A stretch of 64,000 bases of DNA from an uncultured virus (IMG/VR IMGVR_UViG_3300033145_002040) (taxonomy: Duplodnaviria > Heunggongvirae > Uroviricota > Caudoviricetes), in IMG/VR virus record IMGVR_UViG_3300033145_002040; one strand, 5' to 3'. Of this stretch, positions 1 to 64,000 are shown piece by piece. The position numbers were made by a program, and so were the translations under genes. A model generated the notes under the pieces. The model worked only from the letters and a program-made list of their open reading frames with translations, ran no database searches and was not told the origin of the DNA. Positions within the stretch are counted from its first letter, which is position 1; the number at the start of each line of letters is the position of its first letter.

Positions 1-1040
1 AAACATATAAAGAAAAAGTAATCGACCCTTTAAGTAAAGGTATGTATTCTGGAATTGAAACATATAAAGAAAAAGTAATCGACCCTTTAAGTAAAGGTAT
101 GTATTCTGGAATTGGAACATATAAAGAAAAAGTAATCGACCCTTTAAGTAACGTTATGTATTCTGGAGCTGAAACATATAAAGAAAAAGTAATCGACCCT
201 TTAAGTAAAGGTATGTATATTGGAGCTGAAACATATAAAGAAAAAGTAATCGACCCTTTAAGTAACGTTATGTATTCTGGAATTGGAACATATAAAGAAA
301 AAGTAATCGACCCTTTAAGTAACGTTATGTATTCTGGAATTGAAACATATAAAGAAAAAGTAATTGATCCTTTAAGTAAAGGTATGTATTCTGGAATTGA
401 AACATATAAAGAAAAAGTAATCGACTCTTTAAGTAAAGGTATGTATTCTGGAATTGGAACATATAAAGAAAAAGTAATTGATCCTTTAAGTAACGTTCTG
501 TATTCTGGAATTGGAACATATAAAGAAAAAGTAATCGACCCTTTAAGTAATGTTATGTATTCTGGAATTGGAACATATAAAGAAAAAGTAATCGACCCTT
601 TAAGTAACGTTATGTATTCTGGAATTGAAACATATAAAGAAAAAGTAATTGATCCTTTAAGTAATGTTATGTATTCTGGAATTGAAACATATAAAGAAAA
701 AGTAATCGACCCTTTAAGTAAAGGTATGTATTCTGGAATTGGAACATATAAAGAAAAAGTAATCGATCCTTTAAGTAAAGGTATGTATTCTGGGATTGAA
801 ACATATAAAGAAAAAGTAATCGACCCTTTAAGTAACGTTATGTATTCTGGAATTAAAACATATAAAGAAAAAGTAATCGACCCTTTAAGTAACGTTATGT
901 ATTCTGGAATTAAAACATATAAAGAAAAAGTAATTGATCCTTTAAGTAACGTTATGTATTCTGGAATTGAAACATATAAAGAAAAAGTAATTGATCCTTT
1001 AAGTAACGTTCTGTATTCTGGGGATGAAATATACAAAGAA
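1..1040 (+). repeat. 57-bp coding tandem repeat (MYSGI[E/G/K]TYKEKVIDPLS[KG/NV]): 17 full units, a partial 5' unit and a degenerate last unit
   Basis: Unit starts at 42, 99 ... 1011 (57-bp period). Confidence 0.97.
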
Positions 1041-3668
1041 GTCAAAGAAGCAGTAGCTGGGGTAACAACTAAGCCTTTTGCTTCTGGATTTGGAACAGGG
1101 ATGGCTATAGTAGAAGAAACAACTGGGAAAGATTTACCTACGACATTAGAAGAAGCCAGAATACATACTAGAGAAAGTACAGAATTTTTAATAGATAGAG
1201 GTGCACCTGAATATGTTGCGAAAACTGGTGGATTTATTTCTGGAGCAGGTATAGGAATAACTGAAGATGTTATTGAAGACCCACTTAAGCAAGTAGCTTT
1301 AGTTGGAATTGGAGCTGGTATTGGGTTAGGTGTTGAGGCTGCAGGAGCTGGTGCGACTTGGCTAGGAAGTGCAGCGGCTGGGGTTAGGGGAGCAAAGATT
1401 GCTGGAGCAGCTATAGATATTAGTGTTCCCGTTATAGGAGCTGGGCTTACTGGGGAATATGGATATGAAATTTATAAAGATGTAAAGACAGCTAAGGATT
1501 ATCTTGAGGCTGGAGAGAAAGTGGGAGTTGCTGTAAAGGAAGTATCTCTTTTGGGCGTTGGTGGTATCGGAGCAGTCCGTGGATCTAGATATGCTAGAGA
1601 AGTTATCCCTAAAATTTATCAATCAGAATATCTTAAAGTTCCTGTTGAAAAAATAATAAAAATCTCTCCTGAGAAAAAAATAGTAACGAAAGAAGTCCCT
1701 AGATTCGGAGTTCAAGAAAGATCTAGAGTAGATTATAGTACTGAAAATTTTGGTACTAAATATTTTAAAGGTAAAGGTATCAAGAAAGGTGCAACAGAAG
1801 TTTCTGCAGAAATTCCGACAGGAAGATCCTTTGGGGAAGTAGAGGAAACTGTAATAGGTAATTTTTTTGGATCAAAGCCACAAAAGACTTATAAAGGAAA
1901 GGTGGTGTTTGAAAAAGGGGTACAGACAGAAACTATAAATTATCCTAATGGTATAAAAAAAGTTACTCAGACATTTCCAACTGGGGATAGTGTAGTAAAA
2001 ACATTTAAGAATGGTAAATTAATTAGAGAAATTGAGATACCTAAGGTTGAGGCTGCTCCTATTAAAACAAAAAAAATGAAGAGTAAATATGAAGAAGAAA
2101 AGATGTTTGGAGAAGGCGGAGAATTTAAATATATAAAAATAAGTGCTGGGGATATTGTGGGAGTAAAAGATACAAAATTAACCCAAGATTTATCAACAGG
2201 TGCGGTTAAAGTAAAAAGAACTGGTACTTTAGAATATGGCGAAGATATAAGTAAAGGGATTAGCCAAAGGGTTGAAACTGCACAGGAGTTTATTGATATA
2301 TTGAGGGCTACTCCAGAAAAAAGAATCGAGTCACTTAAGTCCTCCGGCGAAGCAATCGTAAGTAAAAAGGAGATAGGCAAAAAAATAGTTTATAGTGAGC
2401 CTGGTAAAATTTTGTCTTCAAAAGATACATCATTTTTTAAGAAAGGTGGAGATGTAGAATATCTTCAAAAAGTAATTTCTCCAGAAGTTCAAAGAGCTGT
2501 AGCCAGTAGGACTAAGCAAGTAGCTACATTTATTTATAAAAAACCAGAAGTAGGGACTTCTAAAATTTCAAGAAAGGTTCCAGTAGATAGTACACCGATA
2601 ATAATTTCTGAAAAAATTCCAACCTTAGCTGAGGTATCAGATAAATCTTTATCTGAAGGTGTAGATGCATCTGGCAAGTTGTTGCTTAAAACTAAAGATA
2701 AATTGAAAGATGTAATATATGTGGAGAGACCAGAGACATTTTTTGAACCAAGCACCGTGGCTCCTATCCCAGAAATAAAATTAGTTACAGAATATGGAAG
2801 AAAATCTAGTATTACCGGTTTCAACATTAAGACTGCTATCGCTCCGTTATTGTTTTTAAATAAAAAAGCAGAAAAAGTTAAGTTAGATAAAGGCAAAGTT
2901 GATAGGAAAGTAATTATGAAGGGAGTTTCTCCTCAGGTAACAAGTTTTGAAAAATTCTCTATAGCTTCGACGGTAACTGCTCAAACACCTTTAAAAGAAA
3001 AGAAAACAAGATTTGCTCAAGTATTCGTTAAACCTAATCTTTCTAAGGAGATTACATTACGTAAACAAGATTTAGCTAAAGTTAAGGTTACCGAGTCAGC
3101 TCAGAAGCCAGTTATGGATAATTTATTAAAGCCAAAAGTAGAATTAACTTCTAAGGTTGTAACGGTATCTAAACCAAGCCCAGAGCCAAAACCAAAGCCA
3201 AAAGAACCAAAGTCAAAAGAACCTATAAAATTTGTCCCAATTAAACCTTTATCTAGCAAAAGAAAAGTTAAGAGAATACCTGAAGCTATTAGGAGACCAA
3301 AAGTGAAACAAGGATATGAAGTAGAAGTTAAGAGAAAAGGTAAATGGGTAGATGTAACTTCATTTGCACTATCAGAAGGAGAGGCATTGGCTCTTGGGAG
3401 AAAGGAAACAAAGGCTGGAGCAGAAGTATCATTTAGATTAAAGAAAGGAAATGGAATTGGTGGGACGCTTAATTTGGCACCTATAACTAGAGCTGAGCTT
3501 AAGGATGAATATCGTGGAAGGATAGTAAAGGGGAAGGAAGTTAAAAAGCCAAATACCTTTATCCAAAAAAGAAAGGCAAGAATATCTACCAAGGGAGAGT
3601 TCTTAGCTATTACGGCTAAAGGTATTAAAAAAAGAAAAGCTAAATCAAAGAAAGTCACATGGGTCTAA
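3..3668 (+). CDS. Large tandem-repeat protein, 5' end outside the window; possible virion/ejection or tape-measure-like protein
   Basis: Frame open from the window edge; 19-aa repeats, then a Gly/Ala-rich hydrophobic segment (ALVGIGAGIGLGVEAAGAGATWLG), then a Lys-rich C-terminus. Confidence 0.75.
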   Translation, partial: TYKEKVIDPLSKGMYSGIETYKEKVIDPLSKGMYSGIGTYKEKVIDPLSNVMYSGAETYKEKVIDPLSKGMYIGAETYKEKVIDPLSNVMYSGIGTYKEKVIDPLSNVMYSGIETYKEKVIDPLSKGMYSGIETYKEKVIDSLSKGMYSGIGTYKEKVIDPLSNVLYSGIGTYKEKVIDPLSNVMYSGIGTYKEKVIDPLSNVMYSGIETYKEKVIDPLSNVMYSGIETYKEKVIDPLSKGMYSGIGTYKEKVIDPLSKGMYSGIETYKEKVIDPLSNVMYSGIKTYKEKVIDPLSNVMYSGIKTYKEKVIDPLSNVMYSGIETYKEKVIDPLSNVLYSGDEIYKEVKEAVAGVTTKPFASGFGTGMAIVEETTGKDLPTTLEEARIHTRESTEFLIDRGAPEYVAKTGGFISGAGIGITEDVIEDPLKQVALVGIGAGIGLGVEAAGAGATWLGSAAAGVRGAKIAGAAIDISVPVIGAGLTGEYGYEIYKDVKTAKDYLEAGEKVGVAVKEVSLLGVGGIGAVRGSRYAREVIPKIYQSEYLKVPVEKIIKISPEKKIVTKEVPRFGVQERSRVDYSTENFGTKYFKGKGIKKGATEVSAEIPTGRSFGEVEETVIGNFFGSKPQKTYKGKVVFEKGVQTETINYPNGIKKVTQTFPTGDSVVKTFKNGKLIREIEIPKVEAAPIKTKKMKSKYEEEKMFGEGGEFKYIKISAGDIVGVKDTKLTQDLSTGAVKVKRTGTLEYGEDISKGISQRVETAQEFIDILRATPEKRIESLKSSGEAIVSKKEIGKKIVYSEPGKILSSKDTSFFKKGGDVEYLQKVISPEVQRAVASRTKQVATFIYKKPEVGTSKISRKVPVDSTPIIISEKIPTLAEVSDKSLSEGVDASGKLLLKTKDKLKDVIYVERPETFFEPSTVAPIPEIKLVTEYGRKSSITGFNIKTAIAPLLFLNKKAEKVKLDKGKVDRKVIMKGVSPQVTSFEKFSIASTVTAQTPLKEKKTRFAQVFVKPNLSKEITLRKQDLAKVKVTESAQKPVMDNLLKPKVELTSKVVTVSKPSPEPKPKPKEPKSKEPIKFVPIKPLSSKRKVKRIPEAIRRPKVKQGYEVEVKRKGKWVDVTSFALSEGEALALGRKETKAGAEVSFRLKKGNGIGGTLNLAPITRAELKDEYRGRIVKGKEVKKPNTFIQKRKARISTKGEFLAITAKGIKKRKAKSKKVTWV

Positions 3669-3765
3669 TTTCGTACTCTAATATTCGTGGTCCTCAGCCA
3701 CAGATTCAGAGCCATTGCGTTGGACCTTCGGGTCCATCCTTTGGAGTTTCAGGAGACCAGATATA

Positions 3766-3927
3766 ATGCCATGCTCAATATATAAAGGATCGCAGCGTAG
3801 GTTATGCTTTGCTACTAAGGAATGGTTAGATTGGAGCGGGATTAAAGAAGTGGATTCAAAAATTCGAGCTAAGGTTATTAAAAAAGATAAATTGGAAAAG
3901 GGAGGTAAAATAAGAAATGGTAAATAG
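3766..3927 (+). CDS. Small basic hypothetical protein (MPCSIYKG...)
   Basis: ATG at 3766 more plausible than TTG at 3715; overlaps next gene. Confidence 0.45.
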   Translation: MPCSIYKGSQRRLCFATKEWLDWSGIKEVDSKIRAKVIKKDKLEKGGKIRNGK

Positions 3928-4156
3928 GAATAGATTAGGACCAGAAGGGAAAGGTCCAAGGACAGGAAGGGGATTTGGTAAATGTGAAGTAGTATCTTTG
4001 ACAAAGAAAAGGGAGATTAAAGATAATAGTTTTGACAATAATCTTAATGAGATAAATCCTAAGGGATATTATAGAATTGGGAATAAAGTTAAGGATGAGT
4101 ATGAAAAGAGAAAAGGACGATTTTATAAAGAAAAAAAAGATCTTTTTAAGATTTAA
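3917..4156 (+). CDS. Small basic protein, DUF5320-like N-terminus
   Basis: GPEGKGPRTGRGFGKC motif; GGAGG SD upstream. Confidence 0.55.
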   Translation: MVNRNRLGPEGKGPRTGRGFGKCEVVSLTKKREIKDNSFDNNLNEINPKGYYRIGNKVKDEYEKRKGRFYKEKKDLFKI

Positions 4157-4166
4157 ATAGAAAACA

Positions 4167-4201
4167 AACCCTTTTGTAAAGTCATCTATTACAAAAGGGT
4201 T
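4167..4201. repeat. 13-bp inverted repeat with 9-bp spacer (operator or terminator)
   Basis: AACCCTTTTGTAA-n9-TTACAAAAGGGTT. Confidence 0.6.
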
Positions 4202-4215
4202 ATAATAAAAATAAG

Positions 4216-4476
4216 ATGAAAAAGAAACTTAAAATGGAATGCAATAGAAAAAAAGAGTTAGCTTTAGGTGGGAAGATAGAAATGGAGCACGCATCTTTAT
4301 TCCCGAAGAAGCTACAGAAGAAGATGGCGAGAAAAATAGCTGAGCAACATATTTCTGAGTTTGAATGCTATTATACAAAAGGGCTTTTGCCTATGGAGAA
4401 AGGATTGAGAAAGTTAGAGAAAGGATTGGGTCTTAATAAGCTAGAGCTTAATAAGTTGGAACTTAAAAAAAGATAG
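4216..4476 (+). CDS. DUF5661-like viral protein
   Basis: G-x-K-I-EMEH ... ARKIAEQHISEFECYYT pattern. Confidence 0.6.
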   Translation: MKKKLKMECNRKKELALGGKIEMEHASLFPKKLQKKMARKIAEQHISEFECYYTKGLLPMEKGLRKLEKGLGLNKLELNKLELKKR

Positions 4477-4565
4477 GAGTTTTATAGTGGAGTGGTCATA
4501 TCTATTAAAACTTCATATATAGGTTAGTAGTTTTGTACTATTGTGATAGTTCGCTAATCTCCACA

Positions 4566-4605
4566 ATTAACGCAATGTATTTAAATAGAAATCTACTAGT
4601 AATAT
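4566..4605 (+). promoter_or_regulatory. Class B (putative late) archaeal promoter, copy 1
   Basis: ATTAACGCAATGTATTTAAATAG...TACTAGTAATAT, repeated at 14495 and 15758. Confidence 0.75.
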
Positions 4606-4673
4606 TATGATTAAGAGAAAAATAGTAGTTACATCTAAAAATTATGATATTGAAAGGAGGAATAAAAAAACAT

Positions 4674-5036
4674 ATGTTAAATTATAATCGACGCGGTCAG
4701 ATGATGATGATTGGTATAATGATCTTAATTATGGCAGTCTTAATATTCATAGCGACATTGCCTGCACTCCAGTCTGTCATGGATAGTACAAGAGGCTGCT
4801 CAAATATGAATTGTGTAGGATATATCGATCCAGATGCTAGTGGTATCGGATGTTCTAGTACTAATCAAAGTTATGATCCAACTTTATCAGATAATGGGTT
4901 ATCATGTACTATCTTAGATCTTTTTCTGCCATTTCTAATATTGGGGATAATGATTGCTTTAATCACGAAATTGCTTCATGGAGGATTGGTAGATCCACCA
5001 CAGCCACAATATAGCCAATACCCAGGAGCATACTAA
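4674..5036 (+). CDS. Two-helix hairpin membrane protein with pilin-type leader (RRG/Q); capsid-protein-like
   Basis: GGAGG at 4656-4660; NRRGQ then hydrophobic helix, Cys-rich loop, second helix TILDLFLPFLILGIMIALI. Confidence 0.65.
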   Translation: MLNYNRRGQMMMIGIMILIMAVLIFIATLPALQSVMDSTRGCSNMNCVGYIDPDASGIGCSSTNQSYDPTLSDNGLSCTILDLFLPFLILGIMIALITKLLHGGLVDPPQPQYSQYPGAY

Positions 5037-5048
5037 TTTTAGATAAAG

Positions 5049-8000
5049 ATGGCAAGTATGAAATCTTTATCTATATTAGTTATACTAACGTTTCTCTTAG
5101 TAGCGCCATTAACGGCAGCTATGAACATAGATAATAAAAAAAGCTCTATAGACACCGATGGCTTAAGTTTTAGAGTAGGAGAAAAAGAGTTAGAATATAA
5201 TACTATCTGGGATGAGTATAAACCACTTGAGGTTAAGAATCTATTTGGTTTTGGGAAAACTCTTCTTAGAGGGGCTATAACAAGCCACACTGACGTTTGT
5301 GGCGACAACTGCAGTTCTACAATGCAGATTTATTTAGCTGAGGATTCTGTTTTAATTGATGACGTTACTTTTTATACCTTGCAATCTAATGAGTCATGGG
5401 TAGAGCAAGATGTTAGAAGTTATCAATTTTATATTAATGGGAATTCTTATACCTTAGGGACAGAAATGCCAGCTGGAACTTACGAGATTAGATTAGATGG
5501 AGAAAAGAAGCCATCTCGAACAGTTGATTGGGTTGTCGAAACTCAAGGGGAAGAGTTAAGGGAGTGGGCTGTTTGGGGGAATATTTCCAGTGGAGATGAT
5601 GCACAAGTAACTCTAAACTCTCCAGCGGATAACTACATCTCATTAACAAATGAAGTCACCTTCGATGCAACTGCGGAAGTGACAGGCGGAGCAGGAATAG
5701 TTAATATGAGTTTGTGGACTAATGAGAGTGGGAGTTGGGAGGTTACAGATACAGATAGTTTTTCTGGAACGTTATATAATCCAAATAGCAATACTGATAC
5801 ATCTAATACTTTTGATAAAGATTATGATACTTATGCTAGTAAATCATTTGGAAGTTCAGGTTATACTGACTCTCATAATAATGAATTAGGAAAGACATTT
5901 GATAGTAGAAAAATTGGGACTGTAAATTACAAATCTCAATTTAATTACGGTTTATCTCCTGATTGGACATCAATCGTAATAACATTACAATCTTATGATG
6001 GAACAGCATGGAATATTGAAGCTACAAATTCAAATAGTGCAGGTACTATATCTACGCTTCTTGTAAATAGAAGCGTAGTTTTAAATAAATATGTTGAGGG
6101 GTTAAAGATAAGAACAGTAGTTTCATATAGTGGAGATAATTCTTTCACAGGATTCACGTCTACATTCAAAACATATGAACTAGATTATAATATTTTAGAA
6201 GTGAATTATACACACTCAGAAACAATTTCAAATAATACAACCCTCTGGAACGTCCAAGCCTGTGATTCAGACGGAGACTGCGGATTCGCACCATCCAACT
6301 ACACATTATTATTAGACACAGTGCCACCAACAATAAATATAACCTACCCAGTCGGTACAATTGATTACGCATATCTAGGACAAAACATATCTTTCAACTG
6401 GACGGTATCAGATATAAATCTGGAACAATGTTGGTATAACTACAATAATACAAATACATCTGTAACTTGCACCGATCAAAATACATCTTTTATTTTAACT
6501 AACCAAAAGAATATAACATTTTATGTGAATGATAGCGTTGCTAATAAAGCTAATTTTACACGGAGCTGGGACTACAAAATATTTAGTAATTCAGAAACAT
6601 GCAACTTAACAACATATGAAACTGCACGTGAAGGATTTAAACTTAATTTAACTTCAGATGGAACTAAAACTGTTTTAGCAAGTTTAGTTTATGATGGAAC
6701 AGCATATGCTTCTACAAAGGTTGGTAATAATTCTGAGATGGAATTTAATAAAAACTTTATTATGTCAGAAGTAGATATAGCTACAGCTCAAAATAGATCA
6801 TTCTACTGGAATGTTACATATGGAAGTGAAGTAATACCGACTAAAACTAAAAATCAATCAGTAAGTAGAATTGCACTTGGACTGTGTAATGCGACATTAA
6901 TTTATCCTTACATAACTTTTATATTTGAAGATGAAGAAACAACCTTAGCGACTAATGCCTCAATTGATACTTCTACTTGGACTTACTACTTAGGAGACGG
7001 AACTGTTAATAAGACGCTGAGATATTCAACAACATCTTCAGCTGAATCTTATGGGTTTTGTTTTACTCCTTCAGATAGAATAATAACTAACTCATTAGAA
7101 CTTCAGTACTCAGATACTGGATATCCGCAAAGAAGGTGGTCTACTTCAGGGAGTCTAACCAATACCACTTCAACTCCGACTCTTTATATGCTATCATCTG
7201 CAGATGGGACATACTCAGTTTACCAAGTACAGAACACTGTTGGGAGCGGGATAGAGGGGGTTGAGGTTATAGCTGAAAGACAATTTGCTGGAGAGTGGGC
7301 ATTAGTTGAACAGGGTGTAACTGATTCTTCAGGTGGGTTTACTGGATGGCTAGACCCGGACTATGATCATAGAATGACATTTACAAAAGAGGGATATACT
7401 ACTCAGCAAGTTACGGTCAGGCCTTCCTCTTCAACTTATACTGTAGTAATGAGTTCTGGTGAAGCTGAAGCCACTTATAATTCTAGTAGAGAAGGTTTGT
7501 CATGGACAGTTTATCCGGATTTAGGGAAAGTCCTTTTCCCAAATACAACACAAATGTTTTTATTTAATATAACCGCAAATTTAAGCAATATAGTTTCATG
7601 TAAGATGGAAGTTATCAATAACAATTCTGTTTCTATGGGTACAACAATTGGGTGCGATTCTAAAGGTGGCAACTTATCTTTATCTATTCCACTTGGAAAG
7701 AACAGAAGCACAAGGGCAATTTATTCTGTTGATATAGGAGAAGGATATTTCATACTTGATGCAGATGCATATTGGGGTATTATTGACATGAATATTCCGG
7801 AAAGGGGGACATTAGTTGCTTTCTTTAAGCATGCTAGAGAACTTAATCAGTTTGGTAATGACGACAATAGACAAGAATATTCTAGAATTGTATTTTTCTT
7901 TCTTATGCTCTCTATTATTATGGGATATATAAGTTATAATACTGGATGGGATTTTTCGACAGCAGGCGGGTCTATGTGCTTTATGACATTTCTGATTATC

Positions 8001-8135
8001 TTCGCTTCTTATGGAGGGTTCCTAACAATTAGCTATACAGGTGCCAATAACTGGCTTGATCAATATGTTGTTGCATTGATAACATCATTAATAACTGGTG
8101 GATATATATTAAATGGATTTGCGAGGGAAGCTTAA
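5049..8135 (+). CDS. Large surface glycoprotein/adhesin: signal peptide, beta-rich Ig-like regions, three C-terminal TM helices
   Basis: N-terminal signal, many N-x-S/T sequons, DTVPPTINITYP Ig-type repeat start, three hydrophobic segments at the C-terminus. Confidence 0.75.
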   Translation: MASMKSLSILVILTFLLVAPLTAAMNIDNKKSSIDTDGLSFRVGEKELEYNTIWDEYKPLEVKNLFGFGKTLLRGAITSHTDVCGDNCSSTMQIYLAEDSVLIDDVTFYTLQSNESWVEQDVRSYQFYINGNSYTLGTEMPAGTYEIRLDGEKKPSRTVDWVVETQGEELREWAVWGNISSGDDAQVTLNSPADNYISLTNEVTFDATAEVTGGAGIVNMSLWTNESGSWEVTDTDSFSGTLYNPNSNTDTSNTFDKDYDTYASKSFGSSGYTDSHNNELGKTFDSRKIGTVNYKSQFNYGLSPDWTSIVITLQSYDGTAWNIEATNSNSAGTISTLLVNRSVVLNKYVEGLKIRTVVSYSGDNSFTGFTSTFKTYELDYNILEVNYTHSETISNNTTLWNVQACDSDGDCGFAPSNYTLLLDTVPPTINITYPVGTIDYAYLGQNISFNWTVSDINLEQCWYNYNNTNTSVTCTDQNTSFILTNQKNITFYVNDSVANKANFTRSWDYKIFSNSETCNLTTYETAREGFKLNLTSDGTKTVLASLVYDGTAYASTKVGNNSEMEFNKNFIMSEVDIATAQNRSFYWNVTYGSEVIPTKTKNQSVSRIALGLCNATLIYPYITFIFEDEETTLATNASIDTSTWTYYLGDGTVNKTLRYSTTSSAESYGFCFTPSDRIITNSLELQYSDTGYPQRRWSTSGSLTNTTSTPTLYMLSSADGTYSVYQVQNTVGSGIEGVEVIAERQFAGEWALVEQGVTDSSGGFTGWLDPDYDHRMTFTKEGYTTQQVTVRPSSSTYTVVMSSGEAEATYNSSREGLSWTVYPDLGKVLFPNTTQMFLFNITANLSNIVSCKMEVINNNSVSMGTTIGCDSKGGNLSLSIPLGKNRSTRAIYSVDIGEGYFILDADAYWGIIDMNIPERGTLVAFFKHARELNQFGNDDNRQEYSRIVFFFLMLSIIMGYISYNTGWDFSTAGGSMCFMTFLIIFASYGGFLTISYTGANNWLDQYVVALITSLITGGYILNGFAREA

Positions 8136-8141
8136 TAAAAA

Positions 8142-8546
8142 ATGGGAAAATTATTATCAATGCTACTATTAATAGTTGCTATTAATTTATCTATAGTAAT
8201 TTTTGTAGGTGCTGATCCACCAGGTTCTAGTTTATGGACATTGATTACTAATCCACAGGATTGGGGTAGCTTATCATTAATGAATTTAATGACTGATGCG
8301 ATAGCTTTATCTGCAGTTGCAGGAATCGTTGTTGGTTCATTTTGGACTAAATCAGATTTCTTGGTATATGCAGGTATAACTGGAGTGTTCTTAAGTTTCG
8401 GGGTATCCTTTGCAGAATTATATAACAGTTTTAATCAATGGGAAGTTTTAGGAGAATCTAATTCTTACATAGCTCTAATCTTAGCTGCGCCGTTATTAAT
8501 TTCATATATTTATGTAATTTTGAAGTGGTGGAGAAATAACGACTGA
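8142..8546 (+). CDS. Small multi-pass membrane protein
   Basis: 3-4 hydrophobic segments; directly follows the adhesin. Confidence 0.75.
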   Translation: MGKLLSMLLLIVAINLSIVIFVGADPPGSSLWTLITNPQDWGSLSLMNLMTDAIALSAVAGIVVGSFWTKSDFLVYAGITGVFLSFGVSFAELYNSFNQWEVLGESNSYIALILAAPLLISYIYVILKWWRNND

Positions 8547-8609
8547 GAATAAAAATAAAATGGCAAATTATAATAAAAAACAAAAAAATAGAAAGGGGGA
8601 ATTGAATTA

Positions 8610-8879
8610 ATGGTAGTCGCTCCGTTCGACCTATTTTACTTGCTTGTAGAAAATGTATTCGGTAGTATATTCGTTTCAGGAATAGGCATTGCAGCAATCC
8701 TCTTTTTAATAGGAATGCTTTCTAAGATGTCAGCCCTTTTAAATTATATGATTGTGTTCTTATTCTTAATGACATTTAGCATAGGCTATGTAGGTGGATT
8801 TGCAACTATGATATTAGGATCATTCGCACTCTTTTATTTCTTTAGGGGATTAATAAATTTTGTGACCTCGGTGTCATAA
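8610..8879 (+). CDS. Small multi-pass membrane protein
   Basis: Almost entirely hydrophobic; purine-rich SD upstream. Confidence 0.75.
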   Translation: MVVAPFDLFYLLVENVFGSIFVSGIGIAAILFLIGMLSKMSALLNYMIVFLFLMTFSIGYVGGFATMILGSFALFYFFRGLINFVTSVS

Positions 8880-8918
8880 CGATGAAATTACAAAATACTA
8901 AAAGTACTGAGGTGAAAA

Positions 8919-9476
8919 ATGAATAATATTAAAACTTTATCAGCATTAAATAAAAAAGGGAATGTAATTATCTATGCCATCTTTTCCTTTATAGCATTAA
9001 TATTGTTTATCCTTTTATTTAATATTATACCAGATGTCTATGATGACTTAAGAACAGAATCAGATCATTCAGCTAGCGATTCTTTCTTAGCTACAGTTAC
9101 GGTTAATGAGACGTTGGCGCCCATAGGGGATGGGATTAGAACCATAGAAGTTACTGCTAAAAATAGTACTTGGTTGAATTTTGATGGAGTAAACGAATAT
9201 CTATTCATCCCAGATTATAATTATGTTTCAGTAGTATTCTGGGCAAATAATTCTGACAATGATTGGGTGATGATAACAAATTCTTCCGATTTAATATATG
9301 AGGGAAACACTACAGTTAGCAGCTTAACTATAAATCCATTCAAGAGGAACGCTACTGGGTGGTATTTCGGTATTAATGATTCTGGATTTTTTGGTGGCAA
9401 TATAGATACAATTAAATTTTACAATGATACCATGAACGGGACACAAGTATCGGAGCTTTTTGCGGATGGAAGATAA
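8919..9476 (+). CDS. Pilin-type-leader membrane protein ending in an incomplete LamG domain (N-half of a split capsid-like gene)
   Basis: NKKG/NVIIY helix; LNFDGVNEY ... FFGGNIDTIKFYN ... QVSELF. Confidence 0.7.
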   Translation: MNNIKTLSALNKKGNVIIYAIFSFIALILFILLFNIIPDVYDDLRTESDHSASDSFLATVTVNETLAPIGDGIRTIEVTAKNSTWLNFDGVNEYLFIPDYNYVSVVFWANNSDNDWVMITNSSDLIYEGNTTVSSLTINPFKRNATGWYFGINDSGFFGGNIDTIKFYNDTMNGTQVSELFADGR

Positions 9477-12400
9477 AAAATTATATAAGAATCTATTACT
9501 GTCAGTGTTAATATTTGGGATGTTTTTTATTAGTATTACTAACGTTTCTGCACTCCTAGATGTTAAAGGATTTAATAAAGATATAGGAGAATATGGACAA
9601 GTTGAAATTGATTATTTGTTATTTCTTAACAAAGTAGATTATCGTTTAACTGATTATGGTAATTCAGTCATTGATGCTTGGGCAGAAGGCGAATATACTT
9701 TGCATAAAAGGGCACATCTTTTTACAGGGATATCCTATAAAGATATCTTAGGTAATAATGGAAATTTTAAGAATAATAGATTTTATATATGGAATGAAGA
9801 AAATGAAACAAGATATAACCCTATTTATGAAAATCAAAATTGTTATTTAGATTTTAACTTAACGGATGAAGAGCTATTATACCCAGAGATGCTAATTAAT
9901 GAATCGGCGATAGAAAAATGTGATAGTATTTTGATATCTAATGATAGCTGTCAAATTGATATCAGCGGATGGATTCCATATGCTGAGGGGACAAAAATAG
10001 AAAAGGGCGAGGGGAAGTGGAGAGTTGAGACAGAAAAACCATCCAATCAAAAAGTAGATTTTATTTTAGAGGGGCATGGGGAAGATTTTACCGAATGGGC
10101 TTGGTGGAATTCTACTTGGAGTTATAAAAGAGAACTAAGTAATTTAACTGGCGATATATCTTATTTAGAAATTAATAGAACTAATAATATGTTTAATTTT
10201 CCTAATGAAATTAGGTTTTTAGATAATACTGATAGTATAGAATTAAATTATACTATTGAAAAAGAATTGGATGGCGATGGTTATAGTTATGATAGTTTTA
10301 ATTCTGGATTAAAAACTGATTTAATTTCTTATTATAAGTTAGATGAGAATGCAGCGAGTACGACTGTTGATGATGCTCATGGTTCTAATGATGGAACAGC
10401 TTCGACGAATACAAATAATTTATATGATGCAAGTGGGAAGATAAATAGTGCTTTTGATTTTAATGGTACTGATGATTATGTAGATATAGATGATGCTGGT
10501 GGTGTTGGAACTATTGAATCATATGGACTTTGGTTCAAAACATCATCTACTGAAAATTATAAGATTCTTTTATCAAGAGGGAATAATGCAGAAGCATATA
10601 CCTTTTTAAGTTTAGGAATTAATCTTGGGAAACTGATGATTCAAACTCGTGGAAGTACAGATGGTGTTATTAGTGATACATCTACTAATAGTTATAATGA
10701 TGGAAATTGGCATTTTATAGTATTAAAATATAATAATAGAGATGTATCGGCAATAATAGATAATTCAGAAACTGTATCGGTAGTTGCCCCTGTTAATTTC
10801 GATGTTACCTCTTTTGATTATTTGACTATTGGATGTTTAAGAAAAGATACAACAGCAATTACAAGTCAATTTTTCGATGGTCTAATCGACGAAGTAGGAA
10901 TTTGGTCAAGAGCATTAAACAGCACAGAAGTAAGCAAGTTATATAATTCAACGAAAGCTCAATTTAGAGTGAACAACTTAGGGGAAGATTCAATTGATAT
11001 GTATTATGGAAATGATGCAGTTTCTACAACTTCAAGTGCAAGTGATACTTATTTTGAGCCTGTAAGTATGTATTATTTAGATGATAATGCTAACGATTTT
11101 GTAGGAAGTAACGACGGAACGGTTAATGGTGCTACATTGAGTAGTGGGTATATTAATGGGAGTTATGATTTTGATGGGAGTGATGATTATATAGATTTGA
11201 ATTCTGATTTAGGGATGAATGGAAAAAATAAAATTTCAGTTAGTTTTTGGATATATCCAAATGACTTAACAAATAATTATGGAGGTTTATTTACTGAAGA
11301 CCAAGATGACGCAACTGATTTTTCTATTAGAAGTCCAACTGGAACGAATGATGTAACTGCTTTAATTAATGGAATCTCTGTAACTTCTACCGATGATTGT
11401 TTATCTGATAATACATGGAGTCATATAGTTACAACTTATGATTCTGCGAAATTTTATTTATATGTAGATAACGACTTGAAAGACTCGGCAGATTTAACGT
11501 CTAGTCTAGATATAACAGGGAATTTAGTTATTGGGCAAGATAGAGGTCTTTCTAGATATTTTGATGGTAAAATAGACGAAGTAGGAATATATGATTATGC
11601 TTTATCTTCAACACAAATAGAAGCACTTTATAATCAAACAGCACCAACGTATACTTTAGGTTCAGAAGAAACACTAAGCAACCCTCCCACAATAACAGCT
11701 AATTCAACAAAGCCAGATATAGTTTATCCAGATACAGACTATTTAGTTAACCTGACTATTGAAGATACGGATGTAGGGGATACATTAACTGGATATGTTC
11801 AATTTTACATTAATGGAACAGCAACCAGTACAGAGCAATCAACAGTAGTAACTAACGGAACAAATACATTAATTGGAACTTTAAGTAGTGGTAATTTTAC
11901 AGGAGGAGATATCCTAATAGCCCAGGTATGGTCCGGAGACGGGACTGTGAATACCACTAAAGTGAATCTAACAAGCTCAGAGGTAGCACACTCCCCTTTA
12001 ATTACAAATTTAGTAGAATATCCATCTGACCCTGCAACATTTTCGGAGAGCACAATCTACAGATTCAATGCGACTGTAACTGATATCGGAACTTTAGATG
12101 ATGTTATCTTAGATTTTAATGGAATAAATTATACTGCAACTAATATTTCGTCAGATATTTTTAGTGCTAGTGTCACCAATCTATCAGTAGGTATTTATAA
12201 CTATAGCTGGTTCGCGAATAATAGTATAGGAGGTATAAATAATTCTGAAACCGGTAGCTACACAGTAAATCAAGCAACCTCACAAACATCTTTGACATTT
12301 AACATACCATCACCTCAAACTTATAGTACTCCAGTAACTCCAACTTGCTCAGCAATATACGGAGATGGGGAAGTGGTTCTGGAGATGGATGGATCCACAA

Positions 12401-14442
12401 TAACTTCAGGAGCTGCTATAATTATAGGAGCAGGCACGAGAACGTTTAATTGTAGTTATGCCGAAACAGCTAATTATACAGGAAGCCAGAACATATCTTC
12501 TTATATAATAAATAAAGCGATTCCAGCAGGTAGCTTAACTTCTAGTATTGGATGGACTATAAATGAAACCCAAGAAGTAACTATAGGATTAAGTGAAGGT
12601 AACCCTAATGATGGTGATGTTACATATATTATATATAGAGACAATGTAGCTAAAGGAACAGGAGAAACATGGTCCCCATCTTATGGAATTTATAACTACA
12701 TATTGAATACCACAGGTGGTGCTAATTGGACTGTTAATTCTAGTATGGATATAGAAACGTTAAGTGTAGGTGATAATATAAATCCAAATATAGAAATAGT
12801 CTATCCATTAAATAATAGCATTTATTCTTCAGCGATAACAGAGTTAGACTATACTGTTTATGATACAAATTTAGATAGTTGTTGGTATTCTCTAGATGCA
12901 GGATTGATAAACACAACTATAACTTGTGGTAACAATGTTACTGGATTAAATTCTGGAGAGGGGTCTTCAACTTGGCAGATATGGGCAAATGATAGTGATA
13001 ATAATATCAATACCACTACTGTAACTTTCTCAGTAGATTCTATATCTCCTAATATTACAGAGTTAACTGAATATCCATTAGATCCTGCGATATATTCTCA
13101 AGGGACAACCTATCAGTTTAACTCTACTATAATAGATAGTAGTGATTTGGATGTTGTGCTATTTGAATTTAATGGTGTAAACTATACTGCTACAAATTCA
13201 TCTTCTAATTTTAATACAATTTTCACTGACTTGTCAGTTGGGATTTATAACTATAGGTGGTTCGCTAACGACTCAGTTGGGAACTTTAATAACTCAGAAA
13301 CAGGAACTTATACAATAAGTAAAGCAACTCCAGAATTAGTTTTGAATGGGACCACTCCTATAACTTATGGAATAGTTACTGATTTTTTAGGTTCAGGTTG
13401 TCCTGCTGGATTAAACTGCTCCCTAGATATTATTAATAATGTTTATGCAGCTGGCAATATTACAGCGAACTATTCTACTTCTGGGAGTGCAAACTACACA
13501 TCTGCTTATGCTAATTTTACTATTACTATAAATAAGGCGCCATTAGTTGGAGCTATAACTGGGACTTCGCCTATTAATTATACAGCTATAGCTAATATCA
13601 CAGCAAATGAAACAAATAATAATGATAGTGATGTAGTATATATTTTATACAGGGATAACGCAACTATTTCAATCCCAGATAATACAGTTCTTGGAGCTGG
13701 GAATTATTACTATATTTATAACTCAACAGGAGGACAAAATTATTCAGCTAACCCGAGCATAGATACATTCAACTTAACTATTGATAAAGCTACTGGGGAG
13801 GTGTATGCTTACGTTGGAAATTTAAGAGCTGATTATTTAGGGAATAATTTAACTGCTAAAAATGAAGATCTTAATGGAAGTTTGAATATAGGACTAGGAA
13901 ATATAAGCATGTATTTTAATAATTCATTAATACAATTTGGAGAATCACCTCTATATGATGTTAGAGATTTTCCACTTGGTAGCTATTATTTTAATGTAAC
14001 TTATGATGGAGATGATAACTATACATTAGCAGAAGAACATTGGGGCATAAATATTTCTGTCTGGTTTCTGTCAAACCTGACCGGTGTCTTTAATCTAAAT
14101 GCAGGGAATGATGATATTGCATATGATATTTCTGGGAACAACAATAATGGTACAATAGAGGATGCTACATGGGGAAATGATAATATAGATATTACATTAA
14201 TAGAAGATTTTGATTATTCTGTTAACAATAATAGCGGACTCTTTGTGCTTTTGAATGATGCTAGAGATTGGACTTTTATAGAAATAGGTTATACTTATTT
14301 TACATATGATAGTGATTTCTTAGAGGGGATAGTTGTTAAGATATTACCTGGGCTATTATTACTGTTAATCCTTACAATGATTATTAGACTTTTTATGGGT
14401 AGGACTAGTGCACCAGAAGAGGTATATTTATATGAATATTAA
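9466..14442 (+). CDS. Giant LamG/Ig-repeat surface glycoprotein with C-terminal TM anchor
   Basis: Own signal peptide (MEDKKLYKNLLLSV...VSA); two LamG domains (YYKLDE...FDGLIDEVGIW; FDGKIDEVGIY); duplicated EYPxDPA...WFANxS repeats; many sequons. Confidence 0.85.
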   Translation: MEDKKLYKNLLLSVLIFGMFFISITNVSALLDVKGFNKDIGEYGQVEIDYLLFLNKVDYRLTDYGNSVIDAWAEGEYTLHKRAHLFTGISYKDILGNNGNFKNNRFYIWNEENETRYNPIYENQNCYLDFNLTDEELLYPEMLINESAIEKCDSILISNDSCQIDISGWIPYAEGTKIEKGEGKWRVETEKPSNQKVDFILEGHGEDFTEWAWWNSTWSYKRELSNLTGDISYLEINRTNNMFNFPNEIRFLDNTDSIELNYTIEKELDGDGYSYDSFNSGLKTDLISYYKLDENAASTTVDDAHGSNDGTASTNTNNLYDASGKINSAFDFNGTDDYVDIDDAGGVGTIESYGLWFKTSSTENYKILLSRGNNAEAYTFLSLGINLGKLMIQTRGSTDGVISDTSTNSYNDGNWHFIVLKYNNRDVSAIIDNSETVSVVAPVNFDVTSFDYLTIGCLRKDTTAITSQFFDGLIDEVGIWSRALNSTEVSKLYNSTKAQFRVNNLGEDSIDMYYGNDAVSTTSSASDTYFEPVSMYYLDDNANDFVGSNDGTVNGATLSSGYINGSYDFDGSDDYIDLNSDLGMNGKNKISVSFWIYPNDLTNNYGGLFTEDQDDATDFSIRSPTGTNDVTALINGISVTSTDDCLSDNTWSHIVTTYDSAKFYLYVDNDLKDSADLTSSLDITGNLVIGQDRGLSRYFDGKIDEVGIYDYALSSTQIEALYNQTAPTYTLGSEETLSNPPTITANSTKPDIVYPDTDYLVNLTIEDTDVGDTLTGYVQFYINGTATSTEQSTVVTNGTNTLIGTLSSGNFTGGDILIAQVWSGDGTVNTTKVNLTSSEVAHSPLITNLVEYPSDPATFSESTIYRFNATVTDIGTLDDVILDFNGINYTATNISSDIFSASVTNLSVGIYNYSWFANNSIGGINNSETGSYTVNQATSQTSLTFNIPSPQTYSTPVTPTCSAIYGDGEVVLEMDGSTITSGAAIIIGAGTRTFNCSYAETANYTGSQNISSYIINKAIPAGSLTSSIGWTINETQEVTIGLSEGNPNDGDVTYIIYRDNVAKGTGETWSPSYGIYNYILNTTGGANWTVNSSMDIETLSVGDNINPNIEIVYPLNNSIYSSAITELDYTVYDTNLDSCWYSLDAGLINTTITCGNNVTGLNSGEGSSTWQIWANDSDNNINTTTVTFSVDSISPNITELTEYPLDPAIYSQGTTYQFNSTIIDSSDLDVVLFEFNGVNYTATNSSSNFNTIFTDLSVGIYNYRWFANDSVGNFNNSETGTYTISKATPELVLNGTTPITYGIVTDFLGSGCPAGLNCSLDIINNVYAAGNITANYSTSGSANYTSAYANFTITINKAPLVGAITGTSPINYTAIANITANETNNNDSDVVYILYRDNATISIPDNTVLGAGNYYYIYNSTGGQNYSANPSIDTFNLTIDKATGEVYAYVGNLRADYLGNNLTAKNEDLNGSLNIGLGNISMYFNNSLIQFGESPLYDVRDFPLGSYYFNVTYDGDDNYTLAEEHWGINISVWFLSNLTGVFNLNAGNDDIAYDISGNNNNGTIEDATWGNDNIDITLIEDFDYSVNNNSGLFVLLNDARDWTFIEIGYTYFTYDSDFLEGIVVKILPGLLLLLILTMIIRLFMGRTSAPEEVYLYEY

Positions 14443-14494
14443 AAACAACATAATTAACAGTTGCTCATTAGCAACGGCTAATCGGATCTCCCCG

Positions 14495-14534
14495 ATTAAC
14501 GCAATGTATTTAAATAGAAATCTACTAGTAATAT
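14495..14534 (+). promoter_or_regulatory. Class B promoter, copy 2
   Basis: Identical to 4566-4605; precedes ATG at 14542. Confidence 0.75.
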
Positions 14535-14541
14535 AAATAGA

Positions 14542-15750
14542 ATGAAAGGCAAACTTAATTATAATAACACAAAAAGGAAAATCGATAGAAAGAAATCTTT
14601 TAAATCTTCGTTAATTTTTTCTACTGGCAACAACTCTACTAAAAGAAAAGTTTTATCTCCAGGATATTCAGTCAATAAAACAAGACAAATGAATTGGAAG
14701 CAGTTGAATAAAAGGTTTCCTGGAATGGATCCAAATGCTGATGCTGATTTCGATGGGTTAGTTAATTGTAGAGATTGTAAGCCACTTGATCCATCTAAGG
14801 ATGGAGCTTTTAGTAGATTTTTAGGAGTTATCACTGGTGGGAAAAAGGGGCAAAGTGCAGAAGATTATAAAGCCGAGAAGCAAGAAAAGAGTAGTGCTAA
14901 ATTTGAAAAAAAATTAAGTATGGACGTCGAGAAGGGTAGAGCTGAGGAAAAAAGAAAAATAGCTGAGAAATGGAAAGAGATAGGTAGAGAAAAAGCTAGA
15001 GCTAAAAAAGAAATAATTAAAGAGAAGGCTAGAGCAGTAGTCAAATCAAAAGTTTCAGAAAAATTTGAAAAAGGTGTGAGAAGTTTGTCTCCAACTATAC
15101 AGTATCGTACTAAAATAGTTGATGGGAAGAAAGTAAGAGTTGCTACAAGGATCCCCGGGAAGAGAGTACTAACAGCTGGACAAAAAAGAAGCATAGTAAA
15201 AACAGTAGAGAAATTTTCAGGGGTTAGAGATACACGAACCCAAGCAAGAAAAACAGCTAAAGGGCAACCTGGAGCTGGAGCAGGAAGACCAAAGCAATCA
15301 TATAAATATAGAGACCCCAGAACTGGACAGCCAATATCTGCAGTAGACTATCATGCTTTAAGAAAACAATTAAAAAAACAAGCACAAACTGTTGAGACTC
15401 AAGCAGAAGTACAGCAACGATTTGCACTAGCAAAAAGAGGGTTGTCTCCTGAGGAGGTATCTGTTGCTCAAGAAGAAATAAATGCTAGAATGGCTAGGCT
15501 AAGAGCTATAAAGGCAGCTAGCCAAGAAACAGTTGAAGTTGCAGAACCTCAAGCTCAGTATCAGCAAGTTCAAGTTCAACCACAACAAGTTCAAATTCAG
15601 CCGCAATATAGGCGTACACAAAATGTTAATCCGATGGCTACAATACCAGGGTCCACTGGGATTCCACCTGGGTATAGATTGCAGGAAGATATAATGACTG
15701 GTAGAAAGAAATTAGTACCACTACCACAGCCTGAGGCATGGACTAGATAA
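14542..15750 (+). CDS. Basic coiled-coil protein with DxDxDGxxNxxDCxP motif and Gln/Pro-rich tail
   Basis: DADFDGLVNCRDCKP; Lys/Arg-rich. Confidence 0.75.
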   Translation: MKGKLNYNNTKRKIDRKKSFKSSLIFSTGNNSTKRKVLSPGYSVNKTRQMNWKQLNKRFPGMDPNADADFDGLVNCRDCKPLDPSKDGAFSRFLGVITGGKKGQSAEDYKAEKQEKSSAKFEKKLSMDVEKGRAEEKRKIAEKWKEIGREKARAKKEIIKEKARAVVKSKVSEKFEKGVRSLSPTIQYRTKIVDGKKVRVATRIPGKRVLTAGQKRSIVKTVEKFSGVRDTRTQARKTAKGQPGAGAGRPKQSYKYRDPRTGQPISAVDYHALRKQLKKQAQTVETQAEVQQRFALAKRGLSPEEVSVAQEEINARMARLRAIKAASQETVEVAEPQAQYQQVQVQPQQVQIQPQYRRTQNVNPMATIPGSTGIPPGYRLQEDIMTGRKKLVPLPQPEAWTR

Positions 15751-15757
15751 TATGCCA

Positions 15758-15797
15758 ATTAACGCAATGTATTTAAATAGTAATATACTAGTAATAT
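15758..15797 (+). promoter_or_regulatory. Class B promoter, copy 3
   Basis: ATTAACGCAATGTATTTAAATAGTAATATACTAGTAATAT. Confidence 0.75.
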
Positions 15798-15871
15798 AAG
15801 GATAGTAAAAAGAAAAAGGATACGAGGAACTCGTTAACCTTTTTATAAGATAAAAAGGAGGTAAAAAAATA

Positions 15872-16048
15872 ATGAAGAAACAAACAAAAATAGAAGTTAA
15901 GAAAATTACAAAAGTTAAATCTGTTAATCCATGGCAGGTGCACCTAAAAAAGGTTTATGCTGAGATGAAAGCAAAGAATAAAGCAACTAAATTAAGTGAT
16001 GCTATGAAATCTGCTAAGACTACTTATAAAAAGACGTGTAAAAAATGA
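15872..16048 (+). CDS. 58-aa Lys-rich putative DNA-binding protein (not in ORF track)
   Basis: GGAGG SD; MKKQTK...NPWQVHLKKVYAEMK...LSDAMKSAKTTYKK; ATGA overlap with next gene. Confidence 0.7.
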   Translation: MKKQTKIEVKKITKVKSVNPWQVHLKKVYAEMKAKNKATKLSDAMKSAKTTYKKTCKK

Positions 16049-16296
16049 AAAGGATTTTTGATATAAACAAATCTAAAGATAGAAAGAAGATGAATTGGTC
16101 TCAAGCTAAGTGGGCTCATCCTAAACTTAAACCTATGGGAGATTGGGATAATGATGGGGTTAAGAATCAATTTGATTGTAGACCTATGAATAGGAAGATG
16201 CAACATGACCCTAGCAGTAAGTGGAAGATTAAGATGGAAAGAGAATTTAAAACAGTTGGTGATTTAAAAGAATTTTCTGAAGGTGAACAGAAATGA
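16045..16296 (+). CDS. Small basic protein with DxDxDGxxNxxDCxP motif
   Basis: MNWSQ...GDWDNDGVKNQFDCRP, paralogous to a segment of 14542..15750. Confidence 0.7.
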   Translation: MKRIFDINKSKDRKKMNWSQAKWAHPKLKPMGDWDNDGVKNQFDCRPMNRKMQHDPSSKWKIKMEREFKTVGDLKEFSEGEQK

Positions 16297-16370
16297 AACT
16301 TATTATAATGAATAAATCTTTGATTTATGTCGGGTCATTTAAAATAATAATGAAAGGGGGTAAGAAATAA

Positions 16371-16895
16371 ATGGAAAATGGAAATGTAAAATTACTTGTT
16401 GGAGCTTTTTTAGCATTGATTGTAGGTATTTCGTTGTTAGGTATTGTTGCTACTTCAGGGAATAAGATTACAGATATGATAACTATTGCTGGAGAAGAAA
16501 TAGATTATACTTCAGCTGTAGGAGTTGCTGGCGCGATTAATTCAAGCGTAGAATTTACTATAGATACAGATAATATCCCAGATGGCTGGAGAGTTTCTGG
16601 TTGCCCTATTTCGAGTTTTGACTTATATAATAGCACTGACTCATTAGTTGCTGATACAGATTACACTTTTACAGCATCAACTGGAGTAATAACTTTTAGT
16701 GATACTGACAATGTAAATAATGGTGCCACAGTTAATACGACAACTGCGACATATGTATATTGCAATGAAGATTACCTGACACAAGGTTGGAACAGAACGA
16801 TAATAAATTTAGTTCCTGGATTCTTTGCATTAGCATTGATGGGAGTAGGACTTGGATTGTTCTTCGCGATAGGTAAGAATGAAGGTGTTTGGTGA
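16371..16895 (+). CDS. Two-helix hairpin membrane protein with beta-rich insert; candidate major capsid protein
   Basis: N-helix LLVGAFLALIVGISLLGIV; C-helix TIINLVPGFFALALMGVGLGLFF; sequons in the insert. Confidence 0.7.
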   Translation: MENGNVKLLVGAFLALIVGISLLGIVATSGNKITDMITIAGEEIDYTSAVGVAGAINSSVEFTIDTDNIPDGWRVSGCPISSFDLYNSTDSLVADTDYTFTASTGVITFSDTDNVNNGATVNTTTATYVYCNEDYLTQGWNRTIINLVPGFFALALMGVGLGLFFAIGKNEGVW

Positions 16896-17010
16896 ATTTA
16901 GATATTCATGCAGACAAAGTAAATGAAGCGTATTATTTGCCTAGGTGGTTATGAGTTTAATCATCTAGATAAATAATCTATAGTTTCATTTATCTATAAT
17001 TTAAAATACA

Positions 17011-17208
17011 ATGAATAAAAAAATAAAAAATCAAGTATTAGTGATAAAGGCTATTGTGCCGTTCGATGGAGAGAATATAGAAAATTTAAATGATATGAAA
17101 TTTAAATTTGATGTAAAAAGATCTGTAAAGGTAGTTGGTGATAAGGTAGGAAAAAAAAGTTTAGTAAAGTTAGGCTATCCTATGAATGAGAAGGGGGTTT
17201 TAAAATAA
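17011..17208 (+). CDS. Hypothetical protein
   Basis: ORF in the + strand operon. Confidence 0.55.
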   Translation: MNKKIKNQVLVIKAIVPFDGENIENLNDMKFKFDVKRSVKVVGDKVGKKSLVKLGYPMNEKGVLK

Positions 17209-17209
17209 A

Positions 17210-17407
17210 ATGGCAAGTTTTGAGAAACAAGTAGCAGGAGTTATTCCAAGTATGATGTCTTTGGCTTTAGTTGGACAATCTGCTAAAGCAGTAGATGATT
17301 CATTAAAAGGGAAGGGGAAGAAAGGAGATATGTTCAAGAGCTCTATGAATGTTCTAGTTGGAGTTCCTTTAATAGGAGCAGTGTCTAGCTCAGTTTCTAA
17401 ATTGTAA
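17210..17407 (+). CDS. Small hydrophobic protein
   Basis: Two weakly hydrophobic helices. Confidence 0.6.
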   Translation: MASFEKQVAGVIPSMMSLALVGQSAKAVDDSLKGKGKKGDMFKSSMNVLVGVPLIGAVSSSVSKL

Positions 17408-17421
17408 TTATATAATTTATA

Positions 17422-17559
17422 ATGGCAAGGAAAGAAGCATGGACTAAAGATACTGGTAAGAATGTAATTAAAGTTGCAGGGCAAGCTATTGTTGTATGCG
17501 GGGCATTAGCAGTAGTAGGATTAACTTTTGGAGCAGTTACACCGACGCTTAGTACGTAG
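17422..17559 (+). CDS. 45-aa membrane protein (not in ORF track)
   Basis: MARKEAWTKD...AIVVCGALAVVGLTFGAV; last + strand gene before the strand switch. Confidence 0.55.
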   Translation: MARKEAWTKDTGKNVIKVAGQAIVVCGALAVVGLTFGAVTPTLST

Positions 17560-17637
17560 ATATAATGTTTAATATTATTAATAAGAAAGATAGGGATATA
17601 GGTATATGGTTAACTTACTTTGAAGATTATTATAATT

Positions 17638-18078
17638 TTACCAGAAAGACTTATTTATTTGTTTATGGCACTGACTTTTAACAACTCTATACGTCGGATC
17701 TTTATCTAATATTTCTAAAGCTATACCTAATTCTTTTTTAACATTTTTATCTTTCCTTAATTTTTCGTTTATGTTCCATTCTTTTAATCTTTCAGCTACT
17801 TCTTCAATATTATTTTCACAATCATCATATATATAATCTCTACGTATCATTCCAGCTTTTTCTAAAAGGCCTAGATCTATAAGATCTTTTATAATATCAT
17901 AACGATATCGTTTAGGAACTCCTTTTGACCCGCCGTCTTTATCACAAAGGATAACCTTATTTATTATTTTTCTTAGACTAGAGCCAGAAATCCTATTACC
18001 TTTCATTTGTTTTTTAATTTTCATATAAATATATGCATAAATTAATGGTATTTGTTTATCTTTATTTTTAGAGTTCAT
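17638..18078 (-). CDS. Hypothetical protein, possible winged helix
   Basis: YDIIKDLIDLGLLEK segment. Confidence 0.55.
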   Translation of the reverse strand: MNSKNKDKQIPLIYAYIYMKIKKQMKGNRISGSSLRKIINKVILCDKDGGSKGVPKRYRYDIIKDLIDLGLLEKAGMIRRDYIYDDCENNIEEVAERLKEWNINEKLRKDKNVKKELGIALEILDKDPTYRVVKSQCHKQINKSFW

Positions 18079-18392
18079 TATTTATAGATAGATATAGTTC
18101 TACTATTTGGATTTTTATCTTTTAGCAGAAGCTCTGATTCATTTATATGTACTTCATTATACGTAGATATCCTTTTAGTAAACAAATAATTAGAATCCAT
18201 CAATGTCTCATTTAGCTTATAGCATGCACCACAAGGATCAGCCAAGACCTCATCACATATTTTTTTATCTTGATAGTATCCATAGACCATCATCCCAAGT
18301 AATAGCCAAAATAATATCCATGGTAGCTCTTTCCTAAAGCCTTCCCAAATTACTATTTTATTTTTATTTTCCATTGTTTCTATTTTATTCAT
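18078..18392 (-). CDS. Membrane protein
   Basis: Single TM, CxxC. Confidence 0.65.
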   Translation of the reverse strand: MNKIETMENKNKIVIWEGFRKELPWILFWLLLGMMVYGYYQDKKICDEVLADPCGACYKLNETLMDSNYLFTKRISTYNEVHINESELLLKDKNPNSRTISIYK

Positions 18393-18594
18393 ATTCTAAT
18401 GTTGGTACCTCTTCCATTAGTGAGCTATCGCGGTTTTCTCCTGTTATTGTCTCTTTTATATTTCTAATAAAATTCCCTATTCCTCTGAATAAAGGATCAA
18501 GCGGCTTTTTTAATGGCCTATATAGAATATAGACTCCGATGATTCCTATTATCCATGGAATAATAGTATTTAAAATACTATCAAAGCTTGCCAT
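18385..18594 (-). CDS. Small membrane protein
   Basis: N-terminal TM; overlaps both neighbours. Confidence 0.65.
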   Translation of the reverse strand: MASFDSILNTIIPWIIGIIGVYILYRPLKKPLDPLFRGIGNFIRNIKETITGENRDSSLMEEVPTLEYE

Positions 18595-18988
18595 TATCTT
18601 CTACCACATCTTTATCTATTTCTATTCTAGTCCAATTGGGAACATATTCATCATCTAATATGTCATTTTCTATTTCTTCGACTTCTTCTTTTAATAATCT
18701 AGAGCCATATCCCCTACAGTCTCTTATACATATGTCTGCCAGTTCTCTTGAATCTTTAGCATTATCATATTCTTCTTGTTCTTTTTTGGTAAGTGTGAAT
18801 AAATCTTTTATTATAGGTGGAATTCTGCCACGGCTAAAGAGTATTTTTTTTAAGAAATCTTCATCTCTTGGTATTAACCTAATAGCTCTACCCCATCGCC
18901 TATCAGTATACCAAATACTTTTTTCTTCTATTTCTATACGGAAAGTTTCTCTATTTATCATAAAGGCTAACTTAATTTTTTTTATCAT
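18581..18988 (-). CDS. Hypothetical protein
   Basis: Coupled ORF in the - strand operon. Confidence 0.65.
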   Translation of the reverse strand: MIKKIKLAFMINRETFRIEIEEKSIWYTDRRWGRAIRLIPRDEDFLKKILFSRGRIPPIIKDLFTLTKKEQEEYDNAKDSRELADICIRDCRGYGSRLLKEEVEEIENDILDDEYVPNWTRIEIDKDVVEDNGKL

Positions 18989-19000
18989 TGTTATTTTAAA

Positions 19001-19030
19001 AAAACATGACCCGGTATAGGGTCATGTTTT
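19001..19030. repeat. Perfect 12-bp hairpin
   Basis: AAAACATGACCC-GGTATA-GGGTCATGTTTT. Confidence 0.7.
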
Positions 19031-19060
19031 AAATTTTTTATTTTTTTATGTTACAATCCC

Positions 19061-19164
19061 TATTCGTAGTGTTCATCTATATTTAATAAACATTTCAAAA
19101 CATTATTCGTAATGTTTATCTATGCCTATTTGACATTTCAAAACATTATTCGTAATGTTTATCT
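19061..19164. repeat. Three copies of the 3' end of the upstream gene (TATTCGTAATGTTTATCTA core)
   Basis: Direct repeats at ~19061 (degenerate), ~19090 and ~19133. Confidence 0.7.
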
Positions 19165-19406
19165 ACAAATGTTTTCAATGTAACAAATTGGTAAAATGCT
19201 AGTATTCCTTTGATAGACATACTTAACATAATACTACTATTTACTGTACCAGGGATTGTTATAATGATTACAGTAGGGAAGAACAATAAAAAGTAAGTCA
19301 TAAACTTATTCTTTATATCTTCTTGGTTATAATCTTCTAACTCTTCAACCGGTGACATATCTTTTTCTACCATTTTATCTTGAGTTTCTTGCTGCCTCTT
19401 GAGCAT
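19146..19406 (-). CDS. Membrane protein
   Basis: Two TM segments. Confidence 0.6.
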   Translation of the reverse strand: MLKRQQETQDKMVEKDMSPVEELEDYNQEDIKNKFMTYFLLFFPTVIIITIPGTVNSSIMLSMSIKGILAFYQFVTLKTFVDKHYE

Positions 19407-19722
19407 AACATAAACATCTTCTAATAGCTTCTTTTGAATCTATCACTTCTCCTGTTTTTATGTTCTGGTATCCATCATATGCTGGCTGAGATAATGGTTG
19501 CCACTCCATATTCGATAGATCTTTTTTAGCATTAGCTATTTCTATTTGACTATCAGATTCCTCTGGCTCATTAGTTACAGTTTTTGGTCTTCTTGTACTT
19601 TTTTTCTTAGGCACAACGATCTGTTCTTCATGAACTTCTTCAACAGGGCTATCTTCCTCTTCTCCGAGTAGCTCATCGATATTAAAATCTTCTTCTCCAG
19701 TGTTATTTATTTTGTCATTCAT
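19375..19722 (-). CDS. Acidic hypothetical protein
   Basis: GGAGG SD; acidic N-terminus. Confidence 0.7.
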   Translation of the reverse strand: MNDKINNTGEEDFNIDELLGEEEDSPVEEVHEEQIVVPKKKSTRRPKTVTNEPEESDSQIEIANAKKDLSNMEWQPLSQPAYDGYQNIKTGEVIDSKEAIRRCLCYAQEAARNSR

Positions 19723-19815
19723 TTTTTTATTCCTCCTTTCATCACTTTAAGTGGTATATAAGTCACAGACTTATTTAATAATTGTTTTAATATTCATATC
19801 TAATATTCTCTAATA

Positions 19816-20268
19816 TCATATTAAATCATTATCTTTAATCATTTCTTCTGGGTTATTAATAGTATCTTCCTTAGTATCTATAATTCCCATTATACTCAAA
19901 TATGCTTGATACTGTTGGAATGTAGTTACTAGGCTAGATGATAGAAACAAGAACGCTGCTAGGCAATTAGCTCCAGTCATGATTTTAATAAATAAAGAGA
20001 AATCAGTACCAAGGACTGTAACAAACCCCATAATAATTATACCTAATAATATAAATGCCATACTTAGTAATGAAGATTCGAATTGGACTCTTTGCCCAAC
20101 TTTACCCATAGCATCACCTAAAAAATTTGGGAAACAATAGTTACCTTTAGTCTTTTTTATCTCCTTGTTCTTTATAGTTATAGTATCTTTAGAACCAACA
20201 GCATCACCTGTGATTTCTTGGTTATTAGAACCAACCACTTTCTCCACCTCCAGAACTACTTTCTCCAT
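19816..20268 (-). CDS. Membrane protein
   Basis: Two TM helices. Confidence 0.7.
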   Translation of the reverse strand: MEKVVLEVEKVVGSNNQEITGDAVGSKDTITIKNKEIKKTKGNYCFPNFLGDAMGKVGQRVQFESSLLSMAFILLGIIIMGFVTVLGTDFSLFIKIMTGANCLAAFLFLSSSLVTTFQQYQAYLSIMGIIDTKEDTINNPEEMIKDNDLI

Positions 20269-20539
20269 CAGGAAGGAATTGGGCGCCTACAAATCCACCG
20301 ATTACTACTCCTACAAATCCTATTACGCCGCTCCATTTCATAGAATGTGTTATATATGTCATAACTACAAATGTAATGGCACCAAGACAAGATGCCCCTA
20401 TAAGAGAAAAATCCATATTAAGTAGACCTTCTGCTATATTTTTTCTAAATATTGCTGCTGCAAAAAATAAGACAACTAAAATAATCCATAGAATACTACA
20501 ATCAAATCCTTCAAATCCAGCGAAACATCCAAAAGCCAT
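20225..20539 (-). CDS. Membrane protein
   Basis: Three TM helices. Confidence 0.7.
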   Translation of the reverse strand: MAFGCFAGFEGFDCSILWIILVVLFFAAAIFRKNIAEGLLNMDFSLIGASCLGAITFVVMTYITHSMKWSGVIGFVGVVIGGFVGAQFLPDGESSSGGGESGWF

Positions 20540-20540
20540 T

Positions 20541-20780
20541 TTATTCTTCAGCCTCTCTTTTTAATCTTCTTGCCTCAGTATTAGCGGCAGAATCTATAAA
20601 GCCGTTCATACAAAACATTGTCAATACAAACCATACTCCAATGTTAAAAACTATATGCCATGACGTTATTGGTTCAACTACTAAGCTTCTGATGTTAGAT
20701 ACGTGAAGAAAGAATATAAAGAAAAATAAAAAAAATCCATGTACTATTCCGTTTATGTTAAAATAGTCTGAAAATTTCAT
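20541..20780 (-). CDS. Membrane protein
   Basis: Two TM helices. Confidence 0.65.
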   Translation of the reverse strand: MKFSDYFNINGIVHGFFLFFFIFFLHVSNIRSLVVEPITSWHIVFNIGVWFVLTMFCMNGFIDSAANTEARRLKREAEE

Positions 20781-20989
20781 TTTAATTTATCCTCTACTTT
20801 TTTCTTTTTATCATTCTTAAATTTACATGAACCTATATGACTTGTATAGTTAAAGAGTAATTGTTTTTCGCTTAATGAGTAGAAAGGTTTATCACAATAA
20901 GGGCAAGACTTCTCGAAGACCTTTGGTTTATTCTTTTCTATTACTTTGGTATTAACCTCAGTTTGTTCTTTTTCTTTTGTTACCATCAT
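20777..20989 (-). CDS. C2HC/C2H2-type zinc-finger protein (start revised to the ATG just downstream of the promoter)
   Basis: CPYCDKPF...HIGSC; class A promoter at 21021-21054 lies inside the longer tracked ORF. Confidence 0.6.
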   Translation of the reverse strand: MMVTKEKEQTEVNTKVIEKNKPKVFEKSCPYCDKPFYSLSEKQLLFNYTSHIGSCKFKNDKKKKVEDKLK

Positions 20990-21020
20990 ATAGTAGTATA
21001 CTATATCTATACACACTCCC

Positions 21021-21054
21021 TTTATAAATCTTTCGGTACTACTATAGAGTGGTA
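21021..21054 (-). promoter_or_regulatory. Class A promoter: TACTACT-n4-AGTAGTA palindrome + BRE + TATA
   Basis: + strand TTTATAAATCTTTCGG-TACTACT-ATAG-AGTGGTA. Confidence 0.8.
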
Positions 21055-21072
21055 ATTTATTGGTAGATAAAA

Positions 21073-23793
21073 CTAAAGTTTCCAATCTAGATATTTTGTT
21101 GGATCAGTATCTATATATTCTTGGATTAGTTTTTCATTGCCAGAATATTCTATAGACCATATTTTGATAGGCCCAACTATCCCAACTGGATCATAATAAA
21201 AAATGCTATTATCATTAGTCAGTATATTGGGTTCAATATGTGAAATTCTAAATTTTGGAAATTTATTAGCAGGATCATCCAAAAGATATAAATTAGAAAA
21301 CAATGTTTTGGTTACCCTTGGAGATATGTATAGCAATGCCCCGTTCTTATTCATAGCTCCATTACTATCTACTCTAGGTATTATCTTTATAGTGCTATTC
21401 ATTCCTTTCTCTGTATCATAATCTCCATGTTCATTTTGTATATACCTTAATTGGATAGGAGTTAATATCCCATTATTAAAAATTAGTACCTCTGCTTTTT
21501 CAATTGTATTATTAGTTTCAGTAACCAATACGCCATAAAGAGCTGATTGTGATTGAGGGAAAAAGTACTTAGTTCCATTTATTTGATAAGTGATATCTTC
21601 ATCTAGCCCCATCCCACCTTTATAAAAGTAAATAGTAGAATTTGATGTTTCCCGTGTCTGACGTGGATCAAGAATCATTGTAGAAATAGTTGAAAATCTA
21701 TCATAATCTTTATCACTTCCGATACTACTGTATGCACCATATTTCCCTATATCAGTACTGTCTATTAAAAGATAGTCAGCTTCGTGATTATATAAAAACT
21801 CTAACGCGTCTTCTTGGTTGTCTCCGGTTAAAACATACCTACCCATTAAATAATTCCAATAAGTTATTACATTTCCACCATCTGTTACAGTTGCTCTCTC
21901 TCCCATTGCTTGAACCCAATACCCATAATCCCACCAATGGGCAAACACTGAATCAACTGATGTAGTGCACCTAACCCATTCCATAGCATTTTGCCATTGT
22001 ATATTGTAATAACTTGGAACCATATTATATGAATATGATGTAGTTGTTTGATAAAATGTATATCCAGTGAAGACACTAGATATTAATACAATAGCAAGAA
22101 GAAACAATGAAATTATTTTAGATTGTCTTATATTATTTTCGTTTCTACTACTAATAATATCCGTGCTATTAGACTTGTTATAATATATTAATTTAACGAT
22201 AAGATATCCAACAAATATTGGAACTACTGATGCCAAGACCATTGTTAATCTTATTGCTCCACGAACTGTAAACAAGCAAAGAATAAATAGCGACATAAGT
22301 AATATATATTCAAATTTTACCTTTTCGAGCCCATTATTGTTTTCCCTTGTATATCTAATGACATAAGATACTAATAGTGTGAGAAATAGTATTATAGATC
22401 CTATAAATAAAAATTGGCTGATAAAGTTTTGTCCATTGAATATGCTCATAGGTGAAGCTTTGGAAAAAATAATCCCAAATAATAGTAACAGATATGCTAG
22501 AGTTAGTTTAGCTGAATCTTTTTTCTTTAGACCATTAAATGCTTCTTTGAAAAGAACGACTGACCCTGATAAGAACAATGTAAGCATTATAGGAATATTA
22601 CAAAAAAATGGTCCGAAATTTTCAATCCATTCATTCAAAAAAGGCGCTCTATTTTCAGCTACTGTCGTATTCCATCTACCTGTAATTGGGTTGAATAAAA
22701 GCTCGTATATTGTTTGAATCTTATTATATATAAATTGAGGTCTAAGCATAATCAAAGATATTGGTATTAATAAAGTTAAAGAAATTATTATTGAAAGAAT
22801 ATTTTTTGGGCATATGGTATTCAATTTATTAATAAAACTAATTTGGGATATTTTGGTATTCCATAATATTAAATGAATAGTTAATATAAACCATAGCAAG
22901 ATACATGTACTAGTATATGATAATGACAATAGACTTCCTAATGTAAACCAGCTAGAGAATAGAATCATTGTAATACAGGTTGTGAACATCCAAGAAGTAT
23001 ATGTTGCATAAGATACTTTATTTATTTTATTAAATAGGAATGCTAATAATACTGTAAGAAAAATTACTCCAAAGATATATACTGCTCCTCCCCATACAAA
23101 TCTCATGAGGGATGTAGCTATACCAGAAAGTATTCCGAAAAATATAGAACTTTTTATATCTTTCGATTTAATGGATTTTAAGAATAGATAAAATGATAAA
23201 AACATAAACAGAAAACCTACAGATTCTTTTTCTGGGATACCTGCAACAGTTCTTTGTAACAGTGCTGGAGTTACTACAAAAAAGAAAGTAGATATAGATG
23301 CAATTATGTTTGCTTTTGTTTTTCCATTAAAAGTAAATATTTCTCTAGTGAATAGGAAAAACACTAGAATAGTTAACCCGAACATTATCACTGGGAATAG
23401 TGCGCCTGCAAATTCCATATTAAAATTTCCAAATAAGTTGACAGCTTTATACATCCCGTAAATCATATACGGCAAGAGTATTGTTTCTCTAGAGTTGTCT
23501 ACACCTAGTGGAACGTTTCTAAGAGTGTCTACGGCAGGTAGTTCATTATTATCAGCTATTATTTTAGCGTTCTTAACGAATGACCAAGGGTCTAAGTCTG
23601 GACCTAATGTCCAATCATTTGTAGCATAGTTCCATAACCCAGGCAATCCATTATGATCAGTCATGGGGAGAGCTCTTATATAGACACCTAAAATGATTAA
23701 TAATATAAGAATTATCGGGAATATAACCTTTGTGCTTCTAAGGAGAGCTAATGCTTTGGCATTCCTGTTGTCTATACTATTGTTATTCTCCAT
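21073..23793 (-). CDS. aglB: Oligosaccharyltransferase STT3/AglB
   Basis: WWDYG motif, downstream DIGK, N-terminal GPDLDP, EKE, ~13 TM helices. Confidence 0.93.
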   Translation of the reverse strand: MENNNSIDNRNAKALALLRSTKVIFPIILILLIILGVYIRALPMTDHNGLPGLWNYATNDWTLGPDLDPWSFVKNAKIIADNNELPAVDTLRNVPLGVDNSRETILLPYMIYGMYKAVNLFGNFNMEFAGALFPVIMFGLTILVFFLFTREIFTFNGKTKANIIASISTFFFVVTPALLQRTVAGIPEKESVGFLFMFLSFYLFLKSIKSKDIKSSIFFGILSGIATSLMRFVWGGAVYIFGVIFLTVLLAFLFNKINKVSYATYTSWMFTTCITMILFSSWFTLGSLLSLSYTSTCILLWFILTIHLILWNTKISQISFINKLNTICPKNILSIIISLTLLIPISLIMLRPQFIYNKIQTIYELLFNPITGRWNTTVAENRAPFLNEWIENFGPFFCNIPIMLTLFLSGSVVLFKEAFNGLKKKDSAKLTLAYLLLLFGIIFSKASPMSIFNGQNFISQFLFIGSIILFLTLLVSYVIRYTRENNNGLEKVKFEYILLMSLFILCLFTVRGAIRLTMVLASVVPIFVGYLIVKLIYYNKSNSTDIISSRNENNIRQSKIISLFLLAIVLISSVFTGYTFYQTTTSYSYNMVPSYYNIQWQNAMEWVRCTTSVDSVFAHWWDYGYWVQAMGERATVTDGGNVITYWNYLMGRYVLTGDNQEDALEFLYNHEADYLLIDSTDIGKYGAYSSIGSDKDYDRFSTISTMILDPRQTRETSNSTIYFYKGGMGLDEDITYQINGTKYFFPQSQSALYGVLVTETNNTIEKAEVLIFNNGILTPIQLRYIQNEHGDYDTEKGMNSTIKIIPRVDSNGAMNKNGALLYISPRVTKTLFSNLYLLDDPANKFPKFRISHIEPNILTNDNSIFYYDPVGIVGPIKIWSIEYSGNEKLIQEYIDTDPTKYLDWKL

Positions 23794-23840
23794 GTTCTAT
23801 TATATAATTTAAAAATAAAAAAATAAAAATTTATTAAGGT

Positions 23841-24164
23841 TTATTCCTTAGATACTTTATCAGATTTTGCAATCTTCTCCTGTAGCTCACGTTCGATAGT
23901 CGAGTCTAAAGATTGTATATCAATTTTACTATGCTTAGTCATCTTTGCGAATCTTGAGAATTCCTCAGATAAGTTAATCTCATCTTTCTCTGCTATTTGT
24001 CTAATCTTTCCGGCAACATACATATTAGACAGATCTTGCCTATATGTTTTACTCTTAGATGGACCGAATATACTAGCTAATACTAATGCTGAAAAAGCGA
24101 ATCCTACAAAAACAATAATGGGATACATAATTATAGCCTCATTACTTATTAATTCAACAGTCAT
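23841..24164 (-). CDS. Membrane-anchored hypothetical protein
   Basis: N-terminal TM; GGAGG SD. Confidence 0.7.
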   Translation of the reverse strand: MTVELISNEAIIMYPIIVFVGFAFSALVLASIFGPSKSKTYRQDLSNMYVAGKIRQIAEKDEINLSEEFSRFAKMTKHSKIDIQSLDSTIERELQEKIAKSDKVSKE

Positions 24165-24224
24165 TTTTTAAAAACCTCCTTTTCATTATATGATTCTAAC
24201 ATACTCTCTCTATAGCGGTAAGGG

Positions 24225-24258
24225 TATATAAAGCTTTCGGTACTACTATCAAGTAGTC
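24225..24258 (-). promoter_or_regulatory. Class A promoter
   Basis: TATATAAAGCTTTCGG-TACTACT-ATCA-AGTAGTC. Confidence 0.8.
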
Positions 24259-24263
24259 CTATA

Positions 24264-25145
24264 TCACTTAGTGGATCCAGGAGTTTCCCAACCATCTCCG
24301 TAGTGGTTATCTCTAATATTAATGTCAGTTTTTACTTTAGCCCACATATATCCCCTCGCTAAGATTAATTGCATTGTCCAACATAATTCTTTTAAATTAT
24401 TCTGATCTTTTAAGACTCCTAATAATCCCTTTGCTTCAGTAGTTAAAGATTTAACTCTTTTAGTCTTTTTCGTATCCATATATTTATCGATACTTTCATG
24501 TCCCTTACTAGTCCTTGTCTTTTGTAATAGCCAATCATTAAAGTTATCCACGTTCTTAACATAAACTTTTGCTTTTTCTACATATCCTATTCTATATCCT
24601 TTATCAATAAAGCAGTATGGGATATATGTATCTTCAGCTACATCTAAAGGTATATTTTTAATATGACCTCCTCTGAAAGCAAATAGATATCCAGAGCATT
24701 CTATAAACCCACTATTCAAGGATGCATTCTTCCTTATCCTATGTGCTGCATTAAATAATACATTAGCCCAATGTCCATATTTAGTATTTCTGCTTTCTAT
24801 AGGGACAGGACGCCCGGTCACACAACCGATGCTATCATCTGAGAAGCTATTTACTATTTCTTCAACCGCTACGTCATTTATATAAACATCGCCGTCTGTA
24901 AATATTAAAATATCTGATTTGATATTATCAAATACTTTATTTAAGGCAAAGCTTTTCCCCCTCCCTGGATCTTTAAATGGAATAGCCCCTAATGATTCTG
25001 CTAATTGTAAATCTTTATCTTCAGGGGTTACTACTATCACATCATATTTATATCTAGTCTTTTGGTTTAAGGATGCCTTTATAGCTCTGCCTAATGTTTC
25101 TTCTTTAAATGATGTTATAATTAAAGATACTGATGGGTCAATCAT
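24264..25145 (-). CDS. GT2-family glycosyltransferase
   Basis: VSLIITSFKE, GKSFALN, IFTDGD, AED motifs. Confidence 0.88.
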   Translation of the reverse strand: MIDPSVSLIITSFKEETLGRAIKASLNQKTRYKYDVIVVTPEDKDLQLAESLGAIPFKDPGRGKSFALNKVFDNIKSDILIFTDGDVYINDVAVEEIVNSFSDDSIGCVTGRPVPIESRNTKYGHWANVLFNAAHRIRKNASLNSGFIECSGYLFAFRGGHIKNIPLDVAEDTYIPYCFIDKGYRIGYVEKAKVYVKNVDNFNDWLLQKTRTSKGHESIDKYMDTKKTKRVKSLTTEAKGLLGVLKDQNNLKELCWTMQLILARGYMWAKVKTDINIRDNHYGDGWETPGSTK

Positions 25146-25507
25146 GCTGATGTGTGGTCCTTCTTTATATTCTTAAACCCGCCGACTATACCCATTATTC
25201 TATTCTGCTCTTCTACTCTTTTATTATTAATATTTCTTATTTGGATAGCTGTCTTACCAACATCTTTTAACGACATCTTCCCTTCCTTCCCTTGCCGCAA
25301 ACCTGATTCAAGTTTCCAGATCTCTCCGTTTATTCTATAAAGTTCTCTTACGCTTTTTATTATTTCTTCAAATTTATCTATTGGAGTATTTAATATTAAC
25401 TCTTCAGATAACTTAACGAACTCAGGGTATGATTCTTCTCCTATCTTCTGAGCCTTGTGTAATTGTATACTCAACTTATCTAAAAATTCTCCTGTTGTCA
25501 TTTCCAT
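25142..25507 (-). CDS. Hypothetical protein (DUF6165-like) in the glycan cluster
   Basis: GEFLDKLSI ... INGEIWKLE ... N-x-K-R pattern. Confidence 0.6.
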   Translation of the reverse strand: MEMTTGEFLDKLSIQLHKAQKIGEESYPEFVKLSEELILNTPIDKFEEIIKSVRELYRINGEIWKLESGLRQGKEGKMSLKDVGKTAIQIRNINNKRVEEQNRIMGIVGGFKNIKKDHTSA

Positions 25508-25508
25508 T

Positions 25509-26300
25509 TTATTCTAATGCCTCCTTTTTTGTACATAAAATATTCCCTTCATCTAATCTATCAATTTTATATTTATTTTTAAGAAGAAGTTTTTTAATAT
25601 CGCTGAAGTCTCCCCTATCCTCTGGTACTTCTATGACCATTTTTTTACAATTATATAATAGATTACTACCGCCAATTAATGCTCCAAGTTCTGCCCCTTC
25701 AATATCCATTTTCATAAAAGTTATATTTTCAGTTATTTCTTTATCTAAAGTTGTACCTTCAACTACAACTTTAACTTCATTGTTAGAATTGTTTCTGGTA
25801 TCTTTTATGATACTGCTAGATCCTTTATCTTTTTTATTAACATAAAATTTAATATCTCCCTCTTTATCAGATAATGCTTTATTAATTAAGATAACATTAT
25901 CACAGCCATTCTCTTTAACATTTTTTTTAAGTATATCGAAACATTTTTTTCCCGGTTCAAAAGAATACACTTTGCCATTAGGACCAACAGCCTTTGACAA
26001 TAAAATAGTATAATAGCCTATATTGGCTCCAGCATCTATAACGGTGTCTCCTTTATTAATTAGGTGTTTAATGATGTTTGTTTCTATCGGCTCGTATTCT
26101 TTGGACATAAGAAGGCTATCCGATAAAAAATCCTTTCCTTCATGAATATATAATTTAAACCCCTCAACATATATATGGTTCGGCTTATTAGGAATGAATA
26201 GTCTATTGTATACCAATTTTCCTATCTTAGTATTACTTAATCCTCTTCCCTTAAATGGTTTTAACATCCCATTGACTGCCGTAAATAATATCTTTCTCAT
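25509..26300 (-). CDS. FkbM-family methyltransferase
   Basis: DAGANIGYYT, SFEP, KMDIEGAE. Confidence 0.9.
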   Translation of the reverse strand: MRKILFTAVNGMLKPFKGRGLSNTKIGKLVYNRLFIPNKPNHIYVEGFKLYIHEGKDFLSDSLLMSKEYEPIETNIIKHLINKGDTVIDAGANIGYYTILLSKAVGPNGKVYSFEPGKKCFDILKKNVKENGCDNVILINKALSDKEGDIKFYVNKKDKGSSSIIKDTRNNSNNEVKVVVEGTTLDKEITENITFMKMDIEGAELGALIGGSNLLYNCKKMVIEVPEDRGDFSDIKKLLLKNKYKIDRLDEGNILCTKKEALE

Positions 26301-27121
26301 CTTAAGTTGTTATCTTTATAGAACTTAATTGTTTTTTTAATTCCTTCATGAAGTTTTGTTTTAGGGTTGTATCCCAATTTCTTAATAGCAGATACATCTA
26401 CACGTACTTTTTGAGGCTGTTCTAGCTCCACCAGTTTAAAAGAAATTTTACTTTTACTATTTGTTTCTTTAATTATAAATTCAGCTAGTTCTTTAAGATT
26501 GGATTCTTCATTCCCAGAAATATTATATTCATTATTCGGGTTGCTACCTAGTGAGAACATCATGCCATCAACAAAGTCATTTATATATGTAAAATCTAGA
26601 GTCTTTTTGTCATCTCCATAGATAATTAAATCCTTTCCATTTAATGCATTCCTAATCCATATATCTACTAGTCTATGTGTCACGTCATTGAATGGTCCAT
26701 AAACAGTACTCGGTCTTATTATAATATATTCAATATTATAGCATTTATAATATGCCTTACAGAGTTCTTCTAAGTATATTTTTGATGCTGTATACGGGTT
26801 CCTTTCTTCACTCAAAACTCTCGAGCTTGAAAAAGCAACTATTCTCTTTATATTATTTTTACGACAGAATTCTAATGTTTCATGTACACCTAATACATTC
26901 TCTAAACACCATTCAGGATCAGAAATACATTTATTAATTTTGCATCTAGAAGCTAAATGAAATAGTATATCAGCATTACACTTTTCCCCATACATATCAT
27001 AAAGAATATCCTTGCCTTCTCTTATATCTATTTTAAAAACGCACTTATTGCCTTCATCCTCTAACCTCTTTTTTAGAGATGAACCAATAAGTCCTAAGTG
27101 CCCAGTAATCGCAAATTTCAT
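26297..27121 (-). CDS. NAD-dependent epimerase/dehydratase
   Basis: TGHLGLIG, YTASK, RPSTVYGP, LDFTYIND. Confidence 0.9.
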   Translation of the reverse strand: MKFAITGHLGLIGSSLKKRLEDEGNKCVFKIDIREGKDILYDMYGEKCNADILFHLASRCKINKCISDPEWCLENVLGVHETLEFCRKNNIKRIVAFSSSRVLSEERNPYTASKIYLEELCKAYYKCYNIEYIIIRPSTVYGPFNDVTHRLVDIWIRNALNGKDLIIYGDDKKTLDFTYINDFVDGMMFSLGSNPNNEYNISGNEESNLKELAEFIIKETNSKSKISFKLVELEQPQKVRVDVSAIKKLGYNPKTKLHEGIKKTIKFYKDNNLR

Positions 27122-27146
27122 AACTTATACTCTATACATACTACTC

Positions 27147-27180
27147 TTTATAAATCTTTTGGTATTACTTTTAAGTAGTA
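27147..27180 (-). promoter_or_regulatory. Class A promoter (probably leaderless transcript)
   Basis: TTTATAAATCTTTTGG-TATTACT-TTTA-AGTAGTA, 26 bp from ATG 27121. Confidence 0.8.
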
Positions 27181-27228
27181 ACTTAAAGTGATTAATTATT
27201 ATGAAATAATATCTACTACTATTAAGTA

Positions 27229-27903
27229 CTAACATAGAACATCAGTTTTATATTTTCTGCCCTTAATAACAACCATCCTAGTGAACATGCTAGGCCAAAT
27301 ATTAGATAACTTAGTAAGTGTACTATTAAATATTTTAGGGGACCTATAGGAATTCCATCCATAATAAATTTTTTCTATTTCTAGATAATTGCTAAATAAC
27401 TTTTTTATATCTTTTACCCTAGGTAGATGTATATGAAGGTGCTTATTAACAATTTGAAACGGTTCCTTCATCTGGTCTTTTATCCCGAATAAATACTGCA
27501 GTCTAAGCCAAAAATTGTATTCATTGGGCATAGATAAGAATATCATAGCATCATCTTTAGATATTCTTAATATTTCATCTATAGTTCTTCCAGGAGACTG
27601 AAGATGTTCTAATGTTTCTAAGCAAAGAACTATATCGAATAGATTATCTTTAACTGGGATATGACCTGTCCCATCAATACCTTTGTCTAAATCTAAAACT
27701 ATATTATGTTTAACATTACTTGTATGATCTAAAGATATATATGTTATGTTATTAGATAAAAACTTCTTTATATCTTTTACACCAGCACCTATGTCTAATA
27801 GATTATATTTTCTATTAGAGGAGAGACTTTGTATCTCCTGTATAGGTAATATATATTGCGCTGGTATATTTTTTATTGCTTCTTTGTTATTTTCTTTAGC
27901 CAT
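27229..27903 (-). CDS. Class I SAM-dependent methyltransferase
   Basis: LLDIGAG, FDIVLCLETLEHL, LSMPN. Confidence 0.85.
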   Translation of the reverse strand: MAKENNKEAIKNIPAQYILPIQEIQSLSSNRKYNLLDIGAGVKDIKKFLSNNITYISLDHTSNVKHNIVLDLDKGIDGTGHIPVKDNLFDIVLCLETLEHLQSPGRTIDEILRISKDDAMIFLSMPNEYNFWLRLQYLFGIKDQMKEPFQIVNKHLHIHLPRVKDIKKLFSNYLEIEKIYYGWNSYRSPKIFNSTLTKLSNIWPSMFTRMVVIKGRKYKTDVLC

Positions 27904-29366
27904 TTTGGTAATTTTGAATGTAGTTTTATTAATAATAGTTTTAGTCTACCAGTGTTCCTTAAGTGGTTAATGATAGTAGGATATTTTGAAGTATTAGATC
28001 CAGCAACTTCTGTATACTTATAAGGATATTGTATCCATTCTCCTTTTTTTCTAAACTCTAAAGCCTTAAGATGGTTCCCCCCTTGAGACGGATCTCTATA
28101 AAGTGGGATATTATATTTAGTAGCTATATTAGTTAAGATTGATTGGTCATGTCTGTGTTCTTTATAAGCTGCATATTCTTCATGCTCACCAGAGTTGCTT
28201 GGTGTATCATCTATAAGTCCATCAACGCAACAATAATATAGCCATTCTTTAACAAACTTTCTGGTCTTATATGTATTCACATATACCTGAAATCCAGCAG
28301 ATACCTGTGGAGCATATAAATATTTATCAGAGTTACATCCCATGTTATCTAAACATTTTCTCTTATTCCACTTTATATTAGGTTCATTATTGGTGAAGAG
28401 TAATGCTTTCTCTTTTAATGCAATTTTTAATAATGATTTAGGACTATTAATAAATACTGCCCCTGAGTCAGAGTAAATAAGTATATCTCCTTCATTAAGA
28501 TTATTCATTGTCTTATAAATAAAGAACGGTTTCCATAGCCAATATCCAGCGCCTCTAGGCTGATCTAATATGTTTTTATAATTACTATAAAACTTTGTTC
28601 TTTTTAGGTTTTGATCAGTATATGATATTATATTCTTTATGCCATACGCTTTAGCTGATTCATTTAGACGCTTCTGGTTCTTAACAAATTTCTTATTAGC
28701 ATAACTCATTAAATATACTTTTGGTTTAGATTTTTTTCCCATTGGTCTAGCTATAATTAACAGACTTCCTTTTATCTCTTTATTAAATGTTTTATTAATA
28801 CTTCTTTTAATCTTATTCTTAGATGTAGTCTCTAAGGCAGCTGCATCGAATTTCTTAATAGATGCAACATTAAATCCTTCACGCTCTAGGAGTGTTCTAA
28901 TAGTTGTAGGTGAGAACCAATTAGTATGTTCATCGTTGACTATAGGATCATCGTTTATCTTAATCATACATTCCATCATCCTAGGCATATAAAAAGTATT
29001 TGGTGTAGTTAAAATAAGTAGTCCACCATGTTTCAGATGTTTCTTGGACTGATTTAAAAATAACCCGGGATTACTAAGGTGTTCTATTAATTCTCCAGCG
29101 AACACAACATCAAATTTCGTACCTAACTCAAATGTTTCTGCATTAGCAACTTCCATATTATAACCTTGTTTTCTTAATGTTTCTACGCTATCCTTTAAAA
29201 TATCAATTCCTAGAACATTGCAATTGTCATTTAAAAAGTTATGAACCCAAAATGGGTTTTTAGATTTAGCCTGTACATTATGTCCAATACATCCAATATC
29301 TAAAACTTTCTTATTCTTAATTAATGGATATATCTCCTTAAACAATTCGCTTTTATCTTTATTCAT
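27873..29366 (-). CDS. Class I methyltransferase fused to a GT-A-like glycosyltransferase domain
   Basis: VLDIGC...ELIEHL...TTPN; RGAGYWLWKP, YSDSG, HRHDQSIL. Confidence 0.82.
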   Translation of the reverse strand: MNKDKSELFKEIYPLIKNKKVLDIGCIGHNVQAKSKNPFWVHNFLNDNCNVLGIDILKDSVETLRKQGYNMEVANAETFELGTKFDVVFAGELIEHLSNPGLFLNQSKKHLKHGGLLILTTPNTFYMPRMMECMIKINDDPIVNDEHTNWFSPTTIRTLLEREGFNVASIKKFDAAALETTSKNKIKRSINKTFNKEIKGSLLIIARPMGKKSKPKVYLMSYANKKFVKNQKRLNESAKAYGIKNIISYTDQNLKRTKFYSNYKNILDQPRGAGYWLWKPFFIYKTMNNLNEGDILIYSDSGAVFINSPKSLLKIALKEKALLFTNNEPNIKWNKRKCLDNMGCNSDKYLYAPQVSAGFQVYVNTYKTRKFVKEWLYYCCVDGLIDDTPSNSGEHEEYAAYKEHRHDQSILTNIATKYNIPLYRDPSQGGNHLKALEFRKKGEWIQYPYKYTEVAGSNTSKYPTIINHLRNTGRLKLLLIKLHSKLPKWLKKITKKQ

Positions 29367-29653
29367 TTTAACTTCTTCTTGTTCTTTTCTTTATATTTAG
29401 TTCTTATTTGTGCTGGAGTCTTCCCCATAGACCAATCGAAACATTCCATACAAACATCTATAGCTCTCTTTTGTGTAAGTTGGATTTTAAAATGAATTTT
29501 AATTTCAGCTCCACACATTTTACAATAGTTCACTTCTTTAGTCCCTTTATTTTTGTTTATTATTTTTGACTTGGGTTTGTTTCTCGCAGTAGCTTTTTTA
29601 GATTTATCTATCATTATAAAATATTCCTCCATCTTTGTCGTAAACATATCCAC
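29363..29653 (-). CDS. Small Zn-binding basic protein
   Basis: CKMC...CMEC. Confidence 0.55.
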   Translation of the reverse strand: MDMFTTKMEEYFIMIDKSKKATARNKPKSKIINKNKGTKEVNYCKMCGAEIKIHFKIQLTQKRAIDVCMECFDWSMGKTPAQIRTKYKEKNKKKLK

Positions 29654-31475
29654 AGATATCTTTCTCTGTTATATTATTAGTTTGTTTATATGTATTCCAC
29701 GGTCCCCACTGTTCCATTGTAACCATAACTAATAATTGATTCTCATATTCTAAATTGTTTATTTTTCTATTTAACGCATCTTTATTAACCTTGAATATCC
29801 ATGCAGCTGGCTGTTCAGGATCACCTGAGTTGAAATTAGCATATCCTGTAAAGATACCTTCAGTCATAGCCTTATTCATATATTCTATAGTTGGAGTCCA
29901 AACTTGCTGTCCTACTGTCCATACAAAGTAATCTATATTGGTATCTCTCATCGCTATCTCATAATCATATTCACAAGTAGGTATTAATCCATATGGAACA
30001 TCCTCTAAGAATAAATGTGTAAGATTACGGTGTTCAAATGCAGCTACTTTTATATCATAGTCTGTGATAAAATTATCTCTTTGGGTATAATATTGATACC
30101 ATACATAACTAGGGAACATTATAGTTTCGTCAGTTTGTACATTATCTTGAAGCCATAATGAAGTTGGTTTTAAATAATCATAGGTACCTGCTTTACTATC
30201 AATCATCCTATCTGTCCTTTGATAGATTTCAGTTATACTTGTCATAAGCATAACAAGAATAATAATTATTGCTATTACCTTAGGTAAACTTTTTTCTTTT
30301 AAGTTTGCTTTTTCTAATAATTTTCTAATAATTTCATATAACAGAAAGAATCCATAAGCTGCAATTACAATAACAGCTGGAGCTACACCCATCGACCAGC
30401 GCGGAGTGGTATAATGGAATATCGCTATCCAAAAATAAGCTGAGATAATTACCCATAAGAAAAGCATAAGTACGGGTCTTAATTTTATAGCATAAGACAG
30501 GTCAGCTTTATTTAACTTCTTATCTTTTGTTAATATTTTATCTATACCCATAAACATAACAAAGAACTCAGTTATTCCTAAGAGGAACATAGGAACGAGT
30601 GATTTAATAAATGTTGTTCCTGATCCTAATAAATATGGACCATAATTAAGCCAATCGAATATAGCATATAGAAAACTAAAATTGAATGCACCATGAGCTG
30701 CCTCTATAGCTGCAGTTCCTGAGATAGGGCTTGTGATATAATGTATCATCGCCGGCCATACATGCCCGAATATAGATAAATTAATTAAACCAAATATTGT
30801 TAGAATTATTGCGCCTGCTCCTGCAGCTATCCATACATTCTTATTCCTTAAAATGCTGAACCTCTCAACAAGAATCATATATACAGCTATAGCTATAAGA
30901 GCGATACAAGCACTGTACCTAGTAAGAAACGCTAAGACTCCTAATATCACAGGAATAAATAATAGGTGTTGTTTCTTTTTGTTTACCCAGAAACAGACGA
31001 ATAGAGCGATTGTAAGAAGCTCTAATGAATTAGCAAGCATATCTGCCATTACTCTAGCTTCATAGAATAGATGATGCGAAAAGACGGCTACGATAGCCAT
31101 AGAAATAAGTCCGACCTTTTTATTGAATACTTCTTTTCCTAGAATATAAGAACCAACCATTACAGCAATAGAGGGTAAAAAAACTAAGAAGAATCTGATG
31201 AGATTTTCTCCTCCTCCTAAGCTAAATATAATACTTTCTAAAAGCGGGAACAATGGAGCCTTAGCTGCTTCAAAAGCTGCTGGCGACATCCCTGCAATAA
31301 TTTGCCCTGCCTGTAGCCATCCAATTTCATCCCACCACAAACCAGAATTATTAATAAATAAGAATTTTAACCTTATTAATGTTCCTAATATAAATATGAC
31401 TAAGAATGCTAACGAGTATGGATTTTTTAAATATGATAATACCTTCTCTTTTCTAATAGCTATTGATGTTTTCAT
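29604..31475 (-). CDS. GT-C (PMT/ArnT-like) membrane glycosyltransferase
   Basis: LWWDE motif, KAPLFP, multiple TM helices. Confidence 0.85.
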   Translation of the reverse strand: MKTSIAIRKEKVLSYLKNPYSLAFLVIFILGTLIRLKFLFINNSGLWWDEIGWLQAGQIIAGMSPAAFEAAKAPLFPLLESIIFSLGGGENLIRFFLVFLPSIAVMVGSYILGKEVFNKKVGLISMAIVAVFSHHLFYEARVMADMLANSLELLTIALFVCFWVNKKKQHLLFIPVILGVLAFLTRYSACIALIAIAVYMILVERFSILRNKNVWIAAGAGAIILTIFGLINLSIFGHVWPAMIHYITSPISGTAAIEAAHGAFNFSFLYAIFDWLNYGPYLLGSGTTFIKSLVPMFLLGITEFFVMFMGIDKILTKDKKLNKADLSYAIKLRPVLMLFLWVIISAYFWIAIFHYTTPRWSMGVAPAVIVIAAYGFFLLYEIIRKLLEKANLKEKSLPKVIAIIIILVMLMTSITEIYQRTDRMIDSKAGTYDYLKPTSLWLQDNVQTDETIMFPSYVWYQYYTQRDNFITDYDIKVAAFEHRNLTHLFLEDVPYGLIPTCEYDYEIAMRDTNIDYFVWTVGQQVWTPTIEYMNKAMTEGIFTGYANFNSGDPEQPAAWIFKVNKDALNRKINNLEYENQLLVMVTMEQWGPWNTYKQTNNITEKDICGYVYDKDGGIFYNDR

Positions 31476-31526
31476 ATAATCTTAAGCTATTAATTATATA
31501 GCTATGCTCTATATATAGTAGTTACC

Positions 31527-31560
31527 TTTATAAGTCTTTTGATACTACTCTAAAGTGGTA
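31527..31560 (-). promoter_or_regulatory. Class A promoter overlapping the stop of the upstream gene
   Basis: TTTATAAGTCTTTTGA-TACTACT-CTAA-AGTGGTA. Confidence 0.75.
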
Positions 31561-32168
31561 ATATCTTTTTCTTCTCTTTTTCTTTGCCTGTATAAGATTA
31601 CCACATCAGAAAGATGGAATATAAGTATCGAAAAACCTATAGTGAAACAAATGTACTTCCAAAGATTATCTTCTTCAGTAATGATCTCAAGCCCATCACA
31701 AGGTTCATATGCACAAACTTCTCCTCCAATTACAACATCTCTGTTTATCCCATCATCTGTATTGATATGCTCTGGAACGTATACTGTAACATTTTTATCT
31801 ACGTATTTTGTTCTTGACCTACCGCTGCTACTGGTGTGTATTGTTTTAACTACTTCATTAGTTATGTTATCAAAGAATACTAAGGTGAAGTTATCCGGTT
31901 TAAAATTAAATGCAGGTGAAATAGTTATATTGCCATTATCAAAAGTTACTCCCAATCCTTCCATATTCGATTCATTTCCGATAACTGTATAAACTGGATT
32001 AGTTAAGTTAGTAGAAAAACTCATAGAATCTCCAGCATACATAGCTCCAACAACTCCAGCATACATAAGAACCGCTAATAAAATTGCTCCCGCATATCCT
32101 CTTGATATTTCTATTATGTCTAATTTTGTTTCTCTGTCCATTTTAAGTATAATCCCCCAAGCTTTCAT
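31545..32168 (-). CDS. Membrane-anchored surface protein
   Basis: N- and C-terminal TM, sequons. Confidence 0.65.
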   Translation of the reverse strand: MKAWGIILKMDRETKLDIIEISRGYAGAILLAVLMYAGVVGAMYAGDSMSFSTNLTNPVYTVIGNESNMEGLGVTFDNGNITISPAFNFKPDNFTLVFFDNITNEVVKTIHTSSSGRSRTKYVDKNVTVYVPEHINTDDGINRDVVIGGEVCAYEPCDGLEIITEEDNLWKYICFTIGFSILIFHLSDVVILYRQRKREEKDITTLE

Positions 32169-32213
32169 CGGGGGTGTTTTTATAATAACAAAAAAAATAA
32201 TTATTTTTTGTTA

Positions 32214-33032
32214 TTATACTACTACTGGTGTAACAGTTGTAGTAATATCTGCAGTTTCATTAAATAATAAACTTACATCAAATTCTGGTGTAAAGTCTAA
32301 TTCTTCTTTCGGATAAACCATTATCTGTCCATCAGTATTGTATTGGATTAAACTACTTTCAAAGTAAAATTCATTTGCTCTATCCCAATTTAATACATCT
32401 CCTGACAAAATAGCATCACTTGGAACATACCAGATCTTTGCTCCATGGCATGTGTCATATTCATCTAAATCACAATAATCATATGTCCCATCTTCTTCAC
32501 TATTTCTATCAGTTTTATAAGGCAAATATGGAAAATCATTTCCTTCTACTAATAACGCCTCTGCTGGTTCATTAAATCTATCACTATTATCTTTGTAATA
32601 AATTAATTTGTATCCTGACTTGATATCTTCTTCAGTAACTTCTGCTGAAAACTTATCTCCCACAATGGTGTATTCTAGTTCGACTTTATCACTAAGAGGA
32701 TTCCACTTATCTAAATCAAAATTAACGTCTTTCTTTGTCAATTCTAAACTTCCAAAATAAGATGTTTTTATTCCGTCATTTACACCCCAATCACTATTGT
32801 CAGAAATTTCCATTAATACAGGAAAGTCTGCATTGTTAATCATTTTTAATTCATCACCTCCAATAGTTTTCCCAGCAAAACTTTCAATAACATTTGTTCC
32901 ATCTCCAATAAATTCAACAGGTGACTCCACATTGATTGTAGTTTCTACTTGTCCGTAGTAACTAATCAATCCAGCACTAGCAAATCCAACGACCAATAGA
33001 AACAAAAATCCATACATATATTTTTTATTCAT
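32214..33032 (-). CDS. Secreted/surface protein with signal peptide
   Basis: MNKKYMYGFLFLLVVGFASAG; acidic beta-rich body; GGAGG SD. Confidence 0.75.
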   Translation of the reverse strand: MNKKYMYGFLFLLVVGFASAGLISYYGQVETTINVESPVEFIGDGTNVIESFAGKTIGGDELKMINNADFPVLMEISDNSDWGVNDGIKTSYFGSLELTKKDVNFDLDKWNPLSDKVELEYTIVGDKFSAEVTEEDIKSGYKLIYYKDNSDRFNEPAEALLVEGNDFPYLPYKTDRNSEEDGTYDYCDLDEYDTCHGAKIWYVPSDAILSGDVLNWDRANEFYFESSLIQYNTDGQIMVYPKEELDFTPEFDVSLLFNETADITTTVTPVVV

Positions 33033-34203
33033 TTTTTTTATACCTCCTTCTCAATACTTTATTATAAATATCCATAGTCTTATTGTTTATTAAGTCCCAA
33101 TCAAAATCTTTAGCCTTTTCTATATTATTAATAGACATTAAATTCCTAAGTTCTTTATTATCTAGTAAAAGATTTGTCTTCTTTATAAACCTTTCGGTGT
33201 TACTGTACGGTAGTAAAAATCCGTTGACTTTATCTTCTAGTTCATACGGGACACCATTAACCGCAGCTCCAATAACTGGTAATCCACTAGCATAGGCTTC
33301 AAAAATAGTCAAAGGGATGCCTTCGCGCCTAGATGGTAAAAGATATATATCTGATGCATGATACATCTCAGCGACTTCTTTTCTGTTCCTGTTGGCAGGT
33401 AACAACCTTATATTATCTCTTACTCCTGTATGTAAATTGCTTATCATTTCTTCAACCTCATTAAGCTCACCCTCATCGGGACCACAAATAACAAAGGTAG
33501 TATCATTCCGATTCCGTAAAACCGCATCTGCTATATTAATAAACATTTGAGGATTCTTTGTATAACTCAGCCTGCCAAAAAATAAAACTATCTTATGTTC
33601 TTCTGGTATATCATGTTTCTCCTTAAACATATTCGGAGGTATCTTATCGAAGAATATCTTATCCATACCATTAGGTAAGGTATAGATATTTTTCATAACC
33701 ACTCCTTCAGCTAATAAGAATTTATGTTCCCACGGAGTTATAGCTATAACTGCATCAGCATGCTTTAATACAGGAAAAAATTTATAACTTATAAAATTGG
33801 ATACTATCCCCGGGAGGCTTCTCTTTGATTCCCATGGACAATGCGTTGTTAATATAATAGGAATATTTAACTTCTTTGCAGCATTCTTTGCTAAATAAGT
33901 GTGGAGGTGCCCAGTAATATGAGAATGTATAATATCAGGTTTAAGCTCCAATAATTTATTATAAACTCCTGGCCATAAAGTAGAAAACTTACTAACTTTT
34001 AAATAATGCTTACAATAGTGGATTTTAACTCCTCTTACGATTTCTTCTTTAATTTCTATTCTTTTCTCTTTATCCCAATCAGAAGTAAATACATGAACCT
34101 CATTACCAGCTGCAACTTGTCTCTCACTAAGTTCCCTTACAACCATTGCTACCCCTCCAATAACTCTAGTTGAAGAATATGGGCAAACATGTGCTATTAA
34201 CAT
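33025..34203 (-). CDS. GT4-family glycosyltransferase
   Basis: GGVA, FFGRL, PSRREGIPLTIFEAYASGLPVI. Confidence 0.92.
   Translation of the reverse strand: MLIAHVCPYSSTRVIGGVAMVVRELSERQVAAGNEVHVFTSDWDKEKRIEIKEEIVRGVKIHYCKHYLKVSKFSTLWPGVYNKLLELKPDIIHSHITGHLHTYLAKNAAKKLNIPIILTTHCPWESKRSLPGIVSNFISYKFFPVLKHADAVIAITPWEHKFLLAEGVVMKNIYTLPNGMDKIFFDKIPPNMFKEKHDIPEEHKIVLFFGRLSYTKNPQMFINIADAVLRNRNDTTFVICGPDEGELNEVEEMISNLHTGVRDNIRLLPANRNRKEVAEMYHASDIYLLPSRREGIPLTIFEAYASGLPVIGAAVNGVPYELEDKVNGFLLPYSNTERFIKKTNLLLDNKELRNLMSINNIEKAKDFDWDLINNKTMDIYNKVLRRRYKKNE
33182..33215 (-). promoter_or_regulatory. Class A promoter embedded in the GT4 coding sequence
   Basis: TTTATAAACCTTTCGG-TGTTACT-GTAC-GGTAGTA, same 16-bp spacing as other copies. 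Confidence 0.6.
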
Positions 34204-34338
34204 TTATAACATCTCCTTTCATATTCAGTAGTCTCATTAACAATATCAAATAAATCCATTATAAGATAAGGAATAAACAATAGTCCTACTCCTATCATGA
34301 AAACAATCCATTCAATTAAATTCATCTCTTTTCTTTTC

Positions 34339-35304
34339 TTATCTTTTCCCATATATACCAAGCCCCTCTCCTATAATTTTAATTTTTCTTATTATTTTTT
34401 TGTAGATACCTTCTCCTTCCTGTGGTAGTTTTGATAAAACTTTATCCACAGCTTCTTTATTCTCTATCCCAGGTATAACTACACGAGCCTTACATCTGCC
34501 CATCCACCAAGCTACTTCAGTGAATGTGCTTAAGAATGTTCCTATTATTATGGGACATTTAGACAATAGCAAAATATCAACAAAAGATTCTTTAACAGAT
34601 TCAGTTGCGCTACGGTCTCTGAACCTTTTAGGAAAATAGATAATATGATTACTTCCAAACCTTAATCTAAACCTCTCTTCTGTTTCTTCGTCCTCAGTAC
34701 ATAATAAAAATTTATAATTAGGATTAATCTCAAGTAGACACCTCATCTTTTCCACAAAATCAGTTTCCTTGGATACTTCAGCTCGACCATCATAAGCTAC
34801 TTTAAAATCTCCTTTTCTTATATGTACCCCGATGACTTCACTTTTATTGAAACTATCTTTATATTTATTAAAAAAAGATTGCGCTACATCCGCTATATCT
34901 TTCTTCGGAGTTAAGTGCCAAAAGTACGGTAAGAACTCGTTTATTTTAGCTTGAGATAATTTATGATACTTGAAATCTAGTGGTTCGTTATTGCTGTCTA
35001 TAAATTTCCATGACTTGTTTATATAAGCATCATTATATTTAGCATCTACTTCTATGCCATATAACTCACCACGACATACTTCTTTTAATATCACTGATTG
35101 CTCAAATAAATCTTCAAACTTACATCCACAAGCATCATTGATGGGCCAATAAACATTTGGGGTAAAAGAACATTTGTTAATAATGCTTATATCTCTACTT
35201 CCCATTTCGTCATAATATTTAATTGTTGATATAAGGCATTTAATTCTATTCCCTAATCCCGCTGGGCATATTGCCACACATAGTTTATTTTTTTTATGTC
35301 CCAT
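34339..35304 (-). CDS. Fucosyltransferase-like protein (GT11/GT23/NodZ-type)
   Basis: GLGNRI, IGVHIRKGD, LCTED, DILLLSKC...STF. Confidence 0.8.
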   Translation of the reverse strand: MGHKKNKLCVAICPAGLGNRIKCLISTIKYYDEMGSRDISIINKCSFTPNVYWPINDACGCKFEDLFEQSVILKEVCRGELYGIEVDAKYNDAYINKSWKFIDSNNEPLDFKYHKLSQAKINEFLPYFWHLTPKKDIADVAQSFFNKYKDSFNKSEVIGVHIRKGDFKVAYDGRAEVSKETDFVEKMRCLLEINPNYKFLLCTEDEETEERFRLRFGSNHIIYFPKRFRDRSATESVKESFVDILLLSKCPIIIGTFLSTFTEVAWWMGRCKARVVIPGIENKEAVDKVLSKLPQEGEGIYKKIIRKIKIIGEGLGIYGKR

Positions 35305-35307
35305 TTT

Positions 35308-35487
35308 CTATCTAATATAAGAAGGTATCTTCCTACTTCTTAATCTATAATCTTTTTTGTATTGAGTCTTCTGCATATCACTTAAAAATCCAGATACTAT
35401 CCAAATAACTCCTAATCTCAATTCTATGACCAATAGTAATAAACCCATAAATAACCAAACTATAGAATATACTCTATTTATTTTCAT
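35308..35487 (-). CDS. 59-aa membrane protein (not in ORF track)
   Basis: MKINRVYSIVWLFMGLLLLVIE...; its ATG overlaps the MTase stop (ATGA). Confidence 0.55.
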   Translation of the reverse strand: MKINRVYSIVWLFMGLLLLVIELRLGVIWIVSGFLSDMQKTQYKKDYRLRSRKIPSYIR

Positions 35488-36338
35488 ATAAATTTAGGCA
35501 GGATACCCGAGTCTTTAGGCTTGGGAGGAATGACGTGCTTGGTTGCACAAGTCTTAACCTCTTCCTTTAAATTTAGTTTATTGACTCTTTCTATGGCAAT
35601 ACTACAATATTTTTCTGAACAATCAATACCAATATAGTCTCTATTGTTTAACTTAGACATCTTACAAGTTGTTCCGCTACCACACATCGGATCTAAAACA
35701 ATATCTCCCTCATTACTCCATGAAAGTATGTGATCTTCTGCTAGTTTTTCTGGAAACGGTGCTGGATGTTTTGTGCTACTCTTTTTATCAACACCAACAC
35801 TATAATACCATATATTAAATGCTTGTTTTCTAGATTTGGTCTTTATTATTTCATCTCTATTGTGTCGCTTAGCAGACTTATCATAAATCTGTGGACGTTT
35901 TATATTGTATTCAACACCACTATTCTTACATTCTATCATTAATGGATTAAATGTTTTTGGCTTACCTTTACTAAAAATAAACATATATTCAAATTGTTGT
36001 TCATATCTTCTATGGGTTAATGGTATTGGATTGTTCTTTGCATAGATCATAGTATCATGTAAGTTAAAACCAATTTCTTTAAAATATAATGCTTGTTTAA
36101 AGCTTGTCCCAGATTCGCTTCCATTTTTAGTTGCATCTCCAACAATCCAAACAACAATTCCTCCTTCTTTTGTTATTCTAAATAATTCATCTGCGACTTT
36201 TTTAAATTCAAAAGTAAACCCCTTATAATCTCTTAGATTATCATAAGGTGGTGATGTTATAATTAAATCTATAGTATTCTCTTTTAACTCTTTCATCAAC
36301 CTTACGCAGTCGCCATTATATATTTTGTTTTTTTCCAT
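35484..36338 (-). CDS. Beta-class N4-cytosine/N6-adenine DNA methyltransferase
   Basis: ITSPPY, HPAPFP, DPMCGSGTT; C-terminus reads through the end hairpin (IPPKPKDSGILPKFI). Confidence 0.92.
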   Translation of the reverse strand: MEKNKIYNGDCVRLMKELKENTIDLIITSPPYDNLRDYKGFTFEFKKVADELFRITKEGGIVVWIVGDATKNGSESGTSFKQALYFKEIGFNLHDTMIYAKNNPIPLTHRRYEQQFEYMFIFSKGKPKTFNPLMIECKNSGVEYNIKRPQIYDKSAKRHNRDEIIKTKSRKQAFNIWYYSVGVDKKSSTKHPAPFPEKLAEDHILSWSNEGDIVLDPMCGSGTTCKMSKLNNRDYIGIDCSEKYCSIAIERVNKLNLKEEVKTCATKHVIPPKPKDSGILPKFI

Positions 36339-36384
36339 ATTTCTAATCTTTGATACCCCTCGCTTTAACGTGTGAGAGAATCAT
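35488..36384 (+). mobile_element. Non-autonomous IS200/IS605-like element carrying a DNA methyltransferase as sole cargo
   Basis: Preceded by TCAT (35484-35487); left hairpin CCCGAGTC-TTTA-GGCTTGGG (35506-35525); right end GATACCCCTCGCTTTAACGTGTGAGAGAATCAT; chimeric copy at 44876-44922. Confidence 0.7.
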
Positions 36385-37052
36385 TCTTTAACAGCCACAA
36401 ATTTTAGTTCTCTATCTCTAACTATTTTGCCAGCTAATCTAGTAGCCCAGTCATAAACCCTTATTCCAAATTTACGAAATGGCAATAATTTTTTATATGC
36501 ACATGTAGAAATAATCTTATTCTCGATAGGTTTAAACCCAGCTTTAACTAATAAGTTGTTCATAAGCTGAGGAGTCCATGTCCACAAATGTTGATTGATG
36601 TCGGCGCAATTTATTTTTTTACATTTATCTAAAGGAGTAATAAGTATTAATCTCCCGCCCTTTTTTAATTTAGAAAACATCACCCCTAATGTTTCTAAGG
36701 GGTTATCTACATGTTCTAATACATGAGCGGAGAATACTATGTCGAAAGAATTATCTGGAATTCTATTTATATCGGTAGTAGCATTACCTCCCTTAGCTTT
36801 AAAAAAGTCTACTGCGAACTTTGATATATCATAACCAACCCTTCTATTAGCTGGGAGCCAAAATAAATTCTGCCCTAGTCCTGAACCAAACTCTAATATC
36901 TTTTTTCGATCTAAGTTCTGGATACCATTAAAGTATCTTACCTTAGCTATTTCTGATCTAGCATTATAATATCTATCATTTGTGTATAGATATTTATGTT
37001 TATCCTCATGATAATCATTTTCATACCCTGTAATTTTTTTTATTTTATTCAT
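36381..37052 (-). CDS. Class I SAM-dependent methyltransferase
   Basis: LEFGSGLG, FDIVFSAHVLEHV, LKKGG. Confidence 0.87.
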   Translation of the reverse strand: MNKIKKITGYENDYHEDKHKYLYTNDRYYNARSEIAKVRYFNGIQNLDRKKILEFGSGLGQNLFWLPANRRVGYDISKFAVDFFKAKGGNATTDINRIPDNSFDIVFSAHVLEHVDNPLETLGVMFSKLKKGGRLILITPLDKCKKINCADINQHLWTWTPQLMNNLLVKAGFKPIENKIISTCAYKKLLPFRKFGIRVYDWATRLAGKIVRDRELKFVAVKE

Positions 37053-37172
37053 TTTAATTCTTTAAGTTCATATGTAATTATTTTTTTGCATTTTCTACAT
37101 ATATATTTATTTTGGATAACTTCGTATATATCTCCATCTCCAATATTCATATATAAATTAGTAAGTGAGCCA

Positions 37173-37514
37173 TTACACGATGGACACCGCATCTTTTTTC
37201 TCATCATTTAATTCATCTATAATACTTTGAGCAGACACCTCTACTCCTGTTTTACCGAATAAACCATCCATTAACATAGGGTTCATTTCTGTCATATATT
37301 TCTGTTCCTCTTGAAGTATATTAAACTTAACATCAAACCAACCTGCAGCTACCATAATAATAAAAGCACCAGCAGCTAAATATACAAGTCCTGTTTCAGG
37401 AAAATATGGAGCTAAAACCCCAGCTCCAATGATACTTAAAGCTGGTAGTTGACAAAGTACATAGCCTCTACTAAGAGTAAATTTAAATACTGCAAACTTT
37501 CTTTTCCAATTCAT
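37173..37514 (-). CDS. Membrane protein
   Basis: Two TM segments; ATGA overlap with the radical SAM gene. Confidence 0.65.
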   Translation of the reverse strand: MNWKRKFAVFKFTLSRGYVLCQLPALSIIGAGVLAPYFPETGLVYLAAGAFIIMVAAGWFDVKFNILQEEQKYMTEMNPMLMDGLFGKTGVEVSAQSIIDELNDEKKDAVSIV

Positions 37515-38668
37515 TGTAAACTCCGTTTATTATTTATATGACAACACTTACTACAAATAGGGAACGTACCGTATTCTTTGAGTTTCTTACGAAAGTCAAT
37601 ATATTTTTCTCCATTCCATATTTCATTCAACTTTTGTTTCTTTATATTACCAGTAATATAATTAATCATTGATAAATTCACACAGGGAAAAACCTCCCCG
37701 TAAGGAGAGATTACAGTTCTTGACCATCTACATGTGCAATTTTGGACTTCATTCCAAGATGGATCATAATAGTTATTAATAGCATTTTTAGATGGGAAGA
37801 TAATATTTAAACCATAATCATCACGATTATTAGTGACTCGGCAGGCCTCTCTTTGATTTTTTAAAATATCTATATTTATATTCTTTATTTCATCCTTAAG
37901 GTTTTCTAAACCTCCATGTCCGATTTCTTCAGATATATTAAATATTTTTTTAGTCTCATTAACTAACTTATCACTATTATGCGTTATTAATCCAACCCCC
38001 CAATCTTTAATTCCAGTTCTCTTGACTACCCTTAATGTTTGTGCCAGCTTCTTTTGATTAATGGCTGATACATAGGTTGAAATTGATAACCCCGGGATAA
38101 CTTCTCCGTTAGCTTCCATATCTTTTAAAATTTTAACTCCTGTTATAAGTCTGTCAAATGTTCCGAAGATGCTTCTTACTTCATCATGAATTAGACGTGG
38201 GCCATCTAAAGAAAATGTAATATGGTTAATGCCGGCATCAACTATTTTTTTAGCTATAGTTTCATTAACAAGAGTTCCGTTAGTTACAAAATTAACAAGC
38301 ATACCATTGTCTTTAGCATATTTAGAAATCTCAAATATATGGGGATACAATAATGGCTCCCCTCCATGTATAGTAAATACCTTTACTCTCATCTTTGCAC
38401 ATTGATCTATTAAGTCTTTTATTTGGGGGAGAGTTAATTCTTCTAAAGTTCTATCTTCTATTAATTTACATGTCTTATCCTTTTCTGTTTCGTTATAATA
38501 AAAGCACATCTTACATCTTAAGTTGCATCTGTAAGAAACTAACAATGTTACTGATAATGGATTGAACGCTTTCCCGTTACCAAAATGATACGGTATCCAA
38601 TTATACATTGCTTCTAACTTATCCGCAAACAATTGATTTTTAGATAGTCTTGATATTATTTTTTTCAT
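37511..38668 (-). CDS. Radical SAM/SPASM-twitch protein
   Basis: CNLRCKMC, GGEP, C-terminal C...GEVFPC...CSKC. Confidence 0.92.
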   Translation of the reverse strand: MKKIISRLSKNQLFADKLEAMYNWIPYHFGNGKAFNPLSVTLLVSYRCNLRCKMCFYYNETEKDKTCKLIEDRTLEELTLPQIKDLIDQCAKMRVKVFTIHGGEPLLYPHIFEISKYAKDNGMLVNFVTNGTLVNETIAKKIVDAGINHITFSLDGPRLIHDEVRSIFGTFDRLITGVKILKDMEANGEVIPGLSISTYVSAINQKKLAQTLRVVKRTGIKDWGVGLITHNSDKLVNETKKIFNISEEIGHGGLENLKDEIKNINIDILKNQREACRVTNNRDDYGLNIIFPSKNAINNYYDPSWNEVQNCTCRWSRTVISPYGEVFPCVNLSMINYITGNIKKQKLNEIWNGEKYIDFRKKLKEYGTFPICSKCCHINNKRSLQ

Positions 38669-38769
38669 TTTCTATTTCCTCTTCTTTTAATTCGTCACAA
38701 CACTCCATCGCATTGAGATAGTTGTAGTGGTAAGTTCCACATTTTTTACATTGCTTATTTTTCATTTTA

Positions 38770-38843
38770 TGACCCCACTAAGATTTGAACTTAGGATTTT
38801 TCCGTGTAGGGGAAACGTTTTAACCAGGCTAGACTATAGGGTC
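38770..38843 (-). tRNA. tRNA-Val(TAC), atypical C33
   Basis: Acceptor GACCCTA/TGGGGTC; anticodon arm TTTCC-CCTACAC-GGAAA; T-loop TTCAAAT. Confidence 0.8.
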
Positions 38844-38855
38844 GTGGCATTCTAT

Positions 38856-39107
38856 TTATTGTTTTATACTTGATAAAAGATTTTTATAGATATCGCCAAT
38901 TTCTTTTTTCATGCTTTCTAATATTGCATCTCCAGATTTCTGTTCAGCTGAAGTATTTGCCTCAGCTTTAGCTATCTCATTATTAATAACTTCTTTTTTA
39001 AATTCTCCAGTCTCAACATTAAAAATAACGAACGTAACAGTATTAAGATTTTTTGAGTATACTCTACTTACAATCTTAAACTTTTCATTATTGTTTATAT
39101 TTTTCAT
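38856..39107 (-). CDS. Hypothetical protein
   Basis: GGAGG SD. Confidence 0.65.
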   Translation of the reverse strand: MKNINNNEKFKIVSRVYSKNLNTVTFVIFNVETGEFKKEVINNEIAKAEANTSAEQKSGDAILESMKKEIGDIYKNLLSSIKQ

Positions 39108-39146
39108 TTTATTTTACCTCCTTTTACTTTTTTAAAATATAAAAGG

Positions 39147-40253
39147 TTAATAGCTTTGCCGAGTCCTTTTACTTATCAATTTAATCAAAGGGATATTCCT
39201 AATCTTCTTAAACTTATCCTCTAAAAATATCTCATTATTTCTACATGTTTGACATATAGGCATATCTCTAGATTTAGAATGAGCTTCTCTAAACTTTTTG
39301 TACTTATCATTGTTCCATATTTTTTCAAAACCTTCTCGAAGCACATTCCCAAAGCAAACCTGTTTATCATAATAATAACAACAAGGAACAACATCTCCTT
39401 CCCAAGTTATATAACAGTTATGCCATGGCATATAGCATGAATATTTTGTAGAATTATATTTTAATTCATTGTTCGAATAGTCTTTGATATATGTATATAG
39501 GGGTTCAAGATTAAGGTCAGCTATAACAGTAGTTGAAGTGTCAATTTTCTTTAATGCATATCTTAGTTCTATCATTGTATTTTTTAATGTATAATCTTCA
39601 AACTCCTTAATATCATATTCGACAACAGGAGTCGGATTTATTTCATCTACCCCTAAGTCATCTGCCACCCGAATAATATTAGCTAAATCTTTGATGTTAT
39701 CTCTTTGTACGACAATAGCAACATCTATCCTTAAACTAGATCCCAGCTTATTCCTTAACTTTACTAACTTTTTTATATTCTTTTTAACAGTATATAAATC
39801 CCCATTTATACAAATATCCCCATAGATATTCTGAGTTGACCCATCAACAGAAATAGATATCTCATCCGCTCCAGATTCTAATAATCTATTCGAAACTTCA
39901 TATGTCATCAGCATGGCATTAGTATCCAATTTGACAAAAGAACCGTTTGCCTTTCCATATTTAATCATCTTAAATATATCTTTGTTCAAAAAGCTATCGG
40001 TATATCCAGTAAGGTTTAGATAAGGAGGCTTGACTTGATCATATATTTTCTTGAAGTTATCAAATGACATAAATCCCCTAGTCCTTTTCATATGTCTAAG
40101 TGCGCACATCTTACAGTTATAATTACATCCAACACCATTCTCTATTGCTAATCTTAAGGGGTAGGAGTAAGCCATAGGAGCACTTCTAAAGCAAGAAAAT
40201 GTTGCCGCTATAGTTCTTAGCGGAGCTCTTAAGAATATGTCTTTAGGAACCAT
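39147..40253 (-). CDS. Radical SAM/SPASM-twitch protein
   Basis: CNYNCKMC; CYMPW...GDVVPCC...CQTC. Confidence 0.9.
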   Translation of the reverse strand: MVPKDIFLRAPLRTIAATFSCFRSAPMAYSYPLRLAIENGVGCNYNCKMCALRHMKRTRGFMSFDNFKKIYDQVKPPYLNLTGYTDSFLNKDIFKMIKYGKANGSFVKLDTNAMLMTYEVSNRLLESGADEISISVDGSTQNIYGDICINGDLYTVKKNIKKLVKLRNKLGSSLRIDVAIVVQRDNIKDLANIIRVADDLGVDEINPTPVVEYDIKEFEDYTLKNTMIELRYALKKIDTSTTVIADLNLEPLYTYIKDYSNNELKYNSTKYSCYMPWHNCYITWEGDVVPCCYYYDKQVCFGNVLREGFEKIWNNDKYKKFREAHSKSRDMPICQTCRNNEIFLEDKFKKIRNIPLIKLISKRTRQSY

Positions 40254-40384
40254 AATAATCTAATCTGTTTAGTGATAATTTCTTTTTTGTTCTTGCCATC
40301 TTTCTGTATATATAATTTAATATAGGATATATTCCTATCAATATTAATAAAAAATAAAAATAAAATAATAAGGTTTAGTTATAA

Positions 40385-40774
40385 CTAAGCTACAGCTACA
40401 GGTGCTACTTCAGCTACAGCTACAGGTGCTACTTCAGCTACAGCTACAGGTGTTACTTCAGCTACAGCCATCAACTTGTCACGATGTTCATAATCTACAT
40501 AAACATCATATAGCTTTGGTGCGTTGTGACCAGCCTTTGCTTCGCCTTTGCCAAGATATACAATCTTGATCAAGTCGCCGGGTTTAACTGCGTTCATCTT
40601 CGGATCAAGAACTGCAGAGCCCCAAATAGCCATAGGCTTTTCTTCAACTTCAATGCTATAAAGCATAGAGTTATTTGTACCAACATTCTGCTCAGCTTTT
40701 ACAAAGATACCTTCAACTGACTCATTGTCTTCTTGCGGTTTCCATGTGTTAACTTCAACTTTTTCAAATGCCAT
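40385..40774 (-). CDS. Putative OB-fold ssDNA-binding protein with a VAEVAPVA-repeat tail
   Basis: WKP...VEG...IWGSAVLD...GDLIKIVYLG; 24-bp repeat x3 at ~40388-40468; GGAGG SD. Confidence 0.6.
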   Translation of the reverse strand: MAFEKVEVNTWKPQEDNESVEGIFVKAEQNVGTNNSMLYSIEVEEKPMAIWGSAVLDPKMNAVKPGDLIKIVYLGKGEAKAGHNAPKLYDVYVDYEHRDKLMAVAEVTPVAVAEVAPVAVAEVAPVAVA

Positions 40775-40830
40775 TTTTATTGCCTCCTATTTTATTTAAT
40801 TAATATAAATTTAAAAGTGAATAGTTATTC

Positions 40831-41040
40831 TTAATAACTAACTCCTATTTTATTTAGATTATTAATACCTTTATCTACTATTACTTCTTTGGTATCAACC
40901 TTATCTTTACAAAAAATACCAAATAGCAACATCGTTACCCCAAACCCTAATGCTACAAATTTAAGCTGATTATCCATATTCTCTAATATAATCGCAGCTA
41001 TAAACCCAGTAACTGATAAACTTAAATATGTTATTTCCAT
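40831..41040 (-). CDS. Small membrane protein
   Basis: Two TM; leaderless from the class A promoter. Confidence 0.65.
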   Translation of the reverse strand: MEITYLSLSVTGFIAAIILENMDNQLKFVALGFGVTMLLFGIFCKDKVDTKEVIVDKGINNLNKIGVSY

Positions 41041-41065
41041 CTTATATACTCTATATATACTATCC

Positions 41066-41099
41066 TTTATAAATCTTTTGGTACTACTACGGAGTAGTA
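41066..41099 (-). promoter_or_regulatory. Class A promoter
   Basis: TTTATAAATCTTTTGG-TACTACT-ACGG-AGTAGTA. Confidence 0.8.
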
Positions 41100-41139
41100 G
41101 TTCCGCATTTCTTTGAAATGCTATATTACTTTTAAGTTA

Positions 41140-41340
41140 CTACTTAAAAGTGTTCAACACTTCTTTATCATGTTTTATAGTTAAAATTCCCTTAACATTT
41201 TCCATAACAAAAATTTTAGGTTGTAATTGTTTTACAATTTCAACATATTCCTCAAATAATCTCCCCCTTGGGTCTTTCGGGTCTCTTAATCCAGCTAAAG
41301 AATATGCTTGACATGGAGGACCACCGACAATAACATCACA
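41140..41340 (-). pseudogene. C5-cytosine DNA methyltransferase, second fragment (motifs IV-VI), 3'-truncated
   Basis: CDVIVGGPPCQ...DPRGRLF...MENVKG then stop; later motifs absent. Confidence 0.88.
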
Positions 41341-41445
41341 CCGTTGCATTTAAATTAAACATAGTTATACACCATGTTTTTGCTATTTAATTGCTTTGCA
41401 TCGGACACCATAGGGTTCCGAGAATTGAATCGAAGTAAAGCAACT
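41341..41445 (-). ncRNA. Putative omega-RNA scaffold (3' part) overlapping the tnpB end
   Basis: GTTGC able to pair with terminal GCAAC; hairpins TCGGA...TCCGA and AAACATGGT-GTATA-ACTATGTTT; 5' boundary uncertain. Confidence 0.55.
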
Positions 41446-42488
41446 TTCGCTGACGTATAGTCTGCATTGTCTGAATAACCACAATTCAAACAGCAAAAGT
41501 CCTCTTGCGTTTTTCGATTCTTCTTGTCAACATAGTTACATTCTGGACAAGTTTGGCTATTCCTAAAATTGCTAACAGTCCTGTAAGGAACACGGTTCAC
41601 ATCACAGTTTGCTTTCAATCTGTCATAGGCATAACTAACAGTCCACTTGCTGACAAAGAAACGGACATTTTTACTCAACCGTTTTTTGAGTTTCATATTT
41701 TTATGAATATTAAATAATTTCTCAACAACCACTAAGCTGTATAAGTTGTAGTTTAAGTTTTTGATATTGTAGTCTATAAATTCTTTCAATTCTTCTTTAC
41801 ACCTATACCAAGCATTACTATGTTGTTTTTTTCTTTTAAGTTTGATTAGGAGGTCTTTATATCCTTCTCCAATGGTCTCACGATTAGATGTTGCAATAAA
41901 TTTGTTTATACCAAAGTCCATACCTATTTGTTCTCCAGAATCAATTTCTTTTTTAGGAGGAGTTTGAGTTTCAAAAGTAAACATAATATAATCTTTGTGG
42001 AGAGTAATTGACTTACTCAACTTCCAATTTTTAAATTTATTATAATGTTCATGTTTTTTTAGTGGAATATGTATCTTCATTTTGTCGCCAATACAACCAA
42101 GCGTAACCATTAAATCAAATTCTTTAGTGTTTGGTTTATTTGAAATAGTTGCAATAGTTTCAGACAATATAAGCCTCTTACCATAATGTTTTGGTCTGAT
42201 GTAATTTTGTTTTCTTGTTTTAGCATTAGATTTAGCTGACTGCACTAGACCATACCCTTCAGAAAAAGCATTCTTTATTAGTCGTGCTGATAACCAAGTG
42301 TCAAATGAATGTATATATTCTTTCTTTAGTAAATCATATTTCCTCTGTCGTGGAATTTCTTTTTGATATTTTCCAATGAACAGATTAACAACCCTGGAGT
42401 ATTCCTTAATAACTTTGTCTAACTGACCTTGTTTGTTCTTTGTTATGAACTTCTTGAAATAACATTTAGTGCTTCTTTTAATTTTCAT
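41355..42488 (-). CDS. tnpB: TnpB / Cas12f-like RNA-guided nuclease
   Basis: RuvC-I GMDFG, RuvC-II VVEKL, Zn finger CPEC...CLNC, RuvC-III NADYTSA; catalytic D/E/D intact. Confidence 0.92.
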   Translation of the reverse strand: MKIKRSTKCYFKKFITKNKQGQLDKVIKEYSRVVNLFIGKYQKEIPRQRKYDLLKKEYIHSFDTWLSARLIKNAFSEGYGLVQSAKSNAKTRKQNYIRPKHYGKRLILSETIATISNKPNTKEFDLMVTLGCIGDKMKIHIPLKKHEHYNKFKNWKLSKSITLHKDYIMFTFETQTPPKKEIDSGEQIGMDFGINKFIATSNRETIGEGYKDLLIKLKRKKQHSNAWYRCKEELKEFIDYNIKNLNYNLYSLVVVEKLFNIHKNMKLKKRLSKNVRFFVSKWTVSYAYDRLKANCDVNRVPYRTVSNFRNSQTCPECNYVDKKNRKTQEDFCCLNCGYSDNADYTSAKVALLRFNSRNPMVSDAKQLNSKNMVYNYV

Positions 42489-42490
42489 TT

Positions 42491-43090
42491 TTATCTTTCC
42501 TTTTTGAATCTTGCTGAAACTTGAGTATTAAATTCAGCAGGGTCGTACCAAAAACACCCAATACAACTACCTATATATTCTCTTGGACCAATCCATTGAG
42601 AATTTTTATAACCTAATCTTTTAGCATTAAATCTTATCCCTGTTTTTTTACAATCCTTACAATGTTGTCTCTTTGCATCATTTGCAGTTTTATGTAATGG
42701 TTGAAAATCTTCTTTCTTTTGTTTTTGCGAGAAACCAAAATCATCTTTTCTTCCATCTTTGTGGTCAACTTCAATATATTGCCCTTTAATATTTAATAAT
42801 TTACATGGTAATTTCTGATAAAGGTCTAATATTTCTTTTTTAATCTTGTTATCAAACTTATTCTTTTTATACCCTGTAAGTTGAACCCCTACAATTCTGC
42901 CTTTCTCTTTTATTCTATTAATATTAAAATATCTTCCTAATGGACCATCAGACCTACACCAATCTCCCCCATTAATTGTTCTAAGATTATGTTTTGTTAA
43001 TTTTTCTAAATGAACAATATCCGAGAATCCATTATCATAATTAACATTACAAATCTCACAAAATACCCATCCTTTAGAACCCCTTTTCTT
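42491..43090 (-). pseudogene. NlaIII/IceA1-like HNH restriction endonuclease frame lacking a start codon (not in ORF track)
   Basis: ~199 open codons: NGGDWCRSD, IEVDHKDGRKDD, DFQPLHKTANDAKRQHCKDC, CIGCFWYDP. Confidence 0.85.
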
Positions 43091-43301
43091 TCATATATTC
43101 AATTATTTCATTTTTAACATTGGGGTCGGTAATATCTCCTAAAAAGAATTTTGCTTTTGGATGGTTTTTTTGGAATGTCTTTCCTGCGTGTTCTAAAATA
43201 TCATTACCTACGACAATTTCATAACCAGCCATTTCAAAACCTTGACTTAATCCACCACATCCAGAGAATAAATCTAATACCTTATGTTTATTTTTCATCA
43301 T
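43080..43301 (-). pseudogene. C5-cytosine DNA methyltransferase, N-terminal fragment (motifs I-III)
   Basis: VLDLFSGCGG, GDIT; ends at the insertion junction. Confidence 0.88.
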
Positions 43302-43491
43302 CTTTTTTAACTCCATTTTTCTTTTCCAAATCCCAATAAGCACTTTTGCACTTTGGACAAATTCTTGGCTTATCTTTTAATTCTCCTTCTAATTGTAATA
43401 ATTCAACTCTTGGTATCCATTCATGCCCACATCTCAAACATTTGAAGGCATTAACTACCATCTTAATCTTATACTTCTCTTTAATGTTCAT
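43288..43491 (-). CDS. Small zinc-ribbon protein, copy 1
   Basis: CLRCGHEWIPR...PRICPKCKSAYWD. Confidence 0.8.
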   Translation of the reverse strand: MNIKEKYKIKMVVNAFKCLRCGHEWIPRVELLQLEGELKDKPRICPKCKSAYWDLEKKNGVKKDDEK

Positions 43492-43597
43492 AGTTTATTT
43501 AAGTCTTTCTTCTTTAAGAATTCTTTCTGCCATTCTTTTAGTTTGATTTCCATTGTTTTGTTTAATAAGGAATTTCCTTATTATACCCGTGATTATA

Positions 43598-43682
43598 TCA
43601 GGGTAAGAGGAATCGAACCTCCCTTTGTCGGAGCCCTTTTCTTAACGTCCGCTCCTCGGTTTTCCCAGTTACCTATACCCCG
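43598..43682 (-). ncRNA. tRNA-like element with enlarged 16-nt anticodon loop; identity undetermined
   Basis: Acceptor CGGGGTA/TACCCTG-A; T-arm GGAGG-TTCGATT-CCTCT; D-arm GGT...ACC; GGAGC-n16-GCTCC. Confidence 0.6.
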
Positions 43683-43686
43683 TTAG

Positions 43687-43856
43687 TATAAAATGTGGGC
43701 GTTTAGGTTACCTAATCTTCTCCATCATTGAACAACCCACATTTCTGGCTCTTTGTCCAGTCGTCACCAAAGGCTCTTCCTCCCTTAGTTGATAGGTCTT
43801 TAGCCTAACAATGCAAACGGCAGTAAAATTGCAACTGCGATTAATCTATTTTCGTT
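43687..43856 (-). ncRNA. Unrecognised structured RNA, copy A
   Basis: Shares conserved blocks and covarying stems with 60428-60615. Confidence 0.7.
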
Positions 43857-44034
43857 TGTTTTCTTTTCCGAAGTTTATATTTTCGGACTTCATTATTTCT
43901 ACATTTCAAAAAAACACCTATAACCCCCAAATGTGCAGTTTTCCTTTTTTGAAATTCTTTTAATGGCTTATATTCTTTACATTGATAACATTGCAATTTA
44001 CCATCGACTAGCTTTTTTTTATTTTGTCCTGCCT

Positions 44035-44325
44035 TTATACAATATAAGTCTTCTTTCCCTTTATAGCATTATCCTCAATTCTCTTTTTCAACCAAGCTAA
44101 GAGTTTATTATGATCATAAAAACTCAACCGCTCACCCTCATCAATCACGACGCAACCAATCACAAATTTCCTAGAATTTAGAACCGGATAATAATTCCCC
44201 TTTGTCTTGATCTTATCAAATTCTTTCCGATCCGAATCAGTAATCATCTGAGCCTTAATCTGATCTCCGGATTTTTTAGTTCCATCCCAAACTTCATAAG
44301 TTTCAATATCAAAAGCTATCCACAT
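44035..44325 (-). pseudogene. Truncated DEDD 3'-5' exonuclease N-terminus (PolB-type ExoI)
   Basis: MWIAFDIET...FVIGC...KTYIV then stop where ExoII is expected. Confidence 0.5.
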
Positions 44326-44786
44326 TTTATTAAAATTCCATTTATTTCTTTTGGTGGCTTAACCCCTATTCCAAATAGAACACTTCCAAAACGAGGACTT
44401 GTCTGTTTTCTTTCATTATGCTCATAAGCTGTTCTCCCTTTCAAAATAAAAATCCAATCTGCTCTTTTTGAAATAATCTCTTGCCAAAGCTTACTTTCTA
44501 AATTATCTCCTCGATAAATTCCAATTCCCCTCTTTATTATTTTAAAAAAATGTTTAATCATTTCTTCTGCTTTAGAAAATGGTGGATTAATCCAGCAAAC
44601 ATTATTATCATTATTTAAATTTCTATTTAAAAAATCATCACACCAAAATTCACATTTCTTATTTTCATAAGAAGCACAACAATCTAATCTAAAATTATAT
44701 TGTAAATTCAAAATATCAAATAATTCTTTAGGAGTTTCCCAATCATCTCTCTCACTATTATTCCCTTTTCCATCATTTCCTCCCAT
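44316..44786 (-). CDS. Phage-type Dam-like N6-adenine methyltransferase
   Basis: DDWETP, LDCCAS, WINPPFS. Confidence 0.85.
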   Translation of the reverse strand: MGGNDGKGNNSERDDWETPKELFDILNLQYNFRLDCCASYENKKCEFWCDDFLNRNLNNDNNVCWINPPFSKAEEMIKHFFKIIKRGIGIYRGDNLESKLWQEIISKRADWIFILKGRTAYEHNERKQTSPRFGSVLFGIGVKPPKEINGILIKCG

Positions 44787-44964
44787 TACATAAACCCCGA
44801 CAAAGTATTTTTAATTCTATTGTCTCGCCCCAACTTTCCAATTCTCTCATTCTCAGCCTTCACTCTTTTTCTCATGTAAAATTAGGCAGGATACCCGAGT
44901 CTTTAGCGTGTGGGAGAATCATTTCCTCAATAGAATCCCCACAGATTATTTTATTTTTTATCAT
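44786..44964 (-). pseudogene. Internally deleted beta-class DNA methyltransferase remnant interrupted by the mini-element
   Basis: MIKNKIICGDSIEEM resembles beta-MTase N-termini (cf. MEKNKIYNGDC at 36338). Confidence 0.55.
44876..44922 (+). mobile_element. 47-bp chimeric left-end/right-end mini-element (PATE-like)
   Basis: TCAT|GTAAAATTAGGCAGGATACCCGAGTCTTTAG-CGTGTGGGAGAATCAT; halves match the two ends of the 35488-36384 element. Confidence 0.7.
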
Positions 44965-45124
44965 CTTTTTTAACTCCGTTTTTCTTTTCTAAATCCCAAT
45001 ATGCACTTTTACACTTTGGACAAATTCTTGGCTTATCTTTTAATTCTCCTTCTAACTGTGACAATTCAACTCTAGGTATCCACTTGTGACCACACCTTAA
45101 ACATTCAAAGGCATTAACCACCAT
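44951..45124 (-). CDS. Small zinc-ribbon protein, copy 2 (57 aa, not in ORF track)
   Basis: MVVNAFECLRCGHKWIPR...CPKCKSAYWDLEKKNGVKKDDKK; near-identical to copy 1. Confidence 0.75.
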   Translation of the reverse strand: MVVNAFECLRCGHKWIPRVELSQLEGELKDKPRICPKCKSAYWDLEKKNGVKKDDKK

Positions 45125-45132
45125 CTTAATCT

Positions 45133-45180
45133 GGCTTTGTTTAATAAGTCTGGTGTTATTTGGACTTATTAAACAAAGCC
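45133..45180. repeat. Perfect 18-bp inverted repeat with 12-bp spacer beside the recombinase gene
   Basis: GGCTTTGTTTAATAAGTC-TGGTGTTATTTG-GACTTATTAAACAAAGCC. Confidence 0.85.
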
Positions 45181-45200
45181 GGTACTACTATAAAGTAGTA
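45167..45200 (-). promoter_or_regulatory. Class A palindrome with variant BRE/TATA
   Basis: TACTACT-ATAA-AGTAGTA at 45183-45200. Confidence 0.6.
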
Positions 45201-45202
45201 TA

Positions 45203-45841
45203 TTACAGCCCTCTTTCAAGGACACTTGCAATAGCATCTTCAGCAGAACGCTGCGCATATCTAGAAGTTGTTGCTAAATTTGCGTGCCCAAGTAACCGTT
45301 GGACATCGTTAAGTTTAACTCCATTCTTTATTAAATATTGTGTGAAATAATGCCTTAGACAATGAAAATGATATTTGTATCTTGGTCTTCCAGCATCATC
45401 CGTATAAATTACACTATTTATTCCAGCTCTTTTAGAAGCACTTAAAAATGCTTTTGATATAGCTCTTTCTTTTATGTCTATAGGAAAATATTTTAGATGA
45501 TTAGTTTTCAGATGTTTCGGTGTATTGACAACTCTATCTCTAGCACCTTTAGCTTGCCTTATAAATAATTTATGTTCTTTTAAATTTATATCATTAATAT
45601 CAAGCTTAGATATTTCTGACACCCTAAGTCCACTCTCTGCAGCCAATATAAAGCATATATAATGAACAGGTTTATGTACAGCTTTTAATAACTTTAAAAA
45701 TTCATCTTCAGATAAAGCAGTATATATTCTACTCTTTTTTTTGATTTTTGGACTTGATTCAAGAGAGACTAATCTTTTCCCATATTCTTCCGGAGTAATC
45801 AAACCTTCTTCATAAGCTTTTCTTAATTCCTTCCTATTCAT
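45203..45841 (-). CDS. Tyrosine recombinase, catalytic domain only (Xer/integrase-like)
   Basis: GLRVSE, K, HCLRH, LLGHANLATTSRY; no core-binding domain. Confidence 0.92.
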   Translation of the reverse strand: MNRKELRKAYEEGLITPEEYGKRLVSLESSPKIKKKSRIYTALSEDEFLKLLKAVHKPVHYICFILAAESGLRVSEISKLDINDINLKEHKLFIRQAKGARDRVVNTPKHLKTNHLKYFPIDIKERAISKAFLSASKRAGINSVIYTDDAGRPRYKYHFHCLRHYFTQYLIKNGVKLNDVQRLLGHANLATTSRYAQRSAEDAIASVLERGL

Positions 45842-46050
45842 TAATATTTTCTCCTAGAGAATATTAAATATAGTAAAGGCAATATCCCGAAAGTATTAAA
45901 TATTAGAAGGACCCAAAACCAAATTTTAGATTCTTTTCTAGCTGCTCTATAAAGAGCTAACCCTTTCACTATAAGAATTGCAAATAATATTAATACAACA
46001 TTAAAAGCGTTATTCGCAACCCAATTGCTAATTATTATTAAATCTATCAT
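45841..46050 (-). CDS. Small membrane protein (DUF5652-like)
   Basis: KGLALYRAAR...WFWVLLIFNTFGILPLLYL. Confidence 0.7.
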   Translation of the reverse strand: MIDLIIISNWVANNAFNVVLILFAILIVKGLALYRAARKESKIWFWVLLIFNTFGILPLLYLIFSRRKY

Positions 46051-46109
46051 TTATTTTTACCTCCTTCATATTTATATGCTTTTATTTCTACCATCTTGTA
46101 ATATAAACT

Positions 46110-46493
46110 TTACCCTTTATAAACCTTCCGGTTCAATTTCTGTTCTTTCAGCAACTGTTCTATTGCTATAAAAAATCCCTTAGTATGATATTTGTAACGT
46201 TCTATAAGTGAAAGAATCTGGTGTTCTCCTCTTGTAATAGTTATCCCGTTATCTAATCTCCATAACTCTTTACAATTTTCCGCATCTTCAACACTTGAAA
46301 TTTTGTTTCTTAATATAATATCTCTAAACGGATCTTTATGGTGAACTTGAAGATTTTTTAACTTCTCATCATCTCTAAGTAAAACCGCTTGTCTCCATGC
46401 TTTATATTTATCGCAATTTCTTATTTTTAAGCACAACTTATTCAGTTCTTTTTTATCACTCGTTATCGCTTGGCTCTTGCAGATACTCTTCAT
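46110..46493 (-). CDS. HNH-like endonuclease, possibly degenerate
   Basis: YKAWRQAVLLRD, LQVHHK, NGITITRGEH; Zn cysteines missing. Confidence 0.65.
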   Translation of the reverse strand: MKSICKSQAITSDKKELNKLCLKIRNCDKYKAWRQAVLLRDDEKLKNLQVHHKDPFRDIILRNKISSVEDAENCKELWRLDNGITITRGEHQILSLIERYKYHTKGFFIAIEQLLKEQKLNRKVYKG

Positions 46494-46656
46494 AATTATC
46501 TATAGTCATATCAAATCTTCTTGTGATTTTGCCAGTACACTCACACCCGTAGGGACAAGCCATCTCATTGGAGATCTTATCTTGTGTATTAATGTACCAT
46601 TTACGGCCGCAACCAATACATTGATATTGCTCTAAAATTATTTTAATTTTTCTCAT
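46456..46656 (-). CDS. Zinc-ribbon protein
   Basis: CIGC...CPYGC. Confidence 0.65.
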   Translation of the reverse strand: MRKIKIILEQYQCIGCGRKWYINTQDKISNEMACPYGCECTGKITRRFDMTIDNYEEYLQEPSDNE

Positions 46657-46823
46657 TTTAATTTTTTAATACTATCTCCATTTTGGTTTGTTTTAAAGGT
46701 AGTCCTGTCTTTAAATTCAGCAGCTTTCCCCTCATTCCATCTTGAGGTAGGGCGCAAATATCCAACAACGCGACTCCAAATTTCACAACGAGTTCTTTCT
46801 CTAATTATTTTTTCCTCTTTCAT
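46653..46823 (-). CDS. Stand-alone NrdD-type glycyl-radical domain peptide (56 aa, not in ORF track)
   Basis: RTRCEIWSRVVGYLRPTSRWNEGKAAEFKDR; ATGA overlap with next gene. Confidence 0.85.
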   Translation of the reverse strand: MKEEKIIRERTRCEIWSRVVGYLRPTSRWNEGKAAEFKDRTTFKTNQNGDSIKKLK

Positions 46824-46961
46824 ATGATCCTTCCTCTTCCCTCATTCTAAGTTTCCTATAAGGGAAACCTTTATTCCGTTTAATCTTATCCTTCCTCTTG
46901 TTGCGATTTTCAAATTGTGTATCCATTATAGAATAGGTATACAATATTATAGTAGATCTGC

Positions 46962-46995
46962 TTTATAAATCTTTCGGTACTACTATTTAGTAGTA
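46962..46995 (-). promoter_or_regulatory. Class A promoter
   Basis: TTTATAAATCTTTCGG-TACTACT-ATTT-AGTAGTA. Confidence 0.8.
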
Positions 46996-47181
46996 ATTCT
47001 AATCAACCATATAACTATTTTAAAACGTCGTGATTGTGAAAGCCCCACAACATTGGGACAAATAATAATAAATTGTTTTGATTAAGGGTTTATTCTTTAG
47101 TAGCTTCTAATACTGTCTTCAGTTTACTCATCTTTTCCATAAAATAATTTATAATATCAGATGCTGTTTCTAAATCTATTT

Positions 47182-47490
47182 TTATCTCATCGCTAAAATA
47201 TGCAAAAACTGTGCTAATATTATCTTTCTTAATTTTGAAACTGGGAATATAGAGTTTAACGAAAGGACTGGATGCCTTTCTTTTTCAACTGGTGAGGATG
47301 GACTATTCCCAGTTTCTGTTTCTATCAATCCTTCAGAAAATGTTGCTTCGTTTTGATGTCCATCCTCATCAGTGTATTCTATAGTTTTCTTAAACCCTTC
47401 TTCTTTTGCAGATTCCAAAATATCGCAATGTATAGACATATATGTATCCATTTTTACTTTTCCTCCTTCTCCGTTATTTCTTGTTCCCAT
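47182..47490 (-). CDS. Hypothetical protein
   Basis: ORF on the dominant strand. Confidence 0.45.
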   Translation of the reverse strand: MGTRNNGEGGKVKMDTYMSIHCDILESAKEEGFKKTIEYTDEDGHQNEATFSEGLIETETGNSPSSPVEKERHPVLSLNSIFPVSKLRKIILAQFLHILAMR

Positions 47491-47714
47491 ACTTTCGCTT
47501 CCGCTTGTACAGAACTACATGAGTATAAATTTAAAAGATAATTAGTTTATATAACTACTACTTTGTTTCCTCTATCGTATTTAAAGCGAACTTATAATCA
47601 GCATGGTTACCATCTCCGTTTATTGCTAGTGAGCTTTGAGGCATTTTTAATAACTTCATAGAAGTCTTATCCCCATTTCTGGTTCTCGCCATTTCACCAT
47701 GCTGATTATTATAA

Positions 47715-47963
47715 TTACTCATTTGTTTTCTTATGTGTTATGTTCAATTTTTTAATTTTTGCTTTGCCAATCAACCATCCTAAGAAAGATAATTGCGTGT
47801 TGGCATAAGACTCACCAAGATCAGAACGAATTTTCAGCTCATTTAAAAGTTCTTTTTTAGAAAGAGAACGACACGTCGTTCCAAAAGTTATAGAATCTGG
47901 CATACTTTCTAATCTCTTCTCAATTAAAAACCATTCATCTTCTGTTAATTCTTTTTTTACCAT
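47715..47963 (-). CDS. Hypothetical protein
   Basis: Coupled ORF. Confidence 0.6.
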   Translation of the reverse strand: MVKKELTEDEWFLIEKRLESMPDSITFGTTCRSLSKKELLNELKIRSDLGESYANTQLSFLGWLIGKAKIKKLNITHKKTNE

Positions 47964-48172
47964 TTTTCGTTCTTTATAGCCTCAATTTCTTCATAAGTCT
48001 CTAGCTCCCAAGTATCACTAGCTCCTTCTTTATTTATTATATTTATTTGCCACGTTGAATCTTCATTACAAATTTCATCTATTACTGAATTAAATACTCT
48101 TGCTTGTTCATTTAAGTCATCAGTCAAATTTCTTAGCTGCCTTACTGTAACCTTCATTCCTTGTCTTTTCAT
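47957..48172 (-). CDS. Hypothetical protein, paralog of the C-terminal half of 59303..59737
   Basis: KRQGMxVTxxQLRxLxDDL...QINIIN...SDTW. Confidence 0.7.
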   Translation of the reverse strand: MKRQGMKVTVRQLRNLTDDLNEQARVFNSVIDEICNEDSTWQINIINKEGASDTWELETYEEIEAIKNEKW

Positions 48173-48367
48173 TTTATTGTTTCATTTATCTCTTTTGTCT
48201 TCTCCACTTTTAAATTTTCTTTAGTATGTTTAAATGTACCTTTGATATTCTTACTACCAACAATTTCTAAAAAAGAGAAACCAGCAGATTTAATATCTAA
48301 TCTCCAATCGTGTTCTATGTTGCTATAATAATTTATTACCATTTTTTTTTGAATTTATGTTAGTTGT

Positions 48368-48736
48368 TTATAATCTTACTCTCTCAATAGTATAATCAAA
48401 TTTGCTTTCATTTCTATTTTGATATACATAAAAGGAAAACACCCTATTAATTTTATATTGTTTTTGGATATATATCTTATCTGCATCTAATTGGATATAA
48501 GCCTTAGCACTTGCTGATGGTCTATCTGTTGTTTTCACTTCAAATGCATATGCATAGTTATTATTTAACACCAATAAATCTGCTTCATGATATCCTCGAA
48601 ATTTATATTTAAATTCTTTCAATATAACACAATTTTTATCCCTTACCCTATCTTCTAATAAATCAATAGTATTTGCATGGAATGATCTACCCCTCTTTTT
48701 TTGCTTCCTTATTCCATCTTTTAATTTTACTACCAC
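48368..48736 (-). CDS. PD-(D/E)xK nuclease-like protein
   Basis: E...HEADLLV...AFEVKT...QL. Confidence 0.7.
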   Translation of the reverse strand: MVVKLKDGIRKQKKRGRSFHANTIDLLEDRVRDKNCVILKEFKYKFRGYHEADLLVLNNNYAYAFEVKTTDRPSASAKAYIQLDADKIYIQKQYKINRVFSFYVYQNRNESKFDYTIERVRL

Positions 48737-48939
48737 TCTCCGCTCCCATAGTACGCACCATATTTATCTTTCCATTTTTTTGCATAATTGTTAAGAATTT
48801 TCTTATATTTTCTTAGCTGTTCTATTTCTCCTGGATGAATGCACTTAACTATCCTTATTGTCTCCTGCATTCTCCTATCTAAGTATATTTTCTCTTCTTC
48901 TATTTTTTTCTCTAAGTTACTTTCTCCCATTTTAATCAT
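48730..48939 (-). CDS. Hypothetical protein
   Basis: Coupled ORF. Confidence 0.55.
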   Translation of the reverse strand: MIKMGESNLEKKIEEEKIYLDRRMQETIRIVKCIHPGEIEQLRKYKKILNNYAKKWKDKYGAYYGSGEW

Positions 48940-50461
48940 AAATCTCGAATCTAAGGAGCCCTCCGAATCCTCCTAAATTTCTAAATTGTACTCCCTCCGG
49001 TGTCTCATCAGTGACAAGATGTACCTCCGATGAAGATGACTCTGCTAATTCCATAAACAGTTTAACTTTTTCTTTAGGTAATGATTTTGAAAGGATTAAT
49101 TTTTCTACTGCCCCTTTTCTCAATCTGTCTTCTACCTCAGCTTCTCCATATGAAACTTTATTAGGATCTTTCCCTAACCTTTCCATAAATAAGTCTATAA
49201 TTATTCTTTGCTTAGTTATTTCTTGCTCCTCTAAATCAGATTTACAAAGTTTTACTAATTCCTCTAATCCCTTCATTCCATCTCCTCCCATATCTTTTAA
49301 TGCTATAACTTTATTCCTAAGTTGAGTTACAAGTTGAGATTGCTTTAAAAATTTATCTTTAGTTGGAGTTGGCCCACCGATGAAAATTCCTTTTAATTTT
49401 TTGTTATCCCAAAATAATCTTTTCATATGTTCTGCTGTTTTCTTATAAAACTCCTTCGCTGTACTATCTCTAACTCTCTCAAATCGCTGAGCGGAGTTAT
49501 GAACAATTAACCCATTTGCTATAAAATTATGGGTATCTGTTTCTATATCTATAGTATCTGATATTCCTACTGATTCTATTTTAGATATTTTTACAGGTAT
49601 AATATTTGATGGATATATATTATCATTATATATGCTGTTAGGAATAACCAAGTAATCATTTTCTTTTATCTCCGATAACAACCTCTCATGTATGATATTA
49701 TCTGCTACAACAAAGAAAGTATGGTCCAATGAAGCCCTTATATTAATCTTAGGATGATAAGTTGTAATCTCAAAAAGTTCTTTTTTATTCTTCCACTTAG
49801 ATACTACCTTCGTATTCTCCATCTTCCCACTATCAAAATTATAACCTATAATGGTAGATAATTCATCTACCTCATTAATAGGTATGATCTCCCCGTTATC
49901 TTTCATCACTAACGTATCCGTAGATAAACATTGCCCACCCGTCTTGTGCTGTCCAGGGACTCCAGAATAAATGTGCTTTAATAGTTTAATACTATTCCCA
50001 TCTAAAATTCCTATTGATGCCTCATTCAATTCTATTATAAGAAGCCCGTACACCTCATCCGATTCTAACATATCAATCAGAGGGTCTAATAAAAATCTTT
50101 GATCACAACGATAGGTTCTTACATTTAATATCTTAGGGGGCTCTATCGCCCAAACTTCCAATGATTCTCTCCCATCAGTAGTTGTAATTAAACCGGAGAA
50201 TACCGCTAATCCGTTTTTTGGCGTTCTACCTATTTCTTTCAGTTTTCTAACAGCTAAATCTAACGCATTAATAACATTTTTTCTTGTTGTGCTAGATTTA
50301 ATATTATTTGCAGTTCCCTTCTCATCTTCTAGTTGCTTTTTCATTTGCACCAGAGAAGCCCCAGCCGGTATTAATACTGTAATCAATTCAGTATGTTTAC
50401 CATGATAACTTCCAAGCTCTTCAACGAAAGCCTCTAATTCATATTTTTGTAATTCATCCAT
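48932..50461 (-). CDS. prf1: Archaeal peptide chain release factor aRF1 containing a mini-intein
   Basis: TELIT, NIKS, YRCDQRF, GGQ|...|SAQRF, GGFGGLLRF. Confidence 0.93.
   Translation of the reverse strand: MDELQKYELEAFVEELGSYHGKHTELITVLIPAGASLVQMKKQLEDEKGTANNIKSSTTRKNVINALDLAVRKLKEIGRTPKNGLAVFSGLITTTDGRESLEVWAIEPPKILNVRTYRCDQRFLLDPLIDMLESDEVYGLLIIELNEASIGILDGNSIKLLKHIYSGVPGQHKTGGQCLSTDTLVMKDNGEIIPINEVDELSTIIGYNFDSGKMENTKVVSKWKNKKELFEITTYHPKINIRASLDHTFFVVADNIIHERLLSEIKENDYLVIPNSIYNDNIYPSNIIPVKISKIESVGISDTIDIETDTHNFIANGLIVHNSAQRFERVRDSTAKEFYKKTAEHMKRLFWDNKKLKGIFIGGPTPTKDKFLKQSQLVTQLRNKVIALKDMGGDGMKGLEELVKLCKSDLEEQEITKQRIIIDLFMERLGKDPNKVSYGEAEVEDRLRKGAVEKLILSKSLPKEKVKLFMELAESSSSEVHLVTDETPEGVQFRNLGGFGGLLRFEIYD
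49496..49930 (-). other. 145-aa mini-intein (no homing endonuclease) inserted directly after GGQ
   Basis: CLSTDTLV (block A), ASLDHTFF (block B), TIDIE...HNFIANGLIVHN|S (blocks F/G). Confidence 0.93.
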
Positions 50462-50489
50462 TTTATATATCCTATATAATTATCTATCC

Positions 50490-50523
50490 TTTATAAACTT
50501 TTTGATACCACTAAATAGTGGCA
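50490..50523 (-). promoter_or_regulatory. Class A promoter of aRF1
   Basis: TTTATAAACTTTTTGA-TACCACT-AAAT-AGTGGCA. Confidence 0.75.
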
Positions 50524-50540
50524 CATTTTATTATTATAAT

Positions 50541-50636
50541 CCGTAGGTTAGAGGAGCCACCTCCATGTGTGTAGACGCTATCTACTCTAAGGGCAAGGGC
50601 TCTTGCCGCCGGCTCATTATTCACATTAACCTACGG
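50541..50636 (-). ncRNA. Candidate structured RNA downstream of the tRNA cluster
   Basis: 10-bp closing helix CCGTAGGTTA/TAACCTACGG, inner GAGCC/GGCTC, two internal hairpins. Confidence 0.5.
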
Positions 50637-50654
50637 TTATCGCCTTTCGACGAA

Positions 50655-50728
50655 TGGGGTTGCCCAGATTTGAACTAGGACTAGAGCGTTCCAGACGCCC
50701 GGTCATAACCAGATTAGACTACAACCCC
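50655..50728 (-). tRNA. tRNA-Pro(TGG), atypical C33/A37
   Basis: Acceptor GGGGTTG/CAACCCC; GGGCG-TCTGGAA-CGCTC; T-loop TTCAAAT. Confidence 0.8.
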
Positions 50729-50731
50729 TTA

Positions 50732-50802
50732 TGCGAGATAAGGGTAACTCACCCTTGTTTCTTGGTTGGAAGCCAAGCGTTCTGCTATTAAACTAATCTC
50801 AC
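50732..50802 (-). tRNA. tRNA-Gly(TCC) with non-canonical D- and T-loops
   Basis: GTGAGAT/ATCTCGC; CTTGG-CTTCCAA-CCAAG; T-loop TGAGTTA; no GG in D-loop. Confidence 0.75.
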
Positions 50803-50831
50803 TTACAACTTTGAAAAAGCTGAATAAACAA

Positions 50832-50906
50832 TAGCAGGAGATGGATTCGAACCACCGGTATCTAACGCATGAGTCCAGTGCATTAACCTAACTGTGCTAC
50901 CCCGCT
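50832..50906 (-). tRNA. tRNA-Met(CAT), A1:U72 initiator-like acceptor, weak anticodon stem
   Basis: AGCGGGG/TCCTGCT; loop CTCATGC; T-arm GGTGG-TTCGAAT-CCATC. Confidence 0.72.
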
Positions 50907-51193
50907 ATTAAAATTGACAAACAACCCTAGAAGTAATTACTAATTTAATCTATATCTCCAGTTTCATCATTACTAACCTCAGCAATATATTCTTCAGCCG
51001 TATTGATGTCATTCACAATAGCAGCTTGAGTTTTTTCGGCAGTCATCACTTCCCCTTCATTCGCAATAATTTTTTCATTTTTCATTTTAATTTAAACCTC
51101 CTTATAATAATGTTTTAACATTATGAATAAAATTATATCCCCCAGCACCTACTTAAAGGTGAAGGGAATATTTAATAATAACAAATAACAAGC

Positions 51194-51227
51194 TTTATAA
51201 ATCTTATATTCCTACTACAAAGTAGTA
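51194..51227 (-). promoter_or_regulatory. Class A promoter upstream of a small ORF and the tRNA cluster
   Basis: TTTATAAATCTTATAT-TCCTACT-ACAA-AGTAGTA. Confidence 0.65.
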
Positions 51228-51238
51228 TTACTTAAGAT

Positions 51239-51862
51239 TTATTTTTTAGCTTTCTTTTTTGCTACTTTACTTCTCTTGACAATCTTCTTTACTAATGTGA
51301 AGTTTCTTGCAGGAGCAGTAAAAGTATCTCCGATGTAACCTTTGTGAGCTTCTTTATCTTTATGATCGATTAAGATAACCTTCATAGATCCAGTGCTAGT
51401 TATACTTAATACCCTACACTTGCATCCTTTATAGAGGTGTTCATAAGATATGTTCTCTCCATTTACATTCGTCTGTGGGATAATACCTGTTATAATATCT
51501 CCAACTTTAAAAGAAGGATTAACATTAAACATATCAGTATTATCAGATACGTCTACAGGAGTATAGCGAATACTCGTCATTTCTCCCCTAAGCCTATTCT
51601 CAGTAGCATCAAGCTGTTCTTTTGTAGCCCCGAATAGAGGAAACAAAATCCACATACCAATCAAATAAATCACCCCAGCAACGATAATCATAGGCCAGAA
51701 TAATATAGTTAATCCTACAGCAAGCTCACACTCAAAATCCTCACGATGATTAAATAATGAAGAAACTATATACCCTACTAACATACCAACGATGAGATAA
51801 AGAAATATACCTCCGAAAGTAGCCAAAAGAATTGTCAATTCGGAACAATTTTCATATACCAT
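51239..51862 (-). CDS. Membrane protein with C-terminal SH3-like domain
   Basis: Two TM helices, FWP, FKVGDII; GGAGG SD. Confidence 0.7.
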   Translation of the reverse strand: MVYENCSELTILLATFGGIFLYLIVGMLVGYIVSSLFNHREDFECELAVGLTILFWPMIIVAGVIYLIGMWILFPLFGATKEQLDATENRLRGEMTSIRYTPVDVSDNTDMFNVNPSFKVGDIITGIIPQTNVNGENISYEHLYKGCKCRVLSITSTGSMKVILIDHKDKEAHKGYIGDTFTAPARNFTLVKKIVKRSKVAKKKAKK

Positions 51863-51886
51863 TTTTATTTTTTACCTCCTTTCATT

Positions 51887-53158
51887 TTATAAAGTTTGCC
51901 TTTCCTTTTTTTTATTTACTGATTTTATGTCAGAACCCTTAATAATATACCACCCTAAACGCTTCTTTGGACTTTCAACTATATCCTCAATTTTATCCCT
52001 TATCCCATAAGAATCATTGCCAGATATCTTTAAATCACCACCAAAAGTAAACCCATATAACGGAACAAATCCAAAGCTTACCTCTAAAAACTCTTCTACC
52101 TTATTCATCTTTATGTCCCGATTTGTCTCTTTTAATATATCACAAAGATTTATTGGAAATGAACGTCTATATTTAATCGGAGTAATATCTATAACTGGAT
52201 ATTTAATATCAGAAGTTATCATATAAATTCTGTTATCTTTTATATGAATATATTCTTTATCCATCCCGAAATAAAGATAATCTAAATTTTTCATTGAAGT
52301 AGAACCGCAAAGAATATTGTCTCCATATTTGCATAATGAGAAGGATGTAAAAGCGCTTTTAAAATAAAATGTATTTTTGCTCTTCTTATCATATAAAATT
52401 ACACTATATCTACCAGATAATTTTTCACATGTACTTTGTATGGCATAAGCTATCCTCTTAATCCTATTTTTAATATTACTCTTTTCAAAAAAATAACTTA
52501 TTAATTCTAAAATAACATAACTATCAGTACTGATAGTAGTATTAAAATTATATTTAATATGAATAGCCTGAGCATTAGAAATAGTACCATTGTGAACTAA
52601 AACAAAGTCTTTCAACATAAACGGATGATTATTTCTATTACTATCTCGGCCCATATAATTAACTATCTTTTCAGAGCTTTTTTCTTCTAAGATTTTTTTA
52701 TGCTTAACATTTTTTTCGGTGATAATTGTTGCTTCTTCATTATCTAAACCACTTGCACCACATCTAATAGTAGGACAATATATATTAAATAGATTATCCA
52801 TCCAACCACTAGATGGATTCCATGCTGATGAATGGCTAGTAGAGGTACCCATACTCTTACAAATAGATGGCATTAAACATTTAATTTTTATATTAACTTT
52901 ATTAGGATTTTTAACTTTACACCATCCAGTAGAAAAACGATTATGCCCTACAATAAAATTACAATTAGTTAAAGTATATTCATCTAGCTTACTAGCATCA
53001 AAAGCTCCCGCATCTTTAAAAAAAGCATCACTATTAAAAACTCCAAAAGCATCATGATTACTCATCGACCCAAAGCACATCATTTTAAAGAATTCTCCCA
53101 TATCCGCTTTATTTATTTTTTCTTTTCCAAGTTTTTGTATTATTTGTAATTCACACAT
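51887..53158 (-). CDS. Class II glutamine amidotransferase (Ntn-hydrolase)
   Basis: N-terminal MC, GHNRFST, NHPF, LVHNGTI, TDS. Confidence 0.85.
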   Translation of the reverse strand: MCELQIIQKLGKEKINKADMGEFFKMMCFGSMSNHDAFGVFNSDAFFKDAGAFDASKLDEYTLTNCNFIVGHNRFSTGWCKVKNPNKVNIKIKCLMPSICKSMGTSTSHSSAWNPSSGWMDNLFNIYCPTIRCGASGLDNEEATIITEKNVKHKKILEEKSSEKIVNYMGRDSNRNNHPFMLKDFVLVHNGTISNAQAIHIKYNFNTTISTDSYVILELISYFFEKSNIKNRIKRIAYAIQSTCEKLSGRYSVILYDKKSKNTFYFKSAFTSFSLCKYGDNILCGSTSMKNLDYLYFGMDKEYIHIKDNRIYMITSDIKYPVIDITPIKYRRSFPINLCDILKETNRDIKMNKVEEFLEVSFGFVPLYGFTFGGDLKISGNDSYGIRDKIEDIVESPKKRLGWYIIKGSDIKSVNKKKERQTL

Positions 53159-53175
53159 TTTTTATTCTCCTGTTA

Positions 53176-54450
53176 CTAATATTCATCTTTATCACTAGGC
53201 TCGGCACTATCACCATCAAGTATACCGAGTGACTTAGTATTAACATAAATAGGAGCTCTAATTTTAAAATCTTTTTCTTCAAATTTAATAAAAGTAATCC
53301 ACCTTCGTTTAATATAATTTTGTATAGGTCTATCAAATATCTCCAAAAAAGCTTTCTTAGTAATTTTCATAGATCCAATCTCTTCTAGACTTTTATCTTC
53401 TAAAAACTTTAACACACTTTGATGAATTGATATCCAATTGATAATCTTTGATGGATTAACAGTACCAGAATGACTCCTTATTTCCAAAGTGCCTCTATAA
53501 AATATGCTATGAAGATTCGCCCAGCAATATCTCTTATCGTACCCATGCTGCCTTATCTTTCTGGAATAATTACTTGTTTCATACAGCATCTCTTTAAATT
53601 CATCTAAAGTTTTTACGCTTATTATATCTTCGGGAGTATCCTTATAATAACCAGAGAACCTTTTGCAATACCTTATATGCCGTCTGCTCTTCGGCAACAT
53701 ATTAAAAAACATATCCTCAAACCTTAAATAAAATAGATAAAGTTTCTTTAAAAATTCCAGCTCTTTCTTAACTTCCAGATGTATATGAAGACCACAAGTT
53801 TTATCAACTCTATAATGTTTCTTGTTTAGCTCTTTCCCAAATTCTTCTATTGATTCAAATAATAAATCCCCATTCATAGGAACACTACGGAACTCAACCC
53901 CACCATGGCTCAATGAACCATCCCTCCCTTGAGAAAATCTTAAAACTTTAAGCTCTTTTCTAATAAAACAATTTGCATCTCTATTTTTATTAAGGCATTC
54001 TATCTCTACCCCACAATAACGATTACTAGGATTTTTTATAAATGTTTTTGACGGCTCTTTTCTCTCTCCTATATCTATACGATGAAAATTCCTATAAGCA
54101 CTATTGTAGCATGATAAACAAAGTTTGTTATTATTATATGAATTAAGATTATTATTAAATATACGCCTACCACAATCTTCACAATTAGATGTCCTATCTC
54201 TAAAGCAAACGGCACAAATATTCTTCCTTTCGACTTTAATTAATGTTGGGACTATACCATCACAACATTCGCAAAATTTGAATTTATTCTTAGCACATTC
54301 CTTACAATAAACAACATCATCAACAGTTCTATATTCTTTATTGGAAAACAAGCCTGCCTTTTCAGAACATACGCTACATCTTTTTAACTTAAATAGTGCC
54401 TTTATACCATTTTTAATATTTATATATTTATTTTTTATTATATTTACCAT
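53176..54450 (-). CDS. Putative amidoligase (COOH-NH2 ligase) with N-terminal CxxC repeats
   Basis: GVEIE, DGSL...EFRS, TCGLHIH, GTLEIRSH. Confidence 0.85.
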   Translation of the reverse strand: MVNIIKNKYINIKNGIKALFKLKRCSVCSEKAGLFSNKEYRTVDDVVYCKECAKNKFKFCECCDGIVPTLIKVERKNICAVCFRDRTSNCEDCGRRIFNNNLNSYNNNKLCLSCYNSAYRNFHRIDIGERKEPSKTFIKNPSNRYCGVEIECLNKNRDANCFIRKELKVLRFSQGRDGSLSHGGVEFRSVPMNGDLLFESIEEFGKELNKKHYRVDKTCGLHIHLEVKKELEFLKKLYLFYLRFEDMFFNMLPKSRRHIRYCKRFSGYYKDTPEDIISVKTLDEFKEMLYETSNYSRKIRQHGYDKRYCWANLHSIFYRGTLEIRSHSGTVNPSKIINWISIHQSVLKFLEDKSLEEIGSMKITKKAFLEIFDRPIQNYIKRRWITFIKFEEKDFKIRAPIYVNTKSLGILDGDSAEPSDKDEY

Positions 54451-54451
54451 C

Positions 54452-55246
54452 TTATTTTTTTCTAACGCTCCTAAGCATCCTCATAAAAGTAGAACGTGAT
54501 TTCCCGGTTTGCTCTTTCCACTTATCACAAGCCACTTCTAATTTAGTATATTTTAATACTAAATCCAATAATAATTGTACATCTTTATCTGAACTAAGAA
54601 TCTCACTTGCAAATATCTTCCAGTCAAAACCCTTCTCTTTTATTTTGGATAATATAATTAATGACCTTATCGACAAATTTTTAGTAGCAGCTGAACAACT
54701 TTCATTAATATATTTCACTACTTCTTCATCTATTTCTTTATCTTCTTTTAGCTCTTTAAATATATCTAACTTCTCATTAAATGTAAAATCAAAATCTATG
54801 TTTACACCTCTACTTACAATAGGCTCAAAGCTAGACAACACTCCATTAAATATTAATATAATTGATGCTTCTATCTTAAAATTATCTGGAATATCCAACT
54901 TATCAAAAGCCTTAGATGTAGTGTAATAACTTACATCTCTATTATCAGAGTGTGACCCCCAACATGCAGCCTTAAGCATCCCCAGTATCTTAGCATCTCC
55001 TATATTAGATAAATCATCAAAAATTATAATCTTTTTATTTCTATTTTTATATAGTAGTTCATAGAACTTAAGAGGAGTAGAATATGTTTTTATATAAGCA
55101 TAATCTAATTTCTTTTTCTTAACAAAATCTATGATTCTATGCGTCTTCCCCATCCCAGGGTCACCCCTTACTACCAATAAATTAAACGCGCCCTTATCCA
55201 TTGCATTCAACGATACCTCTAGCAATTTATATTTATTATTCTCCAT
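54452..55246 (-). CDS. AAA+ ATPase with C-terminal HTH
   Basis: Walker A GDPGMGKT, Walker B IIIFDD, TGKSRSTFMR. Confidence 0.8.
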   Translation of the reverse strand: MENNKYKLLEVSLNAMDKGAFNLLVVRGDPGMGKTHRIIDFVKKKKLDYAYIKTYSTPLKFYELLYKNRNKKIIIFDDLSNIGDAKILGMLKAACWGSHSDNRDVSYYTTSKAFDKLDIPDNFKIEASIILIFNGVLSSFEPIVSRGVNIDFDFTFNEKLDIFKELKEDKEIDEEVVKYINESCSAATKNLSIRSLIILSKIKEKGFDWKIFASEILSSDKDVQLLLDLVLKYTKLEVACDKWKEQTGKSRSTFMRMLRSVRKK

Positions 55247-55256
55247 ATTTATTTAA

Positions 55257-55460
55257 CTAATATATAAAAACAATAGAGCATTGTCCCCAAAAATGTTTTA
55301 TTATAGATGCTCTTCCTTCTTTACTAGAAGTCCCGTATTTATTAATAACACTTATAAGTTCCTTCTCATCCCAATTCATAAGTTTACATACTGATTTAGC
55401 TTTACTCTCAGCACTTCCCACTATCTTTAAAATATCTTTAATTTTTAATTCTGTTTGCAT
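55257..55460 (-). CDS. Hypothetical protein
   Basis: SD-preceded ORF. Confidence 0.55.
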   Translation of the reverse strand: MQTELKIKDILKIVGSAESKAKSVCKLMNWDEKELISVINKYGTSSKEGRASIIKHFWGQCSIVFIY

Positions 55461-55655
55461 TTTTCCTCCTAGTTAATTTACTTATTTCTTCTTACACTTT
55501 ATCCTCAAAAAGGATACTATATTTTTTTGGTATATGGACATATACTCTTGTGGATTTTTTTTTGAAGATTAAACATATCTTCTCATCTGGGTACCACACA
55601 ATAGTTACTTCCGCAAATTTTCTTACTATTTCATTTCTAAACATTTGCCTCTCCT

Positions 55656-55976
55656 TCAAACCACATTTTCAGCTATAGCTTCTGGGCTCCACATTTTCTT
55701 TAAACATTCATCGCAATACACTCTATTAAACCCATCATCGGAGATTTTGCTGTCATCACTAAAATTTTTTCCACACCTTACACAATTCGTATGTGTTTCT
55801 ATTTCACTTTCTATAACGATATCCATAAGATGAGCTATCTCATCTTTTTTCTCTGAAGAAACTCCTTCAATACCATCCATTAATTTGTTATAGCATTGTA
55901 ACTCTTCTTCATTTAAATCATCTTTAGTGATATCTTTATCAAATACTATAGATTTATATGCCTTATTTTTTATCAT
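55656..55976 (-). CDS. Zn-finger protein
   Basis: CVRC...CDEC; GGAGG SD. Confidence 0.65.
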   Translation of the reverse strand: MIKNKAYKSIVFDKDITKDDLNEEELQCYNKLMDGIEGVSSEKKDEIAHLMDIVIESEIETHTNCVRCGKNFSDDSKISDDGFNRVYCDECLKKMWSPEAIAENVV

Positions 55977-56439
55977 CTTTATTTACCTCCTTTCTTATTT
56001 TATTTTTATCATTAACTATAGGAGTATTAATACTATCCAAATTGAATAAAATATTCAAATTATTTTTTAAATTCTTTATTGCACTTGTTGTTCTATTTAT
56101 ATTCTTATCCTTATTTCTAATAGCTTTCTGAAGATTAACTATCTTTTTAAACTGCCTAGCCACAACATCACTCTCTTTTATAAACTTGTTTTCTGGGTAA
56201 AATTGCTCATCACATTCTGAACATACTCTAACACGAAGTTCTGAGATATGAGGACAAATACATCTAAGTCTTTTAGGGACTAAATGATGAGCAGTAGTCT
56301 TTCTTTTTTTGCCACAAATTTGACAACAACCCTTTTTGTAGCTATTAGACTTCAGATATCTAATCTTACCAATTTTAAGAAAATATATATCATCTAAATC
56401 TTTACCGCTCTCTATCACGCCCTTATCCTCAATATCCAT
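55963..56439 (-). CDS. HNH-like protein with coiled-coil tail
   Basis: CQIC...TAHHLVP...VCSEC. Confidence 0.65.
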   Translation of the reverse strand: MDIEDKGVIESGKDLDDIYFLKIGKIRYLKSNSYKKGCCQICGKKRKTTAHHLVPKRLRCICPHISELRVRVCSECDEQFYPENKFIKESDVVARQFKKIVNLQKAIRNKDKNINRTTSAIKNLKNNLNILFNLDSINTPIVNDKNKIRKEVNKDDKK

Positions 56440-56863
56440 TATTTATATCCTCTATAATTTTTAGCTTCTCATTATCTTTAGTCCAATCCCCAGAACATAT
56501 AATATTTTTATCATCAACAGCTCTATCATAAACATAAATAACTCCTATTTTGCCATCATTATCTTTAACCTCAACCGGTGTATATCCAGCACTTCTTTCC
56601 ATTTTATCTATCCTATCAAATACCTCATCTGACAAACTATATAATTCAACATATAATCTTTCCCCGGTGGAAGACGATTTTATCCCGGGATAACTCCATA
56701 ATAAATAAAGCTTATATCCGTCTATAAAACCTTTTTTAATTAGTCTATTTCTTGGATTATCATCTATTAAAGAATGATTAAAAAATCCCTTCTTTAAACT
56801 TCCATATACAAACATATTTTTCATTTTTTTTCTCCATTTGTTTTTTTTCAAATTCCATTTCAA
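56429..56863 (-). CDS. Gamma-glutamylcyclotransferase (AIG2-like)
   Basis: MFVYGSLKKG, YPG, ELY...IDKME...Y. Confidence 0.88.
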   Translation of the reverse strand: MKWNLKKNKWRKKMKNMFVYGSLKKGFFNHSLIDDNPRNRLIKKGFIDGYKLYLLWSYPGIKSSSTGERLYVELYSLSDEVFDRIDKMERSAGYTPVEVKDNDGKIGVIYVYDRAVDDKNIICSGDWTKDNEKLKIIEDINNGY

Positions 56864-57180
56864 TTTTCATTGCAACTTGTTCTCCATTTAGTAATTTCCC
56901 AAAAACCCGAAATAGTACAATATTTTGCTATTATTTCTTTATCAGTTAAATCTAACTCCGTTCTATTGATAACCTCAAGTGTAATATAATCTACATCTTC
57001 ACATGTATTTCCAAACATGTTTTCATTATAGAACCAATTCTCTCCATACTCAGAAGCACAAACTTTATCCATATTAGGAAATGGAGTAATAAAAGCACTT
57101 CGAATAGCTATCAAAAAAAACAATATACCAATAATAATAAGAATTATGTTAATAAGTTTTTCTTGTTGTTGTCCATTCAT
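56860..57180 (-). CDS. Membrane-anchored Cys-containing protein
   Basis: N-terminal TM. Confidence 0.65.
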   Translation of the reverse strand: MNGQQQEKLINIILIIIGILFFLIAIRSAFITPFPNMDKVCASEYGENWFYNENMFGNTCEDVDYITLEVINRTELDLTDKEIIAKYCTISGFWEITKWRTSCNEN

Positions 57181-57647
57181 TTTGATTTCTCCTCAGTAAG
57201 ACGAGCAATCTCTTGTTTACTTTTATTAGTATCTCTTTCGAATGTGCTTATATCTCTGATTAAAATACTATCTTTTAATTTAGATTCTTTAGCCATTTTG
57301 TTTCTAATAATAAGCCATCTATCCAAAAACTTTAATTCTTCTTCTTTATTCATTTTAATTTCTCCAATATTATATATCTCTGCAATCTATCAGAAAATTC
57401 TAATAGTTTTATTCCTCTAGTTAACTCTTCTTTAGTCATTAACTTTTTATCATATGGTTCCATAAATACTTCACAAGCATAGTCATCTAAAACGATTCTT
57501 CCCATTGCTGTCAACCATAGACCACCTCCCATATTTTCATTTATTATTTTTTCTTTTTCCATCTTTTGTTTCTCTCTTACTATATAGCAAAGTAAACGAC
57601 ATAGATAAGTATATATTGATATTTTATTATACCTAAAAGAGTAGAAA

Positions 57648-57965
57648 TTACTGTCCCGCCAATAAGACAAAGCCATTTTCTTTTAAATATTTTCTAACTC
57701 TTTTGAAATATACAACTGAATTATCAAAATTTCTATAAATTATTCTGACTTGTTTTGGGCTAATACTTATTATTTCATAATCTAGGAGATGTCCACATAA
57801 CGGACATCTTTGTTCTTCCAGTTCTGCGTACTCTCTACTATTTGTATTATTAATAAATACACGTCCAGATATTCTACTTGGGAATCTACATTTTGGGCAT
57901 ATGTCTTTATTCACCATCAGCCACCTCTGCGGTTTCTTTCTGTTTTGCGAAGTTATATTTTTCAT
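57648..57965 (-). CDS. Zinc-ribbon protein
   Basis: CPKC...CPLCG. Confidence 0.6.
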   Translation of the reverse strand: MKNITSQNRKKPQRWLMVNKDICPKCRFPSRISGRVFINNTNSREYAELEEQRCPLCGHLLDYEIISISPKQVRIIYRNFDNSVVYFKRVRKYLKENGFVLLAGQ

Positions 57966-58043
57966 GTATTGTCACAATATTATAAAAACAATATAAAAAG
58001 ATACTAAGCACAAATATTAAAAACACTGTAGATAAGCGTTCTA

Positions 58044-58346
58044 TCATTTTTCACCTTCCACCACATTTTCTTCTGATTTTGTGTCGTTTAATGATTCTAG
58101 ATAATCATTTTGTTTATGGATATATTGATGCATCTTTCTAATTTCTCCATCAATTTTATCATTTATAATTAAGTCTAATAATTTGAATACTTCTCGGTGT
58201 TTTAATTTCGCATTTCTAATTATTTCCTTTGTTTCGTTAGTTGGTTTTATTACTTTATTATATAAAATTCTATTTCTCAAAACAAGATACTGGATTATTT
58301 GTCTTTTATCAACTTTAGTTCTTATGTTTTGTAGATTACTTTTCAT
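58044..58346 (-). CDS. Hypothetical protein
   Basis: GAGGTG SD. Confidence 0.6.
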   Translation of the reverse strand: MKSNLQNIRTKVDKRQIIQYLVLRNRILYNKVIKPTNETKEIIRNAKLKHREVFKLLDLIINDKIDGEIRKMHQYIHKQNDYLESLNDTKSEENVVEGEK

Positions 58347-58666
58347 ATTTTCACCTCAGCAGTTTCTTCTGATAAAACGAAGTTACTTAATATCTCTGTA
58401 TTCAAATTATTTTCAGATATTACTGTTTTTATTTTTTCCCACTCATAAACATTATTAAATTTAAATCTAACTACTATCTCTCTTTTAGTGTGGTATTTAG
58501 ACATCGTCTACCTCACAAAATGCGTCGTTTAATTTAAAAAATCTTGTTTTCCCAGCACATTTTCCTTTTTCCCAGAATGTAATCTCTGCTAATTCATTTT
58601 CTGGGTCGTTTTCTATATCATTGTATTCATCAAAATCTATTTCAACATATTCTTTATTATCTAATT

Positions 58667-58921
58667 TCATTTCTTTCTACTCCCAAATTTATCTTCTCCG
58701 AAATGTTCTTCTGTCTTTTCTGCGTGTGATTTTTCTTTTATTGGATTGAGTAATAATGTAGTTTCTTTCGTTCTTTCTTTCCCATACTTAAGGCTTAGGC
58801 AATCGTAAACTTCATTTAATGGACAATATTCATTTGTGCAAGTTTTATTACTGCATTTAATTCCGGAAAAATTCATACATCGTCTTGCAATTTTTATGTT
58901 ATCTTTTATTGATTTATCCAT
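58667..58921 (-). CDS. Cys-rich hypothetical protein
   Basis: CSNKTCTNEYCPLN. Confidence 0.55.
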   Translation of the reverse strand: MDKSIKDNIKIARRCMNFSGIKCSNKTCTNEYCPLNEVYDCLSLKYGKERTKETTLLLNPIKEKSHAEKTEEHFGEDKFGSRKK

Positions 58922-59302
58922 ATTGTTCCTCTGCAGTTTTTACATCTTTGTTTTCCCATACTAATCAGATTGCGAATTAATAAGAAAATTTATTTGTTGC
59001 TTGGTTATTGTATTTGCACAACATTCACATATTGGAACCCTTTTAAACTTTATATTAAAATATCCTGCTTCGATTAACTCACCATTATAATCTTCAATAT
59101 CATTTCCACAGACTTTGCATTTCATTGCGTCTCCTTTTTGGTTTCGGAATCCTTACAATAACACTCCCAACATTTAGTTTTATCTCCGTTTAGTCCAACT
59201 GAATCAATCCAGTCTAAATAAGCTGTCATAGATAAAAAATTATCATTTAAAATAATTGCTCCGTTTGTTTTATGTCCGCATTTATATTTTACCATATTCG
59301 CC

Positions 59303-59737
59303 TTAACTATCCTTCAAGTCCTCAATCTTCCAAGTGTCTGAACATTCCTCTTGAGGATTTATTATATTTATTTGAAATTTAGTTCCATATCCAGATATTT
59401 CATATTTATTTTTATTATCTTTTACTTCTATTTCTAAATCATCTGCTAGAGTTCTAAGTTGGTCTATTGTTACTATCATTCCTTGTCTTTTTACTTGTTG
59501 GGATGTTTGTTTAAATTTGTACCCCTCTTTAGCTATTTCAAATAAATCTTTTTCATTTGAACTCCAATCCTGCTCATTATAAAATGCAAAAACACATCTG
59601 CCGAATGCTTCCCAAAGTTCTAATCTCTTTCTAACCCAATTAATATCATCTCTTCGTCCATCCCATGTAGTATGAGCTAGTCCGTTGTTAAGACCTTCTA
59701 CTATTGCATTATACCATTCTTGTATTTTTGTTCCCAT
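59303..59737 (-). CDS. Hypothetical fusion protein
   Basis: C-terminal half paralogous to 47957..48172. Confidence 0.65.
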   Translation of the reverse strand: MGTKIQEWYNAIVEGLNNGLAHTTWDGRRDDINWVRKRLELWEAFGRCVFAFYNEQDWSSNEKDLFEIAKEGYKFKQTSQQVKRQGMIVTIDQLRTLADDLEIEVKDNKNKYEISGYGTKFQINIINPQEECSDTWKIEDLKDS

Positions 59738-59755
59738 TGTTTTTCTAGCTCCTTT

Positions 59756-60133
59756 TTAATCTGCATGTAACATAACATTGTCTGGAATATCATTTATTCT
59801 ATATTTTAACTCTTCCCTTAGTATTCTTTCTATTTCTGTATCTTTAATATGGACTTGCGTTTTAAGTATATTTTTAATATGTTGTGTTTCTAAATCTTTT
59901 ATTAAAATCAATTTACAGGTTAAATCTTTTTTATTAAGTTGCCCCCATGATTCAATTTCCCTAATGATTTTATGTGGCAAATCATAGCTAGACATCTCTG
60001 CGTTCCATGTACTCATTCCATCTTCTACTATGCCTAAATTTATTAATAATTGTCCAAATCTTAAATCATAGTTAGCTTCCCATTCCTTAGTAAGCCAATC
60101 CATAAATGGCTTGATTCTTTTTTTGTTTCTCAT
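59756..60133 (-). CDS. DUF1040/YihD-like viral protein
   Basis: MRNKKRI...W...DLRFGQLL. Confidence 0.65.
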   Translation of the reverse strand: MRNKKRIKPFMDWLTKEWEANYDLRFGQLLINLGIVEDGMSTWNAEMSSYDLPHKIIREIESWGQLNKKDLTCKLILIKDLETQHIKNILKTQVHIKDTEIERILREELKYRINDIPDNVMLHAD

Positions 60134-60427
60134 CTTTTTGTTTTGTTATTCATCTTCTCCTTTTTCTTTGTCTGATATTATAATGTCAGCAGGGGAAGAG
60201 AATGGCAGGTGAGACGATGAATCCACCACTTTTGTTATAACGCCGTCCCTTTTTGTTTGGGCATCTTCCTTTTTCCCTTGCACATCATCATGAGGTTTCC
60301 CTCCTTTAGGTAGCTGACTATGATTTGATTGTTTTTCTTCCATTTTTTTTGTTATTACTATCTTACTTTTCCCCATTGTTTCCTTCTGTTGACATATTAT
60401 CTCCGTTAGTATAAAATCACTTGTGAT

Positions 60428-60615
60428 TATAAAATGTGGGCTTACGTGTTTCTTTGCTGTTAGCTTAGCAATTTAATGCTGTCCCTTTTCACCCACATTA
60501 CCAGTCTTTCAACCAGTTCCGAATTATCGGTGTCAGCCCTTGCCGGACGTCCTACTGTCAAGTGGGACAATGCAAACGGTGGGAAAATTGCACCCACGAT
60601 TAATCTGTTTTCATT
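60428..60615 (-). ncRNA. Unrecognised structured RNA, copy B, downstream of its own class A promoter
   Basis: Covarying stems relative to copy A; ends in AATGTGGG...CCCACATT followed by a short U-run. Confidence 0.72.
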
Positions 60616-60661
60616 CACAACCTTTTCCCCAATTTTATTCTCTATTGGTAATATTATAGGA

Positions 60662-60695
60662 TTTATAAACCTTTCGGTACTACTTAATAGTAGTT
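60662..60695 (-). promoter_or_regulatory. Class A promoter
   Basis: TTTATAAACCTTTCGG-TACTACT-TAAT-AGTAGTT. Confidence 0.8.
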
Positions 60696-60801
60696 CTTAT
60701 AATCATCATTCTATGCACTCTTGTACTACTTCTCTATATAAAAACCATTGCTATTAGTTCTTATAATATCAAAAAAATAAAAATAAAAATTGATTTTTAA
60801 T

Positions 60802-61212
60802 TTACTTCTGGGTCTTTTTCTTATCCATACCAATCTTCTTTAAGATTGTCTTCTTCTCCACTTTAAAGATAGGTGTTAATTTATAACCAATTATATCCCC
60901 AGCCCAGTCATCATCCAGAGCAACGCACCTAGCTTCTTTGGACATTTCATCCTCTTTTACAAACAAATCTGACGTATTCTTACAACCTGTTCCATAAACC
61001 ATATATCTAACTAAATCTTCTTTAATAACTTTCCCGTTTCTTGAAACTAACTTGAAATCAGATGCATCATAGAAATCTTCTTCTCCTTTATCATCCACTA
61101 TTTCTGGGTCATTTTCGTAATCGATATCTATAACTTTATATTTTTTCTCTTTAACCAAATAGTCAAATGAAATGATAGGCGATATTTCGTCTCCAATTTT
61201 AAATTTTTCCAT
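60802..61212 (-). CDS. Hypothetical protein with N-terminal SH3-like motif
   Basis: FKIGDEI. Confidence 0.65.
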   Translation of the reverse strand: MEKFKIGDEISPIISFDYLVKEKKYKVIDIDYENDPEIVDDKGEEDFYDASDFKLVSRNGKVIKEDLVRYMVYGTGCKNTSDLFVKEDEMSKEARCVALDDDWAGDIIGYKLTPIFKVEKKTILKKIGMDKKKTQK

Positions 61213-61643
61213 TATTTTTCAACCTCCTTATAACACTTACTAATATTATCATACTGCCTCAATGGACAATCGTCCTCTAAATGATTTCTAACAAGCTCTA
61301 CAACTTTATCTCTTCTACTATTACTCCAATTTAAATGTTTAGCTAATCTCAAAACCATATCTACCCCAAGTTTTTCATGCCTTATATAATTAGAATACCC
61401 CTTAGGGTTTTCACTCCTGACGAACGGCTTAGCTATATCATGTAACAATGCCGACCATCTTAAATCTAAATCTTTCGGGGTTGCTTCAACAACTTTTTTC
61501 GTATGAGTATCTAATGTGAATGAATGATATTGACTATTTTGATTATAATTAAGTTGTAGTCCTAGTTCTGGTATCATAAACCTAAATAATCCAGTTTCCC
61601 ATAATAAATCTAATCCATAGCTAACCTTATCAGATAGCATCAT
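61212..61643 (-). CDS. Stand-alone HD-domain protein resembling the C-terminal part of CCA-adding enzymes
   Basis: GLFRFMIPEL, QNSQYH...DTHT, LRWSALLHDIAKP, HEKLG, LVRNH. Confidence 0.8.
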   Translation of the reverse strand: MMLSDKVSYGLDLLWETGLFRFMIPELGLQLNYNQNSQYHSFTLDTHTKKVVEATPKDLDLRWSALLHDIAKPFVRSENPKGYSNYIRHEKLGVDMVLRLAKHLNWSNSRRDKVVELVRNHLEDDCPLRQYDNISKCYKEVEK

Positions 61644-61873
61644 TTTTAAATCTCACACCTAAACTTATTATAAAACTTATTTAACTCATTAGCCAACTGC
61701 TTTATTTCATCTTCATTTAACGGCTCTCTTATTTCAAATGTAGATGTAACTGAACTAACTGCTAATCTTAATTCTTCTTTATTTAATACCATTTTTATTC
61801 CTCTATATATATAAGCAAAGTAAACGACATAGATAAACTATGAAGCATAGGAAACAACGCTACGCTGATAAAT

Positions 61874-62347
61874 CTATACTAAAACATATGCCTTCATTTT
61901 AAACTTCTGTGTAACCTTTCTTATGCTCAACCGAGACATAGAATAAACACCACGAAGATTCTCTGGTTTCCTCCTATTCTTTTCCATCATAATTGAATAA
62001 GAGCCATAGTCTTGAGAAAAAAGAGGGCAATTCCTAAAAAAGGTTATCGTCTTAGTTATATACTCTTCTTTAATTTTTTCTTCATTTTTTAATTCATTGA
62101 TAATAGCTCGCAGAACTCTTCTTCTTGTTCTCGGATTAATATCATCACTAAAAAAAGACTTTAAAAAAGCACTATTCACATAGGAATAGTTTAATGTTTT
62201 TAAATAATTATATAAATTTGTTTTTGCAGATGACAACGCCATCTTACGATTATTCCCCCTTAGCCCTATAACCCTAGTTATCTTACTTTCAACTATATTT
62301 ATATTTACTATATTTTGTTTTTCCATCTTCATTATAATTAAATACAA
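61874..62347 (-). CDS. Basic hypothetical protein, possible winged helix
   Basis: RRVLRAIINELKNEEKI; TATA-like element at ~62352. Confidence 0.55.
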   Translation of the reverse strand: MYLIIMKMEKQNIVNINIVESKITRVIGLRGNNRKMALSSAKTNLYNYLKTLNYSYVNSAFLKSFFSDDINPRTRRRVLRAIINELKNEEKIKEEYITKTITFFRNCPLFSQDYGSYSIMMEKNRRKPENLRGVYSMSRLSIRKVTQKFKMKAYVLV

Positions 62348-62450
62348 TTAGTATTTAAATTTTTTGGTATCACTTTTGAATTACAAACAAATAACCCGAA
62401 AAAAAAGGGGTATAAAAATAAAAATTATTATTATAAGTATCTACTTATAT

Positions 62451-63053
62451 CTACTTCTTAACATCAAAAACCTTAATATCTTCAAGAACATCATTAAGAA
62501 CTCCTTGGTTTTCACCAATACTTTCCTCAACAGCGTCTTTCACATTAAACAATTCTGTTAAAAGTTCCTCAGCTTGTTCTCTCTGCATTTCCTTTCTCGC
62601 ATTTAGAACATTATCTTTAGCCTTTTTCAAAATAGCTTTGTCTAATTTCTTAATATCATTAATATCCATCTTGTTGTTTTTGAGTTTATTATTTACAATA
62701 TAAGGATTTGCTTCTCCGTCAAAATATATTGAGCTTGTCGTTTCATCTTCCCATTTAATCTGGATAGATGACTCTTCAACTTCCATGATAGTAGCAGATT
62801 CCCCATCATGCCTTTTACAATCACTATATGCTGTATATGATTTTAGCTTTACTTGTAATCCAACCTTAAAAGTGCTAGTAATACTTTCTACAAATTCTAA
62901 GCTATTTACCGAATGTCCTATCCCAAAATGTTCTAAAGAAAGATTTCCAAAATAACCCAACCTAGAAACGACATCTTCATCTCCAACCATCATCCCATTA
63001 TGTTCACCAGTTATCCTACGAACTTTGTCTCCTATATTAAATTTTTCACTCAT
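62451..63053 (-). CDS. Tandem SH3-like motifs plus coiled coil
   Basis: FNIGDKV, FKVGLQV; GGAGG SD. Confidence 0.65.
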   Translation of the reverse strand: MSEKFNIGDKVRRITGEHNGMMVGDEDVVSRLGYFGNLSLEHFGIGHSVNSLEFVESITSTFKVGLQVKLKSYTAYSDCKRHDGESATIMEVEESSIQIKWEDETTSSIYFDGEANPYIVNNKLKNNKMDINDIKKLDKAILKKAKDNVLNARKEMQREQAEELLTELFNVKDAVEESIGENQGVLNDVLEDIKVFDVKK

Positions 63054-63090
63054 TTTATTATACCTCCTTTCAATAATGTTAAAACATTAT

Positions 63091-63354
63091 TCATTCTTGA
63101 ATACTTATAGAATTATCTAATTCTAATTTCTCAAGAATAACTCTCTTTATATTTATATTTGATTCATATAAAATATCATCTATCTTATACACAAGTTCAG
63201 ATAAATCACAATAATCATCATTAGAACCATCTCTCCCTTTATTCTCATAATAACTACTTATCATAACCTTTATCTTCGCTAACGCTGTGTCACTATTATA
63301 TTTCTCCTTAATTCCTTTTTTCATTTTGTCGTCATCTGTCATTTTAAACTCCAA
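63091..63354 (-). CDS. Hypothetical protein
   Basis: Coupled ORF. Confidence 0.55.
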   Translation of the reverse strand: MEFKMTDDDKMKKGIKEKYNSDTALAKIKVMISSYYENKGRDGSNDDYCDLSELVYKIDDILYESNINIKRVILEKLELDNSISIQE

Positions 63355-63766
63355 TCTTATCTTTCCAACTAAGTTTATTAAGAACTATCTCCTTAAAAGT
63401 TTTAACCCTTAAATCATCACACATACATTTTCCATTACAGTCTTTGTTCCCATCATCATCTCTATAATAATGAAAACACTTTCCGCACTTATGTTTACTA
63501 ATTATATCCTTAGCTACACTATCATCAACTCTACTATTCTCATTAAATAATAGTTGAATATCTTTTTTTGGATTACCTTGCCCATCCCCAAAAATACCAC
63601 ATCCCCACAATTCAAAACAATCATCAAATCCACAAATCTGAATCGCACCTTCCCTATCGTGAGAAGTCCCAGACGGAGTAAAGATATTACCAATTATTTT
63701 TTCGTTTAAGCTATCTACTATGCTAACACTCCTACAATCTTTATCAATCCTAAATTCTATATTCAT
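63344..63766 (-). CDS. Cys-rich hypothetical protein
   Basis: QICGF...WGCG...KDIQL, CGKC. Confidence 0.65.
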   Translation of the reverse strand: MNIEFRIDKDCRSVSIVDSLNEKIIGNIFTPSGTSHDREGAIQICGFDDCFELWGCGIFGDGQGNPKKDIQLLFNENSRVDDSVAKDIISKHKCGKCFHYYRDDDGNKDCNGKCMCDDLRVKTFKEIVLNKLSWKDKIGV

Positions 63767-63981
63767 TTTCCTAAGCTCCTAAGCATCTCTTTTTTAATTA
63801 ACTTATTATAAAAATCATCTTGATGATTGATAAATTCTCTTATTTTTTTCTTAGATAATTTGGTTTTATTCTGAAGATATATTTCTAATATCTCATCATC
63901 AATTCCACAATTCCTTAACTTAATAAATTTATCTCTGACTTCGGTTAATCTTTTGTTTAGTGTTTCTATTTTATCTACCAT
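63763..63981 (-). CDS. Hypothetical protein
   Basis: ATGA overlap with next gene. Confidence 0.6.
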   Translation of the reverse strand: MVDKIETLNKRLTEVRDKFIKLRNCGIDDEILEIYLQNKTKLSKKKIREFINHQDDFYNKLIKKEMLRSLGK

Positions 63982-64000
63982 TTTATTTAAATGTTATTTT

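Follow-up and report, generated by a model that had tools for sequence, protein, structure and literature searches.

A cytosine C5 methyltransferase (MTase) gene in the window (the whole stretch of 64,000 nucleotides analysed here) is interrupted by a segment that carries a tnpB gene and the reading frame of a restriction-like nuclease. This arrangement raises the question of whether the segment is an RNA-guided homing unit that disables methyltransferases while carrying a restriction enzyme as its cargo, as a preliminary description of the locus had proposed, or whether another history accounts for it. We regard it as probable that the segment is a composite IS607-family derivative, non-autonomous and lying within a dead C5 MTase gene, and that its left part is a captured piece of a nuclease gene of the ICEA type. 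All features of the locus lie on the minus strand; they are listed below, followed by a neighbouring repeat:

43077..43343, minus strand: 5′ fragment of the C5 MTase gene, motifs I–III (PF00145 positions 2–58, E 3.5e-13)
43079..43083, minus strand: left junction GGGGT, the G-run of the target (predicted TAM plus crossover core), placed by alignment to viral contig L026
42494..43081, minus strand: 5′-truncated gene of an ICEA/NlaIII-family HNH nuclease (PF05315 positions 5–208 of 218, E 3.9e-34)
41358..42488, minus strand: full-length tnpB gene, 377 aa (PF07282)
41341..41518, minus strand: predicted omega (right-end) RNA scaffold, which overlaps tnpB at its 3′ end, from covariation
41340..41347, minus strand: right-end terminus GCAACGG+T (GG crossover core), where the homology of relatives stops
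41320..41339, minus strand: predicted guide flank GTGATGTTATTGTCGGTGGT, from its position relative to the right end and the published IS607 reRNA layout
41143..41340 (frame from 41349), minus strand: middle fragment of the C5 MTase gene, motifs IV–VI (PF00145 positions 62–124 of 324)
41065..41102, strand not given: copy of the intergenic repeat family D2 (hairpin + TTTATAAAG)

An intact homologue of the interrupted enzyme (406 aa) is encoded on the related viral contig L026. In the protein alignment to the window, its residues 3–83 correspond to 43319–43080 (73% identity) and its residues 84–145 to 41340–41155 (94% identity); the two fragments meet precisely at ...KG|CDVIVGG, with zero residues missing between them. 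A second empty allele was found on a metagenome contig (record 16 of run X3), which joins 41340 to 43129, the 49 letters between them being those of 43080–43128. Removal of the 1,739-bp insert (43079..41341) gives ...aag ggg|tgt gat..., in frame, so that excision regenerates the empty allele and nothing is duplicated except a shared GGT, within which the boundary is ambiguous. The anatomy of the insert, its boundaries and the empty alleles are established in this way, and the GG-bounded insert of the preliminary description, with an excision that restores the frame, is borne out by both alleles. When viral contigs were searched with a degenerate pattern for other alleles of this target site, only the L026 contig was recovered; no other full empty allele is available.

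The MTase gene is damaged in another way that had been missed: it is also cut at its 3′ side, after about residue 145 of 406. Its 5′ fragment probably starts at the ATG at 43301 and ends at the TAA at 43076–43074, three codons beyond the junction. The middle fragment obtains an in-frame ATG from the element end at 41349, departs from the L026 enzyme past ...TIKHDKE and stops at 41142–41140. Residues 146–406 of the L026 enzyme have no match anywhere in the 64-kb window; of the full motif set (ten motifs, with the target-recognition domain and motifs VIII–X), only the parts in positions 2–58 and 62–124 of 324 are present. Judging from its coding sequence, the gene is a pseudogene that lacks its 3′ two-thirds. 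A split yet working MTase was considered and rejected, since the remainder of the gene is absent from the window. Repeat D2 occurs in 10 copies across the window, one of them just beyond the truncated MTase gene.

The insert consists of two unrelated parts, 1.15 kb with tnpB and the scaffold on the right and 0.59 kb with the ICEA/NlaIII-type gene on the left. Its right end reads ...AAATGCAACGG(T), and the conserved end ...GCAACGGT terminates exactly at the MTase junction. This is where the preliminary description had placed it, and the DNA homology of five relatives (L055, L057, L059, L070 and L082) ends at the same position, 41340. When 20 loci were scanned downstream of the stop codon, ...ACGGT was present in 19, and alignment placed it in 3 more; at 20 distinct insertion sites other than that of the window, the flanks that follow it are unrelated to one another. 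In every copy of the right end, GG is followed by T. At the left junction, the last GGT doubles as the Gly-12 codon of the ICEA frame, and the ICEA homology in metagenome contigs stops at 43081. The left junctions of canonical relatives read xGGGT (AGGGT in L058 and GGGGT in L060). Nothing at 43079 resembles the left ends of these two, GGGT|T(C/T)(G/A)CAACAGC..., and the left 588 bp of the insert, where subterminal recombinase-binding repeats would be expected, are ICEA coding sequence. No terminal inverted repeat was found among the repeats of 41100–43400, and no second copy of the element exists in the window. In agreement with the preliminary description, no transposase is carried: the insert ORFs gave no recombinase match, and the TnpA_S HMM had no hit in 41341–43079. 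An IStron (group I intron) was rejected because the left part is protein-coding and no Rfam match was obtained: no group I intron hit appeared at E up to 1 in 40800–44100, and only tRNAs reach the gathering score in the whole window.

The tnpB gene is intact, as had been claimed. Its profile matches solved Cas12f and TnpB chains across the RuvC/zinc-finger part. RuvC D191 and E256 and zinc-finger C314 and C317 are invariant in 20 aligned sequences, and D343, C333 and C336 are nearly so; the cysteines form two CxxC pairs (C314/C317 and C333/C336). By these residues, the nuclease looks active. In total, 89 TnpB homologues were found and 82 loci were fetched, 44 of which contained at least 700 nt of upstream sequence. 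A serine-recombinase TnpA_S lies upstream on the same strand in 12 of the 82 loci, and 70 show none, many of these contigs being short. Among 17 upstream ORFs of relatives sent to Pfam, 9 matched resolvase, and 5 of these also matched a MerR-type HTH. The 17 TnpB records in GenBank phages were all below 60% identity and below 80% coverage.

IS607 elements are defined by GG ends, integration at GG and the lack of terminal inverted repeats and target duplication, as stated in three sources (10.1101/2023.11.20.567912, PMC10711439 and PMC13565253). The window insert has ...CAACGG(T) at its right end, AAGGGG(T) as its target and GGGGT at its left junction. The family is established: with TnpA_S upstream in 12 of the 82 relatives, the window tnpB belongs to an IS607-type clade, as proposed earlier. 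Since no TnpA occurs in 41341–43079, the window copy falls short of a complete IS607 element and is a non-autonomous derivative.

The closest relatives define what this clade keeps together. The TnpB of L055 is 93% identical to that of the window over all 377 aa; a further TnpB homologue, P0002, is 79% identical. Among near-identical tnpB copies (91–94% DNA identity), the homology starts at most 5 nt before the ATG; in L055 and L062 it begins at 42493/42494. The ICEA piece consequently lies outside the conserved unit. These modules sit behind four different, unrelated genes (the upstream genes in L055, L062 and L076 are other than ICEA) and have no GG at their left edge, so that GG recombination does not explain this arrangement. 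The RHH-tnpB variants L063, L068 and L074 likewise showed no GGGT at the left edge. Two tRNA-flanked copies (L087 and L100) were too tangled to provide clean empty sites.

Covariation across 21 loci supports a predicted scaffold of four helices and 23 pairs, 13 of them with compensatory changes. Three helices lie at 41518–41513/41434–41429, 41492–41485/41475–41468 and 41421–41415/41406–41401; the 3′ hairpin appears in the single-sequence fold only. Paired cells account for 96.3% as compared with 29–48% in the slid control, and double-change cells number 88 as compared with 8–26. The covariation score is 0.572, against 0.225 for shuffled alignments (0 of 500 shuffles reach it) and 0.05–0.13 for slid ones, and the MFE z-score is −3.99. 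Among the 24 public runs listed, no RNA run holding the stretch was found.

The predicted guide flank codes for (C)DVIVGG, immediately before MTase motif IV. The guide proposed earlier was correct to within one base; the correction concerns the T after GG, which no copy lacks. The predicted target reads GGGGT and the element's own end ACGGT. This predicted TAM and guide are consistent with the published rules for IS607 TnpB, and the G-rich TAM suggested in the preliminary description fits the published TGGG/GGG as well as the left junctions (xGGGT) seen in L058 and L060. No second guide target with up to 3 mismatches exists in the window. The L026 empty site reads ATGGTTGTGATGTTATAGTTGG; because its G-run is shifted by one base and there are differences at two guide positions, this allele would probably escape cleavage. 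Wherever a TnpB element has inserted, its guide is directed at the corresponding empty site. The guide against the MTase is thus an automatic result of inserting there and no sign of anti-methyltransferase design.

The nuclease frame noticed earlier is present, but it lacks a start codon, which had escaped attention. It is open from 43090, after the TGA at 43093–43091, to the TAA at 42493–42491, which lies 2 nt ahead of the tnpB ATG. The homologues are about 207 aa long and start with M-x10-KGSKGW; by comparison with 14 homologues, the window frame lacks about 11 N-terminal codons and any ATG, GTG or TTG start. As the piece lacks a start codon, it is probably not expressed. An alternative genetic code that would open the frame upstream was rejected, because the upstream sequence is the MTase gene in another frame and the homology starts at 43081. 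No solved structure matches the ICEA family profile. Relatives occur on 23 viral contigs, and GenBank phages gave no ICEA match. CATG is mildly under-represented in the window (0.66 of expectation). Contigs from 4 of the 24 listed runs (X1, X2, X3 and X5) contain only relatives at 80–95% likeness; those with ICEA relatives are unlike the window past 42482, where a diverged tnpB may follow. A joint from 42496 to 43098 in X1 was disregarded as unreliable, being weak and having a side of 21 letters.

The occurrence of the nuclease and tnpB together was examined from both sides. ICEA was found in none of the 82 TnpB loci, and TnpB of the window's clade in none of the 103 ICEA loci; on the contigs of the closest ICEA homologues (P0090–P0099, 70–86% identical), the pair may exist. 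Since the pair was found nowhere else, the nuclease is not a conserved cargo, and among these loci the pair is a one-off. The pairing of TnpB with a restriction enzyme is unmentioned in the available part of one review (PMC13565253), a single source, and it could be published elsewhere.

Among the other histories, the best surviving one, although unlikely, assumes two events, in which a free-standing homing gene of the ICEA-type HNH kind entered the MTase gene first and a tnpB module was added at its 3′ edge afterwards. Homing endonucleases are commonly of the HNH kind, the viral contigs carrying ICEA relatives suit this history, and the ICEA-type and tnpB-type homologies overlap in 11–13 nt at 42482–42494. 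It is opposed by the ICEA piece itself, which begins inside its own coding sequence and is incapable of self-expression. It also requires the right end of tnpB to land exactly on the old ICEA/MTase junction. Moreover, both outer borders are GGT and the GGGGT target bases were neither lost nor added, which fits one recombinase event.

It is considerably less likely that the insert is an evolved RNA-guided homing unit specialised against cytosine methyltransferases, with the restriction nuclease as its working cargo. Such a unit would account for an ICEA frame that stays open for 199 codons in 31% GC DNA and retains all invariant columns of 15 aligned homologues, for the operon-like spacing before tnpB, and for a guide adjoining motif IV. 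The missing start and N-terminal codons, the absence of the pair from the 82 and 103 loci and the near-identical tnpB copies behind other genes are at variance with it, and the right flanks of the 20 other insertions are mutually unrelated. A cognate methylase is also wanting: a methylase Pfam match was found on a neighbouring ORF in 5 of 11 genomic or viral ICEA loci (3 below the Pfam cut-off; among the methylase-like neighbours, those of L135, L136 and L141 are upstream and that of L142 is convergent, and the upstream ORF of L138 is unmatched), whereas the window ICEA piece adjoins only the broken C5 MTase gene and tnpB.

Expression of ICEA fused to the N-terminal 86 residues of the MTase through a +1 slip on GGG-U is scarcely credible: the ICEA frame is indeed +1 relative to the MTase and the tRNA-Gly would enter it from GGG to GGU three codons before the MTase stop, but there is no known stimulatory signal, the A site has no rare or stop codon, and the geometry simply follows from the GGT crossover. 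An assembly chimera is just as improbable, for although the stretch is a single assembled contig (one contig of 76,503 bp bears the identical TnpB) and no public run has it (best word share 0.10 among the 24 runs listed), the shared sequence at each of the three joins is only 3–13 nt, not enough to lead an assembly astray, nothing separates the MTase flanks in either of the two independent empty alleles, and the right join is the family's conserved end.

Returning to the composite IS607-family derivative, we infer the following for its route of insertion, expression and cleavage. The GGT on both sides and the GGGGT site would be the signature of a GG crossover by a serine-recombinase TnpA. Acting in trans, TnpA may have used the true right end together with a cryptic GG(T) in an unrelated restriction-nuclease gene as the left end, so that the captured ICEA piece begins inside codon 12. 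Recombination of this kind would carry 588 bp of foreign coding DNA into GGGGT, an IS607-type gene capture. This cryptic-left-site recombination is a conjecture, because neither TnpA nor a left end is present and excision of the CboIStron requires both ends (bioRxiv 10.1101/2023.11.20.567912). The donor arrangement, a full ICEA gene followed by a window-type tnpB, was not found among the 82 TnpB and 103 ICEA loci. Alternatively, the insert could have arrived by TnpB-driven homing from an allele already occupied. Transcription through tnpB would yield a guide RNA reading ...ACGG(U) and then GUGAUGUUAUUGUCGG; the loaded TnpB would cut uninterrupted MTase alleles having GGGGT and a matching GTGATGTTATTGTCGG, and repair from the occupied copy would spread the insert.

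The four copies that are 91–94% identical and stand behind four unrelated genes look like tightly coupled downstream cistrons. We put forward, with considerable doubt, that in this clade the module of tnpB, guide RNA and right end may need no left end in order to move or be captured. Candidate routes would be recombination between two right ends, recombination between a right end and a pseudo-site, and homing-linked gene conversion. If true, left-end-free capture would be a route by which a tnpB module becomes attached to new operons.

The answer to the opening question is accordingly that selfish DNA has behaved here in its usual way, and that the insert is no weapon devised against methylases. 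In the preliminary description, the insert, its family, its ends and its guide and TAM have held up; the restriction enzyme as cargo and the specialisation against methyltransferases have not, the former being 5′-truncated and outside the conserved unit, and the guide against the MTase simply following from insertion into that gene, which is also 3′-truncated. The methylase-killing unit fails in the comparison of relatives; the nuclease is a truncated passenger, a single occurrence. The locus is nevertheless a clean natural example in which a tnpB insertion, its empty site, a conserved right end and a covarying scaffold can all be read together. The replicon looks archaeal, and the hosts from which the clade is known are uncultured and probably archaeal. 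The published IS607 rules (a GG crossover and a G-rich TAM one base off the own end) are extended to this distant clade, with the invariant T after GG as a variation.

The nearest known systems are the CboIStron of Clostridium botulinum, whose CboTnpB has the TAM TGGG and a scaffold ending in UCGG with the −3 G discriminated (bioRxiv 10.1101/2023.11.20.567912), and ISXfa1 of Xylella fastidiosa, for which GGG is depleted and a fixed right-flanking nucleotide belongs to the scaffold (PMC10711439). As in both, the scaffold overlaps the 3′ end of tnpB and terminates in ...CGG, the crossover is at GG without target duplication, and the relatives of the window element carry a MerR-HTH/resolvase TnpA. 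As in the CboIStron, a single position distinguishes the G-rich target from the end of the element itself (TGGG/TCGG there, GGGGT/ACGGT here). Unlike these systems, the window insert has no TnpA, left end or group I intron, a foreign gene fragment replaces tnpA, the clade has the extra invariant T, and the replicon looks archaeal.

The TnpB family associated with Y1 transposases resembles what is predicted for the window element in taking its guide from the flank beyond the right end and in the cutting of the empty site, with repair re-installing the element. That family relies on a Y1 transposase, passes through single-stranded DNA intermediates and has TA-rich TAMs, whereas the relatives of the window element carry serine recombinases and its site is G-rich. 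The ICEA/NlaIII-type restriction endonucleases (PF05315) are matched over the full-length domain and in the invariant residues; unlike them, the window gene has neither its first ~11 codons and start nor an adjacent methylase. Finally, solo tnpB, without TnpA, is the majority state of TnpB in genomes, and the window tnpB with its right end likewise persists without a transposase. It differs from solo tnpB in general in that its empty site is known, and therefore the boundaries of the insert and its predicted target can be stated exactly.

The C5 cytosine methyltransferase (MTase) gene is split by an insert carrying an ICEA/NlaIII-type nuclease frame and tnpB. The features concerned, and one further gene of the same window, are listed below.

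Features of the split MTase locus and of a release factor gene elsewhere in the window
43301/43343..43077, minus strand: MTase 5′ fragment (PF00145 profile positions 2–58)
43090..42494, minus strand: open frame of the ICEA/NlaIII family (PF05315, E 3.9e-34)
42488..41358, minus strand: tnpB, 377 aa (PF07282)
from 41340, stop at 41142–41140, minus strand: MTase continuation (PF00145 positions 62–124)
48935–50461, minus strand: eRF1-type (archaeal/eukaryotic) release factor with an intein splicing domain at approximately residues 185–322 (Pfam)

A TAA stop and two bases lie between the ICEA frame and tnpB, and 14 further bases follow tnpB, terminating in ...AAATGCAACGG. Two exact empty alleles were found by the search that the preliminary description had proposed, and every item of its observation of the split gene was borne out. 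One allele is in L026, a viral contig in which a zinc-ribbon gene is likewise followed by this MTase, here intact (406 aa): its residues 3–83 correspond to 43319–43080 and residues 84–145 to 41340–41155, with zero residues lost or gained, and the DNA alignments concur with this protein-level split. The other is a 725-nt contig from the metagenome run X3, in which 41340 is joined to 43129 with 49 letters between them, the exact length of 43080–43128. Since both alleles are contiguous, the insert corresponds to 43079..41341 (1,739 bp), and its borders can slide inside the common GGT. A second truncation, which had been overlooked, follows approximately residue 145 of the MTase; the target-recognition domain and motifs VIII–X were not found anywhere in the window. 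The MTase is a pseudogene, with or without the insert.

The insert consists of two modules. For the tnpB module, 82 loci were compared (80 metagenome loci kept from 177 relatives, and two viral-contig loci). The closest copies (L055, L057, L062, and L076; 92–94% protein identity and about 91% DNA identity) have in common with the window only the DNA from 42493/42494 to 41340, a span opening 5 nt ahead of the ATG of tnpB and finishing with ...GCAACGGT. A different gene lies upstream of this span in each of them: an MCM helicase operon in L062, a small ORF akin to one in the relative L072 in the case of L055, and an unknown 245-aa ORF, then a hairpin, in L076. The proposed assignment to the IS607 family is supported by the relatives: a recombinase HMM detected TnpA, the serine-recombinase transposase, upstream of tnpB on the same strand in 12 of the 82 loci, only 44 of which provide at least 700 nt of upstream sequence. 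Nine of these TnpAs are resolvases in Pfam, five of them also with a MerR-type HTH match, and this combination is the IS607 architecture, according to PMC13565253. Among 20 TnpB sequences, D191 and E256 of the RuvC domain never vary, D343 hardly does, and both CxxC pairs are conserved. The right end recognized earlier is likewise conserved: ...(A/G)ACGGT was found in all copies where it could be located (19 of the 20 loci scanned beyond the stop codon, plus three via alignment), with 20 distinct flanks, and the base 3′ of its T varies freely.

The end of tnpB overlaps a predicted guide-RNA scaffold, about 178 nt long (41518–41341). Four helices are predicted 5′ of the right end among 21 sequences: 96.3% of the cells are paired, as against 29–48% for slid partners, and both-side changes occur in 88 cells, as against 8–26 for slid partners and a mean of 30 for shuffled ones. 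The observed covariation score was reached by none of 500 shuffles, and the window's own 180 nt gave a folding z of −3.99.

Other arrangements recur among the relatives. A gene for a small ribbon-helix-helix protein replaces the recombinase immediately upstream of tnpB in L063–L068, L074, L087, and L100; these loci have a common TTGACA-type promoter, and none has GGGT at its left homology edge. TnpA and tnpB are repeatedly accompanied by two small ORFs of no known family, located between them or alongside (L060 1348–1710, L072 950–1720, and L055 2–223); these ORFs, one of 114–121 aa ending in ...DYKL(N/S)(F/H)PTKI and another of about 142 aa including ...NPxIKKL(F/L)D(N/D)YF..., and may be accessory genes of this clade's elements. 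Element copies also abut tRNA genes (L100 2075–2151; L087 3683–3782 and 5283–5310): in L100, the right end ...AACGGT provides the 5′ acceptor bases of tRNA-Asp, and in L087, a second ...GCAACGGT end lies just 5′ of tRNA-Lys, with a tRNA 3′ fragment past the tnpB right end.

The other module had been regarded as a restriction nuclease cargo, and this view did not survive. The frame contains no ATG, GTG, or TTG start, a point missed earlier, and is 5′-truncated: all 14 ICEA homologues (approximately 205–270 aa) start 8–29 residues further upstream. The closest of them (86% identity) starts M-x10-KGSKGWVF; the window's similarity runs only from GSKGWVF on, and the three residues ahead of it are the MTase gene in another reading frame. 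The nuclease–tnpB pair, suggested as a thing to seek elsewhere, was absent: ICEA matched in none of the 82 TnpB loci, and the HMM of this TnpB clade matched in none of 103 ICEA loci (23 viral and 80 kept of 111 genomic, with 3–4 kb of flank each), whose identity to the window ICEA does not exceed 64%. In genomic settings, ICEA resembles any conventional restriction gene. A methylase-like ORF adjoins it in 5 of 11 loci hand-picked from the 103, the neighbours being checked in Pfam; L141 has an N6/N4 methylase neighbour, L142 a convergent C5 methylase and, in a frame that overlaps ICEA, a further weak match, and L135 and L136 small ORFs with weak, sub-threshold adenine methylase matches. The upstream ORF of L138 had no Pfam match. 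The element is a non-autonomous IS607-family tnpB/guide-RNA module plus a captured gene fragment, residing in a dead gene.

As for the origin of this composite, both outer borders are GGT, the left one being the Gly-12 codon of ICEA, and the site is GGGGT with no target bases lost. This accords with the suggested GG crossover: IS607 elements move as double-stranded circles with crossover between GG dinucleotides, as described in bioRxiv 10.1101/2023.11.20.567912 and PMC10711439. A single serine-recombinase event could have used the true right end on one side and, on the other, a cryptic GG(T) within an adjacent ICEA gene, the TnpA acting from elsewhere (in trans); in a variant, two right ends would recombine. 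Two points count against this proposal: the published excision requires both ends (bioRxiv 10.1101/2023.11.20.567912), and a donor of the composite was not found. At the inner join, 11–13 nt (42482–42494) are common to the ICEA-type and tnpB-type relatives, which suggests an earlier microhomology join there. A two-step history, ICEA first and tnpB later, is possible, but demands coincident borders. The very short sequence shared at the joins makes an assembly chimera unlikely. It is puzzling that left-end-less copies of the module lie directly behind unrelated genes.

An intergenic repeat (CTTTATAAATCTTTCGGTACTACT...AGTAGTA) occupies 10 window sites (e.g., 21020–21057, 41065–41102, and 46961–46998); on the coding strand it is a hairpin and then TTTATAAAG, resembling a terminator combined with a promoter of the archaeal TATA type. 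One of the copies lies just past the MTase stop, at the truncation point. The zinc-ribbon gene is duplicated (43287–43469 and 44950–45132; DNA 90% identical), one copy being 5′ of the split C5 methylase, the second 3′ of a Dam-type methylase gene (44319–44786). The zinc-ribbon and methylase pair, the sole part of L026 common to the window, suggests a small mobile cassette. The window (GC 31.5%) also encodes an STT3-type oligosaccharyltransferase with glycosylation genes, two radical-SAM/SPASM proteins, N6/N4 and Dam-type methylases, a tyrosine integrase, and tRNAs; the intein-interrupted eRF1-type gene adjoins a tRNA gene cluster (50655–50907). From the gene content and the TTTATAAAG-type repeat before genes, we infer that the replicon is probably an archaeal chromosome or archaeal large mobile element. 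GGCC and GATC are strongly rarer than expected window-wide (observed/expected 0.37 and 0.46) and CATG mildly so (0.66), a bias that may reflect earlier contact with restriction systems recognizing these sequences. Two paralogous non-coding stretches (43560–43900 and 60320–60660, + coordinates) have common hairpins with compensatory changes, namely AATGTGGG...CCCACATT with differing loops, and CGG-CAGT-AAAATTGCA-ACTG-CG versus CGG-TGGG-AAAATTGCA-CCCA-CG; they had no Rfam match and may be an uncharacterized small RNA or a recombination site. A tRNA-like 3′ half at 43596–43680 (minus strand; T-loop GGTTCGATTCC and an acceptor-like end), called by neither ARAGORN nor Rfam and located 1.5 kb from the tyrosine integrase gene (45206–45841), could be an attachment-site remnant. 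A 1,208-aa ORF opens, at 2–1156, with a 57-nt (19-codon) unit repeated in tandem at least 16 times; the Pfam match there to YL1_C is probably a low-complexity artefact.

The preliminary description had interpreted the insert as an RNA-guided homing unit that disables a methyltransferase. The family, the GG crossover, the right end, and the predicted guide and G-rich TAM (target-adjacent motif) stand; the nuclease cargo and any design against methylases do not. The guide is whatever adjoins the right end, so that a match to the disrupted gene is shared by all insertions of this type. The target is AAGGGGT and the element's own end AACGGT, and the two canonical relatives whose left ends could be delimited by comparison show GGGT at the junction (CCAGGGT/TCGCAAC... 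and ATAGGGGT/TTACAAC..., the slash marking the end). The guide sequence is unique within the window; the L026 allele departs from the window in its G-run and at two positions of the guide, and would probably not be a substrate for that reason. In bioRxiv 10.1101/2023.11.20.567912, the element of Clostridium botulinum inserts at TGGG, the TAM that its TnpB requires, and its scaffold ends in ...UCGG, discrimination at the −3 G sparing its own TCGG end. For ISXfa1, PMC10711439 describes depletion of GGG, a fixed right-flanking nucleotide that belongs to the scaffold, and an reRNA of about 150 nt. This published logic and the invariant T lead to a predicted guide GUGAUGUUAUUGUCGG... and a predicted TAM of xGGGT; the guide sequence proposed earlier is retained except for its first T, which is excluded as invariant in all copies. 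The window element follows the target logic of the published IS607 TnpBs, offset by one invariant T, and its predicted scaffold of about 178 nt is comparable to the ISXfa1 reRNA.

Follow-up and report, generated by a model that had tools for sequence, protein, structure and literature searches.

The window analysed here, a stretch of 64,000 nucleotides, belongs to the genome of an uncultivated large archaeal virus or virus-like replicon and carries two diverged copies of an RNA element, A and B, both on the minus strand. What kind of element is this, and what could it do for the replicon? The replicon is archaeal: it encodes STT3 and an aRF1 that has all three eRF1 domains and an intein, and it carries BRE/TATA modules. 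The positions of the two copies in the first-pass annotation were confirmed by alignment, and their extent is slightly larger than was given there (Table 1). The copies are alike for about 25 nt beyond the earlier 5' limit (to about 43880 and 60640), and at the 3' end the likeness also runs on through TTTTATACTAACGG (to 43680 and 60403). All the blocks that had been named, GAAAAYAGATTAATCG, the stem, TGCAATTTT, CCGTTTGCATTGT, the AACTGG hairpin and AATGTGGGT...GCCCACATT, are found in both copies. The words AGATTAATCG, GTTTGCATTG, CCCACATTTT and TACTAACGG occur twice each in the 64 kb, in copies A and B only. The core pattern has two matches in the window when 0.27 are expected, a count reached in 1 of 100 shuffles. 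A covariance model (R1) built from copies A and B themselves gives 281 bits for copy B, 220 for copy A and 16.5 for the next best match in the window. The two copies are paralogues.

The element, about 200-240 nt long, is a lineage-specific structured RNA outside every catalogued RNA family. The first-pass annotation could not assign it to a family, and a comparison with Rfam 15 agrees with this, giving no match to either copy. At gathering thresholds the whole window has four tRNA matches, all elsewhere. At E<=10 the best overlaps with the two loci are SNORD15 with 16.6 bits (threshold 75) and Atu_Ti4 with 15 bits (threshold 40), and int-alpA RNA (RF02996) is not among the matches over either locus. 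Searches with the pattern and the covariance model found no homologue in IMG/VR, the GTDB species genomes, the JGI metagenomes, 608 kb of related contigs or 151 DPANN genomes. The 4.1-kb island that surrounds copy A also contains TnpB, an IceA-like nuclease ORF, a split C5 methylase, a truncated exonuclease-like ORF and duplicated zinc-ribbon genes. This entire island is missing from the closest, syntenic relative (G001/L113), a lineage that can thus do without the element.

Table 1. Positions in the window of the two copies, their parts and their neighbours
Feature	Position	Strand	Sequence, pairing or basis
Copy A, full similarity extent	43676..43880	- (RNA reads 43880 -> 43676)	Alignments; covariance model R1, 220.4 bits
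Sequence upstream of copy A	43873..43886	-	CCGAAAATATAAAC; BRE/TATA-like promoter, or 5' arm and loop of hairpin CCGAA/TTCGG (43886-43868); sequence compared with module consensus
Copy A, Domain I	43814..43858	-	MFE and centroid of isolated domain; RNAalifold; pair counts
Copy A, outer helix	43858-43853 with 43819-43814	-	CAAACG/CGUUUG
Copy A, invariant 14-nt internal loop	43852-43839	-	AAAAUAGAUUAAUC
Copy A, inner stem	43838-43834 with 43824-43820	-	GCAGU/ACUGC
Copy A, invariant loop	43833-43825	-	UGCAAUUUU
Copy A, middle section	43745..43807	-	Sequence and folds
Copy A, variable hairpin	43807-43793	-	UAGG/CCUA
Copy A, purine-loop hairpin	43789-43766	-	AGGAAGAG
Copy A, CUGG hairpin	43760-43745	-	CUGG/CCAG; counted among the three conserved helices
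Copy A, terminal long hairpin	43692..43743	-	AAUGUGGGU (43743-43735) with GCCCACAUU (43700-43692); 34-nt insert
Copy A, tail	43680..43693	-	UUUUAUACUAACGG; U4 run, then conserved single-stranded tail; last 3 bases belong to the start of the tRNA-like gene
tRNA-like gene abutting copy A	43598..43682	-	Acceptor stem, T arm GGAGG-TTCGATT-CCTCT, 16-nt anticodon loop
Promoter module before copy B	60661..60698	-	Hairpin ACTACTnnnnAGTAGT, then CCGAAAGGTTTATAAAT (BRE/TATA); one of ten copies of repeat family D2
Copy B, full similarity extent	60398..60640	-	Alignment; covariance model R1, 281.1 bits
Copy B, Domain I	60573..60617	-	RNAalifold; single-sequence fold; pair counts
Copy B, outer helix	60617-60612 with 60578-60573	-	UGAAUG/CGUUUG; 8 contiguous bp when extended (60619-60612 with 60578-60571)
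Copy B, internal loop	60611-60598	-	AAAACAGAUUAAUC
Copy B, inner stem	60597-60593 with 60583-60579	-	GUGGG/CCCAC
Copy B, loop	60592-60584	-	UGCAAUUUU
Copy B, middle section	60500..60568	-	Sequence and folds
Copy B, variable hairpin	60568-60549	-	
Copy B, small hairpin	60548-60536	-	Loop GGCAA
Copy B, extra hairpin	60530-60519	-	CCGA-UAAU-UCGG
Copy B, ACUGG hairpin	60517-60500	-	ACUGGUU-GAAA-GACUGGU; pairing retained with two G-U pairs
Copy B, terminal long hairpin	60433..60499	-	AAUGUGGGU (60499-60491) with GCCCACAUU (60441-60433); 49-nt insert
Copy B, tail	60403..60434	-	U4 run, extra hairpin AAUCAC-AA-GUGAUU (60428-60415), then UUUUAUACUAACGG (60416-60403)

Sequence comparison of the copies shows that the pairing is conserved where the letters are not. 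Among the 46 best-conserved columns 39 are identical and seven differ, and six of the seven differences form three compensatory pairs. The covarying stem reported in the first-pass annotation thus stands, with 5 bp (GCAGT/ACTGC in A, GTGGG/CCCAC in B) and three fully compensatory changes. When seven random substitutions were simulated in the 46-nt core, none of 2,000,000 sets kept the stem paired with at least three double changes. The three conserved helices have 18 pairs, and all 36 pair cells are standard, which falls to 36-47% after sliding the partners by 1-3 columns; in three of the pairs both partners are altered, and in two a single partner is, giving G-U. An additional outer helix of 6 bp, predicted independently in each copy, has three one-sided changes that are wobble-compatible. 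The covariation is that of two sequences from one genome and consists of one stem plus the wobble changes, and the shuffle control of helix pairing (62 of 500) says nothing either way when the alignment has two rows only. Folding energy gave no clear advantage over shuffled sequence for the two copies and their sub-domains (z -0.2 to -1.5): copy A has z -1.32 with 18 of 200 shuffles folding as well, copy B z -0.75 with 43 of 200, and the sub-domains z -0.18 to -1.47.

Five substitutions in total retain pairing as G-U only. The plus strand would have A-C mismatches at these five positions of copy B, and also at the U-G closing pair of both copies, and therefore the folded molecule is the minus-strand RNA. 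The pair counts support a non-coding RNA of this strand in which pairing is kept through compensatory and G-U-compatible changes.

An alternative is that the conserved product is a small hydrophobic peptide (frame NENRLI-x-x-AI-x-x-PFAL), with the conservation at the protein level. This frame reads as a hydrophobic segment and is open across the 46-nt core in both copies; in copy B it has a GTG start and 52 codons, and the sole difference of the core outside the stem is synonymous (AAT and AAC). In copy A, however, the frame lacks any start codon (ATG, GTG or TTG) and meets a stop after 24 codons, beyond which the conservation goes on for at least 130 nt in pairing blocks. All other frames of copy A contain stops, and the two copies share no open frame that begins with a start codon. 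The remaining six differences are exactly complementary in pairs, as the random sets failed to reproduce, and they cause four amino acid changes, L to P included. The 52-aa ORF of copy B had no words in common with any protein in a collection of 5.8 billion clusters. The element has no coding capacity, and a peptide as the conserved product is highly improbable.

In the predicted folds five or six hairpins stand in a row, and the structure is not compact and knotted. In Domain I an invariant 14-nt internal loop separates the outer helix from the covarying 5-bp stem, which carries an invariant loop of 9 nt. Beyond it come the variable hairpins, of which there are one or two, another hairpin whose loop is purine-rich, and the CUGG hairpin. 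The 3' part consists of the long terminal hairpin, the U-run and a conserved tail that is single-stranded. In the terminal hairpin, which is seen in the folds, nine of nine pairs are invariant between the copies while the enclosed inserts are unrelated.

The H-type pseudoknot proposed in the first-pass annotation is not supported. The loop UGCAA is complementary to UUGCA 3 nt past the stem in both copies, so that pairing is possible on paper. However, both strands are invariant and show no covariation, loop 1 would be 0 nt and the 3' strand is used elsewhere: it overlaps (columns 63-68) the 3' strand of the 6-8-bp outer helix, CAAACG or UGAAUG with CGUUUG. This competing helix is predicted by RNAalifold and by both single-sequence folds, as the MFE in both copies.

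Invariant single-stranded segments between covarying stems, and the place of copy B in a 5' leader, are features that a ligand-sensing riboswitch or a self-cleaving ribozyme would share. Such an RNA is nevertheless quite improbable here: neither locus matches any Rfam model of that kind, even at E<=10, the row of hairpins lacks a multi-helix junction or supported tertiary pairing, and the unrelated genes downstream of the two copies do not fit one ligand. Downstream of copy A there is a tRNA-like gene with zinc-ribbon genes, and downstream of copy B there are small ORFs of unknown function.

The island around copy A, full of mobile and broken genes and absent from the closest relative, would agree with another reading, in which the element is a feature of the DNA or of a mobile element: a transposon-end remnant, a stand-alone TnpB-type (omega RNA) guide scaffold, a site of recombination or an operator. 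Both GATTAATC and TGCA are palindromic, but GATTAATC is found at four sites in the window, which is unremarkable for the base composition. Neither terminal inverted repeats nor target duplications were seen around the copies, and pairing through G-U on one strand only argues for RNA and not for duplex DNA. The omega RNA (reRNA) of TnpB extends over the 3' terminus of tnpB as far as the right end of the transposon. The element resembles it in size class (150-250 nt) and in the variable length of its stems, a variable guide could follow its conserved 3' end, and there is a tnpB in the island of copy A. The only long sub-threshold match of R1 in the window (41543-41336) also takes in the 3' end of tnpB and reaches the place at which the interrupted methylase continues, the expected site of an omega RNA, and has GCUGUUUGAAUUGU and a terminal AACGG in common with the element. 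This match has only 12.8 bits, which is noise level, and mismatches break the helices. Moreover, neither copy adjoins the 3' end of tnpB (42488-41355), copy A being 1.2 kb upstream of its start and copy B 18 kb off. We therefore regard a DNA-level or mobile-element feature as improbable.

The claim in the first-pass annotation that copy B lies directly behind a promoter is borne out, the module being of the same type as nine others. At the nine sister modules the ATG is found 25-35 nt past the TATA box and the genes there have no such leader, so the element is present at one of ten modules. At copy B the TATA box ends at 60662 and the next ORF begins about 285 nt further on, at 60376. Judged by the TATA-to-ATG spacing at the sister promoters, the transcript is predicted to start near 60639. 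The next module downstream is at 51230-51193, and between the two there are 22 ORFs on the same strand in about 9 kb of small genes.

The promoter candidate of copy A is a weaker look-alike of the module consensus. The hairpin CCGAA/TTCGG, as which it can also be read, has a counterpart in copy B (CCAAT/ATTGG) with the position shifted 2-3 nt. If the candidate is the TATA region of copy A, transcription would start past the 5' arm of the outer helix. T7 runs precede both copies (43914-43908 and 60777-60771), and oligo-T runs end archaeal transcripts. The tRNA-like gene is called by the intron mode of ARAGORN only (9-nt intron) and not by default ARAGORN or Rfam. The tail of copy A overlaps its first 3 nt, and more small genes follow. 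Inspection of the upstream sequence showed no TATA at the usual distance for this gene. Because of the overlap and the lack of a TATA of its own, the tRNA-like gene would have to be co-transcribed with copy A.

These neighbourhoods bear on two readings. In one, each copy is a stand-alone gene for a trans-acting small RNA of about 165-210 nt, for example a protein decoy or scaffold or an antisense regulator, with its own promoter and an end at the U-run, and the downstream genes use TTTTATAC in the tail as promoter. The promoter in front, the stable hairpin with U4 at the end and the start of the similarity at a promoter-like stretch, as expected when promoter and RNA gene are duplicated as one unit, all agree with this. 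In copy B the second TTTTATAC (60416-60409) is 33 nt before the ATG at 60376, inside the 25-35 nt range of the sister modules. In copy A, on the other hand, just 5 nt separate TTTTATAC from the start of the tRNA-like gene, for which it cannot be the promoter. U4 is short for an archaeal terminator, and the tail is conserved past the U-run, so that conservation outlasts the proposed 3' end. Such a small RNA gene is rather unlikely. The U-runs after the terminal hairpin have a length of only 4, which makes a strong case for neither termination nor read-through.

The reading that we favour, although tentatively, is that the paralogous RNA is a co-transcribed 5' leader which may serve as a protein-binding platform and act on its own transcript. 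Both archaeal small RNA genes and folded 5' leaders are comparable in having a BRE/TATA promoter followed by a conserved folded RNA, in being lineage-restricted and in stems that vary with pairing kept; the promoter is found at copy B, and copy A has the weaker look-alike only. The putL and putR sequences of phage HK022 are cis-acting, promoter-proximal antiterminator RNAs of about 70 nt with two stem-loops, acting on bacterial RNA polymerase. They are likewise two paralogues in one viral genome, transcribed first, behind a promoter and before a long operon; their stems differ in sequence with pairing kept, and no homologue is needed outside the virus lineage. The comparison is one of position alone, because the element is about 200 nt long with five or six hairpins, belongs to an archaeal replicon and has no sequence in common with them. 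RNase P removes the leaders of tRNA precursors, and the known ones are short and unstructured. Copy A resembles such a leader in that a tRNA-shaped gene follows it directly, and cleavage at the junction would set the 3' end of copy A, whereas copy B is not followed by a tRNA-like gene and only CGG is common.

As a leader, each copy would be the first part of its unit to be transcribed from the minus strand, and copy B would be driven by a strong repeated BRE/TATA promoter ahead of the 9 kb of small genes. The stems change while staying paired and the loops and linkers are frozen, which suggests that the invariant single-stranded parts are a recognition surface. This surface might be bound by a viral or a host protein, and the leader might then act through processing or stability of the transcript, or let the polymerase read through U-runs. 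Copy A could also be released by RNase P, with the cut at the start of the tRNA-like gene.

Copies A and B, two diverged stretches on the minus strand, are real and constitute an unusually clean two-copy candidate for a structured RNA from an uncultivated archaeal virus-like genome. Their alignment comprises 243 columns with a mean column identity of 74%, and the conservation is blockwise, as listed in the table. In the 64-kb window AGATTAATCG, GTTTGCATTG, CCCACATTTT and TACTAACGG are each restricted to the two copies, and the core pattern has two matches where 0.27 are expected. A covariance model built from both copies (R1) was searched against both strands of the window with filters off; it scores the copies at 281 and 220 bits and everything else at 16.5 bits or less. 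Together these results exclude a chance match, so the two-copy element of the first-pass annotation stands; it had also been placed correctly, with the similarity running slightly past the limits then given. The copies are two old paralogues.

Coordinates of the two copies, their blocks and surrounding features (window positions unless alignment columns are named)
Feature	Position	Strand	Remark
Copy A	43880-43676	-	alignment with copy B
Copy B	60640-60398	-	alignment with copy A
Core	columns 29-74		identical 39/46
Variable hairpins	columns 75-123		identical 13/49
CUGG hairpin and terminal stem 5' strand	columns 124-150		identical 18/27
Insert inside terminal hairpin	columns 151-199		identical 12/49
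Terminal stem 3' strand and U-run	columns 200-214		identical 14/15
Frozen single-stranded parts, both copies		-	AAAAYAGAUUAAUC, UGCAAUUUU, CAUUGU, tail UUUUAUACUAACGG
Promoter modules 1-5	21020-21057, 24224-24261, 27146-27183, 31526-31563, 33181-33218	-	repeat
Promoter modules 6-10	41065-41102, 46961-46998, 50489-50526, 51193-51230, 60661-60698	-	repeat
tRNA-shaped gene	43598-43682	-	
tRNA genes (four)	38770-38843, 50655-50728, 50732-50802, 50831-50907		one seen by Rfam alone
aRF1	48932-50461	-	all three eRF1 domains, interrupted by an intein; nearest atlas clusters archaeal
CCA-adding enzyme-like fragment	61212-61643		just upstream of copy B
57-bp tandem repeat	1-1040		18 copies, 93% identity
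Small tyrosine recombinase gene	45203-45841		
183-nt duplication	43287-43469, 44950-45132		90% identity
96-aa ORF	44035-44325	-	no Pfam hit
51-aa ORF	43841-43996	-	no Pfam hit
C5 cytosine methylase pseudogene	43343-43074, 41349-41140	-	interrupted precisely between Pfam positions 58 and 62
IceA/NlaIII-like nuclease ORF	43090-42494	-	startless; PF05315, E 3.9e-34
tnpB	42488-41355	-	

Pairing has been maintained through compensatory and wobble changes, with minus-strand polarity. Three helices are common to both copies and show standard pairs in 36 of 36 pair cells, a share that drops to 36-47% after a shift of the 3' strands by 1-3 columns. The 5-bp stem reads GCAGU/ACUGC in copy A and GUGGG/CCCAC in copy B, with three pairs substituted on both sides, and these compensatory substitutions make up six of the seven differences in the 46-nt core. 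In simulation, none of 2,000,000 random sets of seven substitutions left the stem paired with at least three double changes, which bears out the compensatory changes of the first-pass annotation. In the CUGG hairpin pairing is preserved via U-A to U-G and G-C to G-U. RNAalifold adds a 6-bp outer helix, CAAACG (A) or UGAAUG (B) with an invariant CGUUUG, in which all three differences are transitions that preserve the pair as G-U. In the resulting domain a one-sided internal loop of 14 nt separates the outer helix from the inner stem, which is capped by a 9-nt loop; folding each copy by itself returns this domain as both the minimum-free-energy and the centroid structure. On the opposite strand the G-U pairs would read as A-C mismatches, which identifies the minus-strand transcript as the folded molecule; the neighbouring genes of both copies all lie on that strand. 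The weak advantage in folding energy is evidence against a strongly structured RNA: compared with shuffled sequences the whole copies are weakly better (z -1.32 and -0.75), and their parts range from -0.18 to -1.47. A shuffle control of pairing gave 62/500 but has no discriminating power on an alignment of two sequences.

The H-type pseudoknot that had been proposed is unsupported. The loop UGCAA is complementary to UUGCA three bases past the stem, and since both strands are invariant the pairing gets no comparative test. The first loop of the knot would be 0 nt, and UUGCA shares bases with the 3' strand of the outer helix, which has comparative and thermodynamic support. For these three reasons the element is described as a succession of hairpins whose single-stranded parts are frozen, and not as a knotted fold.

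The element lacks coding capacity. Copy A has stop codons in every frame. The NENRLI peptide frame, named at the outset as a possible argument against an RNA, is open across the core in both copies, but in copy A it has no start codon and terminates after 24 codons; the stem substitutions cause A/V, V/G, L/F and L/P changes in this frame. The 52-aa ORF in copy B has no word-sharing relative in a collection of 5.8 billion protein clusters. There is nothing specific in favour of a small peptide, and the same is true for a riboswitch or a ribozyme.

The element is outside every known RNA family in Rfam 15, without a match at gathering thresholds or at E<=10, in line with the failure of the first-pass annotation to assign a family. 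No match was found in a phage collection by blastn of both loci, megablast of 12 kb or tblastn of aRF1. Pattern scans of IMG/VR rendered 32 and 13 loci, which when inspected all proved to be unrelated coding sequence; the three-block core pattern matched no locus in the JGI metagenomes, and a looser pattern gave 23 loci in GTDB species genomes, none with the stem or flanking blocks. R1 retrieves both copies and no homologue beyond them, neither in the two whole IMG/VR records searched, G001 and G002, nor in 70 metagenome loci (608,010 bases), where the best match had 19.1 bits and lacked the paired core. Nor was there a homologue in 151 genomes of the DPANN phylum to which genome G003 belongs, where matches occurred in two only (21.7 and 20.1 bits over 62 and 109 nt), the noise level of the window. 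A protein-based locus search of IMG/VR with the flanking 136-aa protein and aRF1 gave no relative, and a literature search found nothing on this virus group. The sample therefore stands at two copies from one uncultivated genome, with no relatives found in public collections. Several known identities were rejected separately. Against a group I/II or homing-endonuclease intron stand the lack of an Rfam hit and of an interrupted host gene flanking copy B; ARAGORN found no tmRNA; and the two copies do not both carry the box motifs of C/D or H/ACA guide RNAs.

The replicon is archaeal and virus-like, with a G+C content of 31% and long runs of small same-strand ORFs, mostly without family. Besides aRF1, for which a protein atlas contains an identical sequence, it encodes STT3, glycosyltransferases, tRNAs and large Laminin-G proteins, one of which matches a virion structural PHROG. 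A set of translation-related genes is formed by the intein-bearing aRF1, four tRNAs and a fragment similar to a class II CCA-adding enzyme in its RNA-binding and HD parts. The tandem repeat at the start of the window falls within the 5' portion of a 1208-aa ORF.

Both copies stand at the head of transcription units. The replicon carries ten copies of a promoter module on the minus strand, a hairpin (TACTACTnnnnAGTAGTA) immediately upstream of CCGAAAGATTTATAAAG, and in most of them an ATG follows 25-35 nt past the TATA box, a signature of archaeal promoters whose messages are leaderless or nearly so. The module at 60698-60661 directly precedes copy B, confirming its reported position just behind a promoter, and is itself preceded by a T7 run (60777-60771). 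The predicted transcript start is near 60639, where likeness to copy A begins. The first ORF downstream starts at 60376, about 285 nt past the TATA box, and the next module (51230-51193) comes after 22 same-strand ORFs. Copy A is preceded by a T7 run (43914-43908) and then by a weaker promoter look-alike, CCGAAAATATAAAC. The last three bases of the tail of copy A are shared with the 5' end of a tRNA-shaped gene, in which acceptor stem and T arm are well formed and the anticodon loop measures 16 nt. This gene was missed by Rfam and default ARAGORN and called by ARAGORN in intron mode only, with a 9-nt intron in the anticodon loop and an anticodon assignment that is not credible. It has no TATA box at the usual distance, so transcription must pass through copy A.

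Upstream of each copy there is also a 5-bp hairpin, CCGAA/TTCGG at 43886-43868 (A) and CCAAT/ATTGG at 60648-60629 (B), both on the minus strand, at nearly but not exactly equal distances from the shared GGAAAAG. The hairpin of copy B contains the predicted transcript start, and the 5' arm and loop of that of copy A double as the BRE/TATA look-alike. These hairpins may represent RNA, promoter or chance.

With the promoter module as probe, one relative was found in IMG/VR (G001, 65.6 kb, estimated 35% complete), which shares synteny with window 1032-46937, the amino-acid identity being 60-85%, and carries six modules. In G001 the integrase stop (window 45203) joins directly to the promoter at window 41102, so the 4.1 kb holding copy A are an insertion here or a deletion in G001; a related metagenome contig, L113, has the same junction. 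The JGI metagenomes contain 70 loci with the module, 14 of which share proteins with the window; the module marks a wider group of contigs. Window 41177-45200 and everything beyond 46998 are covered by none of the 14, which places both copies in genome regions without a sampled counterpart. Att sites of an integrated element were rejected as an identity because G001 has the interior genes without the repeats.

The 4.1-kb island (41102-45203) has a promoter-less module hairpin at its upstream edge (45199-45180) and the full hairpin with promoter at its downstream edge. With hairpins at both edges, the module hairpin may double as a recombination or cassette-insertion site beside the small tyrosine recombinase gene. 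Each copy of the 183-nt duplication contains a small zinc-ribbon gene with the pattern CxxC...CxxC (67 and 57 aa), and between the two copies lie a Dam methylase, the 96-aa ORF, copy A and the tRNA-like gene. The 96-aa ORF starts with MWIAFDIET, which we take to resemble the exonuclease ExoI motif, and seems to end before the expected second motif; downstream of it, the 51-aa ORF has the pattern CxxC...KPLKEF, reminiscent of zinc fingers in HNH-type endonucleases. Both ORFs have the look of gene remnants. The C5 methylase pseudogene is interrupted by the nuclease ORF followed by tnpB, resumes 18 nt past the stop codon of tnpB and then breaks off at profile position 124 of 324. The sole long sub-threshold R1 match (41543-41336) falls exactly where the omega RNA of this tnpB is expected, but it has 12.8 bits and does not keep the helices, and a link between the element and such transposon guide RNAs is weak.

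The element would be co-transcribed with downstream sequence, which for copy A is forced because the tRNA-like gene abuts it and for copy B is likely given the 9 kb that separate it from the next promoter module. The loops are frozen and are held by stems that can change, which suggests that a protein binds there; the effect of the element would then fall on its own transcript, through processing, stability or read-through of the U-runs. Nearly as likely is a released or stand-alone small RNA. A separate promoter could be formed in copy B by a second TTTTATAC, 33 nt ahead of the first ATG; in copy A the TTTTATAC box, at a distance of 5 nt from the tRNA-like gene, cannot serve as one.

A more specific reading, which we hold to be improbable, sees in the element a new class of archaeal regulatory RNA, encoded by a virus and promoter-proximal, that loads a factor onto the transcription machinery or binds it directly. 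The covarying stems would position the invariant loops as a recognition surface, and the polymerase would run through the many oligo-T tracts of the AT-rich genome. To our knowledge, archaeal viruses have yielded very few structured RNAs, none of them known to control transcription elongation or transcript fate, and we know of no description of RNA-based processive antitermination in Archaea; if true, the element would be its archaeal counterpart. With unique blocks, stems changed on both sides and a defined place heading two transcription units, the pair is a clean candidate and an experimentally approachable handle on the organisation of early expression in a large archaeal virus.
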